Notes under the pieces: generated by a model | What the model saw: only the letters and a program-made list of their open reading frames with translations | What the model was told of the DNA's origin: nothing | Databases searched by the model: none | Made by a program: the position numbers and the translations under genes | Shown here: positions 1 to 64,000 of the stretch, piece after piece | Layout of the letters: the number at the start of each line of letters is the position of its first letter | Numbering within the stretch: position 1 is the first letter of the stretch | Assembly (NCBI GenBank): GCA_963932905.1 | Contig: CAWVRN010000016.1 | Location: 1-64,000, forward strand | Direction: 5' to 3' | DNA from: an uncultured Bdellovibrio sp. | Lineage (GTDB): Bacteria > Bdellovibrionota > Bdellovibrionia > Bdellovibrionales > Bdellovibrionaceae | DNA: 64,000 nt

Positions 1-60
1 ATGAGATGAGATGAGATGAGATGAGATGAGATGAGATGAGATGAGATGAGATGAGATGAG
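1..60. repeat. (ATGAG)12 pentanucleotide tandem repeat, open at window edge
   Basis: 12 perfect ATGAG units read directly. Confidence 0.95.
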
Positions 61-80
61 CTCGGCAAAAATCCAGTGGT

Positions 81-398
81 TTAATTCAGCTGAATTGTCA
101 AACATGTTTGTGATGCCAGACTTTCTGAATGCTCAAGTTCAGTATTCACGACTTTAAATTTAGTAGAGACTAGCTGTGACAACCGAACCAAGTTGTCGTT
201 AATATTTCCCAGTCTTAAAATCTCGCCAACCAAATTTTTGTTTGATCCATTGTTACCACACATAACTGCAAAACCAGTAGTGGTTAGAGTATTTTTTATT
301 TGATTTAAATAGTCCTGATTACTGTTGTCGATTACTGTATATGCAAATACATTTGAAAACGAAAGAAATAAAACTAAAGCCAAAAATGCGTTTCTCAT
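81..398 (-). CDS. Small secreted hypothetical protein
   Basis: ATG at 398 with GAGAGG RBS; Sec-type signal MRNAFLALVLFLSFSNVFA. Confidence 0.7.
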   Translation of the reverse strand: MRNAFLALVLFLSFSNVFAYTVIDNSNQDYLNQIKNTLTTTGFAVMCGNNGSNKNLVGEILRLGNINDNLVRLSQLVSTKFKVVNTELEHSESLASQTCLTIQLN

Positions 399-913
399 GG
401 GATACCTCTCCATAATTATTTATTGTTCAGTATGAATGCCTGCAAGTCGTGCCATCACATTTTTCGCAGTTTTTTTGACCAAACATTTTACAGTTAATAT
501 ACTAAACAGGATTTAACAATGATTTGAGGTGTTTATGGGAAAAATAGTGCATAGACCATATGCCTTATTTTGTAAGTGTATGCGTACGGCTTTCTAATTA
601 CCCAAAGGAAGCATTTCGTGACCAGGAAAGAAAGATCTACGGAGGGGCCCGTGCGCGGGTTCTAATCGAGATTAAGACGAAATAACGTCGTCCAAACAGA
701 CCTAGCCCGTCGTTTCTAGAGGCGCCATTATAGATTTCGTTTGAGTTCGAAAGAACCTGGATCGACCTGTTTCGGGGGCATTTAGGGAGAACCATGACTG
801 TAAAATTCTTATACGGGTGTCTCTCAAATCACCGGGCACATGACCAACTAGATACCGTGCGCTCAAATTTGAACTCGTCTGATTGGTTACTAAATTGCAG
901 TTTAAATGAGAGA

Positions 914-1921
914 ATGTACAAATCAACAATCGGCACCCATCTAAACATTCTTGTTACTTTATTTCTGCTGATTTTTTCTTTCTCTGCGAAAGCGGAAAAA
1001 AATGGTTTTGCGAATTCTAATTTGATGTGCCTTTCGTGGTATCATTTCACGTCTATAAAACTCAGTGATTATACAAAACAAAGACTGTACGAAATTAGAA
1101 ATCTAAATAATCTAACTAGGTTAATAGGACGGAAAAATAAAAATCTAGGTAGCAATTCACCCAAGACAATTCAAGATCAAATTTTTTCAGAGGTCAGTCG
1201 GCAACTCACGGCAATTGTTCGGCAAATGTCTGATAAAAGACCTCAATCGAATCAGTTTGCCATCCAATCAATAAAAGAGCATATTAAAAACTCCCAATAT
1301 CTGCGAGCAAAAAAAGAAAACTTTCTAAATATTATGCCAATTGGAAAAAATAGCTTTTTAATATCTGATCTAAATAACTCAGCTCTTGAACAAAACAGAA
1401 TTCAAATTGTCACCTGGAACGAAGAATTTAAAAGATTTGTTAAAACATTTGAAAAAGCGTTAGATATTAATACTCCTTTTGACCGCGCAGTTCACACTAT
1501 TTCAGATAACCGCGTTGCTATCTTTGATTCATTAGAAGCTGAAGTGACTATTGTGACTGTTAACTCGTTTCAAGGGTCTGAAAGAAATTCTGCAATTGTT
1601 TCCACTCAATCTTTTTCAACCTATGTTGACACTGTGAATGATGATCCCTATTTTCCTATGTCTAGATATATAAAAAAAATTCACCATGGACACCCTGTCT
1701 TTCTTCCTCAATCTAATCAATTTGTGCTTCTTGGAATGTCAGACTTTTGGAAAGCCGACGAGGATATTTTTGAGGCACATTTAAATGGTCAAAAATTTAA
1801 AGTCATACTTGCGAATAAAAATGCTATTTATGAAATTTTTTATTTAATCACACCTAGTGATGAAGTTAAAATTGAAGAAGATCTAACTATCGTCAATACC
1901 CCTAAACAAAAAAGACAATGA
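914..1921 (+). CDS. Secreted hypothetical protein with signal peptide + CxxWY motif
   Basis: Likely start ATG 914; hydrophobic segment ending SAKA, then CLSWY. Confidence 0.65.
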   Translation: MYKSTIGTHLNILVTLFLLIFSFSAKAEKNGFANSNLMCLSWYHFTSIKLSDYTKQRLYEIRNLNNLTRLIGRKNKNLGSNSPKTIQDQIFSEVSRQLTAIVRQMSDKRPQSNQFAIQSIKEHIKNSQYLRAKKENFLNIMPIGKNSFLISDLNNSALEQNRIQIVTWNEEFKRFVKTFEKALDINTPFDRAVHTISDNRVAIFDSLEAEVTIVTVNSFQGSERNSAIVSTQSFSTYVDTVNDDPYFPMSRYIKKIHHGHPVFLPQSNQFVLLGMSDFWKADEDIFEAHLNGQKFKVILANKNAIYEIFYLITPSDEVKIEEDLTIVNTPKQKRQ

Positions 1922-2098
1922 TATTATAACGCATAGGATGTGTTTTTGATTTCAAAGTTTGAGAATGTTTTCTTTTTTGACATGTCAAAAAATGTTTCGT
2001 TAAATTTTGAGCTCAGCTAATAGGAGCTACTTGGTTAGGCTGTGTTTTTGCAATTTTGTACAAGTGATTTGGATTCAATGAGCAAGGTTTGAATTTGA

Positions 2099-3541
2099 TT
2101 GTCTTTGAATTGGGGATTTAATTTGAGAAAAATAGTTCATTTAATTGACGGCGTTTTGTTTCATTTCGAGAAAAAAAGAATCAGAAAATATATTGGACTT
2201 TCAATTGTTTCTTTGATTTTAATGTTTTTCTTTCAAAACTGTTCAAAAGCATTTGAGATTGAACAGGCAACAACGATAAATTCTGTAGAATCTAATCCTA
2301 CCTTGCCTGCTGATACTGATTCCTCAGATTCGACCTCCAGAACACCTGATGTGTCAAATCCAATTACCGTAGCAAGTGCTGACATCGAAATGGTGTTTCC
2401 TCCACCAAACGGCTCAACCACAGATAGTCATTTGATTGTTAGGGGTCAAACAAAACAAGGATTAGACATATCTCAAATAGAAGTAAATGGTATTTTGGCA
2501 ACCAGTTCAGATCAATTTAGAAACTGGCAAGTGGATGTGCCGTTATCGATGGGAACAAATATTTTGAGCGTCGAGGCCACTGTAGGCGGTCAGATAAAAA
2601 CAAATTTATCGATGTCATCAATTACACGAGTGACATCTGAAGCTGAATTACATCGCGGAGTAGGTTCTGAATGGGATATGCGGCCATTGGGTTTAGCTTA
2701 TGAACCAACTAAAAAACGTTTTATCATAGCTGTTGATGGTGAAGATGGAATTATGGGTGTTAACGCAAGTAATGGTGATAGAAGCTTTATTTCTGATAGT
2801 GAAGGGTCTCAGATCGGAACAGGTTATGAAATTGTTCAACCGACCTCAGGAGCCTCCTATGGTGAAAAGTCTTTTGTTATTGATAATAACTTAGTTGTAT
2901 TGATAGACAACACAACTGGTAATCGAAGTGTTTTTTCAACGGTATTGACCGAATCCAATACCCCAGCTTCACTGGCGTCAATAGTGATGACTGCCGATAC
3001 GAAAAATTTAATTGCATTATCTTATATGGTTGATTCTGTTCTTTACAAAATGGACACATCAACCGGATCAGTCAGCATCTTATCTTCGAAAACAAAAGGA
3101 AGTGGTATTGATCTTAGAAATGCGGGAACTATGGGTTACTCGAGTCAATTGCAGACAGCTTTTGTTTCTATACGTTACTCTGATGTTATTTTAGCGATAG
3201 ATACAGTGACAGGAAATCGACGCATCTTTTCTGAGGGAAAAAATGGTGAACCAAAGTTTCAAGATCCAAGTTATATTGTCGCAGATGATAAAAATGGCTT
3301 AGTCTATGTCTGGGATTCAGGCAAAATACATGCATTGGACATTAAGACGGGACGACGAAGAACAATTGTATCGTCTGGATCGTTTGCATCTTTTAATGAT
3401 ATTTACGGAATGACTTTAACTCCCTATGGTCCTGCCATTTTAGATTATATTCCAACATATGTTGTCGATCGACCTCAAAGAGGGAAAACCTTGATGTTGG
3501 TTGATCCACTAATTGGAACTAGAATAGTTATATCAAGATAG
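2099..3541 (+). CDS. Lipoprotein with Ig-like domain and beta-propeller repeats
   Basis: FFFQNC lipobox; VPLSMGTNILSVEA Ig-like strand; repeated D-x-x-TG-x-R blade motifs. Confidence 0.75.
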   Translation: MSLNWGFNLRKIVHLIDGVLFHFEKKRIRKYIGLSIVSLILMFFFQNCSKAFEIEQATTINSVESNPTLPADTDSSDSTSRTPDVSNPITVASADIEMVFPPPNGSTTDSHLIVRGQTKQGLDISQIEVNGILATSSDQFRNWQVDVPLSMGTNILSVEATVGGQIKTNLSMSSITRVTSEAELHRGVGSEWDMRPLGLAYEPTKKRFIIAVDGEDGIMGVNASNGDRSFISDSEGSQIGTGYEIVQPTSGASYGEKSFVIDNNLVVLIDNTTGNRSVFSTVLTESNTPASLASIVMTADTKNLIALSYMVDSVLYKMDTSTGSVSILSSKTKGSGIDLRNAGTMGYSSQLQTAFVSIRYSDVILAIDTVTGNRRIFSEGKNGEPKFQDPSYIVADDKNGLVYVWDSGKIHALDIKTGRRRTIVSSGSFASFNDIYGMTLTPYGPAILDYIPTYVVDRPQRGKTLMLVDPLIGTRIVISR

Positions 3542-3666
3542 ACATACAAAAACCGAGCGATATAGTTCCCTAAATGGTCGGTTTGTCCAATGTCCTTACA
3601 GATAGAAATGCGTTTTCAACCTCGGCGTCTACTGACAGTGGCTCAAGAATAGCACGTCTGTACTAG

Positions 3667-4461
3667 ATGTCCCAAATTGCATTTGCTTTTATTTTTACTT
3701 TATTAGCGCTCGTTTTCCCAAGCCATTCTTTGTGGGCCGCCACCGAAAAGACGTGCATCGGGTTTTACACGGTGGAGTTAGAGAGTGCCGCTAAAAAAAC
3801 ATTTGCCTCTTTGCCTAAGAAAAACTCTGATCGTTATAATGAATTAGTAAAAGATTTAAAACAACAGCTTAACACCACCGGCGCCTACGCAGTTCTAGAT
3901 TTACAATCGTTCGTCTCCAAAATCAGTGGGCGCGTATGGGCGAATTCTTTTCCTAAGGGTGTGGGCGCGCAGATATCATCAAGCGGACTTTTATTCATGA
4001 AAGATGGAGCCGTTTTTAGCGAAGAGCCGGCACCATGGCAAAAAGAAGAAATAGCAAGTCTACAGGCTTGGCTAAGAGAACTCATCCAAGATGCTGTGCC
4101 CAACGTACCTCTAAAAGAGGGATCTACAAACGTACGACATTCCACCGAAAATGCGTCTGGCCCGCACTTCGATGAATGGCATATCGACGGCGGCCATGCG
4201 TCCGTTACCTTATCTGTGGAAGGCGTGGGAACCGAAAAATTAGGGGTCGCTCCCTTAAACCTACCGATACAGCAATACTATCAAATCCGTGGAGACAAAT
4301 GGGAATCGTATTGCCCCGACTGCAAAGCGGTGGTTGTTCCTGCTGGCTACGCATTTATCTTTTTCGGAAGCCAATCAGGAGCCGCCGGGCAGTTTTCACC
4401 CACAATTCATAGGACACCTAAAAATGCCGGCTCAAGAACTTTGTTTGTTGTTCGGTTTTAA
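3667..4461 (+). CDS. Secreted protein (CxxFY motif) with 2OG-Fe(II)/DUF1826-like domain
   Basis: Signal peptide, TCIGFY, WHID...IHRTP...RTLF double-stranded beta-helix-like motifs. Confidence 0.6.
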   Translation: MSQIAFAFIFTLLALVFPSHSLWAATEKTCIGFYTVELESAAKKTFASLPKKNSDRYNELVKDLKQQLNTTGAYAVLDLQSFVSKISGRVWANSFPKGVGAQISSSGLLFMKDGAVFSEEPAPWQKEEIASLQAWLRELIQDAVPNVPLKEGSTNVRHSTENASGPHFDEWHIDGGHASVTLSVEGVGTEKLGVAPLNLPIQQYYQIRGDKWESYCPDCKAVVVPAGYAFIFFGSQSGAAGQFSPTIHRTPKNAGSRTLFVVRF

Positions 4462-4464
4462 TAT

Positions 4465-4722
4465 GAACTGGCCCCTTAGCCTGCGGCTAAGGCCAAGTAA
4501 AATATCGTCAAATCGAGTGAATTTAAAACGTGCTATCTAAAACCCAGAAAGATTCAACACACTCGCTTTTTTTGAGGGATCGAAACTCGAATGTATTACG
4601 AGTTAATTCGGATAATAATTTTTTTTGAAAAACTGTTTCAAGGCAGCGCTTTTAAATTTCAACTAAACAACTGTCTTTCCAATAGAATTTAGCTTCTTAG
4701 CCGCAAGCTAAGGAGCCAGTTC
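4465..4722. mobile_element. REPIN/MITE-like element bounded by 27-bp inverted repeats
   Basis: GAACTGGCCCCTTAGCCTGCGGCTAAG (4465-4491) vs reverse complement of 4696-4722, 25/27 identical; each has an internal CTTAGC-N5-GCTAAG palindrome. Confidence 0.6.
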
Positions 4723-4765
4723 TTAAAAGCCAGGCAACGAAGATGGCATGACACCATCCATTGAC

Positions 4766-5158
4766 CTAGCCTTCTTTTTGAAGATCGCCGATATTGTCTT
4801 CTAATTTATGAACTTGATTTTCTAAACGCTCGCGTTTTTTAACTAACGAGACTAAGTAATCAACTGTTTCTCTACTTTTTAAAATTGTGTCTAGCTCTTT
4901 ATCGATCGTATCGATTTCCATGTCTAGAATACGTTTGTGGATATTCATTGAATCCACCATATCTTGATCTTCAATTGGACTGTCCCAATCTAAATTATCG
5001 GCCACATCGTTCGCCGCGCTATCTAATATTGTTCGTTTAGAATTAAGGTTGGTTGTTGTTGTGTTGCTCTGAGCTTCTGAATTGTGTTGCTCGGATAATG
5101 CTGAACTGAGTGTCTTGATTAGTGAACCAAGGAATGACTGACTACTGCCATCTTCCAT
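4766..5158 (-). CDS. Hypothetical acidic coiled-coil protein
   Basis: 130-aa ORF with heptad-like C-terminus; start uncertain. Confidence 0.55.
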   Translation of the reverse strand: MEDGSSQSFLGSLIKTLSSALSEQHNSEAQSNTTTTNLNSKRTILDSAANDVADNLDWDSPIEDQDMVDSMNIHKRILDMEIDTIDKELDTILKSRETVDYLVSLVKKRERLENQVHKLEDNIGDLQKEG

Positions 5159-5461
5159 ATACTGTTTTGAAGTAACTCCCGGCTAGATGCCTGATTGCCC
5201 TCACTTCGCTGTCCGACATCATAAAATGTCCTCAATACCCCCGACACGAAGTAGGTGATGACACTAGTATATCAAAACCAAACTCTGATTACTATTTTTG
5301 GTATAGTCCTGAATCCCGCGTTAATGGCATGAGCTACGCCTATTTGCTTATAGGGACCGGCCAAAAAATAATTTTTTTTCACGTTTTTTCGACCTAGACT
5401 TTGATGGGGTAAATTTCCCTGTTTTTTATCACAGGATTGACAACCTAGACCTGCGCACTTT

Positions 5462-6028
5462 TTACGCATTTCCAGCAGAATATTTTAGATAGTTCCGTTG
5501 AATAAGCTCGCGGGGCGGCGGTTTTGGCCAAATCGAAATCCACTTTGCCCAACCCGATTCTAAACTTTTATTTCTGAAATAAAGTTCATGGTCCCATTCA
5601 ATTTCAGCCATATTAAGAAGACTGGCAACAAACTGTGGGTAGCCAGCATCCACAGCCATTTGTGCCGCTACTTCATATTCCACAACATTACCAGCTTCCA
5701 GTTTTCCAGCTCCATACATCGACATGAACCAACCAAAATTGAAAATGTTCAGGTAACCACCTAGAATACATAAAAACGAAATTGTTTTTCCAACTAGGCT
5801 CATTAAACGTTCACGACTGGGGCGCGGGCCACTTTCTAACTCGAGTAGCATGGCATGCAGGCGATGACGATGATCCAATTCTTCATCTTCAATTTTCTTT
5901 AAATCAGCAATTTCTATTGGATTCTTTAAAGAGCGATGATGTCCATTGTACGCGAACGCAGCCGCTTTTTCGCCCGCATGGGCGTTTTGCAAAAGATAGA
6001 TCAGTTTATTTTTTTTGGGGATATCCAT
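5462..6028 (-). CDS. Ferritin-like di-iron protein (Coq7-like)
   Basis: HAGEKAA, EELDH and EIEWDH ExxH di-iron motifs. Confidence 0.75.
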   Translation of the reverse strand: MDIPKKNKLIYLLQNAHAGEKAAAFAYNGHHRSLKNPIEIADLKKIEDEELDHRHRLHAMLLELESGPRPSRERLMSLVGKTISFLCILGGYLNIFNFGWFMSMYGAGKLEAGNVVEYEVAAQMAVDAGYPQFVASLLNMAEIEWDHELYFRNKSLESGWAKWISIWPKPPPRELIQRNYLKYSAGNA

Positions 6029-6160
6029 TCAGTTTCAAACTACTATATGTCGTTTATATTTCAACTAAGAGTTAATTTTCTGTCACTAGACCTATTTGCT
6101 CTTTACTCAGGCCTATTCCCTGGATAAATTCCAGTCTATCCGCCCGCTTTAGGAGTTTTA

Positions 6161-7438
6161 ATGAAACGTTTTTTCGTAATTTTAATAACTGCTGCCTTTA
6201 GCGTCGTCACCCAGGCGGGAATTAAAGACGATATCGCTTACCTTGCCTCTGATAAACTAAAGGGCCGTGTTACTGGAACTGCTGAAAATCTAGAAGTACA
6301 AAGCTGGCTTACGCAACGACTGACTGAACTTAAAGTTCGCCCTGCTGGCAATTCCTCGAAATCGTCATTCAATTATCCGTTTGCCAATAGTTACGATTTT
6401 AGATCCAAAGAAAAAATTCACGGCACAAATATTATGGGTATCGTTTACCCGCAAAGAAACTGGACCGAAGAAAAGCCACGCGTATTAATTGGTGCGCACT
6501 ATGATCATGTGGCTATGTGCTGGAAAAAATTTGGAGCCGATGATGATAGCATTTGTAATGGTGCCGCCGACAATGCAGCGGCTGTGGCCGTGGTTTTATC
6601 GATAGTTCAAAATTTGGCAGAATCAATACATTCCCCTGTCGCGATTGCATTTTGGGATGGGGAAGAAAGTGGTTTGCTGGGTTCAGATGCCTTCCTTAAA
6701 GAACCTAGTTTCGATTTAAACCAGCTAAACGCCTATATCAATTTAGACATTATCGGTTTGAATTTGTGTGCAGGTCTAGAGAATCACCATATGATCATCG
6801 GCAGTGAAACCGGTGGTACCAAATTAGAAAAGCTAGTCAAAGAAACAGCGGACCGAGAAAGTAGCAAAGTCACATACCACCAATTGAGCTATGCCTTTGG
6901 ACATGGCCGAAGTGATATGTCTTCATTCATTCGTAATGACGTAAAGGTTCCTATTTTATTTTTCTCTGACGGTGATGGGCCCGTTTACCATTCGTCATCA
7001 GACGAAGCGAAAAACATTAACTATGACAAGGTAGCATCCATCGCAGAAGTCATCCGCAAACTAAGCGTTCAGTTATCCAAAATGAAAACATCCGATTTTG
7101 GCTATCACGAACCGACTATTTTCATCGATAAAGGCACAGCGATACAAACACCACTAACAAAACTTTTCGGTACCAATCACATGTTGAAAGTAGGATTTCC
7201 AGTTCCTACATATTCTGATTTAGATGTTGTTATTGATCTGTACGATAAGTTAATTCAAAATGCAGATCGTAATAAATTAAAAACTGAATCGGTGAAAAAA
7301 TTAAAGGAACTACAAAACTCACTCAAAAAAATTAAAGCTAAAGGTGGGAAGAAACTAGTCGGGATGGATAATTATAGTTTACTCGAAGCGGCCGCTATTT
7401 TTACAGCTACGACACGCGAATTGACATTTATTCCGTAG
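6161..7438 (+). CDS. Secreted M28 family peptidase
   Basis: Signal peptide; GAHYDH, NGAADNA, GEESGLLGS, NLD, YHSSSD. Confidence 0.9.
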   Translation: MKRFFVILITAAFSVVTQAGIKDDIAYLASDKLKGRVTGTAENLEVQSWLTQRLTELKVRPAGNSSKSSFNYPFANSYDFRSKEKIHGTNIMGIVYPQRNWTEEKPRVLIGAHYDHVAMCWKKFGADDDSICNGAADNAAAVAVVLSIVQNLAESIHSPVAIAFWDGEESGLLGSDAFLKEPSFDLNQLNAYINLDIIGLNLCAGLENHHMIIGSETGGTKLEKLVKETADRESSKVTYHQLSYAFGHGRSDMSSFIRNDVKVPILFFSDGDGPVYHSSSDEAKNINYDKVASIAEVIRKLSVQLSKMKTSDFGYHEPTIFIDKGTAIQTPLTKLFGTNHMLKVGFPVPTYSDLDVVIDLYDKLIQNADRNKLKTESVKKLKELQNSLKKIKAKGGKKLVGMDNYSLLEAAAIFTATTRELTFIP

Positions 7439-8704
7439 CTAGATCAACGCAGTTAATAAAATATCGTCGTCCATATCCATCTTTTCAATATTTTTTAACT
7501 GCAGTTTCTGGGACATCGCAGAGATCTGCAACTCATCAGAATAACCTAACCCATCACCCATGATCACTGGTGCTATAAATGCATATGTGCGATCAAATTT
7601 TTTCTGCAACAGATATTGATTTAATGTTGCTGGACCACCTTCGACCAGTATTGATTTCATTCCGCGTTCAAAACAAAACGTGTGAATGGATTCTAGAGGA
7701 AAAAAGCCGGACTCATTTTTGTGAAGGAATAACACATTTTTGAAAGAGCCGGGTGGGTTCACCGCCAAATTAAATGCGATAGAAGTTTCCGTAGAATTCG
7801 TATCCACCACGAAATAGACATTTTCTTTTTTATGAACTTTAGAAATTTCTAGTTTATCAAAAGATTTAAAGACAACCGCATCGGGATCGATGATAATTAG
7901 TTTGTTTTCCTTAGTAACACCATCTAGGCGAATATTCAATTTTGGATTATCCCGTTGAACCGTCCCCGTACCTACTAGCAAGCCATCGTGAATGCTTCGC
8001 AAATAGTGGGCATAGGTCCTAGATGTTGAATTCGTAATCCACTGACTTTCAAAATTTTTCAGCGCCATTTTACCATCTAAGGATTGCGCCCATTTCAATG
8101 AAACAAATGGTCTACTATGACGAACACTTGTTAAAAAATTTTCAGCCAAGATTTCTAACTGTTGGTTTAGAAAGGGCAGGTCCTCCGGATTCATCACGGG
8201 AGTGATATTTCCTTCCGAACGATCTACAAATTCCGAAAACAAAACCGCTTCTTTGCCCGCATCTTTAATGATCTGGGCACCTTTGCCCGCCACCAAAGGA
8301 AAGGGATCGATCAATCCATAAACAACACGTTTGATCGGCAGGTCGCGAATGTACAAAGCACAAGATCCTGTTTTACCGACGTGGGCACATGGCTCAAGGG
8401 TTACCACCACAGTAGCATCCTGCAATTGTTCCCGATCTAAATCTTTTAAAGCATTAATTTCAGCATGTGCACTGCCGTAAACTTGATGATATCCTTTAGA
8501 CAAAAAATTCCCATGTCCATCTAAGACCACGCAACCCACCATGGGATTTGGCGACACATCCTGTGCGCCCTGGTAGGCTTCATTGATGGCTATGGCCATC
8601 GCTTGGGAAATATTAATTTTCTTTTTAGGCGTTGAGGAAATTTCGCTCAGTAGCTGTTTCAGACCAAAAGCAGAATAGAGTTTCTGGCAGCGAATATCCA
8701 TCAT
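7439..8704 (-). CDS. ribD: Riboflavin biosynthesis deaminase/reductase
   Basis: PNPMVG, HAE, TLEPCAH, KWAQSLDG, DNPKL, VEGG motifs. Confidence 0.95.
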   Translation of the reverse strand: MMDIRCQKLYSAFGLKQLLSEISSTPKKKINISQAMAIAINEAYQGAQDVSPNPMVGCVVLDGHGNFLSKGYHQVYGSAHAEINALKDLDREQLQDATVVVTLEPCAHVGKTGSCALYIRDLPIKRVVYGLIDPFPLVAGKGAQIIKDAGKEAVLFSEFVDRSEGNITPVMNPEDLPFLNQQLEILAENFLTSVRHSRPFVSLKWAQSLDGKMALKNFESQWITNSTSRTYAHYLRSIHDGLLVGTGTVQRDNPKLNIRLDGVTKENKLIIIDPDAVVFKSFDKLEISKVHKKENVYFVVDTNSTETSIAFNLAVNPPGSFKNVLFLHKNESGFFPLESIHTFCFERGMKSILVEGGPATLNQYLLQKKFDRTYAFIAPVIMGDGLGYSDELQISAMSQKLQLKNIEKMDMDDDILLTALI

Positions 8705-9817
8705 CTACTTGGACATCCAGCTCTTCCAGTAATCTTTTAATTCTACATCATCTAGAGCCGAATCGATTTCTAAATTTTGACGAGTATCGATCATCACCGC
8801 GACTTCATCCGTGTGAGTTTTCGTGCCCGCGTTTTTTACAGCTTTAGGATGAGGTCCATGCGGAAATCCCGCTGGATGCATAGATAACATACCGGCGTGC
8901 AAGTTATCACGACTGAAGAAATTTCCATCATGATAAAAAAGCACTTCATCATAGTCGATATTTTGATGATAGAACGGGACTTTCAATGCATCGGGATCGC
9001 TTTCCAATGGACGAGGCAAGAATGTGCAAACCACAAATCCATTCGCCACGAATGTCGTATGCGCACTCGGCGGTAAATGGACTCGGGCCGATAACATCGG
9101 CATCATGTCTTTGATATGTAAAGTTAATGGAAAGAAATCACCCTTCCAGCTAACCGTATCGTAAACACAAGAATCATATTCAAAACGAGTCATTTGATAA
9201 CCGCGTTTAGCTTGAACTTGAGTTACGTTGATATTTTCTGCTTTTTTAAATACATGTAGTTCTTCTAAACTTGGTTTGCCGAAGGCCGCTGGATCATAGA
9301 ATGCATTTTTTCCTACCATTCCGCGATCAGGTTCACGGTAGGAACTTGTTTTTGATTCGATGACTAAAAATTCAGTGTTCGATTTCGCTACTACCGTGTG
9401 CGTGCAGCATTTAGGCATTAAAATATACTGACCTGGATTATAATGTAACAATCCGTATTCCGTTAAAATTGTGCCTTCCCCTTTGTGAGTGAAGTACAAA
9501 GTATCACCATCTGCATTTCTAAATGCACGCAAAGTTTCGCCTACCACCCTGGCAGAAATCGAAGTCATGTACAAACCGACATCGCTATTATAGAACATGC
9601 GTTGCCAATGGTTCGATGGTTTTTTTAACTCAACAAGATCGTACAGGTGTGGCTTTAAGTTACCCTCAATCAAATTCCAACGCGTGCTGGGTTGAGGTTT
9701 AATCAAATGCGAAACGGGACCGAAAAAACCACTGCGGCCCTGTTCTTCTTCAAAGTGTCCTTGCGGAATGCCTTTGTGCCCTTGAGTTGTATTTTTTCCT
9801 TGTGAGTATTGATGCAT
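8705..9817 (-). CDS. hmgA: Homogentisate 1,2-dioxygenase
   Basis: RNADGD, HLPPSAH, PFYHQNIDYDEVLFY, HGPHP, EVAVMIDT; ATG 9817 directly after hppD stop. Confidence 0.92.
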   Translation of the reverse strand: MHQYSQGKNTTQGHKGIPQGHFEEEQGRSGFFGPVSHLIKPQPSTRWNLIEGNLKPHLYDLVELKKPSNHWQRMFYNSDVGLYMTSISARVVGETLRAFRNADGDTLYFTHKGEGTILTEYGLLHYNPGQYILMPKCCTHTVVAKSNTEFLVIESKTSSYREPDRGMVGKNAFYDPAAFGKPSLEELHVFKKAENINVTQVQAKRGYQMTRFEYDSCVYDTVSWKGDFFPLTLHIKDMMPMLSARVHLPPSAHTTFVANGFVVCTFLPRPLESDPDALKVPFYHQNIDYDEVLFYHDGNFFSRDNLHAGMLSMHPAGFPHGPHPKAVKNAGTKTHTDEVAVMIDTRQNLEIDSALDDVELKDYWKSWMSK

Positions 9818-9818
9818 A

Positions 9819-10868
9819 TTATAAATATCCTCGTTCTTGTTGATCACGTTCAATCGCGTCGAATAGAGCTTGGAAGTTACCATCGCCGAATCCAAAATGA
9901 TTTTCACGTTGGATGATTTCAAAGAAAATCGGACCAATCATATTTTTAGTGAAGATCTGCAGCAAGTAACCATCGTGATCGCCATCGGCTAAAATCGCGT
10001 GTTTTTCTAGTACGTCTACGGCTTCTACAACATTTGGAAGACGATCTTTTAGCATCGCATAGTATGTCTTAGGTGGCGGAGTTAAGAATTCGATATCCTT
10101 GTTTTTAATTTCTCCTAGTGAGTTGATGATGTGATCCGTTGTTAAAGCGATGTGCTGAATTCCCGATCCTTTATATTCATCAAGATATTCCTGAATTTGC
10201 GATTTTGTTCCTGTGGGTTCATTGATAGGAACCGAGAACGTCCCACATGGTGAACGCATCACTTTAGAAATCAAACCTGTCGATTTGCCTTTAATATCGA
10301 AGTATCGAGCTTCGCGGAAACCAAAAATGTTCGTATAGAAATCACACCATTTTTGCATCTCGCCTTTAGGAACGTTGTTCGTGAAATGATCCACGATTTG
10401 CAAACCGCTGCCTTTTGGCTGCGCTAATTCACCTTTGATTCCAAACGTAGTTTCATAAAATTTTTGCAATGATTTTTTATCAACTAAATAGACTAAAGAA
10501 TCACCGATACCATAGATCGCCGGCAATTCACCCAGCGTTTTTAGACCACTTTTAGTATCAAAAGCACGAGCACCGCGAGCTACCGCTGTTTTAAATGCGT
10601 AGTCGGCGTCTTGCACAAGAAAACCAGTCGAGCAAACGGCTGGCCCATGCAGCTCAGTGAATTTTTGCGCGAATGTGCCTTTTTCATTATTTAAAATAAA
10701 TCTGATTTTACCTTGTTGAAATAAGTAGATTTCTTGTTTTCCAGATTGCGCTGTTTTTTCAAAACTTAATTTCGAGAATAGTTTGGCAAAATCAAAATTT
10801 TGAGGACCAGTGAACTCCACAAATTCAACACCTAGTATACCTAACGGATTGGCATCTTGACTCGACAT
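9819..10868 (-). CDS. hppD: 4-hydroxyphenylpyruvate dioxygenase
   Basis: DHFTNNV, QIQEYL, GIQHIAL, LLQIFT, FFEIIQR, GFGDGNF; AAGGAG RBS before ATG 10868. Confidence 0.95.
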   Translation of the reverse strand: MSSQDANPLGILGVEFVEFTGPQNFDFAKLFSKLSFEKTAQSGKQEIYLFQQGKIRFILNNEKGTFAQKFTELHGPAVCSTGFLVQDADYAFKTAVARGARAFDTKSGLKTLGELPAIYGIGDSLVYLVDKKSLQKFYETTFGIKGELAQPKGSGLQIVDHFTNNVPKGEMQKWCDFYTNIFGFREARYFDIKGKSTGLISKVMRSPCGTFSVPINEPTGTKSQIQEYLDEYKGSGIQHIALTTDHIINSLGEIKNKDIEFLTPPPKTYYAMLKDRLPNVVEAVDVLEKHAILADGDHDGYLLQIFTKNMIGPIFFEIIQRENHFGFGDGNFQALFDAIERDQQERGYL

Positions 10869-10926
10869 AGAGGGCTCCTTATGGAACCAAATTAGGCTCG
10901 CAAGGCACAAAGTTCAAGCAAAAACT

Positions 10927-12198
10927 CTAAGGATTAAAGCCAAAATCAGTGCTGAATTCTAAGTCAGAATCACCGCCATAAAAGTGAATAACTTCGGGGT
11001 CAGCTTTGATGGATTTGGGTGACCATTTGATTAAATTTAAACCTTTGGAATCACGTAGACGACTAAGCGCTACGTAGGCCTGCCCAGGCTCCCATAGCTT
11101 TGATAAATCGCACCAAATTTTATCTAACGTAGCACCCTGACTTTTATGAATTGTTGTTGCATAACCCAAATTCAGTGGGTATTGCGACGCCGACATTGTG
11201 ACTTCGCCTTCGGCATTTAATAAATCGAATGAAACTTTGTCGACTGTAACTTCACGTCCCGTGCGCTTTTCAATGGTGATTCGTCCATCTTCAATTTGTC
11301 GAACAACACCTTGCGTACCATTAATCCAGCGCTTTTGCGCATCGTTTTGGGTAAAGATAACTTCTGCCCCGATTTTCAAAATCAATTCTTCCGGCACAGG
11401 AAAAGTGTTTTTCATTTTTTCTATTTTCGCAGTATCACCCCAATACAAAGTGGGGAACACATGGGCTTCTGATTGAATTTTAGCCAACTGCCTTTTGTTG
11501 AATTGATCCGATTGGTCCCGAAAAGGAAATAGACGAATACCCGAATCTGATTCGTCATGCACTTTTATTTTTTCATTTAGAAAATCAAATACTCGTTCGG
11601 TAACGCGTCCTTCGCGAATGTCGCTAAGAACACGCAAAAACGCATCGTCATGCGTCCTGTGATTAGTAGATAAAAATGCCTTTTGAAATTGAATCCTTTC
11701 CCACACAGGATGTTTAAATCCCCAGTTTCGCGGTCCCAATTTATTTACAGGTGGCAATTGAGCAAAATCACCGACGGCGATGACACGCATTCCACCAAAG
11801 GGATGTTTATTTCCCCGAGCCCATCGCGCGATCTGCTCCGCAATATCCAAAACATCGCCTGAAATCATGGAAATTTCATCAATAACGATGCCTTCAACGG
11901 CGCTGATTCGCTTTTTTAGTCGCTTGTCTTTTTTAGCTTTTTCAAAAACACGTTCAGGCCCACCTTCCATAATACCCAAGCCAAAAAAGCTATGGAACGT
12001 TCTTCCGCCAACTAAAACAGCAGCGGCACCTGTCGACGCTAGTACGGGAAATTCGTTTTTATTAAACTCTTTTAGGAACTTTTTGATTAAAAAACTTTTA
12101 CCTGACCCTGCCGGACCCGTCAGGAAAACATTTTCGCCCGATAATAATAAGTGAAAGGCTTCAAGCTGATCGTCCTGAAGCTCTACGTCTGAAAGCAT
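10927..12198 (-). CDS. Pif1-family (SF1B) DNA helicase
   Basis: TGPAGSGKS, IDEISM, GDFAQLPPV, TIHKSQG, GQAYVALSR. Confidence 0.9.
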   Translation of the reverse strand: MLSDVELQDDQLEAFHLLLSGENVFLTGPAGSGKSFLIKKFLKEFNKNEFPVLASTGAAAVLVGGRTFHSFFGLGIMEGGPERVFEKAKKDKRLKKRISAVEGIVIDEISMISGDVLDIAEQIARWARGNKHPFGGMRVIAVGDFAQLPPVNKLGPRNWGFKHPVWERIQFQKAFLSTNHRTHDDAFLRVLSDIREGRVTERVFDFLNEKIKVHDESDSGIRLFPFRDQSDQFNKRQLAKIQSEAHVFPTLYWGDTAKIEKMKNTFPVPEELILKIGAEVIFTQNDAQKRWINGTQGVVRQIEDGRITIEKRTGREVTVDKVSFDLLNAEGEVTMSASQYPLNLGYATTIHKSQGATLDKIWCDLSKLWEPGQAYVALSRLRDSKGLNLIKWSPKSIKADPEVIHFYGGDSDLEFSTDFGFNP

Positions 12199-12326
12199 TA
12201 TGCGACTATCGCATAGATCCCGCCATGCCTTCAATCGGTTTATCTTTACCAGTAGCGCCAAAGCTGTTGCCATAGGACGGGCATATCCTATAGACTCATA
12301 TGACTGTAGAAAATGAGAGGAACAGG

Positions 12327-13700
12327 ATGAACTCTAAAGTATTTGTTAATAGAACTCTGAATCTGAAAAAGATTAAATTTATTGGTCTGGATATGGACCA
12401 CACATTAGTACGCTACAATATTGAAAACTTTGAGCGTCTTTCGTACACAAAAATCGTTGAAAAATTAGTGGGCAAACGAAATTACCCGCAAACATTAAAA
12501 AATTTAGTATTTGACTATAATTTTGCCATTCGCGGTTTAGTTTTAGATCGCCAAAAAGGAAACTTACTTAAATTAAATCGTTACACCGCTATCCGTGCGT
12601 CTTATCATGGGCAGAAACCCATTGATTTCAAAACACACCAAAAATTGTACCGCAGTACTTACATTGATTTAAGCAATCCCGCGTACATGACAGTTGATAC
12701 TTTTTTTTCGATCTCGCTTGCGGTATTGTTTGGCCAATTAGTAGATCTAAAAGACTCTGACAAAGCCAACACATACCCTGAGTATTCACAAATGGCTGAT
12801 GATGTTTTGGCGTCTCTAGATGAATCTCATCGTGATGGATCTTTAAAAGATGAAGTTAAAAAGAACCTAGACAAATACATCATCAAAGACCCAATAACCG
12901 TTGAACGCTTAGAAACATTTAAAAAACATGGTAAGAAAATTTTCGTTTTAACTAATTCAGATTTTAACTACACAAAACTGTTAATGGACTACGCAATCAA
13001 TCCGTATTTAAAAGAACACAAAAGCTGGGTAGATTTATTCGAAATCGTTGTGACATTCGCCCACAAGCCTAGATTCTTCTACGAAAAACAAAACTTTTTA
13101 AAAGTAGATGAAAAAACCGGTACGATGACTAACATGGATGAACCACTGAAACACGGTATCTACCAAGGTGGCAACGCGTTCAAATTCACAGAAGACTTCA
13201 ATCTGGATGGAGATGAAATTCTTTACATCGGTGACCATATTTATGGCGACATCTTGCGCTTGAAAAAAGACTGCAACTGGAGAACTGCGATGGTATTGGA
13301 AGAACTTCAGTACGAACTAGAGAACAATACGAAGGCAGAACCAATTGTTGAAGAGATTGAAAAATTAATGGCTAAAAAAGAGCCAATGGAAGACAGGCTT
13401 ACGTTGTTAATGACTGAACGGACAGAGAATCCAAATCTGGATGAAAAAGAAATCGAAGAACTACAAAACGTAATTTCTGGTATCGATGCGCAGATTTCGC
13501 AATTAATTAAACGCCAGCAATCACTTTACAATCCTCAATGGGGTCAATTGATGAGATCCGGCAATGAAGAAAGCTATCTTGCTTACCAGGTAGAACGTTA
13601 TGCCTGTGTTTACATGTCTAAACTTTCTGATTTGCTGGCGCTGTCGCCACGAACTTATTTCCGCGCTCCTCGCCGTCCCCTATCGCACGAGCGAATTTAG
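12327..13700 (+). CDS. HAD-IG family 5'-nucleotidase (cN-II-like)
   Basis: GLDMDHTL, LTNS, KPRFF, LYIGDHIYGDI. Confidence 0.9.
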   Translation: MNSKVFVNRTLNLKKIKFIGLDMDHTLVRYNIENFERLSYTKIVEKLVGKRNYPQTLKNLVFDYNFAIRGLVLDRQKGNLLKLNRYTAIRASYHGQKPIDFKTHQKLYRSTYIDLSNPAYMTVDTFFSISLAVLFGQLVDLKDSDKANTYPEYSQMADDVLASLDESHRDGSLKDEVKKNLDKYIIKDPITVERLETFKKHGKKIFVLTNSDFNYTKLLMDYAINPYLKEHKSWVDLFEIVVTFAHKPRFFYEKQNFLKVDEKTGTMTNMDEPLKHGIYQGGNAFKFTEDFNLDGDEILYIGDHIYGDILRLKKDCNWRTAMVLEELQYELENNTKAEPIVEEIEKLMAKKEPMEDRLTLLMTERTENPNLDEKEIEELQNVISGIDAQISQLIKRQQSLYNPQWGQLMRSGNEESYLAYQVERYACVYMSKLSDLLALSPRTYFRAPRRPLSHERI

Positions 13701-13709
13701 GATCAACAC

Positions 13710-14726
13710 TTGAGTAGAATACCGGTTTTAGTTTTTATATTGTTAGTTTCAGTTTCAGGACTTGCGCAGTACCGCTGGCAAGCCCCTCCGAAAGATACGT
13801 TAGGCGTACGTGTTGGAATTATGTCGCCGCAATTATTTGCTGACATCAAGGATAATAAATCTACTGGTGCCGGTACTCCGATCAAATACCAACCGAATTC
13901 AAATTCACGAACCGCTCTGACTTTGTTTTACAGCCATTTTTCGTTAACCGGCAGTGTTTCCAATCCACTTTCTGACGAAGACAAGGCGAACAAAGGATCC
14001 TCTCGTGTAGAAGACTACCAATTTCGATTTTACTATAAATATGGAACGTGGGATTTGTTTTATCAAAACTACCAAGGTTACTTTATCGAAAACTCGGGTG
14101 ATATTGATCCTACGTATTCTGGTGTAACTAAAATTCAACGACCAGATATCAAGACATCCCACGCTGGAATTCAGTATTTTTACATTCCCTATGCCGAATA
14201 CTACTCGTTAGGTGGGACTTTTGAGCAAAACATTCGTCAGATTGAATCAGGCGGTAGTGTGTTTTTCTCGGGATATATTGGGCAGCATTCTATCAAAGGT
14301 GATACACCGTTGGTTCCAACCGACATAGCTGCAGGGTATGGATCATTTGCGAACTTCAAAGAAGGATATTTTCAGAATATTCGCGTAGGAATTGGCTATG
14401 GTTATACATTTGTGTTTTATAAACTGTATTTGGGATTTTTATTTGGCGTATCCAACGGAATACAACAACAGAAGTTTGATTTAATCACCGAGAAATTCGA
14501 TCGCTGGGTTGGTGCTAACGGTGCAAATCTAAAAGTAGGTTTCGGTTATAATGGCGAACGCTTTTACAGTGGTTTTCAATATGTCATGGACAACACATCA
14601 ATAAATTTTAACGAATACACAATGGGTCTAACTACTGGCGAATACCGAGTTTTCTTGGGGACACGATTCGAAGGTGTTAAAATTTATCCAGTAACTGCTC
14701 TAGGAGAATGGCTTTACGGCGAATAA
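13710..14726 (+). CDS. Outer-membrane beta-barrel protein (DUF4421-like)
   Basis: Signal peptide; YQPN, YQNYQGYF, RPDI, QIESGGS; amphipathic strands. Confidence 0.7.
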   Translation: MSRIPVLVFILLVSVSGLAQYRWQAPPKDTLGVRVGIMSPQLFADIKDNKSTGAGTPIKYQPNSNSRTALTLFYSHFSLTGSVSNPLSDEDKANKGSSRVEDYQFRFYYKYGTWDLFYQNYQGYFIENSGDIDPTYSGVTKIQRPDIKTSHAGIQYFYIPYAEYYSLGGTFEQNIRQIESGGSVFFSGYIGQHSIKGDTPLVPTDIAAGYGSFANFKEGYFQNIRVGIGYGYTFVFYKLYLGFLFGVSNGIQQQKFDLITEKFDRWVGANGANLKVGFGYNGERFYSGFQYVMDNTSINFNEYTMGLTTGEYRVFLGTRFEGVKIYPVTALGEWLYGE

Positions 14727-14875
14727 ATTCGCTCTCTTATTTGGAATTGATATCCTCAGTGTCGACAATTTTGACAATTAAGAAACTACTTCAAGCCGAG
14801 CAAAATCCTATGGAGAAGTACAAAAGTCTAGGGCATAACTATGTTTCGGTTGTTCGAAAGAGCAACACATTTTTC

Positions 14876-14910
14876 CCCCTCTTGCCTCTTGAAAAAGGGG
14901 CTTTTTTTTA
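14876..14910 (+). terminator. Intrinsic terminator-like hairpin
   Basis: CCCCT..AGGGG stem followed by T8. Confidence 0.5.
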
Positions 14911-14963
14911 CCCAAAATCTATTTCTTGCCTATCAAAAGAAACTATTCAAAACTATAATCACT

Positions 14964-15533
14964 ATGAAAATTCTAAAAATAATTTCGTGTGTAGTTTTGT
15001 TTTTCTCGCTAGCTCAAGCTCAAGAACCAACGGCGCAAGCCCCAAAAAAACGGGTGGGTAATATTGATCCCTTGGAAAAAGAAAAGTACAGAACTCGATT
15101 TGAAGCCAAAGATTCGAAATACTTTTCGTTTGGGCCTGGATTTGCCTCGAACATGAACAACACTGAAATGCTCTACGCCCTAGCTTTCGGATATGAATGG
15201 GAAGTGGGTGCTCAGGGCGCTTTGCTTGCCGAACTTTCCGGAATATTCGGTGATGGAACGTCATTTGGTAATGGCGGTATCGGTGGCAAATACTTTTTTT
15301 CAGATGAAGATACGTCTCTGTTTGCAAAAGGACTATTCGGTTTCGGTATCGCCAAAGCAAAAGGTGTTTCTGACACGACATCGGGTTTTTCGGGAAAAGT
15401 GGGGATGGGCATGACATTCTTCAGAACATCAACCAAACACCTCGAAGTTTCAGCTGATTACACAACTGTGTTTAAATCGGCGGACAGTGGAACCCCCGGT
15501 GTCTTCGTATTGTCCCTGGCATTGCTATACTAA
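14964..15533 (+). CDS. Small outer-membrane beta-barrel protein
   Basis: Signal MKILKIISCVVLFFSLAQA; Gly/aromatic strands; terminal Y. Confidence 0.7.
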   Translation: MKILKIISCVVLFFSLAQAQEPTAQAPKKRVGNIDPLEKEKYRTRFEAKDSKYFSFGPGFASNMNNTEMLYALAFGYEWEVGAQGALLAELSGIFGDGTSFGNGGIGGKYFFSDEDTSLFAKGLFGFGIAKAKGVSDTTSGFSGKVGMGMTFFRTSTKHLEVSADYTTVFKSADSGTPGVFVLSLALLY

Positions 15534-15539
15534 ATTAAT

Positions 15540-16142
15540 TTGAAAAAGATGAATTCATCCGACGCTTTAGTATTTAAAAAACTTTCTAAGAAATACAATA
15601 CTCCAAAGAAAGTCCAAAAATATTTGTCTAAGCTAAAATATAATAAAAAGCCAACCATGCGATCGGCAATCGAAACTTGGAGACATCAAGAAGCCCACTG
15701 CATGGAAGGTGCATTCCTTGCGGCCGCTATTTTAGAACCGCTGGGCTACCCGCCACTGGTGCTAAGTTTTGAAAGTATAGACCTGCTTGAACATGTCATA
15801 TTTATTTACAAAAAGAATAACCGTTGGGGAGCCATCGGTTGTTCGCGTGACCAAGGAATCAAGGGTCGTAAACCTGTATTTAAAACTATACTTGAACTCA
15901 CAAAGAGTTACTTTGAGCCTTATATAGATAAAACTGGAAAAATCACTGCGTATCAAAAAGCTAACTTAGATGATACACAGGCTGATTGGCGTTTTTCGAA
16001 GCGAAATGTGTGGAAATCAGAAAATTATTTGCTCAATTTGCCTCATATCAAATTTAAAAGTTCTAAAAAACGTTATCTTGAAATTAAGAAACGATATCTT
16101 AAATATGGACCAATGAAGCCCAAATCTTACTGGCAATATTAA
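15540..16142 (+). CDS. Basic transglutaminase-like conserved protein
   Basis: AHCMEGAFLAAA, EHVIF, WGAIG (putative Cys-His dyad). Confidence 0.6.
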   Translation: MKKMNSSDALVFKKLSKKYNTPKKVQKYLSKLKYNKKPTMRSAIETWRHQEAHCMEGAFLAAAILEPLGYPPLVLSFESIDLLEHVIFIYKKNNRWGAIGCSRDQGIKGRKPVFKTILELTKSYFEPYIDKTGKITAYQKANLDDTQADWRFSKRNVWKSENYLLNLPHIKFKSSKKRYLEIKKRYLKYGPMKPKSYWQY

Positions 16143-16299
16143 CGACATTGCCAGAGTACAACTTTATGATACCTGTCGGATTCCACGACACTAAAATTTT
16201 GTAAAAAAAATTCTGTCTCATCGTGGACCATACGTAAAATCTATGCATACCGGGTTTTCAAAACTATGCGATACTGTTGAATAGAGATCGGGGGGATTT

Positions 16300-16965
16300 A
16301 TGAGATTAATAATTCTATTCGCATTGACAGCACTCCTGCCAGTAATTATCCAAGCTAAAATGCCAGAACTTTCACCAAGTAATTTTTCAGCTGCATCCTT
16401 AACAGTGGCTTTTGATAGAACAATCAAATTGACAGAAAAAAATAAATTTCGTTTTCCTGTTGATATTGACACCTACAACCGCTGCTATATCAGTTCGCCG
16501 ACACCGCTTTTAAAAAAGAACATCGTTATAGCTAAAGGCAGCCAATGGCGATCGCAGCGTAATTCCGAATGGAGCGATTGGGATTCAAAGAACTTTAGTT
16601 TTAAGCTGACTCATAAATCGGTGTCCGTCGTACTAAAGTGTGAATTGAATTTGGCGGGCGAAATTTTCTTGTATCATTCGGCAATGACAAAGAAGGCGTC
16701 TTCGGTCTGCGCAAAGCAAGGCGGCAAAGTACGCCAGGCTTCTCCAAAGACAATTACTCAGCAGTCAACGGCCAAACCATATCGATTCCCCGCTACGGTA
16801 GCTAAGGTGTCTATACCGCCATCACAAGCCCACTGCGTTAAACAAGTCTCAAAATTGAACACATCCAAATTTAAGAACGCTTTTCTAAGGAAAAAAATCC
16901 TTGTCAATATGGAATTACCATCAACTGAGGTAGATGATGAATCTATAGATTCAGCTGCCTTCTAA
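16300..16965 (+). CDS. Secreted hypothetical protein
   Basis: Signal peptide; GGGGG RBS. Confidence 0.65.
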   Translation: MRLIILFALTALLPVIIQAKMPELSPSNFSAASLTVAFDRTIKLTEKNKFRFPVDIDTYNRCYISSPTPLLKKNIVIAKGSQWRSQRNSEWSDWDSKNFSFKLTHKSVSVVLKCELNLAGEIFLYHSAMTKKASSVCAKQGGKVRQASPKTITQQSTAKPYRFPATVAKVSIPPSQAHCVKQVSKLNTSKFKNAFLRKKILVNMELPSTEVDDESIDSAAF

Positions 16966-17081
16966 GTGGGTTCTTTCTCAAATAAGTGAATAATTAGAAA
17001 AACAAGAGGGCTCCAAAAAGCCCTTTTTTCTTGCCTGAAGACCTAATTTAATCGAGTTGCAAAACAAAAACTAATCACCGA

Positions 17082-17405
17082 ATGGTAGCAATGCTTCAGC
17101 ACTACAAAATCCCAAAAGCTAAAAAACTAAGTGTTGATGAAGTGTATGCCAGAAAGAGATCCCGCTTTTACGGTGAATCTACGGAGAAGAAATTTTTCAC
17201 AGTAATTACTGATGTCGAAACAAGAAAAGTTATTTGGGTAAATGATGGCAGAAGCAAAGAGGCCTTAGATCAGTTTTATAGAATCATCGGTAAAGAGGCT
17301 TGCGCAAATATTGAAGTGTTCGCGATGGATCAATTTGATGGTTACCGAGCCAGTACTGAGGAGCACTGCCCTCAGGCGTCTGTGGTTTTAGATCGATTTC
17401 ATATT
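17082..17405 (+). pseudogene. ISL3 transposase internal fragment
   Basis: SVDE, TVITD, GRSKEAL, AMD, DRFHI motifs; lacks N- and C-terminal parts. Confidence 0.85.
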
Positions 17406-19919
17406 CGTCTTTTTCAAAATTTTCTCGGCGAGTTTTTTTTCGTCGGGCTCCGCAAGCTGTGCGAATTTTTTCAACTCTTTCACGAATGCAGGACTTAGTG
17501 ACTTCTGTTTTGTCGCCTCACGCCCAATGCGGTTAAGCACAGGGACATTTATCTGATTCGAGTGAAGTAGGCGGATGAGTTCTTCTTCGCTGAAGTCCAA
17601 ATCATCTTTTGACTTAGCCTTACCATCGTTTTCGAAAATTTTTTCGTAGAGCTCCTGCAGGGCGTAGCGATGAATCGGATCTTCGCCCGCGAGATTATCG
17701 AGTAGGCCAAACTCGGGCAGATCATTCGTATCGTTCGAGATGCCGGCGAATAGGCAGTGCTTTCGCAGCTCGGGCTCTGCCTTCAGGATCTCGCGACCAA
17801 AACTGAAATCTTCGGGCGAGAGATGAAATTCCTCATCCGTAGGATGCAGGTTTTGCGCTTTTCGGTACGCAGAGAATGCGGTGACTGATTCCTTTGCGAA
17901 GCTCGCGAGTAGCACAAGATGTTTCGGTCGGACTTGAAATTTTGCCGGGCCGTAAATGACGTAGTTTTCGCGAGCATAAAACCCAGTGCGACTCGTACCT
18001 TTTTGCCACGCCTTGAATTCTTTCGACGTCTTGATGTCTTGAAAATCAGCGAACGTGTCATCCTTGGCCAATACATTTTGAGCCAAAAGACACGCTTCGT
18101 CTATCCGTTTGAGCTTCAGAAGAAGTCGCACTTTGATGTCCAGCAAATAACGAAGGTCATCGTGTCGATAGACGTTTAAGACTTCGTCCGTCGCTTCGTC
18201 GATCATGCTGACGGCTGTGAGCAGATCATTTTGTTCAGACGAGGTTTCAAGAATTCGCCAGGCCATATTGCCGAGCGCTGATTCAAATCCTTTCACCATA
18301 GCATTTTTGGGCGCATAGGCCCATTCGGGTGAGGGATGCACCATCAGGTTTAGGATTGTTTTCGAGAGTTCTTGAATCTGTTCATCAAGCACCGCCGAGG
18401 GAGCTTGATTTTTCAAGGTTGCAAGAATCCAGAGGCGCCAATTGAGCGCATCGATGTTGCGAGGGTGGATCTGATTCACTTCGACCCACACAGGAAGCGA
18501 CTCCTGGTATTTCTGCTGACGAACCAAGTCGGCAGCTTTGGTCAAAAGCGTTTTGACATCTTCTTGAGTCTGTTTTTTTGCGCCGGTTTCTTTTTGCAGT
18601 TTTTTGGCGAGGTCAGATTTTCCACCTTTTTCAAAGGTCGCGGCCATGGCTCCTTGCAAGATGGGAATTTTACCGGATAGGGATTTTCGCTCGTTCGGCG
18701 TTAGCGATTCGATATACTCCAGTGCGGCTTCGGCCGCTTCGAGGCTGTGATCCAGAGCTTCGGCTTCCAGCATGCCTGAAATGACACGGTAAAAATGGAT
18801 GACCATAAGATCTGCTGACAGGTGATCTTGGAAATTCGTTAACAGGATATCTGAATCTTGGGCCGCTTCTGGCATGCGTCCCAGCTTGTAAAGGCAGTCC
18901 GATCTTTCGAGGTAAAGTTCATAGAAGGGGCTAGCTTCAAGGCCTTTTGTATAGAGCGCGCGAGCGTCTTCCCAACGTTCGTGGCCGAGTTCGAGCATCG
19001 CGCGATTGCGGCAGGCCATTGCGTAAATATGGTGATCACTATCTTCGTGGGTGCCTTCGCGGGTTGTGAAATGTTTCTCGTAGCGCGCCAGCGAAAGGTC
19101 GTAAAAATGCGCCGTCATTTTTTCCAAGCTGTCTCTTTCCGCCGAACCCTTCACCGTGGCGCGGAGCATATGTCCATGCACGACGCCAGCGTTGTAGAAG
19201 GCGCGTGCGCTGGGAAAGGTTTCATCGACGGCATCTTTGAAATTCTCTTTTTTAAAACCCTCTTTTTCGAAGCGGTGCTTGCGTGCAGACGCTTGAAAGA
19301 ATGGATCCCGAGTGCGTTTCACGTATTCATCCAAAGATTTAGCGGCGGCCAAGTGATCTGCTTTCGCCGCAGCCAGGGCCGAGAGCGCACGAAAATAAAA
19401 GACCGCAGTCGGATCTTTTTCGAAAGCGAGCTTTGCGAGGTTGAGACCCCATGTCGGGCCCGATCCTTCGACTGTGAATTTCCCTTTTACTTTTTTTACT
19501 AGGGCGGGCTTCAGAAGTTTTTCCCAGTCGAACATAGTTTTCGCCACGACTTCCATCAATTTTGGTTCGGACTCTGACCCGCCCCGCGAAACAATTAGGC
19601 CGATAACGTCATTCAGAAGTTCCGGTGAGTCTTCGTTGATGGATTGCAGCCAATGCTCTCCGGCTTCGCGTAGACGACCCATTTCGTTCGCTAAGACACC
19701 GGCTTGAAAGAGAAGGCCAAAATTGACCCCGCTAAATTGGGTTGCATTCTTCGTATGCAGATAGGCCGACTCAAGATCCTTAGACTCGTAATGAGCTTTC
19801 GCCAGACGTAAATGCGTTGCCATCAATTGTGGAAACAGTTCCGCCGATTTCTTCTGACTTGTTTCAAGATCTTTCAAGGCTGCAACAAGTTTACGAACTT
19901 CTGATGATCTATTCTGCAT
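17388..19919 (-). CDS. Large tetratricopeptide-repeat protein
   Basis: 843 aa with multiple TPR-like helical pairs; visibly more GC-rich than flanks. Confidence 0.8.
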   Translation of the reverse strand: MQNRSSEVRKLVAALKDLETSQKKSAELFPQLMATHLRLAKAHYESKDLESAYLHTKNATQFSGVNFGLLFQAGVLANEMGRLREAGEHWLQSINEDSPELLNDVIGLIVSRGGSESEPKLMEVVAKTMFDWEKLLKPALVKKVKGKFTVEGSGPTWGLNLAKLAFEKDPTAVFYFRALSALAAAKADHLAAAKSLDEYVKRTRDPFFQASARKHRFEKEGFKKENFKDAVDETFPSARAFYNAGVVHGHMLRATVKGSAERDSLEKMTAHFYDLSLARYEKHFTTREGTHEDSDHHIYAMACRNRAMLELGHERWEDARALYTKGLEASPFYELYLERSDCLYKLGRMPEAAQDSDILLTNFQDHLSADLMVIHFYRVISGMLEAEALDHSLEAAEAALEYIESLTPNERKSLSGKIPILQGAMAATFEKGGKSDLAKKLQKETGAKKQTQEDVKTLLTKAADLVRQQKYQESLPVWVEVNQIHPRNIDALNWRLWILATLKNQAPSAVLDEQIQELSKTILNLMVHPSPEWAYAPKNAMVKGFESALGNMAWRILETSSEQNDLLTAVSMIDEATDEVLNVYRHDDLRYLLDIKVRLLLKLKRIDEACLLAQNVLAKDDTFADFQDIKTSKEFKAWQKGTSRTGFYARENYVIYGPAKFQVRPKHLVLLASFAKESVTAFSAYRKAQNLHPTDEEFHLSPEDFSFGREILKAEPELRKHCLFAGISNDTNDLPEFGLLDNLAGEDPIHRYALQELYEKIFENDGKAKSKDDLDFSEEELIRLLHSNQINVPVLNRIGREATKQKSLSPAFVKELKKFAQLAEPDEKKLAEKILKKTNMKSI

Positions 19920-20270
19920 AGCGAAGCTCCATTCAAATGAGTAGAACCTAGTCTACCTACAAGTTCATTCTTTTTCCAGAGCTGAATTTACTGACGCATG
20001 ACTAGCTATATATTTCGTCGCCAACCAGCTAAAATGGCCCCTTTTCACCCCGAAGGGGAACGGAGAACCACAATTCAGGTGAGAAAAAATTGGCAGTGAT
20101 ACTCATCTATTAAGCGAACGCACGCAACCTACTGTAATACAATTTGACTAGTTCTATATCGAACTAAGTGCCTCAGAAAGGGCTCTGTGTTTAACGGCAA
20201 GACATCCTATGCGCTTAGGATGGTCCCCAAATAATGGAAACCAGGCCCTAAGCTTGCACCTTCCTAGCCC

Positions 20271-21446
20271 ATGCTATCTTGGGTACTTAAAGCCTTCATT
20301 TTGCTCACCCTTCCTCTTGCCAGTTTTGCCTCAGGTTCTGGTGGTGGTTCCAATAGCTGTTTTTATTTTTATCGACCCAAAATCTATACGGACAAAACAA
20401 CCTATGGCCTGCAGGCGTTTAAGCTGAATATCGATCGATTGAAAGTCCATTTTCAGAAGACCAAAAGCATGACGGACGACGAGAAAGTTAATCTCCTTCT
20501 CACTAGCGATGCTCGTGTCGTGTTTTTTCGCCTTCAAAGCCTAGCAAAAATTTACGAAAAAGCGTATGAACGCAAGTTCTTCACTAAACAAAGGGGCTTT
20601 TTTAAAAAATACGAAGACCTGATTGGTAGAGTAGATTTGTATCAAGGCCTTATTGGCGTTTCTACAAAACTAAAGCAGCCCCGCCTTATAAAATACTTTG
20701 AAAATAAAAAATCCGAAGCGGCCACTAATTTATTAAATGGCTTAATCGAAGCAAGACTGGCCCGCGATCCAAATGATCCAACGTCCAACGTTGACCCGGT
20801 CGACACATTGAATGAAGTCTACGAACATTTAGCTAAATTTGAGGATTGGAAGAGCGCTGAAAAAGACCTAGAAATGAATCTCAAGAATATAGTCAGCTAT
20901 GCACGCTCGTTACTTACAAAAATAAAAGCACGCGAATTTACTCAAGACGACATCGAGCTTGGATTGCATGATCTACGCCGCGGCTTGCGCTGGCCGTTGA
21001 TTCATATTCAGACTTTAAATCGTTTAACAGCATATGACGTTCGTTCTGATTTGCCTAAGGACGTACAAAGTTATTTTGAGTCTATGCAAGCGAGAAATCC
21101 CAAGATTTTAAAAAGTGGTTTCCTAAGTATGAAGGCTCCTGATATCAAACATCCTATGAGAGTCCCGCTATATCCGTATGCAATGCTAACTGATATAGTA
21201 GCTGAGATCGGCACAAAAAAAGACGGAGCTGAATCAGATATTTATATTACCCAAGCGATGCAAGAATTAGGCTTCGCCCAACGCACCCAAGCCAAAGTAC
21301 AAAAGGATCTTTTAAAAATGACAAATAGAACTGAGATTGTCGATCACAAATCATTAGCTGAGCAATACCAAGCAGATATAGACGCCTCTGGTTTACTAGA
21401 ATACTTCGCCAATCAGCTCGAGAAACTAAACGATATAGATAACTAA
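20271..21446 (+). CDS. Secreted protein (CxxFY motif) with CHAD-like domain
   Basis: Signal peptide, SCFYFY; KKYEDLIGRVD and LHDLRRGLRW resemble CHAD motifs. Confidence 0.6.
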   Translation: MLSWVLKAFILLTLPLASFASGSGGGSNSCFYFYRPKIYTDKTTYGLQAFKLNIDRLKVHFQKTKSMTDDEKVNLLLTSDARVVFFRLQSLAKIYEKAYERKFFTKQRGFFKKYEDLIGRVDLYQGLIGVSTKLKQPRLIKYFENKKSEAATNLLNGLIEARLARDPNDPTSNVDPVDTLNEVYEHLAKFEDWKSAEKDLEMNLKNIVSYARSLLTKIKAREFTQDDIELGLHDLRRGLRWPLIHIQTLNRLTAYDVRSDLPKDVQSYFESMQARNPKILKSGFLSMKAPDIKHPMRVPLYPYAMLTDIVAEIGTKKDGAESDIYITQAMQELGFAQRTQAKVQKDLLKMTNRTEIVDHKSLAEQYQADIDASGLLEYFANQLEKLNDIDN

Positions 21447-21528
21447 TTCTGTTGACCCGATTTTCATCACATGATTTGTTGATGCCCGCTTCGCAAGCAC
21501 GCGCAAGCATAAAAAATAGGGTTTTGAT

Positions 21529-22458
21529 ATGTCGTTTTTAAAGCTTTTAATTGCTGTCTGTTTAGCGCTTCCTGCTTTTTCTCGTACTTTAGGTGTCGAG
21601 AGTGATTCAGGAACAAAAGGTCCCGCTTACTCGGAGCTAGTAAAATACTTTGCCAGTCTTCCTCAAAAATATCCTGAATTTGTTCAAGTCAGTCAATACG
21701 GCAAAACTCCAGGTGGTCGCCCACTGGTCGTGATTAAAGTTTCCTATCCAAAACGTTATGTAAATCCGGCTGTAGTTCGCTCACGTGAGCAAACGCCAGC
21801 AATTTTAATCACTGGCACTACTCACGGTGACGAATACCTAGGAATTGAAGACCGTTTACCAGAGTGGTTTGCTAAAGAAGGCGTTAAAGATCCAACTATT
21901 GCTCCCTATTTCCAAGCGGGTGGGGCGATTTACTTGATCCCCATTTTCAATCCCGATGGTTACGATACTCGCCGTCGCGAAAATTCACGCGGCCAAGATT
22001 TAAATCGTGATTTCTCGGTTCGCCAAGCAAATTTCGTTGGTTTTAAAGAAGTTGAAACTCAAGCGGCTCGAGATATGTTGATCAACCAATTGCAAGTTAA
22101 TCAACAGCGATTGTTGATCTCTATGGATTACCATTGCTGCATTGGCGCGGCTCTCTACCCATGGTCTTTTGCTAAAGCTCCAGAATTACCAGGTGACTAT
22201 TTGGCTCTTTACAAAGCCTACGGCAAAATTATGCAGAACAACTTTGGGGCTGATTTCCGTGTTGGAAAAACTCCGGATGTGTTAGGCTATTCCGCGATAG
22301 GTACTAGCAAAGACTACTACTATGAAAATTATGGTTCGATGAGCTTCACTTTCGAAGGTGAATATCGAACAGAGAAAAACAAATTCCCACAGCACGTTCA
22401 AATGTGGAAAAATTTGATCCAGTATGGTCAATTGACTCGCGGACTTTTACGTCGATAG
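21529..22458 (+). CDS. Secreted M14 zinc carboxypeptidase
   Basis: HGDE, NPDG, RREN, DLNRDF, DYH, FTFE. Confidence 0.9.
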   Translation: MSFLKLLIAVCLALPAFSRTLGVESDSGTKGPAYSELVKYFASLPQKYPEFVQVSQYGKTPGGRPLVVIKVSYPKRYVNPAVVRSREQTPAILITGTTHGDEYLGIEDRLPEWFAKEGVKDPTIAPYFQAGGAIYLIPIFNPDGYDTRRRENSRGQDLNRDFSVRQANFVGFKEVETQAARDMLINQLQVNQQRLLISMDYHCCIGAALYPWSFAKAPELPGDYLALYKAYGKIMQNNFGADFRVGKTPDVLGYSAIGTSKDYYYENYGSMSFTFEGEYRTEKNKFPQHVQMWKNLIQYGQLTRGLLRR

Positions 22459-22490
22459 TACTTGAATTTAGTTTGCAATCATACAAATTG

Positions 22491-22520
22491 AAAAAGGCTG
22501 CCTTAAAAGCAGCTTTTTTT
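22491..22520. terminator. Bidirectional intrinsic terminator
   Basis: AAAAGGCTGC...GCAGCTTTTTTT between convergent genes. Confidence 0.7.
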
Positions 22521-23049
22521 ACACCCTGATCGATTCATCAAATGGAATGCGAAGTCGCTTAGAAAGCTCTCGTCCCATCATACGCAGTGGATAGAAATCT
22601 TCATCTTCGCAAATACCGTCGTAAGTCACGTTCATATAGGCATCCCAAAATGGATAACTGTCTTTCACAAGGCTAACTTTAGAGCCATCAAAATTACCGG
22701 CGATGATACCATATGAAATCAATCCTGTTTTTCCTAGCCATAACTCTTTTGGAGTTTTTAAACTCTGACCGCGTTTTCTAAACAGGGTAATTTCGCCTGT
22801 GGATTCTAATTTAAGGTAAATTCCGCTTGGTTTCCAAATCTCGAAAGAGGCATTGTCCGTTGTCCACGCCCAAGTCCATGAATATGAAGATCCTTGATTA
22901 TCAAATTCGCCAACTCGAACACCTGGAGACAAAACCTCTAGATTATCATCCGAATCGGTCTGCAGGTAACTTGCTACAATTTTCAGCCCATCATCTGAAA
23001 CTTTTAATCGCAAAATTTTTGAAAGTGATTTAAAAAAATACTCTTTCAA
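22519..23049 (-). CDS. Hypothetical protein
   Basis: 176-aa ORF, TTG start. Confidence 0.55.
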   Translation of the reverse strand: MKEYFFKSLSKILRLKVSDDGLKIVASYLQTDSDDNLEVLSPGVRVGEFDNQGSSYSWTWAWTTDNASFEIWKPSGIYLKLESTGEITLFRKRGQSLKTPKELWLGKTGLISYGIIAGNFDGSKVSLVKDSYPFWDAYMNVTYDGICEDEDFYPLRMMGRELSKRLRIPFDESIRV

Positions 23050-23200
23050 CTAACAAGTCCCCATACATTCAATACTTTTGAAATGGACTTTATGATTTTT
23101 TTCATAATCCAAAGTCTAAACTTCCGTTACTTAAAAAACAAGAGTTCAAACTAGCAATGACTTTGCATTCAGTTTTGTATTTGGTTTTGTATTGAAACGA

Positions 23201-23238
23201 AAAAAAATCCCACAGCCTTTATACTGTGGGATTCAAAA
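23201..23238 (-). terminator. Intrinsic terminator
   Basis: AATCCCACAG/CTGTGGGATT stem with A-tract downstream of M14 gene. Confidence 0.7.
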
Positions 23239-23260
23239 ATTCTCATTCAGTTTCTGAAAA

Positions 23261-24721
23261 TTAAAAGGAAACTACTTGAGTTTGTGGCTGACCAGCCATT
23301 TGAACCTGGATTTGTTTCGCACGCCCGTCTGCTAACTTAATCTCTAATGTGTAAGTACCTGGATCTAACACTTTAAAGAAATTTCCAGCGGCATTTGTTT
23401 TCATCGGTTTCTCACCTTTGTTTTTAATAATGCCAGAAATAGAAATTGTCGCCTCCAAAGGCTGGAAACGCGCTGCTGACACAACTTTTAGGCTTAGCAT
23501 GTTTTGACTCATACGTTGGATAAAGTAGGACCACGCTTTTCTATGCTTAACTAATGTTGGTTCACGAACAGCATAGTCAGGTTGGAAACTTTGATTGACT
23601 TCGAATGTAAATGCCAAAGCCCCAAATTCGCCATGCATGAAACCCATGGAATCACCATCCACCGAATACAAAAGTTTCCAAGGGGTGCCTGCTGTGTAAG
23701 TACCTTTATTGCTGTCTGAAGGTAACATTTGAGCTAACTCGCCACCAATTTTTTGATGTAGTGCATTTTCGCCTGTAAAGGCACCTTGGCAACCATACGG
23801 GTACAAAACCAACTCACTGTAGGAATGATAACTTAGGGAAGCCGTTGGGTAAGTCATGTATCCTAATTTCATCAATGCTTGAGTTTCTGGTTCACTACCT
23901 GCAGAAGCACCACGATAAGTATCTGATGATGGACTGCCCGATGATCCGCTACATGCGTTCCATGCAAATGTATAGTTACGATTTAAATCCACACCGTGAA
24001 CGTTTGAACCATTCGCGCGTGCATTTTTTCTCCACCAGGTATCAGATGTCCATACGATATTATTTCCATCGACGTTCAACATTGGAACAATCCAAATATT
24101 CCAAGCATCTAGCAATTGATTCCACTGTGAGTTCGTACGTCTCACTGACAAAATTACATCGGCCACATCCATAACGATTTCTGAGGTCATGACCTCGCGG
24201 GCGTGGTGCATACCGTCGATAATCAACGTCGGTTTGTTGAAGTAAGACGAATCGTTTCGTTTCGCCGCTTTAGATAATAACAACGCATAGATGGGACGAC
24301 CTTGATTCGATTTTCCGATAGTTTCCAATCGAGTATGGTTGGGAAATTGAGCCGCGATCTTTTTAAGTTTCTCTTCTACTTTTTGTGGATTTAGATAACG
24401 AGGATCTAACTTATCCGATGATTCTAACCCTGGACGATGCGTGTTCTTCACCGTGAATGGAACACGATATTGAGTTAATCGATCAATACCCGCTTGGTCC
24501 GTGATTACTTCGATCTTTCCTTCTTGCCATTTAACGCCGGCAATATCGTAATCATTTTTTTTCAACCAAGCCATGTAGCTTTGTATCTGCTGAAAATTCA
24601 GAGGGCTTTGTACATAAACTTGATAGTGATTGGTTGAAAGCCTAGGTTGGACTTGAGCTTCCGTGGTGAACGCGACTGACAAGCATAATGCTATCCCAGC
24701 CAGCAAACCTTTCTTAAACAT
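23261..24721 (-). CDS. Secreted M14 carboxypeptidase T-like enzyme with C-terminal beta-sandwich
   Basis: HHARE, NVDG, WRKN, GVDLNRNY, SEPET, YHSYS, FTFE. Confidence 0.92.
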   Translation of the reverse strand: MFKKGLLAGIALCLSVAFTTEAQVQPRLSTNHYQVYVQSPLNFQQIQSYMAWLKKNDYDIAGVKWQEGKIEVITDQAGIDRLTQYRVPFTVKNTHRPGLESSDKLDPRYLNPQKVEEKLKKIAAQFPNHTRLETIGKSNQGRPIYALLLSKAAKRNDSSYFNKPTLIIDGMHHAREVMTSEIVMDVADVILSVRRTNSQWNQLLDAWNIWIVPMLNVDGNNIVWTSDTWWRKNARANGSNVHGVDLNRNYTFAWNACSGSSGSPSSDTYRGASAGSEPETQALMKLGYMTYPTASLSYHSYSELVLYPYGCQGAFTGENALHQKIGGELAQMLPSDSNKGTYTAGTPWKLLYSVDGDSMGFMHGEFGALAFTFEVNQSFQPDYAVREPTLVKHRKAWSYFIQRMSQNMLSLKVVSAARFQPLEATISISGIIKNKGEKPMKTNAAGNFFKVLDPGTYTLEIKLADGRAKQIQVQMAGQPQTQVVSF

Positions 24722-24947
24722 AAAACATCCTTTGTCTATTGATTGAAAGTGATATTATTCAATCGCAGCTTTTGACCAAGGTCTAGGGAAAATGTTTAGG
24801 GCTCTAAGGAATAGTTATAGATGACCGAAAGTTTTATAAGGAAAGTTTATCGAAACGATAAGGTCAGCGGAAGAAAGTCTGACTTCCTTCCGCTTAACTA
24901 AATGAATTCACAAAATCTGATGAGAAAAATTCAGTGATGGACTGACA

Positions 24948-25754
24948 TTAGAACTTACGAACTAGACCAACGACTATACCTTTAATGGTCACTTGCTCCG
25001 GATCGTAGAAGAATGACTTCAATTTACTGTTCGAGGGACGAAGTTCAATTTTTTGTTTTTCGTTAAGATTTGATTTGGATTTATAGTAGATTCTCTTAAC
25101 AGTCGCCTCGTTATCCACAGAAGCCACAATGATATCCCCATTCTTTGCATGACTCTGCTCTTGCACAAGGATGAAGTCGCTATCATTGATCCCTTCTTCG
25201 ATCATAGAATCACCTTCGACTTTAACAATAAATGTTGTCTCTGGTTGTTTCACCAATAATGGAATCACATCCAAAGTTTCGTTTTCCAATTGTCTTTCAA
25301 TGGGATTGCCGGCTGCTACGCGACCCAAATACGGGAATTCACCAACAGACGTTCTATTTGAAAAATGGGGAGAGGACAGAACTTCCTTTTGAGTTTTCAA
25401 ATTCGAAACCGTGGGCAACGGTTTCGACAAGTTCTGGAGGAGCTTGGTTTGTGAATCACTAGGAAATTCTGTCTTCTGCAAAATTTTATCTTTAAAAAAA
25501 TCTGATGTTTGCAAAATTTCGATACAGCGCTTTTGTCCAGGGAACAAGCGCAGGTAACTTTTGTTCTGCAATTGCTTTAAGTAATTCTGTACAGAATTAA
25601 ATGAAGCTAAGCCAAAGTGTTCTTTGATTTCTTGATAAGAAGGGCTGTGACCGTTTTCAAGAAAGTAAGCAGTTACAAAATCTAAAACACCCTTCTCTTT
25701 CGGAGAAAGGGGTTTTAGGTTTTGTGGGAGGGGTGGTGTGTGTGTCTTAGTCAT
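24948..25754 (-). CDS. lexA: SOS repressor LexA (with extended linker)
   Basis: PSYQEI winged HTH, GRVAAG cleavage site, VEGDSM, TVKR. Confidence 0.95.
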   Translation of the reverse strand: MTKTHTPPLPQNLKPLSPKEKGVLDFVTAYFLENGHSPSYQEIKEHFGLASFNSVQNYLKQLQNKSYLRLFPGQKRCIEILQTSDFFKDKILQKTEFPSDSQTKLLQNLSKPLPTVSNLKTQKEVLSSPHFSNRTSVGEFPYLGRVAAGNPIERQLENETLDVIPLLVKQPETTFIVKVEGDSMIEEGINDSDFILVQEQSHAKNGDIIVASVDNEATVKRIYYKSKSNLNEKQKIELRPSNSKLKSFFYDPEQVTIKGIVVGLVRKF

Positions 25755-25794
25755 ATTTACACTTAATTTACACTGTAGAGTCTGTGTAAGTCAA
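25755..25794 (-). promoter_or_regulatory. lexA promoter and putative autoregulatory LexA box
   Basis: TTGACT-18-TAAATT on minus strand; imperfect palindrome TTAC-ACT-GTAG and tandem ATTTACACT repeats. Confidence 0.65.
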
Positions 25795-25818
25795 CCCTCT
25801 GTATTCGTCTCTCTTTAA

Positions 25819-25843
25819 AAAACTAGCCACTGGTCGTGGCTAT
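25819..25843 (-). terminator. Intrinsic terminator after small lipoprotein gene
   Basis: TAGCCAC-N5-GTGGCTA stem with T-tract on minus strand. Confidence 0.65.
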
Positions 25844-25851
25844 TATAAAAC

Positions 25852-26016
25852 TTAGTTTTCCGTTTTAAATTCATTAGTTAGAGCAGCCTTAGCCGCAGGT
25901 TTATCTTGTGACGCAAGCCATTCGGACGATGGTCGAGAGCAATTTTGAAAGGAAACAATAAGAAACGGATTCACAACTACAAACAACGTAAACAAACGTA
26001 CTGATTTGCCTAACAT
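25852..26016 (-). CDS. Small lipoprotein, 54 aa (not in ORF track)
   Basis: AAGGAGG RBS; MLGKSVRLFTLFVVVNPFLIVSFQNCSRPSS...KTEN*; FQNC lipobox; own terminator. Confidence 0.75.
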   Translation of the reverse strand: MLGKSVRLFTLFVVVNPFLIVSFQNCSRPSSEWLASQDKPAAKAALTNEFKTEN

Positions 26017-26125
26017 GCATCCTCCTTAGGGATCTATCAAGTGTAAATCAATGTCGTAAAAATCACCCAGTGGACTTTTTTTTCTTATCAAAATAGGACA
26101 AAACAGGCTTATAATAAGGCTTCAG

Positions 26126-27049
26126 ATGAAATTCACCGACTCAAAAATATTCAAACAATCGTTTTTTACTTTTTTTTTATTGGCCTCATCATTTTGTTTA
26201 GCTGACGTGGAAACTCAAAGCCCAAGCAGCGCTAACGCTGCGGCTGCGACCGAAGCCGAAACAAAAATCGAGACATCAACGACAGCGACGCCACCAAATA
26301 TGGCTGATATTTGCGTGCAAAGCCTGAAGGCATTTCCTGGCGATTCAAATTCAAAACTGTTAGTAGAGGCTTGCAAAAAAGCGATGGTTCTTGAAGGCTG
26401 CAAAAGCAATGAAGGTGTTCCAATATATCACTACGACCACGCCGGGAAAGATAAGTCCCCTAAAAAGATTTTAGCTTTCTCGCTGATTCACGGAGACGAA
26501 ACTCATGCTGGGACCGTAGGACGCTACTGGATGGAACGTTTAGAGGAAATTGAACCGCGCAATGATTGGCGAGTCGTTCCCGTATTAAATCCCGACGGCG
26601 TAAAAGAGAAAACCAGGTACAATGCGAACAAAATTGATTTAAATAGAAACTTTCCAACTAAAGATTGGGATGAACTAGCTCAAAAGTATTGGAAACTTCA
26701 TGCGCAAAGTTCACCTCGTCGATTCCCCGGCGAGCAATCTGGTAGCGAGCCAGAAACTAAATGTGCACTCAAGCATATCGAAGATTACAAGCCTGATTTT
26801 ATTATTTCGATCCACACACCGCTGAATGTTTTGGATTTCGACGGACCCAAAGTTCCCGCACCTCGCTATAACTATTTGCCGTGGAAATCACTAGGACACT
26901 TCCCCGGCAGCCTTGGACGCTATATGTGGTATGAGCGCAGTGTTCCTGTTTTGACGATGGAATTGAAAAATTCACTACCAAAAAACAATAGTCCATTCGA
27001 GACCCTTCAGGATTTAATCGGAACCCTGGTTAAATACGACATGAAGTAA
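26126..27049 (+). CDS. Secreted M14 murein peptide amidase A-like peptidase
   Basis: IHGDE, NPDG, DLNRNFP, SEPET, SIH, PGSLG, LTMEL. Confidence 0.85.
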   Translation: MKFTDSKIFKQSFFTFFLLASSFCLADVETQSPSSANAAAATEAETKIETSTTATPPNMADICVQSLKAFPGDSNSKLLVEACKKAMVLEGCKSNEGVPIYHYDHAGKDKSPKKILAFSLIHGDETHAGTVGRYWMERLEEIEPRNDWRVVPVLNPDGVKEKTRYNANKIDLNRNFPTKDWDELAQKYWKLHAQSSPRRFPGEQSGSEPETKCALKHIEDYKPDFIISIHTPLNVLDFDGPKVPAPRYNYLPWKSLGHFPGSLGRYMWYERSVPVLTMELKNSLPKNNSPFETLQDLIGTLVKYDMK

Positions 27050-27056
27050 AGCTAGG

Positions 27057-27626
27057 ATGCGATCAAATCAGAACTATCTAAATAAAAATCTTGGTCGCAA
27101 TGTTAAGGATCTGCTGGTTAAATCTCTAATTTTTTTTCCTGATATGACAGCCAAGCATGCCATCGATTTAGGTTGTGGTCTTGGCATTGAAACAGGGTAT
27201 TTAACAGCACGCCCAGAATGGTCTGTATTGGCAATCGATAGCGACTCTGACTTGCTGACTCTCGCCGAGAAACAGACCTTAAAAAGCGATCGAGTGACGT
27301 TTTTAAATTCTACTTTTGAAGATCTTAAGTCATTACCCGCTTGTGACTTACTTTATAGTTATCATAGTTTACATTTTATTGATTTTGACCACTATGAGCG
27401 CATGTGGAATTTAATGTTATCTGCAATCAAACCAGGTGGCGTGATTGCATTGAGTGTATTCGGCCCCGAAGATTCCCTGGTTACCAAAAAACATGCGATC
27501 GGAATTTCGGAACCGGAGTTACGAAATAGACTCAAAAATTTTAAAATCGAGTACTTTGAAAAAGTACGAAAAAAATTTGCCGAAACGGTAAACTACTTTG
27601 AAGTTATTGGAATCAAAAAGGAATAA
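27057..27626 (+). CDS. Class I SAM-dependent methyltransferase
   Basis: IDLGCGLG, IKPGG. Confidence 0.85.
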   Translation: MRSNQNYLNKNLGRNVKDLLVKSLIFFPDMTAKHAIDLGCGLGIETGYLTARPEWSVLAIDSDSDLLTLAEKQTLKSDRVTFLNSTFEDLKSLPACDLLYSYHSLHFIDFDHYERMWNLMLSAIKPGGVIALSVFGPEDSLVTKKHAIGISEPELRNRLKNFKIEYFEKVRKKFAETVNYFEVIGIKKE

Positions 27627-27664
27627 TCGGTCATAGGACTTTGGGCCAATTTACATAGCACCGC

Positions 27665-27693
27665 TTGATTTACATATAATTTACATATACGAT
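27665..27693 (+). promoter_or_regulatory. Sigma70-type promoter overlapped by ATTTACATA repeats
   Basis: TTGATT-17 bp-TACGAT; repeats at 27649, 27668, 27679. Confidence 0.6.
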
Positions 27694-27717
27694 GATTTGT
27701 ATAGGAAAGGAGTCCTC

Positions 27718-27828
27718 ATGCAAACCATCAACAACCTTGTCGCCCTTAACAAGCAACCCCATAAAGGAGAGTTTAACTATTTAATTCTGATTTACATACT
27801 GTTAACTATGGTGAATTTCATCATCTAG
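27718..27828 (+). CDS. 36-aa small membrane peptide (not in ORF track)
   Basis: AAGGAG RBS; MQTINNLVALNKQPHKGEFNYLILIYILLTMVNFII*; C-terminal hydrophobic helix. Confidence 0.6.
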   Translation: MQTINNLVALNKQPHKGEFNYLILIYILLTMVNFII

Positions 27829-27884
27829 ATTTTAGACTAAGACGACTACTCACCCACCTGTCTTGAGCACCTTTAAAAACCCTT

Positions 27885-28940
27885 TTAAAGTTTTGTATGG
27901 GCGGCGGCTTCCGAAGTCATCTTTGGAATAAGTTCCACGCCCACTTGCAATAACAACGGTCCTAGTAATAATCCTGGCAATCCAAAAACAATAATCGCAC
28001 CGATAATACCCAGCAAGGCCACAAATGGGTGCACCCCTTCTTCATCTCCTGAAAATACATACGGTTTGATTATATTGTCGATACTGCCCGCGATGATCGT
28101 AACTACGATCAAGCCAATCGCATTACCATTTTGCTGCATCATTAATGAGCCTAACGCTAAAACGAAACTAACTGGCGCGGCCCCAATAACAGGAATGAAC
28201 GATAGCAAAAATGTGATAATAAAGATCAAAAGAAATTCGTGGTAACCAAATATTGCAGCTCCCGTCGCTACAATAAATGCTTGCAACATACCAATCAGAA
28301 ATGTCGATATCAAAGTCATGTAACAATTCTTCTTCAAACAGTCGATGATTTCATCCAGTTCTTCTTGAGGTAATATTTTTATGTTTAGGAAGAAACCGCG
28401 AATTCGAGTCGCGTGACTGACAAAAACAATCAGCATTCCAAAGAATACAGCCAATGCCAAGCCCAGGTCAGGAATTCCACTCAAAAACGCCGTAGTTTTT
28501 TCCACGACAACCGGCGATATTTTGGCAATAATCTCGTCTTTATTTGGTAAGATGTCGGGATCCAAATTTATCGCGTGTAAAACCTCATTAATCGAAGCGA
28601 ATGCTTTATCCCAAACAGCATTTAAGCTTTGGAACAATTGCGAATTTTTTGTTCCCTGTGAGGTAAACTCTTGCAGCAGTCGCACGACTTTCACACCTAC
28701 AAATACAAACGGAATAATTAGAAAAAATACGCTGAAAACCAAAAGATATAATGGAAAAAATTTCTTCTGTCTGCGGCTAGAGCCGATTTTTTCCCAAATT
28801 GGTTCTAATCCAAACGCGAAAAACATAGCTAACAACATGGGAACAAAGAAAGGCATGAAGATAATTACGAATGGAATGGCAATAGCACTGAGTACTGCAA
28901 TTCTGGCCACATTATGTCGGTAATTTAGATTCTTAAACAT
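27885..28940 (-). CDS. AI-2E family transporter
   Basis: Polytopic; SFIPVIG, IDNIIKP, FGLPGLLLGP. Confidence 0.9.
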   Translation of the reverse strand: MFKNLNYRHNVARIAVLSAIAIPFVIIFMPFFVPMLLAMFFAFGLEPIWEKIGSSRRQKKFFPLYLLVFSVFFLIIPFVFVGVKVVRLLQEFTSQGTKNSQLFQSLNAVWDKAFASINEVLHAINLDPDILPNKDEIIAKISPVVVEKTTAFLSGIPDLGLALAVFFGMLIVFVSHATRIRGFFLNIKILPQEELDEIIDCLKKNCYMTLISTFLIGMLQAFIVATGAAIFGYHEFLLIFIITFLLSFIPVIGAAPVSFVLALGSLMMQQNGNAIGLIVVTIIAGSIDNIIKPYVFSGDEEGVHPFVALLGIIGAIIVFGLPGLLLGPLLLQVGVELIPKMTSEAAAHTKL

Positions 28941-28972
28941 GGGTCCACACTATTTCTTAGTGTGGACTATGT

Positions 28973-29434
28973 CTAGTGTTTAAACTGATTTTGCAATGCT
29001 TGATTAATCTCGTCGATACGATCTTTTTTGCTGATCACTTCATTTTGAATTTCATCAAGTCGATTTAGCAATTTTTCTTTTGCTAAACGAATCGCTTCAT
29101 AAATATTTTCATGATGCGCTTCCTGTTGGATACTAGAATCCCCATCTTTGAGGCGAATTGCCACACGATGAAGTAGTGCTAACTGACTTGTTGACCGACC
29201 TTGCCCTTTCAGTTCCAATTCCATCGCTAGCTTTTGTGGATCTTTAGCAATGACGGCTGCGACTGTAGTGGGAGTCACGTAAGGCTGAAATTCCGCTATT
29301 TGCTGATAAACGAACGATTTTAAATCTGGATCATCCTGAATCAGTTTTTCTGTTCGCGCTGCTCCACTATTTTCAGCTTTTTTTCTTTTCTTCCTGAAAA
29401 GGGAGAGTGGATCTTTAGCTTTACGTTTTGCCAT
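28973..29434 (-). CDS. HPF/RaiA-like protein with basic N-terminal extension
   Basis: ENIYEAIRLAKEKL resembles HPF DxYxAID helix; Lys/Arg-rich N-terminus. Confidence 0.5.
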   Translation of the reverse strand: MAKRKAKDPLSLFRKKRKKAENSGAARTEKLIQDDPDLKSFVYQQIAEFQPYVTPTTVAAVIAKDPQKLAMELELKGQGRSTSQLALLHRVAIRLKDGDSSIQQEAHHENIYEAIRLAKEKLLNRLDEIQNEVISKKDRIDEINQALQNQFKH

Positions 29435-29578
29435 AGCGCCTCCTCCTAACTCTAGAATACCATGGCTTTGCTGGAAATTATCATTGTCTAGACTTTTAAT
29501 TTGTACGACTTTATATTCGTCGTGACAGTCTCATTATGAGGCTATAAATTTGTTTTGGCTTACCAAGAAAGGACCTTT

Positions 29579-30688
29579 ATGCCTAAGACTTTAATCCTAG
29601 TTTTTGTCACAAGTCTGTTGATAAATTTTTCAAACTTATTGGCAGCTGACTTTAAATCCGACGGCATGAGTCTAACAACGGAAGAACTGACGCAACAACA
29701 AGACGTAATTTGGGGATTTGATTTTCTGAATGAAAACAAAATTATCTTTACGGAACGCAGTGGCCAACTAAAAACATTTAATTTGAAAGACAAAAAAGTA
29801 GAGACAATCTCGGGGGTTCCTAAAGTCTGGTCCAAAGAACAAGGCGGCTTGTTAGACGTTCGAGTCCATCCGAAAATAAAAACTAAAATATTTCTAACTT
29901 ATTCTGAGCCTGTCGATACAGATAAAGCCACCACTGCATTTGCCAGTGCGGATTTAGATGGCCTAACTTTAAAAAACTTTCGAAAAATTATTTCGGCAGG
30001 TTCACCCAATAACATAGGCGCACATTTTGGTTCGCGCATTGAATTCGACGATCAAGATCATATTTTTGTCACAATTGGTGAACGCTATGATCGCCCTAAG
30101 GTACAAGATAAGAAAACATACTTAGGAAAAATCTTAAGATTTAATTTGGACGGCACTGTACCAGAAGACAATCCATTTGCTAAAGATGGTAGTGGTTTAA
30201 AAGAAATTTGGACGATCGGACACCGCAGTCCTCAAGGGTTGTCTTGGAATAGCGCAAAGAAGCAGCTTTGGCAGGCAGAAATGGGTCCAAAGGGCGGCGA
30301 TGAAGTTAACTTAATTTTAAAAGGTGCAAACTACGGCTGGCCCGTTGTGACGTATGGAACAGAATACGAAGGACCTAAAATCGGTGAAGGTTCTGAAAAA
30401 GTCGGAATGAAATCACCTATTGTTTACTGGGTTCCGTCGATTTCGCCATCAGGTATTGGGTTTTACTTTGGTGACAAGATTCCTAAATGGAAAGGCAATC
30501 TATTTGTGGGCTGCCTAAGTGGTAGTCATCTACGCCGTTTAGTTTTTAAAGGTGACAAAGTGATTCAACAAGAAGAACTGTTGAAAGATATGAATTTACG
30601 TTTTAGAAATGTTCGCACTGGTCCTGATGGTTGGATATACTTTTCAACTGATCAAGGCCATATCATGAGAATTAAAACAAAGAGCTAA
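29579..30688 (+). CDS. PQQ-dependent sugar dehydrogenase (YliI-like)
   Basis: QGGLLDV, HFGSRI, GKILR, GHRSPQG, GPKGGDEVN, NYGWP, ISPSG. Confidence 0.9.
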   Translation: MPKTLILVFVTSLLINFSNLLAADFKSDGMSLTTEELTQQQDVIWGFDFLNENKIIFTERSGQLKTFNLKDKKVETISGVPKVWSKEQGGLLDVRVHPKIKTKIFLTYSEPVDTDKATTAFASADLDGLTLKNFRKIISAGSPNNIGAHFGSRIEFDDQDHIFVTIGERYDRPKVQDKKTYLGKILRFNLDGTVPEDNPFAKDGSGLKEIWTIGHRSPQGLSWNSAKKQLWQAEMGPKGGDEVNLILKGANYGWPVVTYGTEYEGPKIGEGSEKVGMKSPIVYWVPSISPSGIGFYFGDKIPKWKGNLFVGCLSGSHLRRLVFKGDKVIQQEELLKDMNLRFRNVRTGPDGWIYFSTDQGHIMRIKTKS

Positions 30689-30690
30689 CT

Positions 30691-31383
30691 ATGCAAACGT
30701 CAATGTCAGAAACAAATTCAAATATTAAACTCAATCCATCGTGGTTAAAACATTTGGAAACTGAATTTAAATCTGACTATATGACAAACCTAAGAACTTT
30801 TCTTCAAAGCGAAATCAAAAAAAATAAAACGATTTTTCCGAAGGGCCCAAATTATTTCGAGGCCCTTAATCGCACCGATTTTGACAAAGTCAAAGTTGTA
30901 ATTCTTGGACAAGATCCTTATCACGGGGAAGGCCAAGCTCATGGTTTGTCGTTTTCTGTTCCCCAGGGTGTCCGACCACCACCTTCGCTTTTAAATATTT
31001 TCAAAGAAATTCGATCCGATCTAAATAAAGAGCCTTCGGTCAAAGATGATTTAAGTTCTTGGGCCGATCAGGGTGTTTTACTTTTAAATAGTGTACTCAC
31101 TGTTGAAATGGGCAAACCGGCGTCTCATCAGGGACGTGGCTGGGAAATATTTACAGATAAAATCATTCATGCACTGAATGATCAGCGAGAAGGATTAGTA
31201 TTTATTCTTTGGGGAAGTTACGCGCAAAAAAAAGGCGCGTTCATAGATCGTAGTAAACACTATGTGATCGAATCTGTTCACCCATCACCGCTATCGGCAC
31301 ACCGAGGCTTTATGGGCAGCAAGCCGTTTTCAAAAGCTAATGCCTATTTGAAAAAAATGGGTAAAACAGAAATTAATTGGTAG
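30691..31383 (+). CDS. ung: Uracil-DNA glycosylase family 1
   Basis: GQDPYH, PPSL, LLLN, HPSPLS. Confidence 0.97.
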   Translation: MQTSMSETNSNIKLNPSWLKHLETEFKSDYMTNLRTFLQSEIKKNKTIFPKGPNYFEALNRTDFDKVKVVILGQDPYHGEGQAHGLSFSVPQGVRPPPSLLNIFKEIRSDLNKEPSVKDDLSSWADQGVLLLNSVLTVEMGKPASHQGRGWEIFTDKIIHALNDQREGLVFILWGSYAQKKGAFIDRSKHYVIESVHPSPLSAHRGFMGSKPFSKANAYLKKMGKTEINW

Positions 31384-32118
31384 TTAATCCACAGAAGGAT
31401 AGCATCCACGTTTTAACACGAATGCCTGAGATGATGATAACATCGTTGAAACTTCGCCGTCATTTTTTAGCTCCACGTCCCTACTGCCGGAACTTACACG
31501 ACACGCGATGAACTGTTCTTGGTATCTTAGAAAGCCAATAAAAATATTGGCATTTAAGTCATTGCCTATATCATGAAAAAGTACGTTGGCTAAACCCGCT
31601 TGCAAGGTTTCGTTGTCACCTACGCGCATCAGGTAACAATCCAAAGAATCACTAGAATCTACTTGTGATTTCAAAAATTGAATAGCCGACGATGACGAAC
31701 CATCTTTCGCAATTTTTATCATCCCCTCAATTCGCCATGCAGTTGAAAGATTAGCTTCCGAGAATGAACTATCTTTTAGTTTTAAATCCGCCATTTTTTT
31801 TGAACCCAAAACAGGTTTTTCGCTCATCAAGTTAGCGCCAGGGTTTTTCCATTCAAATACAGAAATATAATTTTGAAAACAGGATACGCTATCAAGTAAA
31901 GCTAACGGATCTTTACTAGTTCCACCTAACGACCCATTGCCTGTTGGCAAACCAGCCAAGTTGTCGGTGATGTCTTCGTCAGCCACCAATGTGGGATTAT
32001 TGTTTTCTTTCTTTACCACATATTCCATCGAACGGTCGTCACGGCCTTGTGAACAATTTTGAAATGTTACAAGCAGAAGTCCAACCATCGATATTGAGAT
32101 AAACACCCGTTTTAACAA
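31384..32118 (-). CDS. Lipoprotein, hypothetical
   Basis: VTFQNCS lipobox. Confidence 0.7.
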   Translation of the reverse strand: MLKRVFISISMVGLLLVTFQNCSQGRDDRSMEYVVKKENNNPTLVADEDITDNLAGLPTGNGSLGGTSKDPLALLDSVSCFQNYISVFEWKNPGANLMSEKPVLGSKKMADLKLKDSSFSEANLSTAWRIEGMIKIAKDGSSSSAIQFLKSQVDSSDSLDCYLMRVGDNETLQAGLANVLFHDIGNDLNANIFIGFLRYQEQFIACRVSSGSRDVELKNDGEVSTMLSSSQAFVLKRGCYPSVD

Positions 32119-32403
32119 ATTGCCCCCAGATATTGCTATATGTGCAAACCATTCTCCATATGTAATCGAGTATACGCAGACCTTTTTGAGGACAAAGACG
32201 ACAGGTGTTCCTATTATACTCGACAGTGTTTCATATCGAAACGTGATGGTTTTTCAATATAGGCATCTTTTTCAGATTAAAAACAAAATCGTGAATCCGA
32301 TACTGAATTCTAACGAATATGGTTTGTGAATCGCCTAATTGAGAAATGCTATATAGGGAAACCGCTAGATTTATCTAGCGGCGATTTTATTACCTAAGTA
32401 AAT

Positions 32404-32985
32404 TTAGAAGTAACCGATGATATTAGCACTTGTCGACGCTTGGGCGTCTAGATCTACTTTTGTGTTCAATTCAAAGCCGATTAAATTATCGTAATTATAA
32501 GAAGCCGAAGCTCCATAGATAAGGTTTGTCGACTTATCATGCTTATCCATGGCCATAATGCCACCTAATAGGCCAACTTGAATTTGGTTCCATTTATTAA
32601 CTGGGTAATTTACGAATGCAAATCGACCATATACGTCTACCATATTCACGCTTTCACGGTATTCATAGCGACGAGGATTTCCATTTTCATCATAGGAATC
32701 ATAAATATAAAAATTTGAAGCATTCGCACGAATATTAGTGTAATGAGCACCAACAGACCAACGATCAGATAAAATTCTTTCGATACCAATACCCAAACCA
32801 TTACCTGAACGTTCCAAAGAACCCTCTGAGGTTCCCATGCTTGATGTTCCAGCCAAAATTTTCCAATTCACTTGTTGAATCGGCTGAAATTCCTGTCGGT
32901 CCATACTAATAACAATTTGTTGAGGTGTTTGAGCCATTGCTGACATACCAACTAATAGTGCTGCGATAACATAGAATCCTTTCAC
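32404..32985 (-). CDS. Outer-membrane beta-barrel protein
   Basis: GTG start with AGGAGG; signal peptide; amphipathic strands; terminal YF. Confidence 0.7.
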   Translation of the reverse strand: MKGFYVIAALLVGMSAMAQTPQQIVISMDRQEFQPIQQVNWKILAGTSSMGTSEGSLERSGNGLGIGIERILSDRWSVGAHYTNIRANASNFYIYDSYDENGNPRRYEYRESVNMVDVYGRFAFVNYPVNKWNQIQVGLLGGIMAMDKHDKSTNLIYGASASYNYDNLIGFELNTKVDLDAQASTSANIIGYF

Positions 32986-33212
32986 GAGTCCTCCTGATAA
33001 TTTTTTAAAATTACATTCCAATTCCCTACCTAAGTCTATTCAAAAAAAATTCCCGACGATTTCTGCCTTACCGCGTGCAGAATCAATCACTACTAGAGTA
33101 GTTTTGCCCCGATTTGTCTAAATCATTGATTCGTCGAAAGTCGAGAACTGGGTCGAGTGTGTTTCTTTTCCATGCAATGCCATTTAATATTAAGATATCG
33201 AGGTAAAATCTT

Positions 33213-34166
33213 ATGAAATATTTAGTAATTTTTATGGCGGTTTTAAGCCAATCTGTAAGTGCATTAGCGGCGTGTGGTGAAGTAGTTACTGGCATGATGC
33301 AAGGTGAAAAAACTGTCGCGGTTCAACTGTCTTCGGGCAAATCTAAAAGATACGTTATCGATGATGATGGATATTTAGTTATTTCTCTTGCGGTGGCTCA
33401 TTGTCGAAGTAAGCATCCTCAGGCCGTTCCCAAATTAACAGACGAACAATACAAGTGCATAAAAGCCAAATCAGATGCGGAACCCACGGATTCAAAATCA
33501 GCAAAGCTGAACTTCTTTAGCTATGATCCTAGCGAGCATGGAAAAATAAACGATATCAATTCCTATAAAGAAAAATGCAATGTTAACTATCACTTCGTTT
33601 GGAGCCAAATTCTTCAAGAACGCGGCAATCAAAAATTTACGTGCGGTGCTGAAATTAAAGACGTCGTTAGAAAAGCTGTAGCGCAAAATGAAACCTACAC
33701 TGCGGAGAAAACATCGGAAGACGCCACAGATGCTTTAAGGGTGAACGAAGGTGGAAAAATCCGCTATCTTGGCGAATTAACCTACGATCGTAACTATGTC
33801 CAAAGACTAGAAAAAATCATCAACAATCCAAATGCTAAGGTAGCTGAATTCGACGCTTGGGTTGCTGAATTTGAAAATCCAGTTAGACGCCATGGATACA
33901 ATGCAACAACAAGTGACGACCTAAGAAAAAGTCCCGGAAACTATTCGCATCTGGTAGACATCTTGCGTGAAGTGAATGCCGATTTCCCTTTTTCGCGGCC
34001 TGTTGCAAATGCCGATGGATCTTCTAAAAAATGTATGACTGGGTTTGATCAAAATTTGATTTCACGCTTAAGAGACGTGAATTGGGGTCAAGGTAAACAA
34101 GCAACACGCGCGGCAGCCGTCCCGGCAGTCGCACCAGAAGCTACAGACAAGGCAGCGACAAAATGA
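33213..34166 (+). CDS. Secreted hypothetical protein
   Basis: Signal peptide; GAGG RBS. Confidence 0.7.
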   Translation: MKYLVIFMAVLSQSVSALAACGEVVTGMMQGEKTVAVQLSSGKSKRYVIDDDGYLVISLAVAHCRSKHPQAVPKLTDEQYKCIKAKSDAEPTDSKSAKLNFFSYDPSEHGKINDINSYKEKCNVNYHFVWSQILQERGNQKFTCGAEIKDVVRKAVAQNETYTAEKTSEDATDALRVNEGGKIRYLGELTYDRNYVQRLEKIINNPNAKVAEFDAWVAEFENPVRRHGYNATTSDDLRKSPGNYSHLVDILREVNADFPFSRPVANADGSSKKCMTGFDQNLISRLRDVNWGQGKQATRAAAVPAVAPEATDKAATK

Positions 34167-34402
34167 TTTCGATTATTTCCACTCTACTGATTTCACTTTT
34201 CAGTTTTGCAGGCAAACACATTACTTATACCGGCCAAGTTGTTAAGATTGAAAGCGGCGTCGTTACATTCAAAACCGATTCGGGCGAAACAACATTTAAA
34301 ATCAAAGGTCTTTCTAAAGCCGATGCACAGCAGGTAGCTAAAGAAACTGGAACTAAAAAAACAATTACTTTAAATATTCCCATCGAAACGTTATCTAAAT
34401 AA
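34163..34402 (+). CDS. Small secreted protein, possibly OB-fold-like
   Basis: ATGA overlap with upstream gene; signal peptide; GQVVKI strand. Confidence 0.6.
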   Translation: MISIISTLLISLFSFAGKHITYTGQVVKIESGVVTFKTDSGETTFKIKGLSKADAQQVAKETGTKKTITLNIPIETLSK

Positions 34403-34414
34403 AGGTAGCGTTTT

Positions 34415-35188
34415 CTATTTTAGCTTTTTCGCTACGATAGTTTGATGCCAGGTGGTTTTAGATGAAAACGAACCACCTTCTAACATCCCCCACACGTTTT
34501 CGATTCTAAATCCAGCCTTTTTCAGTAAGCCTTTTAGTTCAGCGTGCGTGTATACATTTTGATCGAACAGCAAACGCTCTACCTTAGCTTTTGGTTTGCG
34601 CACGTCCACGATGGTCCATTCAGCGAACGTTTTCTTTTTTTTGGGATCGAAATAAGCTTTATCAATCATAAAGACATTCTTGATAGGTTCACGTCCATTT
34701 GAAACCGGTTTAGCCATCGCTAACTTTACGCCATCCCCATTTAACGTATTAATCACAAGTCGACCACCTGGTTTTAAAACTCGATGGACTTCTTTAAGCA
34801 TTTTTAAATCGTTACTGCGAACATGAAAATAACCGAAACTATTAAATAGAGACACCACCAAATCAAATTCGTTTGTGTCGAAATGAGGTTTTAAATTTTT
34901 CATATCGCCATGAACGAAATCAATCGGCAGCTTTGCCTTTAAAGCCGCTTTTTGGGCATCCTTTAAAAAATTCTTTGTAAAATCCAATCCCGTAACCTGG
35001 TAGTTCTTTTTCGCGAATTGCAGGGAATGTCGACCAGTTCCACACGCCAAATCTAAAACCCGCGCTTTTTTAGGAATCGGAACCTGTTTTAGTATCTGTT
35101 GAACTTCTTTTTTGGCTTGGACCAAACGTGGTTGAAACATCACTTCGGCCGTAAGTGGAATAAAAAACCGCTGCCACCATTCTTTCAT
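34415..35188 (-). CDS. Class I SAM-dependent methyltransferase
   Basis: VLDLACGTGRH, SFGYF, LKPGG. Confidence 0.9.
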   Translation of the reverse strand: MKEWWQRFFIPLTAEVMFQPRLVQAKKEVQQILKQVPIPKKARVLDLACGTGRHSLQFAKKNYQVTGLDFTKNFLKDAQKAALKAKLPIDFVHGDMKNLKPHFDTNEFDLVVSLFNSFGYFHVRSNDLKMLKEVHRVLKPGGRLVINTLNGDGVKLAMAKPVSNGREPIKNVFMIDKAYFDPKKKKTFAEWTIVDVRKPKAKVERLLFDQNVYTHAELKGLLKKAGFRIENVWGMLEGGSFSSKTTWHQTIVAKKLK

Positions 35189-35386
35189 ACATCATCCTTA
35201 TCGAAACTTAGTGTACCGAAAACGCAAGTCCACTCAAGAGTAATGGGGTAATAAGCCACACACGCAAACGCATATCCCAAATATGCGACTCAACCACGGC
35301 AAAATCATGTCGGCGGCGAAATTGCATTTTTAAAAACTTGAGTTACACCTAAAACTAACAATAGAAAAGAAAGAACGAGATTACTA

Positions 35387-36016
35387 GTGAATTCAACACC
35401 ACATCCCTATTATTACATGTGCCGTGTTTGTTCGAATGCTATGCTTGTGCCCGCCAACCATCAGGATGATATTCAGTGCGACCGTTGCGGAGAGCTGAAC
35501 TACTGGCATCAACCCCGATCAGCGGCAGCAACACTTGCCTATTCGTTAACTGCGCTTATCTTTTTTGTACCCTCAAATATCTATCCATTTATGACGGTAG
35601 AACTTTATGGAAATCGCAATTCATCCACTATATGGGGCGGAATTATGTCGTTAGTGGACGATGGCTCATGGCCCATCGCTTTGATTGTTTTTCTAGCTAG
35701 CTTAGTGATACCGATTCTAAAACTATTAGCCCTTTTCTATTTGGCACTGACTGCGGAAAATGGCTCGCATCCTAAATTTAAAACTCGACTCTATCATATC
35801 ATCGAAGCCATCGGCCGCTGGTCCATGTTAGATATTTTTTTGTTAGCGGTACTAGTAGCCATTGTCAAATTAGGTCGATGGACAACAGTGGAACCAGAAC
35901 CTGGATCTTACATGTTTGCGATGGTCGTGATTTTTACAATGCTGGCATCAGCTTCTTTTGATCCTCAACTTCTATGGGAAAACACAAATGGCAAAAACGA
36001 CTCAACAAAAAATTAA
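35387..36016 (+). CDS. pqiA: Paraquat-inducible protein A (single domain)
   Basis: CxxC pairs, PSNIYP, STIWGG, IGRWSMLDIF, FDP. Confidence 0.9.
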   Translation: MNSTPHPYYYMCRVCSNAMLVPANHQDDIQCDRCGELNYWHQPRSAAATLAYSLTALIFFVPSNIYPFMTVELYGNRNSSTIWGGIMSLVDDGSWPIALIVFLASLVIPILKLLALFYLALTAENGSHPKFKTRLYHIIEAIGRWSMLDIFLLAVLVAIVKLGRWTTVEPEPGSYMFAMVVIFTMLASASFDPQLLWENTNGKNDSTKN

Positions 36017-36842
36017 ATCTTTCCGTGCAAACTGGGCCATTTGGTTATTTCCTGTTATTGCCTTCATCATTTGCGGCTATCTATTTTACGATTCAGTAAA
36101 AAAGCGTGGGCCAACAATAAAAATTCTTTTTACCGATGCGTCTGGTTTGCAATCAGAAAAAACTCAAGTTCGTTTTCGTGGTGTCAGTATAGGGTATGTA
36201 AAAAGCGTTGTAATTTCCGAGGACACCAAAGATGTGATAGCCACAGTTCATTTACAAAAAGAAGCAGAGCAATTCGCCAAAGCCGGAACAAAATTCTGGA
36301 TCGTAAGTCCCAAGGTCACCTTCAGTGGAATCTCGGGTTTGGAAACACTAATTGAAGGAACATACATCGGTGCACTTCCCGGCGCATTCGATTCAGACGA
36401 ACAAACTGTATTTAGTGCGTCTGTTAATTCTGAATCTAACGATAGTAATGAAAATACGACGCCTTACTTCCTGGAAGCTCCCAATGCAGAATCTATTGGC
36501 GCCGGTGATAGTGTGACGTTTCGCGGTTTAACTGTTGGCAACGTAACCAAAGTTTCACTTAACAAAACAGCACAGCTCGCTGTTATCCAATTGAACATTC
36601 AAAACAAATATTCAAAGCTAGTTCGTTCTAATTCTGTATTTTGGCGTAAAGTCGGCATTCAAGCCGATTTAGGATTATTCGGATCAAAGGTAAAAATAAA
36701 TTCTTTGGAATCCGTGATGAAAGGCGGAATAGAATTCTTTACTCCTGATCAAGTCGGTGAACGCGCTAAATGGGGAAGTCGATTTACGCTGGAAGCGGCA
36801 GCACCTAAAGGATCTGAAAAGTGGAACCCCGCAATTAATTAA
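35988..36842 (+). CDS. pqiB: PqiB/MlaD-family MCE protein (two MCE domains)
   Basis: IWLFP, FRGVSIG, FWIVSP, SGLETL; second FRGLTVG...FW. Confidence 0.8.
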   Translation: MAKTTQQKIKSFRANWAIWLFPVIAFIICGYLFYDSVKKRGPTIKILFTDASGLQSEKTQVRFRGVSIGYVKSVVISEDTKDVIATVHLQKEAEQFAKAGTKFWIVSPKVTFSGISGLETLIEGTYIGALPGAFDSDEQTVFSASVNSESNDSNENTTPYFLEAPNAESIGAGDSVTFRGLTVGNVTKVSLNKTAQLAVIQLNIQNKYSKLVRSNSVFWRKVGIQADLGLFGSKVKINSLESVMKGGIEFFTPDQVGERAKWGSRFTLEAAAPKGSEKWNPAIN

Positions 36843-36844
36843 AT

Positions 36845-37561
36845 TTACCTGCTGGGTTTTAGAAAACAATTCTGTGCCGGTTCTTCTTTTGGATTAATTC
36901 GCTTTAGAAGAATGCTTTCGCCATCAAAAGATAGGATGTCGTTTTTCAAAGAATCTTTTGATTTCACCTGACAACCAGATGAAAAATCATACCAAGCGTC
37001 TTTTAGTAATTCACCGGTTTCAGCACGGAAAATTTTTAATTTTATTTGCTTAGGCTTAATTTGACCAACGTGAAACCAAGCCCCCTTTTCGCACCCACCA
37101 GCCCAAAACGAATCTTTAGGAATTTTCACTGGCATTGCAGGCAGAGAACAATCTAAAGCTTGAACCTCACTACACGCCATTAAATACTTGGCACCGTCTT
37201 CTGAAACAACTTCATCGCTCGCTAGATCGCCACTACCGTCAACATCAGAAATAGCAACGTATTTGATCATTTTGTTTTCTTTGTCGGGCCGAAGTTTATA
37301 TAAAAACCCGCCGGATGTATGAGAGCGGGTTCCTTTGAGAGCAATATCTTTGAAACTTTTTTTACCGAGTACAATTGATCTTGCTGTTGCGGTCACAGTG
37401 ACGTCATCCATAGAATCGCGGGGCTTTCCATCTGAATTTACCACAACTAGGTCATCGATATCTGCCGAGTGATGCCCTTGAGGACTACATGAAAGCGTAA
37501 CTTGCCACGCTTGGGCGGAACCGAAAGTAAATAATACTGCCACTAAAAGTAGGTGCTTCAT
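36845..37561 (-). CDS. Secreted hypothetical protein
   Basis: Signal peptide ending AQA; six Cys. Confidence 0.65.
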   Translation of the reverse strand: MKHLLLVAVLFTFGSAQAWQVTLSCSPQGHHSADIDDLVVVNSDGKPRDSMDDVTVTATARSIVLGKKSFKDIALKGTRSHTSGGFLYKLRPDKENKMIKYVAISDVDGSGDLASDEVVSEDGAKYLMACSEVQALDCSLPAMPVKIPKDSFWAGGCEKGAWFHVGQIKPKQIKLKIFRAETGELLKDAWYDFSSGCQVKSKDSLKNDILSFDGESILLKRINPKEEPAQNCFLKPSR

Positions 37562-37663
37562 GGTTATTTCCCCTTATGAAATAATTTAGCACCGAAAACA
37601 GCTTTGAAGCCACCGAAAACATTCCTAAATACTTAATATTACGATACTATTTTTAGCATTGCG

Positions 37664-37694
37664 TCAATTAAGGATATTTGTTATCCTTAATTGA
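37664..37694. promoter_or_regulatory. Putative Rrf2 operator, perfect 13-5-13 inverted repeat
   Basis: TCAATTAAGGATA-TTTGT-TATCCTTAATTGA just upstream of the CMD-rrf2 operon RBS. Confidence 0.75.
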
Positions 37695-37709
37695 AATGAA
37701 GGAGTTTTT

Positions 37710-38186
37710 ATGAGCCAACGACTTAACTACGCACAACAATCACCAGATCTTGCGAAAAAGCTTTTTGAACTAAGCCAAGCCTCTAAGGGATCACTTGGGC
37801 ACACGCTGATCGATCTAATCAATATTCGAGCATCCCTAATGAATGGCTGCGCGTTTTGTTTAGATATGCATGTCAAAGAAGCGAAAATACATGGCGAGCG
37901 TGAACTGCGCGTTCATCACATTGCCATTTGGCGTGAATCAACACTGTTTTCAGCAAGAGAACGCGCAGCTCTTGAATGGACTGAAGCCGTGACAAAGCTT
38001 TCTGATCACGGTATCCCAGACGAAACATTTACACGCGTGCGTGAGCATCTTTCGGAAAAAGAACTTTCTGATATTACGTTTGCTGTTGGCATTATAAATA
38101 TGTGGAATCGACTTTCCGTTAGCTTTGCTTCTGTGCCTGGATCGCTGGACACAATGTACGGTTTAACAAAGGCTGGATTAAATTAA
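37710..38186 (+). CDS. Carboxymuconolactone decarboxylase/AhpD-like protein
   Basis: RASLMNGCAFCLDMH, ERAALEWTE, INMWNRL. Confidence 0.9.
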   Translation: MSQRLNYAQQSPDLAKKLFELSQASKGSLGHTLIDLINIRASLMNGCAFCLDMHVKEAKIHGERELRVHHIAIWRESTLFSARERAALEWTEAVTKLSDHGIPDETFTRVREHLSEKELSDITFAVGIINMWNRLSVSFASVPGSLDTMYGLTKAGLN

Positions 38187-38671
38187 TGGTTTTAAAAAAT
38201 CAAGTTGAGTGGGCTTTACATTGCTGTTCAGTTTTAGCGGGATTACCTGACGATGTTTTTTTGGCAACAAAAGACTTGGCTGAATTCCATGGTGTTCCTA
38301 AAGAATACTTATCAAAAGCAATGCAAAGCTTGTCTCAAGCTGGTTTAGTTGAAACAACACTGGGGCCGCGCGGAGGCTATCGCTTAGCGCGCTCGCCTTC
38401 AGAAATTACGTTTCTTGATATTGTGGAAGCAGTCGAAGGTCGACGTACCACATTTCAATGCCAAGAAATTAGAAAGAACAATCCTTGCCGGCCGGCAAAA
38501 CAAAAAGATAGTTCAATCTGTGCCGTTGCACGTATCATGTATGGTGCCGACGAAGCTTGGCGCAAACACCTGAAGAGCGTTCGCCTAGCAGATTTGCTGC
38601 AGACTCTAGGTCAAGAAATCCCAAGCGAAATTTTGCAAAAAAGTTCAGAATGGTTAGCCACTAGAAAGTAA
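38186..38671 (+). CDS. Rrf2 regulator, RsrR-like
   Basis: E8-W9-H12, C92, C112; GPRGGYRLAR. Confidence 0.88.
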   Translation: MVLKNQVEWALHCCSVLAGLPDDVFLATKDLAEFHGVPKEYLSKAMQSLSQAGLVETTLGPRGGYRLARSPSEITFLDIVEAVEGRRTTFQCQEIRKNNPCRPAKQKDSSICAVARIMYGADEAWRKHLKSVRLADLLQTLGQEIPSEILQKSSEWLATRK

Positions 38672-38823
38672 CCTAGATTCGATTTACCAATAGCGATATT
38701 CAGATTTCTTTAAATTTCTTATTGGAACATTCCGATTGGGGCAAATTCAATCATTTAGTTTTTATCACTGTGGCATAAATCAACGTTTTGCCTTTGACCT
38801 AGCATTCATCGGCGGCCAAGAAC

Positions 38824-39231
38824 TTGCATGACTGTTTTGTTATGATGGAATTAGATGTAACGATAACGAAGCACCTAAAAAATGATTCTGATTCAGGAAC
38901 TCGTGCCATGTTAAGATCAGGCACAGGATTTATGATTTCCTTAAGCGACACCATTCGAGAATTACAGCGTATGGGTTACACCGAAAATCTAGGATGCGCG
39001 AATGATCATTTATGCGCACGTTCAGGTAAAATTAAACTTTATCCTAAGGATATCACGATCGATCGAATGGTTAGATTCGAAAATTCGTCTGATCCAGATG
39101 ATCAAGCCATTTTATATGCAGCTCGATGCGACTCTAAAGACTTGTTAGGGTTGTACGTCGATTCCTATGGTTTGTATCACGATGACCTTACACCAGAACT
39201 ATTAAAATCTTTTAAAGATTGCCCTTACTGA
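38824..39231 (+). CDS. Conserved hypothetical protein (start probably 38908 or 38932)
   Basis: GYT, RFE-x-SDPDD-x-AILYA, VDSYG motifs. Confidence 0.65.
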   Translation: MHDCFVMMELDVTITKHLKNDSDSGTRAMLRSGTGFMISLSDTIRELQRMGYTENLGCANDHLCARSGKIKLYPKDITIDRMVRFENSSDPDDQAILYAARCDSKDLLGLYVDSYGLYHDDLTPELLKSFKDCPY

Positions 39232-39271
39232 TAGAGAATTGAATCCGCTCTGTCTTTAAGGGTTTTTTATT

Positions 39272-39410
39272 TTAGATTCCTACAATCAACGAAGCTGTGT
39301 AACCCGATGTTGTATTGCCAGAAATACTGACTAGCTGAGTGGGATAGCCATCGCTAAAAACATTATCCGTGGCATAACTAATTTTCGCTAAATTAGCTTT
39401 ACTGCTGCTG
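39272..39410 (-). pseudogene. C-terminal fragment of intradiol ring-cleavage dioxygenase-like gene
   Basis: Manual translation SSKANLAKISYATDNVFSDGYPTQLVSISGNTTSGYTASLIVGI*; no matching 5' part. Confidence 0.55.
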
Positions 39411-39546
39411 TGTGTGGAAGCACTGTGGAACTTTCTCGTATTATTATGAGCCGATGTCGTTTAAACAGCTGTAGACGGCATTTCCGGGTCCTAATTAAGC
39501 CAAAATGATTTGACAGAATACTGGCGGCCATCGCAGCTTAATATTC

Positions 39547-40017
39547 ATGAAAACTATTTTACTTACTTTATTCGTAGTTATTTCTTTGGCCCATTCTTCG
39601 CCTCAAAAATACGGCCGTTTCTATATTTCGGGCCAACCTACTGAAGAAGAACTGACCTCGTTTAAAAAAAATACCGGCGCGGTTGTTATGGATCTAAGAT
39701 CTATAGATGAACTAGGAAATTGTAGTGAACCTGCTACTGTTTCAAAATTAGGTATGCAGTATGGACGCGTACTATTTGAAAAATCAGCGACCATTGATCC
39801 GGAAGTGATCAAGCAAATTGATCAGCAAGTGGCCGATGCCAAAGACAAACCAGTATTTTTATTTTGCAAATCTGGAAATCGTGCGTCCGCTTGGTTGGCT
39901 ATTCATTTAGTTAAAAAAGAAAATAAGTCTATTGACGAAGCCGTTTCCATTGCTAAAACGACGGGTTTAAAATCAGATATGGAAAAAGCTGTTCGCGAAT
40001 ATTTACAGAAAAACTAG
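39547..40017 (+). CDS. Exported DUF442-like Cys phosphatase/sulfurtransferase
   Basis: Signal peptide; SGQP, DLR, CKSGNR (Cx4R). Confidence 0.75.
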   Translation: MKTILLTLFVVISLAHSSPQKYGRFYISGQPTEEELTSFKKNTGAVVMDLRSIDELGNCSEPATVSKLGMQYGRVLFEKSATIDPEVIKQIDQQVADAKDKPVFLFCKSGNRASAWLAIHLVKKENKSIDEAVSIAKTTGLKSDMEKAVREYLQKN

Positions 40018-40018
40018 A

Positions 40019-40405
40019 CTATCGTTTGCGACCCGTAATTAAGATTTCCATCTGTTCAACTTTATAACCTTTAAGATTTTTTGTATCGATGCTGAGCATT
40101 TTAGGATCGACGTCCATTATTTTTTTTGATTCAACATCGTATAAATGAAAATGCGTACTTAAATTTGAATCGTAGATAGTTTTACCAGCCGCGCCAGAGT
40201 AAAAAGATTTTAACAAACCAGCCGCTACAAATTCATTCAAGATATTGTAAACCGTGGCCCTAGACATTTTTTGTTTACCGCTAGAAGCCCACTCGCACAA
40301 GTCATCTGCGGTGAAGTGGCAGTGTTCCTTTAAAACTTTTTGTCCTATTTTTAAGCGGTGATTTGTTGGGCGCAAACCACGGTCTGCAAGTAATTTTTCA
40401 ATCAT
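40019..40405 (-). CDS. Fur-family regulator, Irr-like
   Basis: HFTADD, SRATVYNIL, YDSN...HFHLY; no CxxC. Confidence 0.85.
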   Translation of the reverse strand: MIEKLLADRGLRPTNHRLKIGQKVLKEHCHFTADDLCEWASSGKQKMSRATVYNILNEFVAAGLLKSFYSGAAGKTIYDSNLSTHFHLYDVESKKIMDVDPKMLSIDTKNLKGYKVEQMEILITGRKR

Positions 40406-40447
40406 TATGAAGTGAGTCTAGCACAACCAGGTCTGGGAAAAAAGAAG

Positions 40448-40485
40448 TTTTTAGACTCAGTCTAATTTTAGATTGAGTCTAAAAA
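40448..40485. promoter_or_regulatory. Tandem 7-1-7 Fur/Irr-type boxes
   Basis: TTAGACT-C-AGTCTAA (40451-40465) and TTAGATT-G-AGTCTAA (40468-40482) between divergent genes. Confidence 0.75.
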
Positions 40486-40525
40486 TCTTTTCATCTAGCA
40501 TTCATGTATAACAACAGGAGGCCGC

Positions 40526-41671
40526 GTGCTTAATATGTTTCGTCAGTCAAAAAGTCTTCGACTTTTACTGGTGGCGACCTTTGCTTATTCTTTGCAGCTA
40601 GTTGCTGCTGATGGACCAGCGCCAGATAAGAATTTGCTAGGCTTACCACCCTTACCCATTCCCGCTAATAACCCTATCACAAAAGAAAAAGTTATCTTAG
40701 GTGAACGCCTATATAACGACGTTCGCTTTAGTTCGACAGGAAAAGTTTCATGTGCCACTTGCCATGATTCTAAAAAAGGTTTCACAGATAACTTGCGCGT
40801 TTCAAAAGGTATTAATAACTTATCAGGAACTCGCAATGCTCCTACCGTACTAAATTCAGCTTTTAATACGTCTCAGTTTTGGGATGGCCGTTCTCCATCT
40901 TTGGAAGATCAAGCTCAGCACCCGATGACTAATCCCGTTGAGATGGGTTTACCTAATCACGAACCCGTAATGAAAATCGTCCGCGAAGAGAAAAAGTATC
41001 AAGACCAATTCAAATCGGCTTTTGGTATCGAAGCGAAAGATATCCAGTTAAACCATGTTCTAATGGCGATCGCCACGTTTGAAAGAACTCAAATCGATGG
41101 CAATAGCAAATTCGATCGATGGTACTACGGCGGCGAAGAAAAAATTCTATCGGCTCAAGAGAAAAATGGTTTTGCGGTATTCATCGGTAACGGTCGCTGC
41201 GTTTCTTGCCATGCCGTTGAAAGTACATCGGCGTTGTTTACTGACAACAAATTTCACAACATCGGCGTTGGAATTAATAAACTATCGAAATCAGATCAAG
41301 AAGCCATCGGCCAAGAATTCTTGAAATCAGATTATTCAAACGAGGCCGTGGATGTAAAAGTACTTACAAATCCAAAAACATCAGAAGTGGGTCGCCTAGC
41401 TGTCAGCAAAAAATTGTATGACATGGGTAATTTCAAAACACCAACTTTACGCAATATCAGTTTAACAGCTCCATACATGCATGACGGCAGTTTAAAAACT
41501 TTGGATGAAGTTGTTGAACACTATAACCGTGGTGGTGCCAGTTCCGATAAAGAAGTCGTAAATGATTTCATCAGCGGTGGTATTCGCCCATTAAATCTAA
41601 CATCGACAGAGAAACGTGACCTTGTCGCGTTCTTAAAAACCCTAACTAGCGCCAGAAACGCAAAGAAGTAG
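40526..41671 (+). CDS. Di-heme cytochrome c peroxidase family (MauG/MbnH-like)
   Basis: CATCH and CVSCH, RNAPT, QFWDGR, FKTPTLRN, PYMHDG, VVEHY. Confidence 0.9.
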   Translation: MLNMFRQSKSLRLLLVATFAYSLQLVAADGPAPDKNLLGLPPLPIPANNPITKEKVILGERLYNDVRFSSTGKVSCATCHDSKKGFTDNLRVSKGINNLSGTRNAPTVLNSAFNTSQFWDGRSPSLEDQAQHPMTNPVEMGLPNHEPVMKIVREEKKYQDQFKSAFGIEAKDIQLNHVLMAIATFERTQIDGNSKFDRWYYGGEEKILSAQEKNGFAVFIGNGRCVSCHAVESTSALFTDNKFHNIGVGINKLSKSDQEAIGQEFLKSDYSNEAVDVKVLTNPKTSEVGRLAVSKKLYDMGNFKTPTLRNISLTAPYMHDGSLKTLDEVVEHYNRGGASSDKEVVNDFISGGIRPLNLTSTEKRDLVAFLKTLTSARNAKK

Positions 41672-41680
41672 GAGAATACA

Positions 41681-42754
41681 ATGAGTAAAGTTTCTCGCAG
41701 AGATTTCAACAAATCGGCATTAGCCGCGGGCGCATTGGCTACTTTGCCAATCAGCTTGATCAAGTTTGCTTATGCTGAAGAAGAAAAAGACAAAAGTTTT
41801 ACTTTTGCCTATATTTCGGATTCACACATTCAACACATCAAAGGTAAAGAATTCGTACGCAACTGGGACATGGGTCTTAAACGTGCGGTAGCTGAATGTA
41901 ATATGTTAGTCCCAAAACCTGATTTCGTAATTTTCGGTGGTGACTTGGCTCAGCTAGGTACTAAGCCAGAACTAGATCATGGAGCTGAACTACTTTCAGC
42001 TTTGAAATACAAAACTTATCACGTCATGGGTGAACACGATTACTATTTAGATCTTGGCCAGTACTGGGAAAAATTATTTGGTCCGCAATGGTATAGCTTT
42101 GACCACAAAGGTGTTCATTTCATGGTGTTAAATTCAATTTTAACTACTGATGAATGGACTAAAAAATGGCCGACTGATGTACAGCGTATGGCGGAAATGG
42201 CTGGTTTAGATAATCCAAATGGCTCCCCGTTCATGGTTGGTGAAAAACAGCGTGAATGGATGAAAAAAGATCTAGAGAAAGTGAAAAAAGATACACCCAT
42301 CGTAGTTCTTTCGCATTCGCCTCTACAAAAGATCTTTAAAAATTGGAATTTCTGGACGGACGACGCCGAACAAGTACAAGATTTATTGAAGCCTTTCAAA
42401 AAAGTAAACGTACTGTACGGTCACGTTCACCAAATTCAATACAATAAAATCGGTAACATCGCGTTCAATTCAGTGATGGCAACTGCTTGGCCATGGCCGT
42501 ACCCGGCTTCTTACACGCAAGCGGAAAGTCATCTACCTGTATTGACTGTACCGATGAATCGCGCCGATCCTTTCTTTGAAAGGGACGCAACGGGATGGCA
42601 GTTCGTTAATATGAACTCGGGCCGCGTAACTGCGAAGTACTTGCTTCCAGAAAATGAATCGCGCGCAGTGGCTTATAACGAAAAAACAAATCAGCCGGAA
42701 GATGTCAGTCATCAACCAGATGATAAACGTACTCCACCACAAACTCACTACTAG
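41681..42754 (+). CDS. Tat-exported metallophosphoesterase
   Basis: SRRDF Tat motif; DSH, GDL, GEHD, GHVH. Confidence 0.88.
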   Translation: MSKVSRRDFNKSALAAGALATLPISLIKFAYAEEEKDKSFTFAYISDSHIQHIKGKEFVRNWDMGLKRAVAECNMLVPKPDFVIFGGDLAQLGTKPELDHGAELLSALKYKTYHVMGEHDYYLDLGQYWEKLFGPQWYSFDHKGVHFMVLNSILTTDEWTKKWPTDVQRMAEMAGLDNPNGSPFMVGEKQREWMKKDLEKVKKDTPIVVLSHSPLQKIFKNWNFWTDDAEQVQDLLKPFKKVNVLYGHVHQIQYNKIGNIAFNSVMATAWPWPYPASYTQAESHLPVLTVPMNRADPFFERDATGWQFVNMNSGRVTAKYLLPENESRAVAYNEKTNQPEDVSHQPDDKRTPPQTHY

Positions 42755-42760
42755 GAGCTA

Positions 42761-43165
42761 ATGATGAAAACTATTTTACTAGTAACAATGATGATTTTTA
42801 CTGGCGCTGTTAGCTCGGCAGATTCATTCACAAAAGCTGACCTTGAACGTTGGCAGGGTGAATTCGATGCTACCGCTAAATACGGCCGCGATCTTTGGAC
42901 CAACAGTGCTAAGGTAAAACTAGGCACTAACGGAGTCGCATGTGCGCAATGTCACCCAAACGGCGCAAACACACATCCGGAAACTTATCCTAAATTCCAA
43001 AAGCAATTGGGTAAAGTTGCCACGGTATGGGAAATGATGAACTGGTGTATTCGTAATCCACTGCAAGGTAAAAACTTAGCAGCTGATTCGAAAGAGATGA
43101 TTGCGATGCAAGCCTACATTATGAAAGAACGTAAGGGTGTTAAAATCGAACCAGGCAAACATTAA
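42761..43165 (+). CDS. Monoheme c-type cytochrome
   Basis: Signal peptide; CAQCH; YPKF...NWC. Confidence 0.85.
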   Translation: MMKTILLVTMMIFTGAVSSADSFTKADLERWQGEFDATAKYGRDLWTNSAKVKLGTNGVACAQCHPNGANTHPETYPKFQKQLGKVATVWEMMNWCIRNPLQGKNLAADSKEMIAMQAYIMKERKGVKIEPGKH

Positions 43166-43192
43166 TACTGATTTGATTATCAACAAATTTTT

Positions 43193-43220
43193 AGAGGCTC
43201 CAATCGGAGCCTCTTTTTTT
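43193..43220 (+). terminator. Intrinsic terminator
   Basis: AGAGGCTCC-AATC-GGAGCCTCT plus T tract. Confidence 0.85.
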
Positions 43221-43268
43221 GGTTCCGCAATTGCACCTTAAAACAATAATAATTTTAAGGAGGCCTCC

Positions 43269-43853
43269 ATGGCAAAAAATATTCTGATAGTTTCCCTGTG
43301 TATCTTTATGTCGCACGCATTCGCGCAGCAAGCACCATCGACCCCGTCGTCCACAACCAATATGCCTACTACGACTGGAAATCAAAACGTGACTTCTAAA
43401 GCCGCAATGACAGACGGACAGATTTCAAAAATTTTACTGACCATCAATCAAGGTGAAATCGAAGCCGCAAAATGGGCAAAAAAACATGCAGCAAATAAAG
43501 ATGTGAAAAACTTCGCGAAAGAAATGTACAAAGGTCACGAAAAAAATAAAAAAGCAACCCAAGACATGGCGAAAAATAAAATGATCAACTTGGAAGATAG
43601 TGAACTCAATAAAACAATTCAAGATGAAGCATCCAATTCAAATAATAACTTGAAGGCGCTGAAAAGAGATGAAATGGACAAGGTCTATATATCTCAACAA
43701 ATTATGATGCATCAGAATGCTCTAAATCATATCAACAATACTTTAATTCCCAATGCATCTAGCCCCGACCTAAGAGCCCATTTGGAAAAAACTCGTGATG
43801 ATGTTTCTGCTCATTTAAACCATGCTCAAGAACTACAAACTAAAATTCAGTAA
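43269..43853 (+). CDS. DUF4142 secreted ferritin-like protein
   Basis: Signal peptide; NQGEI, VKNFAKEM..H, DKVYI..Q...H. Confidence 0.8.
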   Translation: MAKNILIVSLCIFMSHAFAQQAPSTPSSTTNMPTTTGNQNVTSKAAMTDGQISKILLTINQGEIEAAKWAKKHAANKDVKNFAKEMYKGHEKNKKATQDMAKNKMINLEDSELNKTIQDEASNSNNNLKALKRDEMDKVYISQQIMMHQNALNHINNTLIPNASSPDLRAHLEKTRDDVSAHLNHAQELQTKIQ

Positions 43854-43920
43854 CTAACACTCTGCCTCTCTGCGATCTCATATAGATTGCAGAGAGGTTT
43901 TATTATACATTTAATTCCAA

Positions 43921-44718
43921 ATGAAAAAATATATTATTGCGCTTGTTTTTTTAATTGTGGCTGGGCTTGGGCTTAAATTTTTACGTACACCTATTGATCC
44001 TGGTACGTCATCCGTTGGTCAAAATTCCTATATACCTTCTGTCGATGGGAAAAATCAGAAACTAGCAGATCTAGAGAAATCGGTGGCTTCGCAACCCACC
44101 CCAGGTTTTAGCATCAATCGCAATGGTCCCGATCTGGTGATCACGACTCGATCTGGAAAAGCTTTCTCTTATAAAGACACTAAAAACGAAACCGCTTCTA
44201 ATTTTTCTTATGTAGTCGAATACAGATCAAATCCTGAAGTTTTAGTCGTATACTCTGAATCTGCAGAAATACGAAAATTTGCGTACTTGCTTGCTAGCGG
44301 AAATGAAATCCCTGCTAATCATTATCTCTATCCGTCCCCATCAGGAACAAGAGCTGTACAGGTTAGCTCACCGGATCCAAAATCAGAGCAACCTTCTAAA
44401 TACAGTTTCATTGGGTGGTCGATCGTTGAGAAGGACGGTGATACGTTCAAAGAAATCAGCAAACAAACTCCTATCGAGTTTAAGGATTTCAATAATGTTG
44501 GATTGCGTTTCTCAAGTTGGGACGGCGAAGAGGCCATTGATGTCATCATCAAGTACACGACAACTCAAAAAGCAGAATTTGTGACTTTATGTGTTCCTGG
44601 TAAAATTGAGCTTATTGATGACAAGTGGACCCTCAATGCCGAGCTTGAAGCCGCAGAACAAGATTGCAACGAATTTAACACCCTGATGGCACCCGAGCCT
44701 ATTAAAGAAATTCTATAA
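43921..44718 (+). CDS. Membrane-anchored or secreted hypothetical protein
   Basis: N-terminal hydrophobic segment. Confidence 0.65.
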   Translation: MKKYIIALVFLIVAGLGLKFLRTPIDPGTSSVGQNSYIPSVDGKNQKLADLEKSVASQPTPGFSINRNGPDLVITTRSGKAFSYKDTKNETASNFSYVVEYRSNPEVLVVYSESAEIRKFAYLLASGNEIPANHYLYPSPSGTRAVQVSSPDPKSEQPSKYSFIGWSIVEKDGDTFKEISKQTPIEFKDFNNVGLRFSSWDGEEAIDVIIKYTTTQKAEFVTLCVPGKIELIDDKWTLNAELEAAEQDCNEFNTLMAPEPIKEIL

Positions 44719-44720
44719 TT

Positions 44721-45137
44721 TTAATCTAGTTCAAGACGGCGGATAGATTTAATTATACCCGCTTCAATTTCAAACCGAACATTCCACCTTAAGAAAGGTG
44801 GAATAGCGATGATCTGAGTATCCAAAGTGATCTTTTTTATTTCAGCAATTTTTTTCTGCATGTCGATCATACTTACACCCATAGTGTCGTTGGTGACTTC
44901 TTTCGTATGGATCTTTCCGGATTCTTTATCTACTAAATAGAAAGAGGTAAAACCAAGATCCTTGGCTCTAGGGAGCAATAGCTGCGCGGGCCTAGACACA
45001 ACAAACTCTTTAATTAATGTATCTGAAGCCTTTTGACAGAATCGAAGCCTTCGATTGACTAAAAAATACGTGGCAATAATTAGAAGGGCACTAAAGGCGA
45101 CAGCGGCAAATAGGAGATTAACAAATAGTTCGCTCAT
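44721..45137 (-). CDS. Hypothetical single-pass membrane protein
   Basis: N-terminal TM followed by basic residues. Confidence 0.6.
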   Translation of the reverse strand: MSELFVNLLFAAVAFSALLIIATYFLVNRRLRFCQKASDTLIKEFVVSRPAQLLLPRAKDLGFTSFYLVDKESGKIHTKEVTNDTMGVSMIDMQKKIAEIKKITLDTQIIAIPPFLRWNVRFEIEAGIIKSIRRLELD

Positions 45138-45223
45138 TAAATATAATGCTAAAGTAAAATAGTTTAAAAAGCAAAAGCAGCGCTCATTTTGAGTCGCTGC
45201 TTTGTTAACCAGTTAAGGAAAAT

Positions 45224-45535
45224 TTATAAGTAACGGCGATTGGCTGTGCAAATTAGTTGAGCTTTAGAGGCACCGTACATTTGGCAGCCAGTTGTCGCTG
45301 GGTTACACAATTCCGGAGAAATAGTCACGCAAGCGGCTTCCATGTAACTCATATCTGGTTTTGCATGACAACCCGCAGGCATTGCCGGAGTTCGCTGAGC
45401 TGTACAAAATGGGATGCGTTGGCAGTTCACACCATCATCTGTGTACTTCGCGCAAATTTGCGGAAGAGTGTAAGATTGTGCAAACAAAGATTGCGCGCCT
45501 AAAATCATCATAAGAACAAATACTAGGTTTTTCAT
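45224..45535 (-). CDS. Small secreted 8-Cys protein
   Basis: AAGGA RBS; signal peptide; two 4-Cys repeats; hairpin terminator at about 45172-45204. Confidence 0.75.
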   Translation of the reverse strand: MKNLVFVLMMILGAQSLFAQSYTLPQICAKYTDDGVNCQRIPFCTAQRTPAMPAGCHAKPDMSYMEAACVTISPELCNPATTGCQMYGASKAQLICTANRRYL

Positions 45536-45661
45536 AAGGTTCCTTTGGGTTTGGGTTATGGTCGAGGTTTAATTTAAAATAATGTGACTAAGCTTGCAAA
45601 AAATAGAAAATAAAAAGAAAATAAACAGAAATAAACTATTAATTTCACTATAGAATTTAAA

Positions 45662-46315
45662 ATGAAAGAAATACTGACAAAGGATGATTTAACTCATCTA
45701 ATTTTTGAAGAAATATATCGGCGCTATAGCGAGCCCAAAACTCGCCGTAAAGCATTTGCGATATTGGAATCGGCCATCAGTTGTTACGATAAACGTGGCT
45801 TTGATAGTGTCACCTTAAAAATGATCGCTCGAGAATCCGGCTTAACGGCGCCTTCATTAAAACACTATTTTTCAGATCTAGATGAAATTCGCGAGCTAGC
45901 GGTAAAGTACGTTCACATGATTGCTCAAAAAATTGTAGTGGACGCAATGGTTGATGCTAAAGATCCCAAAGATCGTTTGGCGAAATATCTAAACGGTCAT
46001 TATATCTGGGCTAAACAATTCAAACGACACGTTTGTGTTTGGATCTCGTTTATATCATTTAGTTCTAGAAAAAAGAAAGACCGAGCTCTCAATACCGAAG
46101 CCGTGCTTAACGGAGCAAAGAGAATCAGCGAAATGTTATCACGTGGACGCCGTAGTGGTGTTTTCAAACACAAAGACGATTTCATCGCCGCGCGAGTTAT
46201 TCAAACTCTCATTTTGGGTTGGCTCACAACGATTGTTACCGAAGACATCACTAACATAGATTCCTATACGGAAGGTGTTTTCAAAGAATGCTTCCGAACG
46301 GTCGAAACTAACTAA
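45662..46315 (+). CDS. TetR/AcrR family regulator
   Basis: GFDSVTLKMIARESG...LKHYF HTH. Confidence 0.85.
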   Translation: MKEILTKDDLTHLIFEEIYRRYSEPKTRRKAFAILESAISCYDKRGFDSVTLKMIARESGLTAPSLKHYFSDLDEIRELAVKYVHMIAQKIVVDAMVDAKDPKDRLAKYLNGHYIWAKQFKRHVCVWISFISFSSRKKKDRALNTEAVLNGAKRISEMLSRGRRSGVFKHKDDFIAARVIQTLILGWLTTIVTEDITNIDSYTEGVFKECFRTVETN

Positions 46316-46321
46316 AACAAT

Positions 46322-48142
46322 CTATTCTCGTAATTTGACGCTAGAATATTCCGGGCGAAGAAATAGTCTTATTAGGTCATCAGTCGAATACTTCATTACC
46401 CACAAAGAAGTCTTTCCTTCTGGGAGGTTCAGATGTTGAGGAGCATATACAATACTAGCACCTCGTCGGCGATAAAAATTCATCCCGGCGCGATTACAAT
46501 CGAAATATAAATCACCCTTTATGTTAGCCATTTTTAAATACTCAGCCACGCCCGCCATTACAGTTAAAAAAGATTCGCTCTCAGCCAAATGGCTTGCGAA
46601 CAATCGACCAAGTTCCATCGTTTTCTCTCCGTTCGAAGATCGGGGCAAATGGATATGAGGGAATTCTCTTTCGATATACGTTTTATCATAAGTACCATCA
46701 AAAATCCGAATTAGAGCTAACAAGCGATGCTGCTCGTTTGGCTTAGTAAAAGATAAATATGTTGTTAAATTCAGTGGCGCTTTAAGTTCAATTTGCTCAT
46801 CATGAGCAATTTCACTTTCGGTGAAACTTCCGTTCTTCCTTAGCGTATCGAAGTATGTTTTAACATAAGCCACTAGCTGAGGATCATGTTCCACATTATG
46901 TTCTCGGCGCCCGTCAAGCCAACGCGATGATACTACGTTTCCTTGCAGCCTTCTCAACATTGGGTTCCAGGCCAGCATCGTCTGATCATAATCGCTATAT
47001 CCACCAGGCAGATCTGGGTAAATTCGCGGTGAGAAAATATGTAAATCATTTTGGTAATTCGCAGGAGCCGGTTGAATCGATCGGGCTTTATCAACATCAC
47101 CACGCGCTTCCAAAAATTGAAAATAGAATTCCGACACATCTCCGTACTTTTTTGTTTTTAACTGTTCTAGTCTGGTTAGAATTTCAAGTAAGTATTTTTT
47201 GGCAGCAATATCATGAGAATTTTGAAACAGAAAATCGGTCATGTAATGCATAGACGGGTATGGCAGAGCCATTTCGTAAACTCGCCAGTCCGTTAGTTGC
47301 AGCCATTTTGGAACAGATTCATGTGGCCAGTATTTACTAGCAACGCCAAATTTTCTAAGTAAATCAAAATATTTATTCATTATATACAAATCTAATTTAG
47401 AATTGGAATTAGCAAACGCCTCTAACGCAAACTCGGTTTGCTTAGAACGAAGTGCTTTACTAGCCGCTCCTTGATCAATCCATTTTTTTATTTTGAATTT
47501 AAACTCAGCATACAAATCATCATAAGCTTTATTACCGATGGCATCAGAATACTTTTTCGTAATGTCCCCAGTGGTTGATAATTCTTTTATTGCCCACGTA
47601 TGGTTAGCTTGCTGCAAGACTTGCTTTAACGTCGCTATGTTTCCTAAATCAACAGCCGTTTGCAGAACATGCTCTAAGTATTTCAGATCTTGATCTTTTG
47701 AAACCGATACAATCAAGGGACCATTTAGGAAATAGCCTTCGATGATATGCCAGTCCCAATGACGCTCTTGAAAGAAGTTACTTTTCGGACGTTCACCCAT
47801 CAGCAGGTCAACATAAAATCCTGGGGTTCGTACTTCATAATAGCCAGTCGTTGATTCAAAAATTTTTAAGTAGACATCGAAATACTTCAGATCAGAATCA
47901 GTACCGTATTTTTTTAGTTTTTGAAAAAGTCTTTTCGCAGATTTGGCATCACTTGCCTCTTTGGGCTGTGCCCACTCCGACCCGAAATATTTATTCAAAC
48001 GAGCCTCTAAATTTTTTACCTGCTGATTACGGACAACCGATACCATTGGCTTATAGAATTGATGGCAGTCATCCTTAGCCAATGCCCAGCACTGGGTGAA
48101 AAGTATTATTAAAAATAACCAGTGGCAGACGAGCTTTTCCAT
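46322..48142 (-). CDS. Secreted protein (CxxFY motif) with C-terminal GNAT/LuxI-like fold
   Basis: ATG 48142, signal, DDCHQFY; C-terminal ALIRI, MELGRL, FYRRRG. Confidence 0.6.
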   Translation of the reverse strand: MEKLVCHWLFLIILFTQCWALAKDDCHQFYKPMVSVVRNQQVKNLEARLNKYFGSEWAQPKEASDAKSAKRLFQKLKKYGTDSDLKYFDVYLKIFESTTGYYEVRTPGFYVDLLMGERPKSNFFQERHWDWHIIEGYFLNGPLIVSVSKDQDLKYLEHVLQTAVDLGNIATLKQVLQQANHTWAIKELSTTGDITKKYSDAIGNKAYDDLYAEFKFKIKKWIDQGAASKALRSKQTEFALEAFANSNSKLDLYIMNKYFDLLRKFGVASKYWPHESVPKWLQLTDWRVYEMALPYPSMHYMTDFLFQNSHDIAAKKYLLEILTRLEQLKTKKYGDVSEFYFQFLEARGDVDKARSIQPAPANYQNDLHIFSPRIYPDLPGGYSDYDQTMLAWNPMLRRLQGNVVSSRWLDGRREHNVEHDPQLVAYVKTYFDTLRKNGSFTESEIAHDEQIELKAPLNLTTYLSFTKPNEQHRLLALIRIFDGTYDKTYIEREFPHIHLPRSSNGEKTMELGRLFASHLAESESFLTVMAGVAEYLKMANIKGDLYFDCNRAGMNFYRRRGASIVYAPQHLNLPEGKTSLWVMKYSTDDLIRLFLRPEYSSVKLRE

Positions 48143-48337
48143 CAATAGGATAAAATGCAACCACAATACCCATCCTACTAAGATCACGAAGGTTTAGTAT
48201 GTTTTTAGGAACTATTTACCCCAAGCCGGAAGGCACCTGTCTAATATTTTGACAGTTAGAAATTAGGGCAACTACCGTTTTGAAATACATTACCTCGGAT
48301 GACTTTGCTTATGTTGGTTCTTTATATGTTTCAATGC

Positions 48338-48928
48338 TTAATAAACGACTTCGACATGATTGATAGTCTTTGTTTCGTTCATGCACCAGGAATCATATCC
48401 TAATCCAAATCCAAGAGGAGGTGCATCGCTGACGGAACCTGCTGCGCATAAGATAAATGTATTTGAAGTTAAATCTGTCGGTAGAGCATTTAGAATCGCA
48501 TCATCGGCAGGTGGCAATGAACTGGCACTTTTAGTTGCCAGAAACTGATTCACTCCATCACCAGGCGCAGGTGCACAGGCACCAGCTCCTGGCGCCCAAT
48601 CTAGTTGAGAACAAGATCCCGATCCACCGGTACCACAGGTTCCATAAAAGAAATCGACGTTATGAAATCCGACCGAATAATATCGATTTGATGAACTAGG
48701 TTCAAAACCAAGGGCCCCGAGGCAGGCAGTGAAACTGCCTTTTTCAGAAAAGAAAACATTTTCAACTGCAAAAGCAGCGTTCAGAGAAACTTTAACTTCG
48801 GCGGAGCGAGCTTTCGCCACAAATTTTCGATACTGCGGAATTCCGATGATGCTTAAAATACCTATGATGGAGACAACCACCATCAATTCAATTAAAGAAA
48901 AGCCCGATCGAGTTTTTAAAATCATCAA
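48338..48928 (-). CDS. Type IV pilin (PilA-like)
   Basis: G/FSLIELMVVV class III signal; PQY.KF.AKAR.AE. Confidence 0.9.
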   Translation of the reverse strand: MMILKTRSGFSLIELMVVVSIIGILSIIGIPQYRKFVAKARSAEVKVSLNAAFAVENVFFSEKGSFTACLGALGFEPSSSNRYYSVGFHNVDFFYGTCGTGGSGSCSQLDWAPGAGACAPAPGDGVNQFLATKSASSLPPADDAILNALPTDLTSNTFILCAAGSVSDAPPLGFGLGYDSWCMNETKTINHVEVVY

Positions 48929-48940
48929 TCCGTTATACCT

Positions 48941-49660
48941 TTATGTTTCCAATTTCGATTTAAAACTAAAAACTTTATGAGTGTCTTTAACTGGCAATAC
49001 AATCCAGATCCGATAAATACCTGGATCTGAAATACCGTGCGGAATTCTGATTTTTATTTTCTTTGTATCTTTATCCAACACTGTCTCTGAATGGAAAATC
49101 CGCGAACCAAAATTATTCGAGACCACTGAATACATAGTATTATCGAATGCATCGGACGAGTTGTTTACCATGTAAGAAAACTGAAAACTAGCCACCCCTT
49201 CTTTAAAGTCGCTTTTCACGAGTTCAATTTTTAAATTCCCATTTTCGTATAGTTTCATTTCCTTTTCAGGATCGGGATTTCTAACTTCCGCAGCACCCTT
49301 AAATTTATAGGACATGAAAATATCGTTATCAAAATGCCCCTCGGCCCAAAGCCAATTCCATCCGGGAAGAATGTCATCAAACGTACCTTTCCAATCATTT
49401 TTTGCAGCTGTCAATGTCGCTATTTTGATTTCACTCCCAAACGAATTAAATAAGAAAACCTTTTTGATTGTACTCTTTTCTGCCGGTGTTATCGATTTAT
49501 CTAAAAACGTATTTTTAACTGCAAATTCAAACTCATACTTACCAGACTTCGCCTTATCTATTTTGAAATTATGTAAGCGCAGACTTGGATCAGAAATATT
49601 ATGGGCCCTAGCCGACGAACCAAAGATGACACACAAAAGAAAAAGATATCTAATTGCCAT
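48941..49660 (-). CDS. Secreted hypothetical protein
   Basis: Signal peptide ARA/H; PGIYRIW Ig-like strand. Confidence 0.6.
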   Translation of the reverse strand: MAIRYLFLLCVIFGSSARAHNISDPSLRLHNFKIDKAKSGKYEFEFAVKNTFLDKSITPAEKSTIKKVFLFNSFGSEIKIATLTAAKNDWKGTFDDILPGWNWLWAEGHFDNDIFMSYKFKGAAEVRNPDPEKEMKLYENGNLKIELVKSDFKEGVASFQFSYMVNNSSDAFDNTMYSVVSNNFGSRIFHSETVLDKDTKKIKIRIPHGISDPGIYRIWIVLPVKDTHKVFSFKSKLET

Positions 49661-50072
49661 ACTTGTTTATCAACCTATTCACTTCGTCGGCCAAATCGCC
49701 GAAGAAATCGCCTTTACGCAAATTAACTTGATCCGACTTTTTAAGCTGATTTTGATTCAATTGTTTTAGCGCATTACTGATTTTCAAAACAGGTCCTACA
49801 ATTTGATTCGATTGAAGCACTAGAACTATAAAAACCCCTAAGGACGTAAGAACATAGATAATAAAAAAACTAATATTAAAATAGATACCTAGTGTCGCGG
49901 CAAATTCCTTATGGGCTTCGTTATGCGAATAGTCTTCAACTAAATCAAAAAGTATGTTCCTACCGATCAGGTACAATGCGATCAACCCCATCGAATTCAT
50001 AAGAAGTCCAAGAAGGATAATACGCAGCTGCGATTTAACAGAAACAATCATTATTTTTCGCTTGAATTCCAT
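49650..50072 (-). CDS. Two-TM protein with HAMP-like tail
   Basis: SNQIVGPV...LRKGDFFGDLADEVN. Confidence 0.7.
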   Translation of the reverse strand: MEFKRKIMIVSVKSQLRIILLGLLMNSMGLIALYLIGRNILFDLVEDYSHNEAHKEFAATLGIYFNISFFIIYVLTSLGVFIVLVLQSNQIVGPVLKISNALKQLNQNQLKKSDQVNLRKGDFFGDLADEVNRLINKYGN

Positions 50073-50197
50073 ATAACCAATTTAGACTATACCGACATAA
50101 AAAACGAAACCAAAATAGAAAACGAGACAAATATCGAGTTCCAATTTTATTTATCTTCCAGGAAAACGCTGATAGAGTTTTTTAGCGGGAGATAAGT

Positions 50198-50692
50198 ATG
50201 CTTGGATTATTAATTAGAAGACGGGTTCTCATCGTTTTACCAATCTTGATTTTGATCTACTTTTTTATAGACAAGTCAGTAGACAAAGTACAGCGAATCG
50301 AATCCTCAAAATCCCGTGTTAACCACATGATTGCTCACGACATTAGTTATAAAATTGATCTCTATAATCAAACTCTCATGAAAGAAAAACAATTAGCTAA
50401 AGATAGTTCCGAAATAGCAAAAATTGAGAACGCTCAGCAACGCCTTTATAAATTGAAAACTCAGCTGAAAAGTCACGAGAACGATGCAATCGCCAACGCA
50501 AAAAATGCGCTAGAAAAAGATTTTCCAGAGGTTGGTTTTAAAAATCATTCACCTGAGTTGGATGATAGAATCAGTAAGGTCAATATTTCTTTGAAAGCCA
50601 ATGAGCTTGATTTGCAAAGACATGAAGAACAAACTAAAGGAGCATTTCATAAACTGATTGCTAAACTCTTTGGCTTAACGAAAAACGATTAA
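50198..50692 (+). CDS. Membrane-anchored coiled-coil hypothetical protein
   Basis: GGAG RBS; N-terminal TM. Confidence 0.6.
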   Translation: MLGLLIRRRVLIVLPILILIYFFIDKSVDKVQRIESSKSRVNHMIAHDISYKIDLYNQTLMKEKQLAKDSSEIAKIENAQQRLYKLKTQLKSHENDAIANAKNALEKDFPEVGFKNHSPELDDRISKVNISLKANELDLQRHEEQTKGAFHKLIAKLFGLTKND

Positions 50693-50746
50693 AACAATTG
50701 GCTGAACACTAAGCTTTGGATAAAGCTTTTGTTTTTAGTATGGGAT

Positions 50747-51100
50747 TTATTCAACCAAGATACTGTTCTTTAAAGTTTTATCTAAGAGATGTCTGCTTTT
50801 TTTTAGCGCTTCAATTTCTTTGTCTAGTCTCCGAAGTTCATTCTGAAACAAACTTTTCAAGTCCTGACACATCAAAATCTTGGTCTCTTGCAGAGTACAG
50901 GGCACGATGTATTTTATTTTTTTTAAACCTAGACGAGCCTTCAATAGCCATTGAATTTGCTTGATAGTATTCGCTTGAGACTGACTGTACTCCCGATATC
51001 CGTTAGAATTTCTAAGTGGTACAATAAGACCTAATTTCTCATAATGACGCAAGCTTCGCGCGGAGGCACCACAGTATTTCGCAAATTCGCTGATTTTCAT
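50747..51100 (-). CDS. MerR family regulator
   Basis: MKISEFA..SLRHYEKLGLI.P.RNSNGYREY. Confidence 0.92.
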   Translation of the reverse strand: MKISEFAKYCGASARSLRHYEKLGLIVPLRNSNGYREYSQSQANTIKQIQWLLKARLGLKKIKYIVPCTLQETKILMCQDLKSLFQNELRRLDKEIEALKKSRHLLDKTLKNSILVE

Positions 51101-51112
51101 GCTTCAATTCTA

Positions 51113-51144
51113 TTGACCTTAACATATATGTCAAGGTGTAAGCT
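51113..51144 (+). promoter_or_regulatory. MerR-type promoter with long spacer and dyad
   Basis: TTGACC-20 bp-TAAGCT; dyad ACCTTAACATA/TATGTCAAGGT (51116-51137). Confidence 0.75.
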
Positions 51145-51165
51145 TTTAGTATAAAGGAGATCCAA

Positions 51166-51537
51166 ATGATTCGAGGAAGCTGTTGCTGTGGAAGCATCAA
51201 ATTTGAATTAACCAAACCACCAAGCATAATGGGTACCTGCCATTGTTCCAGATGTAGAAAATCAGGGGCCAGTACCATCGTTTTTATCGAGAGTAATAGT
51301 CTGAGGTGGATTCAGGGGAAAGAAATGGTGGCTACCTACAAACCTGAACTTCCATTTAAATACTCAAGAAATTTCTGCTCCAGTTGCGGAACTTCATTAG
51401 GAGAGATTCTGTCTAAGGAGAAAAGTTTTCCAATTTCGGCCAACTGCTTTGATGATGATCTTCTTGTGAAAAATACTTTCCATGAGCATGTAGATAGCAA
51501 ACCCACATGGTATGAGATTTGTGATAGCAAAAATTAG
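51166..51537 (+). CDS. GFA (CENP-V) family protein
   Basis: GSCCCG, CHCSRCRK, FCSSCGT. Confidence 0.9.
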   Translation: MIRGSCCCGSIKFELTKPPSIMGTCHCSRCRKSGASTIVFIESNSLRWIQGKEMVATYKPELPFKYSRNFCSSCGTSLGEILSKEKSFPISANCFDDDLLVKNTFHEHVDSKPTWYEICDSKN

Positions 51538-51872
51538 AACTTAATGAGATTGACCCGGCGTTCGTTAAGCCAAAACATGGAGGCCAAGACGAAAATAAGT
51601 AATTTATGTCAGCGATTCTATGTCCATAGGGCCCAGACCACGAATTTTATTCCTAATATCTCGTATCAGACCGTAGGTATCAAAAGAGTAACAACATCAA
51701 ATTAATTGAACCGCACCATAGTGATACTTCTCTCTAAAACCTTGGTGTTTGCGTCTCTATACAGGATTTGTAGACCTCTGTCTCAATGCAGCTCTTTAGT
51801 TATCCTCACAAATCGTCGAGGTAACAGCGTTGAAATTATTCAACGTTAATAACTTAACAAAGGAGCACGTAT

Positions 51873-53111
51873 ATGAAAAAGTTTAAGTTAAATATTTTGG
51901 TCTGTATTTCGATAGGTCTGCTTATGGGGCTTAGCGCCTGCGACAAAAAATCAACTAAAGATGAGACTGTCGCTGCGACAACAAATGAATTTTCAAGTTT
52001 AGCGGAGGTCACAGGCCCAGTGACAGGAGTCAGCTCGTCTGGTCTATCCGCAAAATTAACTTCCAATATTGGAATTCTGGCGGCAACGACGGGAGTTAGT
52101 TTATCTAGCCCTGGCACGTTTTCATCAGGAACATCCTTACAGTTATGCGAGAATGCCAACTACACAAAAGAAATTTTAAGGGAAGCCGCGTCTCCGGATA
52201 AGATACTTTGCTATATGAGTAAAATGAAAGCCAATGGTGTTATTCCCAGCACACTCAACCTAAGCGACGGCAATTCTAAGTATATCAAATTAGTAAATTT
52301 ACCAGGCGGCGGTGGCGGCGGAAATAGCAATCCACTGGTTAAATTTCAGATTGTAAAATCAGGTAACGCCATAGCTAGTTTTAAAATGTGGTCCTGCTTT
52401 TCAGGAACAGCCTCTGCACCGGAACAATCCGAATACATTAGTGAACTCTTCAATGAGCTTACTGCGACGGTGACTTCAAAATATAAAGGAAGCGAAAGTG
52501 GTGCTACTTTTGGTTCGAGCATGACCGCCAGCGGAACTTTCGTTGATGGGGCTTGGAGTAGCAAAAACATCAGTGGCTACAGATATTTTTCTCACTCTGG
52601 AAACTCCAATGTTATGACCATTAATATGAATCAATATGCTGATAGAATCGACATGAGTATTGCCATGAAGGGCCGCTATAGTTCTAGCACCTATACAAAT
52701 AAATTTTATTCGGTCATGCAAATTCTAAATGGAGCGTCACTAAGCACCCTGGCTCTAGGTGACGGTAGTTCAAAATACAGTATGTCCTATGATTCTGATT
52801 CCAACGGCAGTGCTGAGTTCTCAGAAGCCAGCACCAAATCATGGAGTGGAGATTCAAAAATGAATCTGTCGACCGCATCTTCGGGAGACTATTATACGGC
52901 AGCCAACGCCGGAACGGTCCCAGCAGACCCTAACTCGGCACAAACGGTTTCCTTTTCCACTGATGAGGCCTGGGATTGCACTTTGCCATCAGGTGAGTCT
53001 TGGACAGAGGCGGACTTTAACGTTGGGGGCTCGGGTATTACAGAAGGAATGCAAGCCTGCGAAAGCAAATATCTAGGCAGCGGTGGCGGTTGGATTAACT
53101 GCCCTTACTAG
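51873..53111 (+). CDS. Ser/Gly-rich lipoprotein
   Basis: LSAC lipobox; AAGGAG RBS. Confidence 0.8.
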   Translation: MKKFKLNILVCISIGLLMGLSACDKKSTKDETVAATTNEFSSLAEVTGPVTGVSSSGLSAKLTSNIGILAATTGVSLSSPGTFSSGTSLQLCENANYTKEILREAASPDKILCYMSKMKANGVIPSTLNLSDGNSKYIKLVNLPGGGGGGNSNPLVKFQIVKSGNAIASFKMWSCFSGTASAPEQSEYISELFNELTATVTSKYKGSESGATFGSSMTASGTFVDGAWSSKNISGYRYFSHSGNSNVMTINMNQYADRIDMSIAMKGRYSSSTYTNKFYSVMQILNGASLSTLALGDGSSKYSMSYDSDSNGSAEFSEASTKSWSGDSKMNLSTASSGDYYTAANAGTVPADPNSAQTVSFSTDEAWDCTLPSGESWTEADFNVGGSGITEGMQACESKYLGSGGGWINCPY

Positions 53112-53149
53112 CATTCTTTATGTAGATTATCGATCTTAGATTTTAATTT

Positions 53150-53177
53150 TGCCCGTCCTAATCGGACGGGCATTTTA
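53150..53177 (+). terminator. Intrinsic terminator
   Basis: TGCCCGTCC-TAATC-GGACGGGCA plus T tract. Confidence 0.8.
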
Positions 53178-53250
53178 TCGAGTTAAAAAAACTTCGCATC
53201 CAAAAATCGGTTGTACACTTAATTGACAGATAGGAAATACAACACGGATT

Positions 53251-53622
53251 TGCCAAAAACGAGTCCTAGTAGAAGCCATTGTTAACTTGCAGCAAATGCT
53301 TCCCACGATTAAAAAAGCTTTCGCATCAGTGACAATTGATAATATCAGGTCCAACGAATTACTTTCAACAGGACACATTTTAGCAACTGACGTTGCGAAC
53401 AATCTGGTCACTGAGGGCATGCCATTCAGAGATGCGTACCGTCTTGTGGCTACAAGAATAGTTGAAGCCAATCAAAAAATGGTCCAGATAGGTAGCGATG
53501 TAATTTCTTTTGAAACAGCGGTAGAGAATCGAAATGATTTTGGTGGCACTTCTAAAAATCGTATTTTAGAATCTATATCAGTTCTTTATCAGCGCCTTAC
53601 TACTTTGAACACCAGTGCCTAA
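53251..53622 (+). pseudogene. argH: Argininosuccinate lyase 3' fragment
   Basis: ATDVANNLV..GMPFRDAY..V and AVENR...GGTS ArgH C-terminal motifs; no 5' part. Confidence 0.75.
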
Positions 53623-53650
53623 GCTAGGCCTTCGCCACTGAACTAAACCA

Positions 53651-54020
53651 CTTCTTCTGGGACCAGAAAGCGTTCATAGTTTTACAAACCTTTGTGAACA
53701 CTAAATTTTTTCGTCCCAGAATCAATTTTTCAAAAATTCTTAAAATTGTCGATGTCCATTAATGGGACCCTTTTGAAAATCGATCAAGAATAGTTCAAGA
53801 CGCCCGAGTATTGCTAAACTTACGCCATAGAAAAATCCGTGTAGCAAAAGTTGTAGTAATCTGTAGCAAGATTTTGAAATGAGCAGAAATATGGGGAAAC
53901 ATTCTGAACCCCGAGTCAAATCGGGGACGTCTTCAAACAAGTATTTTCAACTACTAGAAGCATTTAATAATTTTTGATTTTAATTTCAGGGACTTAATTT
54001 TTCGAAAAACCAAATGGCGG
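53651..54020. repeat. ~370-bp att-like direct repeat, copy 1
   Basis: About 94% identical (manual count) to 57707-58077; TGTAGYAA x3, IHF-like sites, ends AAATGGCGG. Confidence 0.9.
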
Positions 54021-54199
54021 GCACGAGTAGATGAATTTATAACTGAATGTCTGGATTTTGTCGCATAAAAGAATCTGCTGATCATGAGGTCATGGAGCAG
54101 GAGATACTTTCTAACCAACCGCCCTATATCTTAAAGAAAAAGGCATCTATATTTTCGATGCCTTTTTATCAGTTTCAAATCGGATACACTTTAGTTATT

Positions 54200-55207
54200 C
54201 TAATACAAAACAACGCTACAGTTAATCATTTGATCTTCCGTTGAAACATTCGGATATGTCGAAGACTGCCATGAAATATAATAACGAGGCGTCTGATACC
54301 CTGGAATTCTATTCCCCTGATTATCTTTAATAGGTTCCCAAATTTTGTTAAATGAAATAATATCCGCATTTTCAAAACTAGAATTGGTGTATCCTGTTCT
54401 CAAGAATTTTTGACCTATTTTATCTTCCCCACTAACTACCGGAAATGTTTTTGCTTCATTGAAATCAAAGCTCGGATCATTTTCAAAAAAGCCAGAAAAC
54501 GTTGTCTTGCTCATTAAGAAATTCCCACCAAGCACAGTAAATTGCACTTTCCAGGCATTGTTTATATCTTGATAGGCATAGAATTGTACGCCTTTTCCAA
54601 CACAAAATAGCCGATCGTTAGGAAGACCTTCATTTAAATCTGTCCATTTTGTGTTGGTTGAAAAAAGACTAGCGACGACATGCCGAGATCGCTGAGAATT
54701 TGTTGCGCCAAGCATTCGAGCAACTCGGTAGACGGCTTCATGAAGCATCAATGCTGCTTGATCAGTTTTTGCTAATGCATCCCAGATATCCCCATTTATT
54801 AAAATATGTTTATCACTAAAGTAGTTAGCTATTTGTTCTGCTTTACAACCGCTTGGAACGGCTACTATCAAAGCGTCGTTTATCGGCTGCAAAGTCACTC
54901 CTCGAACAATTTGCATATTTTGCGATACACCATATGCATAGGCCTCAACTAAACCTCGTGTCTGAGGCGGCATAACATCAAGAGCTTTTCTGACCTGATC
55001 ATCGACAGAATCGCTCGAATATTGAATTGGTAAATTATAAAGAACCGTCCCCTCATACAGGTCCAAGGTCTTGGCCGATGTGATGGCACCCAACTTGTCT
55101 CTACAGACAACACCCGTTCCCCCGCCTCCACTAATGGCACCACTTGCAGCGTTAGCTTTCGACAAAGCACCCAAAACTAAAATTAAAGATAAAATATATG
55201 TTCTCAC
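54200..55207 (-). CDS. Secreted protein with GGGG..VVC...LDLYE motif and HExxY zincin-like segment
   Basis: GTG start with AAGGGG; signal peptide; QAALMLHEAVY. Confidence 0.7.
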   Translation of the reverse strand: MRTYILSLILVLGALSKANAASGAISGGGGTGVVCRDKLGAITSAKTLDLYEGTVLYNLPIQYSSDSVDDQVRKALDVMPPQTRGLVEAYAYGVSQNMQIVRGVTLQPINDALIVAVPSGCKAEQIANYFSDKHILINGDIWDALAKTDQAALMLHEAVYRVARMLGATNSQRSRHVVASLFSTNTKWTDLNEGLPNDRLFCVGKGVQFYAYQDINNAWKVQFTVLGGNFLMSKTTFSGFFENDPSFDFNEAKTFPVVSGEDKIGQKFLRTGYTNSSFENADIISFNKIWEPIKDNQGNRIPGYQTPRYYISWQSSTYPNVSTEDQMINCSVVLY

Positions 55208-55368
55208 TAGTTTCCCCTTTTTAAATTTACAGAGCACTCATTGCTTCTGACAACTTCAGTTTCGAGCTTAATAAAAAAAAGAATAGATTTAATTTATAAA
55301 ATTACTATAATTAAAGTTAGTAATTTTTAAATTTAATTTTAAGTTAACTAAAAGTTTCGAGAGGTTAT

Positions 55369-56187
55369 GTGATTTTTAATTTTACAGATTATCGCTTGTT
55401 TCTTCTTGATTACTTCGGGGACAAAAGTAGAAGAAAAGGATTAAAGTCCAGTGCCGCGAAGTTCTTAGGCTGTCATACAACTCTGATTTCACAAGTTCTA
55501 CATGGTCAACTTATACTGAATCTTGAGCAGGCAGATAGGTTGAATCAATTTATAGGACACAACGAAGACGAGTCCCATTACTTTATGTTGTTAGTGCAGA
55601 AAGCGAGGGCAGGAACTAAATCCTTAGAAAAATATTTTAGCGAACAAATTGATCAAATTTTAAAATTGCGAAAAGTTTTGAAAAAAAGAGTGGGAAAAGT
55701 TGATTCAATAGCTACTGAAGATGAATTACGTTACTACAGCGCCTGGCAATTTTCTGCCATTCATGTATGCCTTTCAATTCCAGAGTATAATAATCCAGAG
55801 ACAATATCAAAAGCACTCAATATCCCTTTAGCTAACGTACGTGCAATGTTGGAGTTTTTGGTGAGGATCGGTCTTGCTAACGTAAAGGATAGAGTTTATT
55901 CAATTAGTTCAAAACATATCCATTTGGGGACTGACTCGCCTCAAATTAGAAACCATCACACAAATTGGCGCGTAAAATCCATACAGTCGTTAGATCAAAA
56001 CTTAAAAAACAATCTTCACTATTCTTCCGCAGTGACGTTATCACGGGAAGACGTCGACACCATCAAAGAACTTCTCATTCAAAACCTGAAATCAATTAAT
56101 AAGGTTATTCAAGTATCTAAAGAGGAAGAAATCTATTGCTTAAATTTCGATTTTTTTAATCTTGCAGCTCCATCTGAAAAACAGTGA
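55369..56187 (+). CDS. TIGR02147/DUF4423-like HTH protein
   Basis: IF.FTDYR.FL, ISQVL.G HTH, YYS.W, IRNHH, EEIY.LN.DFF. Confidence 0.8.
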   Translation: MIFNFTDYRLFLLDYFGDKSRRKGLKSSAAKFLGCHTTLISQVLHGQLILNLEQADRLNQFIGHNEDESHYFMLLVQKARAGTKSLEKYFSEQIDQILKLRKVLKKRVGKVDSIATEDELRYYSAWQFSAIHVCLSIPEYNNPETISKALNIPLANVRAMLEFLVRIGLANVKDRVYSISSKHIHLGTDSPQIRNHHTNWRVKSIQSLDQNLKNNLHYSSAVTLSREDVDTIKELLIQNLKSINKVIQVSKEEEIYCLNFDFFNLAAPSEKQ

Positions 56188-56256
56188 GCACTTATCCGAG
56201 TTCTAAGCGTCTCGCTTTCCCGTTTTGCAAGTAGCTGTTTTGATTGAAGAAAAACT

Positions 56257-56361
56257 TGGCGGAGAGGGAGAATTCACTTTATCAAGTTTTTAACTCGTTG
56301 AAAGTCTTCAGCATTTCTTACCCGCATAACTAAATAACTAATCTGTAGTAAGTTGTAGCGA
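56257..56361. other. att-like half-site: tRNA 3'-end remnant, IHF site and arm repeats
   Basis: Reverse complement GAATTCTCCCTCTCCGCCA (tRNA-Ser-like end); TATCAAGTTTTTA matches WATCAANNNNTTR; TGTAGTAA and TGTAGCGA. Confidence 0.6.
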
Positions 56362-56922
56362 GAAACTGTTTATTGGGGTGATGGCAAAGTCTGCGCGCCT
56401 GTTTCATAGCTATTGCTGAATGTTGTAAGCGCACTGATAACGACATACTCAGTCGGGTTGTCGTCCCTGGAGTTTGGACAACGCAAGTTGTTGAATACAT
56501 CGAAAAATTTGAAACTGCGATCTGGTCAATAAAGCTACGGCGTCCCCAGCAAGTCCCACGGTAAATCCCTAGAATGTCCCCTGTGTTTCCCCGCGATTTC
56601 TGAGGCTCGGGCGGCACCCTTCCTGACCGCTAGGTCACAACTCTGTTTTTCGCCTCATTTAAGGGGACCACCTATTTTCTAAAGGTCACTGTAGGGCTGC
56701 GCTCATTGCAAGGGGCGGCGTCTTCAACGCTGTATTAAAAGGTTTATGGTTTTCTGAAGGGCTGGATGAAAAATAGCATTGGCTTGTTGAGCATTGTGTT
56801 TCAACTTGTGTCGTCAAATATTTAAACGGCTTCTGCTAATTTTTGTCTAACGGTGGAGATATTCTATTGTGGAGGCCGTTAGTTTAATTTGGGCGGGTAT
56901 TTAAACTGCACTAAAATTTCTT

Positions 56923-57621
56923 ATGAAGCGGCTTACTATTGAATTTTTATTTGTTTTTCTTTGGGCAGTAACAGGAGCCGCTATTGAAGGTAATGTCTGC
57001 AGGAAATTCTATGAAAATTCAAATAAAGTAACGGAAACTAATGGATTCAAGATATTTACCTCGAGATTTGAACTTCGTCCCTTAGATAAAGATGATTTTG
57101 CGGCTGCGACTAAATTAATATTTGACCCTTCCGTCGGTGATATGAGCGGGGATTTTCAAATATATAAAAAATTTAATATAGGTCGTCTAAACTACGCTAA
57201 ATATATGGCTCGAATTGAGTTTTATGCGAGAAGTAGACTAACTTTTCAAGGTCTTAAACAAAAAAGCACTGGAAAAAATATAAATTTATCTTTTGGAATT
57301 TTTGAGAAGGGCAAACTTATAGGAATGTGTGGTCTTTTTAGTGGTGCACAGGGCGCTTCTACGCTCGAAATTGAAAATAAAAAAATATTTTCAATTTCAT
57401 ATCATTTATTTCCTCACGTTTGGGGAAAAGGCATCGCATCTGAGGTTGGTTTAAGGCTAATTGATTATGCTTTTAGAAATATGGATGCTGATTTAGTACA
57501 TGGTCAGGCGTTAAAATCGAACATTGGGTCAAATAGAGTTCTTGAAAAGATTGGTTTGGTACCATTTTCCCAAAATGACCCACTTTACAACCATTTTATC
57601 ATAGAGCGACCTTTTCAGTAG
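56923..57621 (+). CDS. Secreted (CxxFY) RimJ/RimL-type GNAT acetyltransferase
   Basis: Signal, NVCRKFY; TSRFELRP, WGKGIASE, NIGSNRVLEKIG. Confidence 0.8.
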   Translation: MKRLTIEFLFVFLWAVTGAAIEGNVCRKFYENSNKVTETNGFKIFTSRFELRPLDKDDFAAATKLIFDPSVGDMSGDFQIYKKFNIGRLNYAKYMARIEFYARSRLTFQGLKQKSTGKNINLSFGIFEKGKLIGMCGLFSGAQGASTLEIENKKIFSISYHLFPHVWGKGIASEVGLRLIDYAFRNMDADLVHGQALKSNIGSNRVLEKIGLVPFSQNDPLYNHFIIERPFQ

Positions 57622-57706
57622 AAAACAAAAGTCTTATTAGGTTGTTTTATTATCCCCCTGCTCAATTTTTTTGAGCCTTTTCGGCTATTGACCTAATTCA
57701 AAACCC

Positions 57707-58077
57707 CTTCTTCTGGGACCAAAAAGCGTTCATAGTTTTACAAACCTTTGTGAACACTAAATTTTTTCGTCCCAGAATCAATTTTCCAAAAATTCTTAAA
57801 ATTTTAGATGTCCATTAACGGGGACGCTTTTGAAAATCGAACAAGAATAGTTCAAGACGACCGAGTATTGCTAAATTTACGCCATAGAAAAATCCGTGTA
57901 GCAAAAGTTGTAGTAGTCTGTAGCAAGATTTTGAAATGAGCAGAAATACCCGGAAACATTCTGAACCCCGGGTCAAACCGGGGACGTCTTCAAACAAGTA
58001 TTTTCAACTACTTGAAGCATTTAATAGTTTTTGATTTTAATTTCAGGGACTTAATTTTTTGAAAAAATAAATGGCGG
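57707..58077. repeat. ~370-bp att-like direct repeat, copy 2
   Basis: Matches copy 1; abuts the integrase 3' region. Confidence 0.9.
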
Positions 58078-58157
58078 ATTCGTCGCAAAATGACTTGTTT
58101 CAACTACTTAACGAATCCGCCATGCTATTATAGCACAAACTTCTTTCTTCATTACTT

Positions 58158-59378
58158 CTAGCGCGAGCCGAACATACTGACCACATTCGCAGGGAGTTCC
58201 ATCGGGCGCTCAATCGCTTTCGCTTTAAAGCTAAGCTTCTCTGTCGCTCCCGCTTCCTCGATACCAGCCATGCGGATGTAAATCTGCATCGTCTCAAGAT
58301 CCTGCCAGCCACCGATCTTCATGACCGTTGTCGCAGGAACCCCGGCTTGAATTAAGTGCGTCGCAAAACAAGCTCTGAGCGTGTGGAACTTAATAGATTT
58401 AAGTCCCTCGTTCACACAGAAGGCTCGAAGAACCTTCGCTTGCATGCCTCGTCTCAACTCATGGAAGTCCTGAAACACAAGAGTCCCTTGCTCGTCCTTG
58501 CCCCAACTCATTGACGGCAAATAACTTTGTAGGAACCAGTAAAGTTCACTAGAAACAGGAACCGTGCGCCAGTAACCGGCCTTCGTTTCCCCAAATTTCT
58601 TTGTGCTCTGGCTCCATGCACGGTGAACTCTAATAAGTCCGTAACTCTTTTTTGAATCATCAGACTTATCGAGAGCCAAGGCTATTTCCCTAGAAACAAG
58701 GTCGATGTCTTCTAACCGAAGGCCTCGCAGTTCTCCTGCGCGCATTCCAGTATAAAGACCAACCTTCCATATAGGGTGCCAAGGGTGCTCTTTTTGTTCC
58801 GACCGTTCTAGCAGCAGAATAACTTCATCCCTCGTCAAGATCTCGGGGATGGTGCAAGCTGGCTTTCGCTCAAGCTCCACCGCGTGAACAGGGCTCTTGT
58901 CTTTCCCGACAATGTGCCCGTGTTCCATGCCCCATGTGTAAATCACATTGATTGCGATCTTGATCTGATATTGAAGAAGGATACTTGCTTCTTCTGCTTT
59001 TGCTAAAGTGAAGATCTCTGCGCCATCAGCAAACCCAAGCTTCGATGCGGGCTTCTTCAGCCAAGACTTTGTCCAGTTATTGGCTCTCGCCACATAATCT
59101 CGAACCGTCGCAGGCTTGAGCTTCCGTGAAGGGAAGAGTGTGTAGTAGCGTTCCCACTTGTCCACAACTTCACCCCAGGTCGCGCCCTCGTTTTCACGTC
59201 TCGCAACTTTGATGCAAGCTTGCTGATATTCGCGCTTATAGATTTTTTCCGCTTCCTCTTTAGAGGCAAGATCAATCTCTCGTTTCTGTTCGCGAATCTT
59301 GCGATTCTTGCTCGAAACGACATTGACGTATGCTTGCCACAATATTTTTCCATCTTCTTCGTAACTGGTTACACCCAT
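58158..59378 (-). CDS. Tyrosine recombinase/integrase
   Basis: [29 protein letters not shown]. Confidence 0.93.
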
Positions 59379-59404
59379 CTTAATTCTCCTTTATTTCTAT
59401 TTTT

Positions 59405-59659
59405 TTAGATTAGAGAGAGTTCAAGTAGGCGATCCAGTTCGACCTTCTTAAAGAAGAGTCTTCGACCCCATTTGCGAGCTTTCAAAAGTCCTCGCCAAAC
59501 GGCAGTACGAATTGCTCCATCAGAGGGTTGTCCATCCTTGCGAATTTTTCGCAAGTACACAGCAGCGTCTTTCGTAGATAACCAAGTCAAATTGTCAAAG
59601 AACGGCTTATTTGATTCTTCGCTTTCCGGCTTAGAATCTTTCAAATTATTACTGTCCAT
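59405..59659 (-). CDS. Excisionase-like HTH protein
   Basis: WLSTKDAAVYL...G.LKARKWGRRLFFKKVELD; directly upstream of int. Confidence 0.8.
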   Translation of the reverse strand: MDSNNLKDSKPESEESNKPFFDNLTWLSTKDAAVYLRKIRKDGQPSDGAIRTAVWRGLLKARKWGRRLFFKKVELDRLLELSLI

Positions 59660-59742
59660 AAACTACTTTCTCCTTTGAGAAATATCAAGAAAATTCATTA
59701 AAAATAGAGCGTGCTTTCAAAGAGAAAAATGCGTCATTTCCC

Positions 59743-60102
59743 CTATGAAACTGCTGCATTTCCTTGAGCCAATTTGTTGCTTTCTGATTTCAACAGATGC
59801 GCCAAATAAGCGTCCATTGTGATCTGTCCGAACTTCGAACAATGCGCACGATAGCTTTGCTCCATTCGATCACGTCCCGTAAGACTGGCCTCCTGTAGTT
59901 CGGTCAGGTCCTGCGCCGTGAGCTTCGGAAGAAGCTTCAGCAAAAGCGCGTCGAGTTTGACGCGTTTGCCGAATTGCTTCTTGTTGATTTTGGCGAGTTC
60001 TGAAAGCAGGCGCTTTCGTGTTTCAAGCGAAACGCGAATCGCCGCTGAATTTGATTTTTTGGTAGCGGGCTTTGCTGCTTTTTTTGCTTCTGAAGTTTCC
60101 AT
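59743..60102 (-). CDS. Hypothetical DNA-binding protein (RHH-like N-terminus)
   Basis: AAIRVSLETRKRL; basic. Confidence 0.55.
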   Translation of the reverse strand: METSEAKKAAKPATKKSNSAAIRVSLETRKRLLSELAKINKKQFGKRVKLDALLLKLLPKLTAQDLTELQEASLTGRDRMEQSYRAHCSKFGQITMDAYLAHLLKSESNKLAQGNAAVS

Positions 60103-60195
60103 AAGGCTTCCCCTTTGTGAAACCTCGTCCGCCTGAGTGTGGTGGGAAGAGGATTAAATTTAGATACAGACCGCGCTTAGGCGTAGGTCATTTTC

Positions 60196-62043
60196 TTACA
60201 TACCGATGTCAGGGCCTCGGCCTCGATCATGGCTCAGATCACTCATGGAGAGTTCTTTCACCAGAATATCGAATGGGTTAAAACGCTCCTTCATTTTGTC
60301 GGCAAAACTCCGTTCTTGTTTTAACTCTTTATGACTTTGAGTTGGCATGACATGCACTTCTTGAATGTGCGGATTCAAAGCCAGAACCTCCGTCAGTTTT
60401 CTTTCCGAACCTTCATCAAACATTACAAAAATATTTGAGCTTTTTGAGTGAGACGCTTTGCCACTGCCACTCAAAATTAGAAACTCAAAAGGATCAGAGT
60501 GAAAGCTCATTTTCTTTGAGCTGGTGAGACTCTCGAAAAATGAAGCTGATGGCTTCCCATGACGTTTTTGTTTCCATTCGCCGCTTGGCTCTTGTTTGAA
60601 CTCAATCGCGGATTCGTTCTTTTCCCCCATAAGCCAAACACTTCGATTCTCGCCGACATGTACGTTCTTGTTCTTAAGAACTGACGCCGCGTGGGATTCA
60701 CTGAAGCCACGAGAACGCAAAAGACTTTGCATTGTTTTTTGCGCAACTTCAGGCAAAGCAGATTTTGGTTTTGGGAAATAAAATGACTGAACCCCTTTCT
60801 GATACGATCCCATGTAATTTTCTAACAGCAGCAGCTTTTGGTTCTTATTGATGATCGCAAGTGCGCCAAGTTCATTTGTTTCTTTATGCGCTTTTACGAA
60901 ATCAATAATTGTTCCCTGACGCCCACTTTTGCTATTAGTCCAAGATTTGTCCTCGACGATAACAAACTCCAAACCGCGCAAAACCGTTTGCCCCTTGGCA
61001 TTGGTTTTAAGTTGAATTTTGTTCGCTTCGCAGTAGCCAAAAATGCTCTGCTCATTGGCCCGTTTCATTTCATGGTAAAGAACCCCGCCGCTACTATCAA
61101 AAATTGCAGGCAACACATCCCGAGCACTGTTGCGATCAATTTTTGTGAACTTGCTGTAATCCTTTTTTCCGAGTCCTGAATAGCTTGCTGATTCAGGTAG
61201 TAGATGGCTTTGAGTTCCCACAAAATTTCCTTTTCCGTCAAAGGCTGCTCCAAGATCGGAAAGGGTTCGCTCTCTAAGTCCTGGACTCTTTGCATATCTG
61301 TCATCATTCTCCTTAAACGCTTTCATCAAGCCGTCTTTATCAAATTTATCTCCAAGGCGTTTCCCACGAACTGCTTTTGCGTCGCTACCATAGAGGTAGC
61401 TGATGTTCTTTTCCTCAACCCGAACATGCACACCACGGAATTTCAAAATTCCCACGTACTCGTCAAAACTTGTGCTCGCGGCTCTTGCAAAATCTGCTTT
61501 TTGCCGCATATCAAAGAACCAAGTCTTTTTCCCATGTGCTGCCATATCCTGAGCTTTGTAGGGAACAAGAGACTTCTCTTTTTTGTCTCGTTTCTCGATG
61601 ACGCTGAAACCATTCTCTCGAGCAATTGCATTGTTTGCCTCGTGAAGCTTGGTCAATTCTGACCTCTTATTTACGAGCAACATTTTGGTGTCACGGTTCA
61701 CGGACGAAATCACAATATGGTTATGGATATGATTTTTCTCCGTGTGAGTTACAACCCAAGCAGAGTGACCAGGAGCGATTCGCTTCGCAAGCTCCAATCC
61801 CATCTCGTTGTACTTTTCCGGCGGAAAGAGATCGCTCTCTTTCGCGGGCCAAGATTGGATAATAGTGAGTGCTAAGTTCTTCGCTTCTTTTTTTCGTCCC
61901 TCGTGTTCATCTCGAATTTGCTTTGCCATGTTTTCCGCAAGGCCATTCGAAGCACTTCGTACCGACTCAGAGTCACGATCCTTGTCCAAATACTTTTCAA
62001 GCGCTTCGGGAGCTTTCACCCAGCTTTGTTTAACGATTGGCAT
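60196..62043 (-). CDS. MOBP-like relaxase with C-terminal primase-like region
   Basis: LEKYL, IIQSW, HTEKNHIHNHIV (HUH), VRGKRLG; GTIIDFV. Confidence 0.88.
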   Translation of the reverse strand: MPIVKQSWVKAPEALEKYLDKDRDSESVRSASNGLAENMAKQIRDEHEGRKKEAKNLALTIIQSWPAKESDLFPPEKYNEMGLELAKRIAPGHSAWVVTHTEKNHIHNHIVISSVNRDTKMLLVNKRSELTKLHEANNAIARENGFSVIEKRDKKEKSLVPYKAQDMAAHGKKTWFFDMRQKADFARAASTSFDEYVGILKFRGVHVRVEEKNISYLYGSDAKAVRGKRLGDKFDKDGLMKAFKENDDRYAKSPGLRERTLSDLGAAFDGKGNFVGTQSHLLPESASYSGLGKKDYSKFTKIDRNSARDVLPAIFDSSGGVLYHEMKRANEQSIFGYCEANKIQLKTNAKGQTVLRGLEFVIVEDKSWTNSKSGRQGTIIDFVKAHKETNELGALAIINKNQKLLLLENYMGSYQKGVQSFYFPKPKSALPEVAQKTMQSLLRSRGFSESHAASVLKNKNVHVGENRSVWLMGEKNESAIEFKQEPSGEWKQKRHGKPSASFFESLTSSKKMSFHSDPFEFLILSGSGKASHSKSSNIFVMFDEGSERKLTEVLALNPHIQEVHVMPTQSHKELKQERSFADKMKERFNPFDILVKELSMSDLSHDRGRGPDIGM

Positions 62044-62383
62044 AGTTCACAGTGAGCATTTGACTCAATTTCATATAGTTAACATTGATCGCCGAAAGTG
62101 CCTGACTCCATCCGGTCATGAGGCCGGTGTTAATTTTTTTTGCGATCTGATTAATGTTATTACCCTGACGCTTGAGTTCAGTTTCAAAACTCTTTGCTTG
62201 CTCAGGCGTGAGGAGTGGGCGCTCAAGGTCCATTCGACAAAAGAGCGCACGTCGAAAAAGTTCTGGGCCAGACATTCCGGTCGCTGCGATCATTTTCTTA
62301 ATTCGACTTTGCTCGTTAGCATCAACTCGGACGCAGAATGCGGTTCCTACTTCTGATTCGATTTCTAAATTTAGTTGTTCCAT
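62030..62383 (-). CDS. mobC: Relaxosome accessory protein MobC
   Basis: ELKRQGNNINQIAKKIN; overlaps relaxase start. Confidence 0.9.
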   Translation of the reverse strand: MEQLNLEIESEVGTAFCVRVDANEQSRIKKMIAATGMSGPELFRRALFCRMDLERPLLTPEQAKSFETELKRQGNNINQIAKKINTGLMTGWSQALSAINVNYMKLSQMLTVNYANR

Positions 62384-62489
62384 TTTTACCCCTATGAGTT
62401 AGCTGATAAAAGTCCTCGGGGTGTCGTGGGACTTTTTATTTTTGACACATGCCTCGGCATTTATGCCGATAGGACTAATTTAAAGACGC

Positions 62490-62672
62490 TCATGGCTTGA
62501 AAGCTGCGATGATGGCTTTGAAAATTGTTGTGAGCCATCCTTTTACTTCTTCGTGATCGACTTCCGTTTCTGCTGCTGCTTTTGCAGCCTCCTTGACTGT
62601 CGCACTCAGTTCGCCAACTGCTTGCACAACCTGCTCACCTGGATCAATCGTTAGCTCTTTCATCTTTCCCAT
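62490..62672 (-). CDS. Small hypothetical protein
   Basis: AGGAGG RBS; amphipathic C-terminal helix. Confidence 0.6.
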   Translation of the reverse strand: MGKMKELTIDPGEQVVQAVGELSATVKEAAKAAAETEVDHEEVKGWLTTIFKAIIAAFKP

Positions 62673-63009
62673 TTTTTGCCTCCTGTTTGGTTGGGTTCAT
62701 TATTTTGGTCGTTACAACTTTATTTGCGTTCAAGATCTCATCGAGACTCATCAAGAGATGTGCCTCTGCTTTCTTTAAAAGTTCGTTTTGTTCAATGACT
62801 TGTCGCAAACTTTCTTCTGAACGCTCCACTTTTATTTTTTCGATGAGTTCATTTTCTTTCGCTAAAACCGCATGGATTGAACTATCCCTGTGAGGAGAGC
62901 TTGCGCATCCGGTAAGAAAAATTTGAAGAGTAAGAGCAAGCATTAGGATTATGAGCGGGAGTTGGATTAATAATTTGCGTGTGCTGTTACTAAATTTTGG
63001 TTTGTTCAT
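62644..63009 (-). CDS. Coiled-coil lipoprotein
   Basis: ATG 63009 with AAGGA; LTGC lipobox. Confidence 0.7.
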   Translation of the reverse strand: MNKPKFSNSTRKLLIQLPLIILMLALTLQIFLTGCASSPHRDSSIHAVLAKENELIEKIKVERSEESLRQVIEQNELLKKAEAHLLMSLDEILNANKVVTTKIMNPTKQEAKNGKDERAND

Positions 63010-63065
63010 GTTTTTTCCTTTGTTTGTTTCATTTTTTAGTTTGGATCTTTTGAGTATTTTGGTTC

Positions 63066-63154
63066 GTGGCAAGATAGGGGTGTGATATCTCCCTCCCCAA
63101 AAATGTGGTTGCTTTGCCCCCACACCCCCAAGGCCGAGACTGTTGGTCTCGGCC
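63066..63154 (-). promoter_or_regulatory. Putative oriT
   Basis: Minus strand ACACCCCTATCTTGCCAC resembles RP4 nic CACCTATCCTG/CCC; nearby GGCCGAGAC-N5-GTCTCGGCC inverted repeat. Confidence 0.65.
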
Positions 63155-63173
63155 ATAAATGCAAGACAGGAAC

Positions 63174-64000
63174 TCATAGCGCCGCCTTCGCCGCCGTCAT
63201 AAGCGGACCAGAAGTCGTCTCTAAGAACTCAGGCTTTCCTTCGGATTCGCTTTCACCAAGCATCGGTTTTAGGAACATAAACACCGAACCTGTTGTCATC
63301 GTGGCCACCAGAAGCTGAACCCATGAATAGATCGAAAACATATAGTAAAGCCTGTGGTTCACGAGACTGGCCGAGTACATGGATACCCCATCAGTCATTT
63401 GCCCAAAGGCTTGCATGACCTCAGACGACATCGAGATGCCAAGCATGATGTGATAGAGAAGCGTCCATAGTGGCGTCCACAAAAGAACCGAGAAGTAGAT
63501 CCAAAACCAAACCACCAGCACACGCCACTTGCCTGCGACCACAAAAAACATGAGCCACGGAAAGACCGCGATCAAAAGCATTCGGATAAATCCGGCGACG
63601 TGGGGCGCTCGCGCCAAATGCTCACTGAATTCCTGCGAACGACTTGCCGCCTCGGATGCACCTTGCTGATCTCGTAAACCCAGAGATCCTAGAATCCCAT
63701 CCCAACTAAAGAGGCGTCCAAGAACTTGGAAAGTTTGACCAGCGGCTCCTGGAGCCTCAGCACCCTTTTGAATGCCGAGACGACCCTCGTGTTGATCGGC
63801 ATAGAAGTTCGCAAGCGCCATCGAAGTCGCGTAGTTCTTGTAATAGCTTGGATCAAGCTTCCCGCCGTATGAGTAAACGAGTGCTTCTGAATACGGAATG
63901 GTCTTGGAAAAATCCTTCATCTGACCGACGCCGTATTCATTCAACTTCTGAACCGTTGAGTCCTTTACTTCTAGGCAATTCGTTGTTTTTCCTTGGCCCA
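63174..64000 (-). CDS. TraG_N/VirB6-like polytopic membrane protein, 5' end probably beyond window
   Basis: TM segments, IAVFPW, LLWTPLW; ICE context. Confidence 0.6.
   Translation of the reverse strand, partial: GQGKTTNCLEVKDSTVQKLNEYGVGQMKDFSKTIPYSEALVYSYGGKLDPSYYKNYATSMALANFYADQHEGRLGIQKGAEAPGAAGQTFQVLGRLFSWDGILGSLGLRDQQGASEAASRSQEFSEHLARAPHVAGFIRMLLIAVFPWLMFFVVAGKWRVLVVWFWIYFSVLLWTPLWTLLYHIMLGISMSSEVMQAFGQMTDGVSMYSASLVNHRLYYMFSIYSWVQLLVATMTTGSVFMFLKPMLGESESEGKPEFLETTSGPLMTAAKAAL

Follow-up and report, generated by a model that had tools for sequence, protein, structure and literature searches.

A putative N-terminal cysteine tag behind signal-peptide-like sequences of unrelated proteins in a genus of Bdellovibrionaceae

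Five proteins encoded in the window (the whole 64,000-nucleotide stretch of DNA analysed) carry a cysteine-containing pentapeptide shortly behind a signal-peptide-like N terminus, and these five motifs belong to a set that spans the genome and numbers at least 33 proteins, probably about 40 to 47. At position +3 phenylalanine is commoner than valine (C-x-x-[F>V]-Y), and the composition of the mature proteins supports the view that the cysteine behaves as an unpaired, reserved thiol. Among the genera of Bdellovibrionaceae compared, the C-x-x-F-Y form was found in a single, uncultured one. We suggest, at a probability of about 45%, that the pentapeptide is a modular N-terminal sorting or hand-over tag that uses this thiol. 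No description of such a tag was found in the literature searched or in NCBIfam.

Results

The five loci of the window

914..1921, plus strand: P0001 gene, in a frame open from 794, with a signal-peptide-like start at 914
1028-1042, plus strand: P0001 tag CLSWY, about 12 residues beyond an A-K-A site
3667..4461, plus strand: P0002 gene, tag CIGFY at 3754-3768
20271..21446, plus strand: P0003 gene, tag CFYFY at 20358-20372, behind a Gly/Ser linker
46322..48187, minus strand: P0004 gene, likely start Met at 48142, tag CHQFY at 48053-48067
48238..48254, no strand assigned: palindrome of 17 nt, TGTCTAATATTTTGACA, shortly upstream of P0004
55369..56187, plus strand: DUF4423 helix-turn-helix regulator, upstream of P0005
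56923..57621, plus strand: P0005 gene, RimJ/L-type GNAT acetyltransferase (Pfam), tag CRKFY at 56998-57012

All five pentapeptides of the original prediction, including CHQFY on the minus strand, were found in the translations, and the Sec-type signals claimed ahead of them were recovered as signal-peptide-like N termini by a crude rule. In all five, the n-region is basic, the hydrophobic core is short, and a small-x-small site comes ahead of the motif. Most of the domain guesses made for these proteins held, at least as leads. The GNAT assignment of P0005 was borne out by Pfam, and by its fold P0003 has an all-alpha, CHAD-like domain. P0001 stays unassigned, being an orphan without a known family (A1 profile score, 24.7 bits). 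Two further guesses survive as leads: Atlas matches hint at a DUF1826/2OG-Fe(II)-oxygenase-like protein in P0002 and at a GNAT/FeeM/LuxI-like domain in the C-terminal ~240 residues of P0004.

The palindrome upstream of P0004 may be an operator; the genome contains 16 such sites, which mostly precede genes for exported proteins. Paralogues of the DUF4423 protein lie next to two further tagged genes. The protein may act as a local regulator, its membership in the tag system being uncertain.

Signal-peptide-like N termini without a lipobox

Signal peptides were called by a crude home-made rule rather than a trained predictor, and the rule is lax, since it flagged 2173 of 4257 gene models; cleavage and export of the tagged proteins are predicted on this basis. 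In the tagged set, hydrophobic cores measured by a home-made heuristic are 11 residues long at the median and do not exceed 15 in 44 of 47 proteins, a length that fits signal peptides and not membrane anchors. Alanine is enriched at positions -7 to -4 relative to the tag cysteine, as it is at signal peptidase I sites. Between the signal-peptidase-I-like site and the cysteine lies a polar spacer of 2 to 6 residues, rarely up to 14, and the cysteine is mature residue 3 to 7 in 37 of 47 proteins by a crude -3/-1 cleavage rule. As originally claimed, the cysteine does not sit in a lipobox: even the relaxed pattern [LVI][ASTVI][GAS]-C at -3 to +1 matched none of the 47 tagged proteins. Elsewhere in the genome, 121 canonical lipoprotein candidates were counted.

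Enrichment of the tag behind signal-peptide-like N termini

Of 82 occurrences of C-x-x-F-Y in the genome, 30 lie within a 31-residue zone behind signal-peptide-like N termini and 52 elsewhere, although the zone makes up 4.86% of all residues (binomial P=7e-19). When the zone was shuffled 500 times, the mean count was 1.74 and the maximum 6, so the enrichment over chance that had been set as a check was obtained. Control motifs stayed near expectation. Replacing the cysteine with S, A, T, or G gave 3.6 to 5.6% in the zone and replacing it with any other residue gave 106 of 2534; the reversed YF..C was found in the zone once in 35 occurrences, and altered spacings gave 3 of 22 (C.FY) and 0 of 24 (C...FY).

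The full set comprises 33 core proteins and 14 variants with V, I, or Y, about 5 of which could be chance matches according to the shuffle estimate. The mature parts of these 47 proteins fall into 43 BLAST clusters unrelated in sequence, in keeping with the proposal of a modular tag common to unrelated proteins. They show no conservation past +5, and the residues that follow the tag resemble a linker no more than those of other exported proteins do (polar fraction, 0.556 versus 0.531). The signal peptides themselves are only 10 to 31% identical to one another, so no common cassette is apparent.

The tag cysteine as a reserved thiol

In 25 of the 47 mature tagged proteins, the tag cysteine is the sole cysteine. 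Odd cysteine counts occur in 34 of 47 tagged proteins versus 575 of 2128 other signal-peptide-like proteins (odds ratio, 7; P=2e-10), the other exported proteins favoring even counts. Non-tag cysteines are about four-fold rarer, at 0.20% of residues in the tagged set versus 0.88% in other exported proteins (P=3e-33), and the core 33 proteins are stricter still (0.14%). The canonical lipoproteins are not depleted, unlike the tagged set, with cysteine at 1.09% of residues. That 47 unrelated proteins have been purged of other cysteines indicates selection on the thiol.

Cargo of the tagged proteins

The cargo includes, as had been predicted, enzymes that need cytoplasmic co-substrates, the GNATs among them at Pfam level. 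Matches above the Pfam cutoffs comprise ADPrib_exo_Tox (66 bits), RelA_SpoT (40 bits), PLDc_2 (45 bits), GNATs, acyltransferases, UDPGP, PPDK_N, a GlpO-type DAO, and a deformylase, together with the hydrolase families S41 (two), S9 (two), C1, and alpha/beta hydrolase; an OlsF-like lipid synthase and a DnaG-like protein matched below the cutoff. Untagged housekeeping-like paralogues are present for GlpD, OlsF, S9, and S41. The genes for the ADP-ribosyltransferase, PLD, deformylase, UDPGP, and PPDK_N proteins had no evident small partner open reading frame next to them that might encode immunity, and a 124-residue frame precedes the tagged RelA/SpoT gene. Missing immunity genes would be expected if export itself protects the producer, and they add no support to the proposal.

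Conservation and lineage distribution

The tag profile matched in 9 of 9 genus genomes (1 to 18 matches each at E<=0.01). None of the 15 other genera in the family gave a match, and of 16 genomes from other families 1 did, with a single match in a 47-residue frame. At E<=1, genus genome G006 gave 46 matches versus 2 to 5 in four other genera. Because the profile was trained on the present genome, the counts in relatives are minimum values and favor close kin. The flavor of the tag drifts from FY in close kin through x-Y in G004 and G007 to V-F in other genera, where C-x-x-V-F is carried by a few proteins.

Retention of the cysteine in orthologues, the other check set beforehand, was seen for P0003, P0004, and the ADP-ribosyltransferase. 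P0003 has orthologues in 8 of 9 other genus genomes, at 35 to 76% identity, and all of them keep the cysteine and the tyrosine at +4 while the linkers diverge. The tag is also kept in 10 of 10 database homologues of P0003, and C-x-x-hydrophobic-hydrophobic occurs in 42 of 73 signal-peptide-bearing representatives of its family. The AlphaFold model places the P0003 tag in a short helix at moderate confidence. Given this helix and an N-terminal cysteine that is old and family-wide, the motif could be partly structural in this family. Two of the 9 genus genomes have an orthologue of P0004, with the tag retained as CEGVY in one and as CHSFY in the other; the ADP-ribosyltransferase keeps CKSFY in 2 of 2 homologues, and the orthologue of locus L006 in a Bdellovibrionaceae MAG also keeps its tag.

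The other window proteins are less widespread, P0001, P0002, and P0005 having 0, 0, and 1 homologues in the 9 genus genomes. Among 40 relatives searched, no homologue of P0001 was found, and P0002 had a single one, from another genus, with a signal peptide and CEDVF. The P0005 homologue in G006 keeps the signal peptide and CKKFY, and its GNAT relatives in other genera are frames of 169 to 197 residues that match query residues 123 to 213 only.

Search for machinery

No receptor, carrier, or sorting enzyme for the tag was identified in the genome, and the neighborhood comparison gave no shared neighbor of the tagged genes. The distribution of CPBP proteases, DsbA, and Lgt does not follow that of the tag. 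Of the 9 genus genomes, 5 have CPBP/Rce1-like proteases. None was found in the tag-bearing G002, G005, G008, and G009, of which G008 and G009 have 12 and 10 tag profile matches. The genome has two Lgt paralogues, and the second is order-wide and not limited to where the tag is abundant. DsbA-family proteins are also present, which, together with the even cysteine counts of other exported proteins, suggests that the periplasm forms disulfides. A type II secretion system is present (GspC, GspD with an N0 domain, and GspE at C14:44.5-49.6 kb), and one tagged gene adjoins GspC/D/E; no T6SS sheath gene was found in the genome.

Discussion

Proposed role of the tag

In the proposed pathway, tagged proteins would be exported by Sec and lose their signal peptide, and the new N terminus would then expose one reserved thiol beside two bulky hydrophobic residues. 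A periplasmic or outer-membrane factor may recognize the tag, probably engaging the thiol covalently, e.g., through a mixed disulfide, and pass the cargo out of the cell, possibly through the type II system that is present. We know of no linear signal for type II secretion. The cargo consists of extra, divergent copies of normally cytoplasmic enzymes, together with hydrolases, and would act on another cell, most plausibly prey. We infer this delivery into prey on the assumption, taken from its family, that the genus is predatory.

By analogy with AB toxins, the tag might even be a loading handle for prey injection, with at least 40 enzymes hung from their N-terminal cysteine by mixed disulfides on a common carrier or translocon and released by reduction in the prey cytoplasm. 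We regard this version as unlikely. If true, it would explain how Sec-exported enzymes that depend on NAD, ATP, or acyl-CoA gain access to their substrates, as well as the purging of all other cysteines from the cargo.

Alternative explanations

A lipidated or otherwise tethered cysteine, with the enzymes staying on the outer membrane, surface, or vesicles of the producer, is a real possibility, though not the one we favor. The parity of the cysteines is lipoprotein-like (odd in 88% of the 121 canonical lipoproteins and 72% of tagged proteins), two bulky hydrophobic residues follow the cysteine, and there are two copies of Lgt; sorting tags with an invariant cysteine and predicted lipidation also have precedent (PMC11980579). 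However, the lipobox is missing throughout, a polar spacer of 2 to 14 residues and a signal-peptidase-I-like site precede the cysteine, and the stretch behind the tag has no more of a linker than that of other exported proteins. Neither the order-wide second Lgt nor the patchy CPBP proteases fit such a pathway, and canonical lipoproteins do not share the cysteine depletion. Retention by an uncleaved signal anchor, with the enzymes working at the producer's inner membrane and the motif at the membrane interface, seems highly improbable. Several cargo families (OlsF-like, cardiolipin-synthase/PLD-like, and GlpD-like) do belong to membrane-lipid metabolism and normally reside in the cytoplasm or at the membrane periphery, but nearly all cores are too short to span a membrane, the alanine enrichment resembles that of cleavage sites, and the basic n-region predicts an outward-facing C terminus.

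The thiol could also serve regulation instead of sorting, a reversible disulfide (to a homodimer or an inhibitor) silencing dangerous enzymes in the oxidizing periplasm. An unpaired cysteine in proteins purged of others, toxin-like cargo without adjoining immunity genes, and a disulfide-forming periplasm would all suit such a latch, which we nevertheless consider quite unlikely: five residues at the N terminus, carried on a flexible spacer, could hardly inhibit 43 different folds, harmless cargo is tagged too (CHAD-like proteins and peptidases with untagged paralogues), and the conservation of two aromatic residues suggests that a common partner recognizes them. That the motif has no shared function, being a lineage habit of the cleavage region, a cap that stabilizes the N terminus, or what is left of a 5' gene segment that spread, is very unlikely in our judgment. 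Its shortness, its restriction to one lineage, its drifting flavor, and the failure to find machinery would agree with this, yet cysteine and tyrosine persist amid changing flanks in orthologues as divergent as 35% identity, the dissimilar signal peptides show no apparent common cassette, and the loss of other cysteines points to selection on the thiol.

Comparison with known systems

MYXO-CTERM, the myxosortase signal, is likewise a short invariant-cysteine signature on dozens of unrelated exported proteins of one lineage, adjoins a hydrophobic helix and a basic cluster as the present tag does, and in Myxococcus follows a pathway that involves the type II secretion system (PMC11980579). Together with PEP-CTERM, GlyGly-CTERM, and LPXTG, it represents a wider class of lineage-specific sorting tags. 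The present set, with its 43 clusters in one genus, shares that distribution but mirrors the CTERM layout, with a basic n-region, a hydrophobic core, and then the motif, and without a C-terminal signature. CTERM tags are C-terminal and cut by a co-occurring dedicated membrane protease, whereas the present one sits at the N terminus, past a signal-peptidase-I-type site; a co-distributed sorting enzyme was not seen here, the CPBP/Rce1-like proteases having been examined.

The lipoprotein signal, whose lipobox is processed by Lgt, LspA, and Lnt, resembles the tag in combining a signal peptide with one reserved cysteine near the mature N terminus and a tendency to odd cysteine counts. It differs in that the tag lacks a lipobox, places its cysteine 2 to 14 polar residues past the core and a small-x-small site, and occurs in proteins four- to five-fold poorer in other cysteines than the lipoproteins of this genome. 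In lipoproteins the cysteine becomes mature residue +1 and is lipidated, and the tag cysteine is predicted to lie mostly at +3 to +7. The N-terminal segment of the curli protein CsgA and the lipoprotein export signal of Bacteroidota have the same layout, in which a Sec signal peptide is followed by a short segment directing the protein across or onto the outer membrane, but they contain no invariant cysteine and serve one family or lipoproteins only, not 43 clusters. Polymorphic toxin and effector repertoires of contact-dependent systems (T6SS, CDI, and Legionella type) vary between species and place cytoplasmic enzyme folds behind a common delivery label. The tagged set, with its divergent ADP-ribosyltransferase, RelA/SpoT, PLD, and GNAT copies, is similarly species-variable; in contrast, its route starts with Sec, and neither a T6SS sheath nor adjoining immunity genes were found.

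Possible implications for predation

To our knowledge, all sorting tags so far described for single lineages are either C-terminal or of the lipobox type. If the proposed reading is true, a tag with a single reserved thiol, placed at the N terminus just past a signal peptidase I site, would be a new architecture among them, and about 25 proteins without a known family would be flagged as probable secreted effectors. A short, transplantable address label would make it experimentally testable how Bdellovibrio-like predators move enzymes past their own outer membrane into prey, and candidate effectors of uncultured predators could be listed by a simple sequence criterion.

Five window proteins carry a cysteine tag behind a predicted signal peptide

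The original prediction described five open reading frames in the window that begin with a Sec-type signal followed by a short C-x-x-aromatic-Y tag. Their translations match this description, and all five pentapeptides lie at the coordinates assigned to them. The five proteins (P0001 to P0005) are as follows.

914-1921: P0001, N-terminal stretch ...LLIFSFSAKAEKNGFANSNLM-CLSWY
3667-4461: P0002, N-terminal stretch ...SHSLWAATEKT-CIGFY
20271-21446: P0003, N-terminal stretch ...ASFASGSGGGSNS-CFYFY
46322-48187, minus strand: P0004, N-terminal stretch ...QCWALAKDD-CHQFY
56923-57621: P0005, N-terminal stretch ...VTGAAIEGNV-CRKFY

The presence of five tagged members inside one 64-kb window exceeds expectation (P=5e-4); the largest contig of the genome (571 kb) has no tagged gene, and the second largest has only one. 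The structure model of P0003 was confident and all-alpha (pLDDT 94), and its best six PDB matches were all CHAD domains (E 0.019-0.14, TM 0.40-0.58). Leads obtained by Atlas would make P0002 a DUF1826/2OG-Fe-like protein and the C terminus of P0004 GNAT/FeeM/LuxI-like.

The tag is enriched behind signal-peptide-like N termini across the genome

The search covered all 4.55 Mb of the genome, which occurs at groundwater sites (58 contigs, 40.7% G+C; the window corresponds to C16:1-64000), using 4257 gene models from a simple, purpose-made codon-usage caller, which cover 91% of it, and signal-peptide-like N termini were assigned by a purposely lax rule that flags 2173 of the 4257 models. Of 85 C..[FW]Y matches in the proteome, 31 sit 6 to 21 residues past a signal-peptide-like hydrophobic window. 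For C..FY, 30 occurrences fell within this zone and 52 outside, although the zone makes up 4.86% of residues (binomial P=7e-19), and comparison with [^C]..FY in the zone gave a Fisher odds ratio of 13. Controls in which S, A, T or G replaced the cysteine, the reversed motif, C..FF and C..FL were found in the zone in only 3-6% of cases, and shifted spacings, with very small counts, in 3/22 (C.FY) and 0/24 (C...FY). The original prediction had named a lack of enrichment over chance as grounds for refutation. In 500 shuffles of each zone, C..FY turned up 1.74 times on average and never more than 6 times, compared with 30 in the real sequences.

Position +3 of the tag tolerates V, I, Y and W besides F. 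The set analyzed comprises 33 core and 14 variant proteins, including two members missed by the signal-peptide rule. Shuffled sequences would give 6.6 matches to the broad pattern, so about 5 of the 14 variants may be chance matches. More variants were seen as well: one protein carries CINTY, and its homologue in G016, a genome of another genus, has CDDVF; the tagged set is therefore open at both edges.

The tag has a fixed anatomy and a reserved cysteine

Alignment of the 47 proteins on the tag cysteine revealed a preference for Ala at -7 to -4, as at signal peptidase I sites, for Asn or Ser at -2, for Ser at -1 and for Leu, Arg or Ile at +1. Phe occupies +3 in 32 proteins and Val in 10, while Tyr at +4 in 47/47 follows from the definition of the set; past +5 nothing is conserved, and the residues that follow the tag have an ordinary polar/linker composition. 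By a crude -3/-1 rule, the cysteine would be mature residue 3 to 7 in 37/47. It had been proposed that this cysteine is not part of a lipobox, which holds throughout: none of the 47 has one, and the same genome contains 121 canonical lipobox candidates.

The tag cysteine is the sole cysteine in 25 of the 47 mature proteins. Cysteine counts are odd in 34/47, the extra residues being mostly close pairs, whereas other signal-peptide-like proteins have mostly even counts (odd in 575/2128; odds ratio 7, P=2e-10). Without the tag cysteine, the tagged proteins hold 38 cysteines in 18,958 residues (0.20%; 0.14% in the core 33). Other groups are richer: cysteine makes up 0.88% of residues in exported proteins lacking the tag, 1.09% in lipoproteins, and 0.97% where there is no signal peptide. 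This depletion of nontag cysteines points to selection guarding one thiol against mispairing, which would be expected of a thiol that reacts covalently in an oxidising periplasm.

The tag heads unrelated cargo

The downstream domains had been described as unrelated, and the 47 mature parts indeed fall into 43 BLAST clusters. The recognizable cargo is listed below.

Cargo domains of tagged proteins (Pfam/NCBIfam matches unless stated otherwise)
ADP-ribosyltransferase exoenzyme domain
RelA/SpoT domain
PLD/cardiolipin-synthase-like protein
GNAT (two)
OlsF-like bifunctional aminolipid synthase (252 bits, under the model cut-off)
UDPGP
PEP-synthase-type ATP-grasp domain (PPDK_N)
GlpO/GlpD-type flavoenzyme
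deformylase-like domain
DnaG/Toprim-like protein, tagged protein L001 (sub-threshold)
S41 peptidase (two) and S9 peptidase (two)
papain-like peptidase; alpha/beta hydrolase

Of 45 tagged proteins compared with Pfam, 24 had no match at E<=0.001. For the tagged GlpD-, OlsF-, S9- and S41-like genes, paralogues without the tag exist at other loci of the genome, and the tagged versions are therefore extra, divergent copies. No immunity genes were evident beside the toxin-like cargo.

Orthologues retain the cysteine, and the expansion belongs to the genus

The original prediction would have been refuted by orthologues that keep the domain and lack the cysteine. For P0003, however, orthologues were found in 8 of the 9 other genus genomes (35-76% identity), and all have both Cys and Tyr, in the forms CFYFY, CLRFY (three), CGDFY (two), CLASY and CLSNY, behind a spacer that varies. 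Its homologues in two other genera of the family carry CKQIV and CEAVF, those in two other families have a signal peptide and no cysteine, and the tag is kept in 10/10 database homologues. From a search of 1.84 billion proteins, the best 150 representatives were divided into 73 with a signal-peptide-like N terminus and 77 without a signal peptide; C-x-x-hydrophobic-hydrophobic, mostly V-F or L-F, follows the signal in 42/73. Of 10 remote representatives compared with Pfam, most of which lack a signal peptide, 2 gave weak, sub-threshold CHAD matches.

As for the other tagged proteins, both P0004 orthologues carry the tag (CEGVY and CHSFY), the sole genus homologue of P0005 retains CKKFY despite a 200-residue insertion, and the sole homologue of P0002, in another genus, carries CEDVF; P0001 is an orphan among the relatives searched. 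Both relatives of the ADP-ribosyltransferase cargo retain CKSFY, and the orthologue of tagged protein L006 in the closest named relative, a 'Bdellovibrionaceae bacterium' MAG, is 89% identical and keeps CREFY.

A 30-column profile built from 45 tags recovers, by construction, 42 sites at E<0.05 in the genome that supplied the tags. At E<=0.01 it matched 9/9 genus genomes, with 1-18 sites each, counts that are lower bounds because the profile was trained on this genome. At the same threshold, the family's 15 other genera gave no site, and one marginal match, in a 47-residue frame, came from the 16 genomes outside the family. At E<=1, genome G006 gave 46 matches and four other genera 2-5 each, mostly in short frames. 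When 300 phylum genomes were scanned at E<=0.003, several matches (5) occurred only in the sample's one same-genus genome, and six further genomes had a single match. Four of these six read CRGVY, CREVY, CEGWY and CRDFY, another lay in a 48-residue frame, and the last was not recovered at the locus fetched. Loci L083, L084 and L085 (G245, G180 and G292, from other Bdellovibrionota families) encode frames of ~143-150 residues in which a signal peptide precedes C-x-x-[V/W]-Y and several additional cysteines are present. Each is a single match in a distant genome, and they may be fortuitous or form a small family of their own.

In an unbiased 800 kb (733 gene models) of G017, a genome of another genus, C-x-x-hydrophobic-aromatic fell in the 4.1% zone in 3/140 cases, with no expansion. 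A second profile, A2, made from variant tags, gave 1-7 matches in other genera yet recovered 0/47 here, and thus has little power. A few C-x-x-V-F proteins (four in G016, CESVF in G017, where locus L077 encodes a 332-residue protein of this form) and Cys-bearing homologues occur in other genera. The cysteine handle therefore predates the genus, and the F-Y form, like the spread to dozens of proteins, is particular to this genus.

Neighbouring genes and candidate partners

All-against-all BLAST of the three genes on either side of each of the 47 tagged genes revealed no shared machinery; the only recurring neighbours were histidine kinases, DUF4423 regulators (three) and two giant AAA-M41 proteins. 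The latter have ~1200-1290 residues, with several AAA+ modules and an M41 (FtsH-type) peptidase, and the DUF4423 proteins are helix-turn-helix paralogues. Their positions, in the window or on contigs of this genome (G000), are as follows.

55369-56187 of the window: DUF4423 paralogue adjoining P0005
G000:C3:184346-185149: DUF4423 paralogue adjoining tagged gene L004
G000:C51:7198-8001: DUF4423 paralogue adjoining tagged gene L040
G000:C30:13797-17669 and G000:C35:1562-5200: giant AAA-M41 proteins, each near a tagged gene

Several other features of the window were observed.

17082-17498: ISL3 transposase fragment
21529-27049: cluster of three M14 zinc-carboxypeptidase genes next to P0003, which also includes a LexA-like repressor gene
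48338-48928, minus strand: type IV pilin-like gene with an N-terminal methylation motif, directly upstream of P0004
48941-50072: two small unknown genes in the orientation of the pilin-like gene
58158-63941: tyrosine integrase, MobA/VirD2-type relaxase and NikA/MobC-like protein, the edge of a mobile element

Two Lgt (PF01790) paralogues of ~360 and ~260 residues occur in nearly every genome of the order (40 relatives searched); those of this genome lie at G000:C5:26426-27385 and G000:C27:5300-5998. Lgt was rejected as the tag enzyme because this order-wide distribution differs from that of the tag. CPBP/Rce1-like proteases, present in only 5/9 genus genomes, and DsbA, with 2-5 copies per genus genome and 1-6 elsewhere, do not follow the tag either. 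No receptor for the tag was thus found among neighbours, DsbA, Lgt or CPBP proteases, nor was the type VI sheath gene TssC found in this genome. A type II secretion cluster, gspC-gspD-gspE (L093, G000:C14:43684-49610), is convergent to tagged gene L018, whose 218-residue product carries CKLFY and belongs to no known family.

Two upstream motifs were considered, and neither is frequent enough to delimit a regulon of tagged genes. AGTGACC lies within 200 nt upstream of 6/47 tagged genes versus 26/4257 of all genes (hypergeometric P=2.5e-7, uncorrected for ~16,000 7-mers). The palindrome TGTC[AT]A[AT][AT]-N3-9-[AT]GACA has 16 genome sites, including 48238-48254 of the window, and 2 are at tagged genes. 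Thirteen sites are <=300 nt from a gene start, and 10 of these precede genes with signal-peptide-like N termini, 2 of them tagged; the palindrome is a possible operator through which a regulator controls exported proteins.

Possible roles of the tag

The tag is a modular, conserved pentapeptide whose position is fixed and whose thiol is reserved, at the head of predicted Sec-type exported proteins, and the observation itself is real, statistically overwhelming and conserved. We tentatively favour its being a sorting or hand-over signal (probability roughly 0.45), because it is a short linear signal beside a predicted cleavage site, common to unrelated cargo, and varies by lineage, as receptor-ligand pairs do. 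Moreover, much of the cargo needs co-substrates present only in a cytoplasm, and a type II secretion system is present, with one tagged gene beside gspCDE. A covalent anchor formed through the tag cysteine would fit the lipoprotein-like cysteine parity, but the lipobox test and the distributions of Lgt and CPBP proteases lend it no support, making it the less probable reading. A redox latch is unlikely, and that the tag has no shared function is more doubtful still. With a median of 11 residues, and no more than 15 in 44/47, the hydrophobic cores are as long as those of signal peptides; an uncleaved membrane anchor seems the least probable of all.

The nearest concept to a sorting or hand-over signal is that of lineage-specific sorting tags, with MYXO-CTERM as the closest member. 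Its description reports an invariant cysteine, dozens of proteins, predicted lipidation and surface display through the T2SS (PMC11980579). Unlike tags of that class, the present one is not C-terminal and has no co-distributed protease among the CPBP/Rce1-like family profiled, both defining features, and it fails the lipobox test of lipoprotein signals; thus, it resembles both systems in its possible working and belongs to neither. No NCBIfam model covers the tag in the 45 proteins scanned, a literature search on CxxFY, Bdellovibrio secretion, N-terminal cysteine and sorting signals, mostly outside subscription journals, found no description, and the word 'cysteine' is absent from the accessible portion of a paper on the Bdellovibrio secretion toolbox (PMC12622784). 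The tag is therefore apparently undescribed. Overall, a sorting function for it in this uncultured organism is plausible from sequence, and the low-copy tag variants in cultured relatives provide a route to experimental testing.
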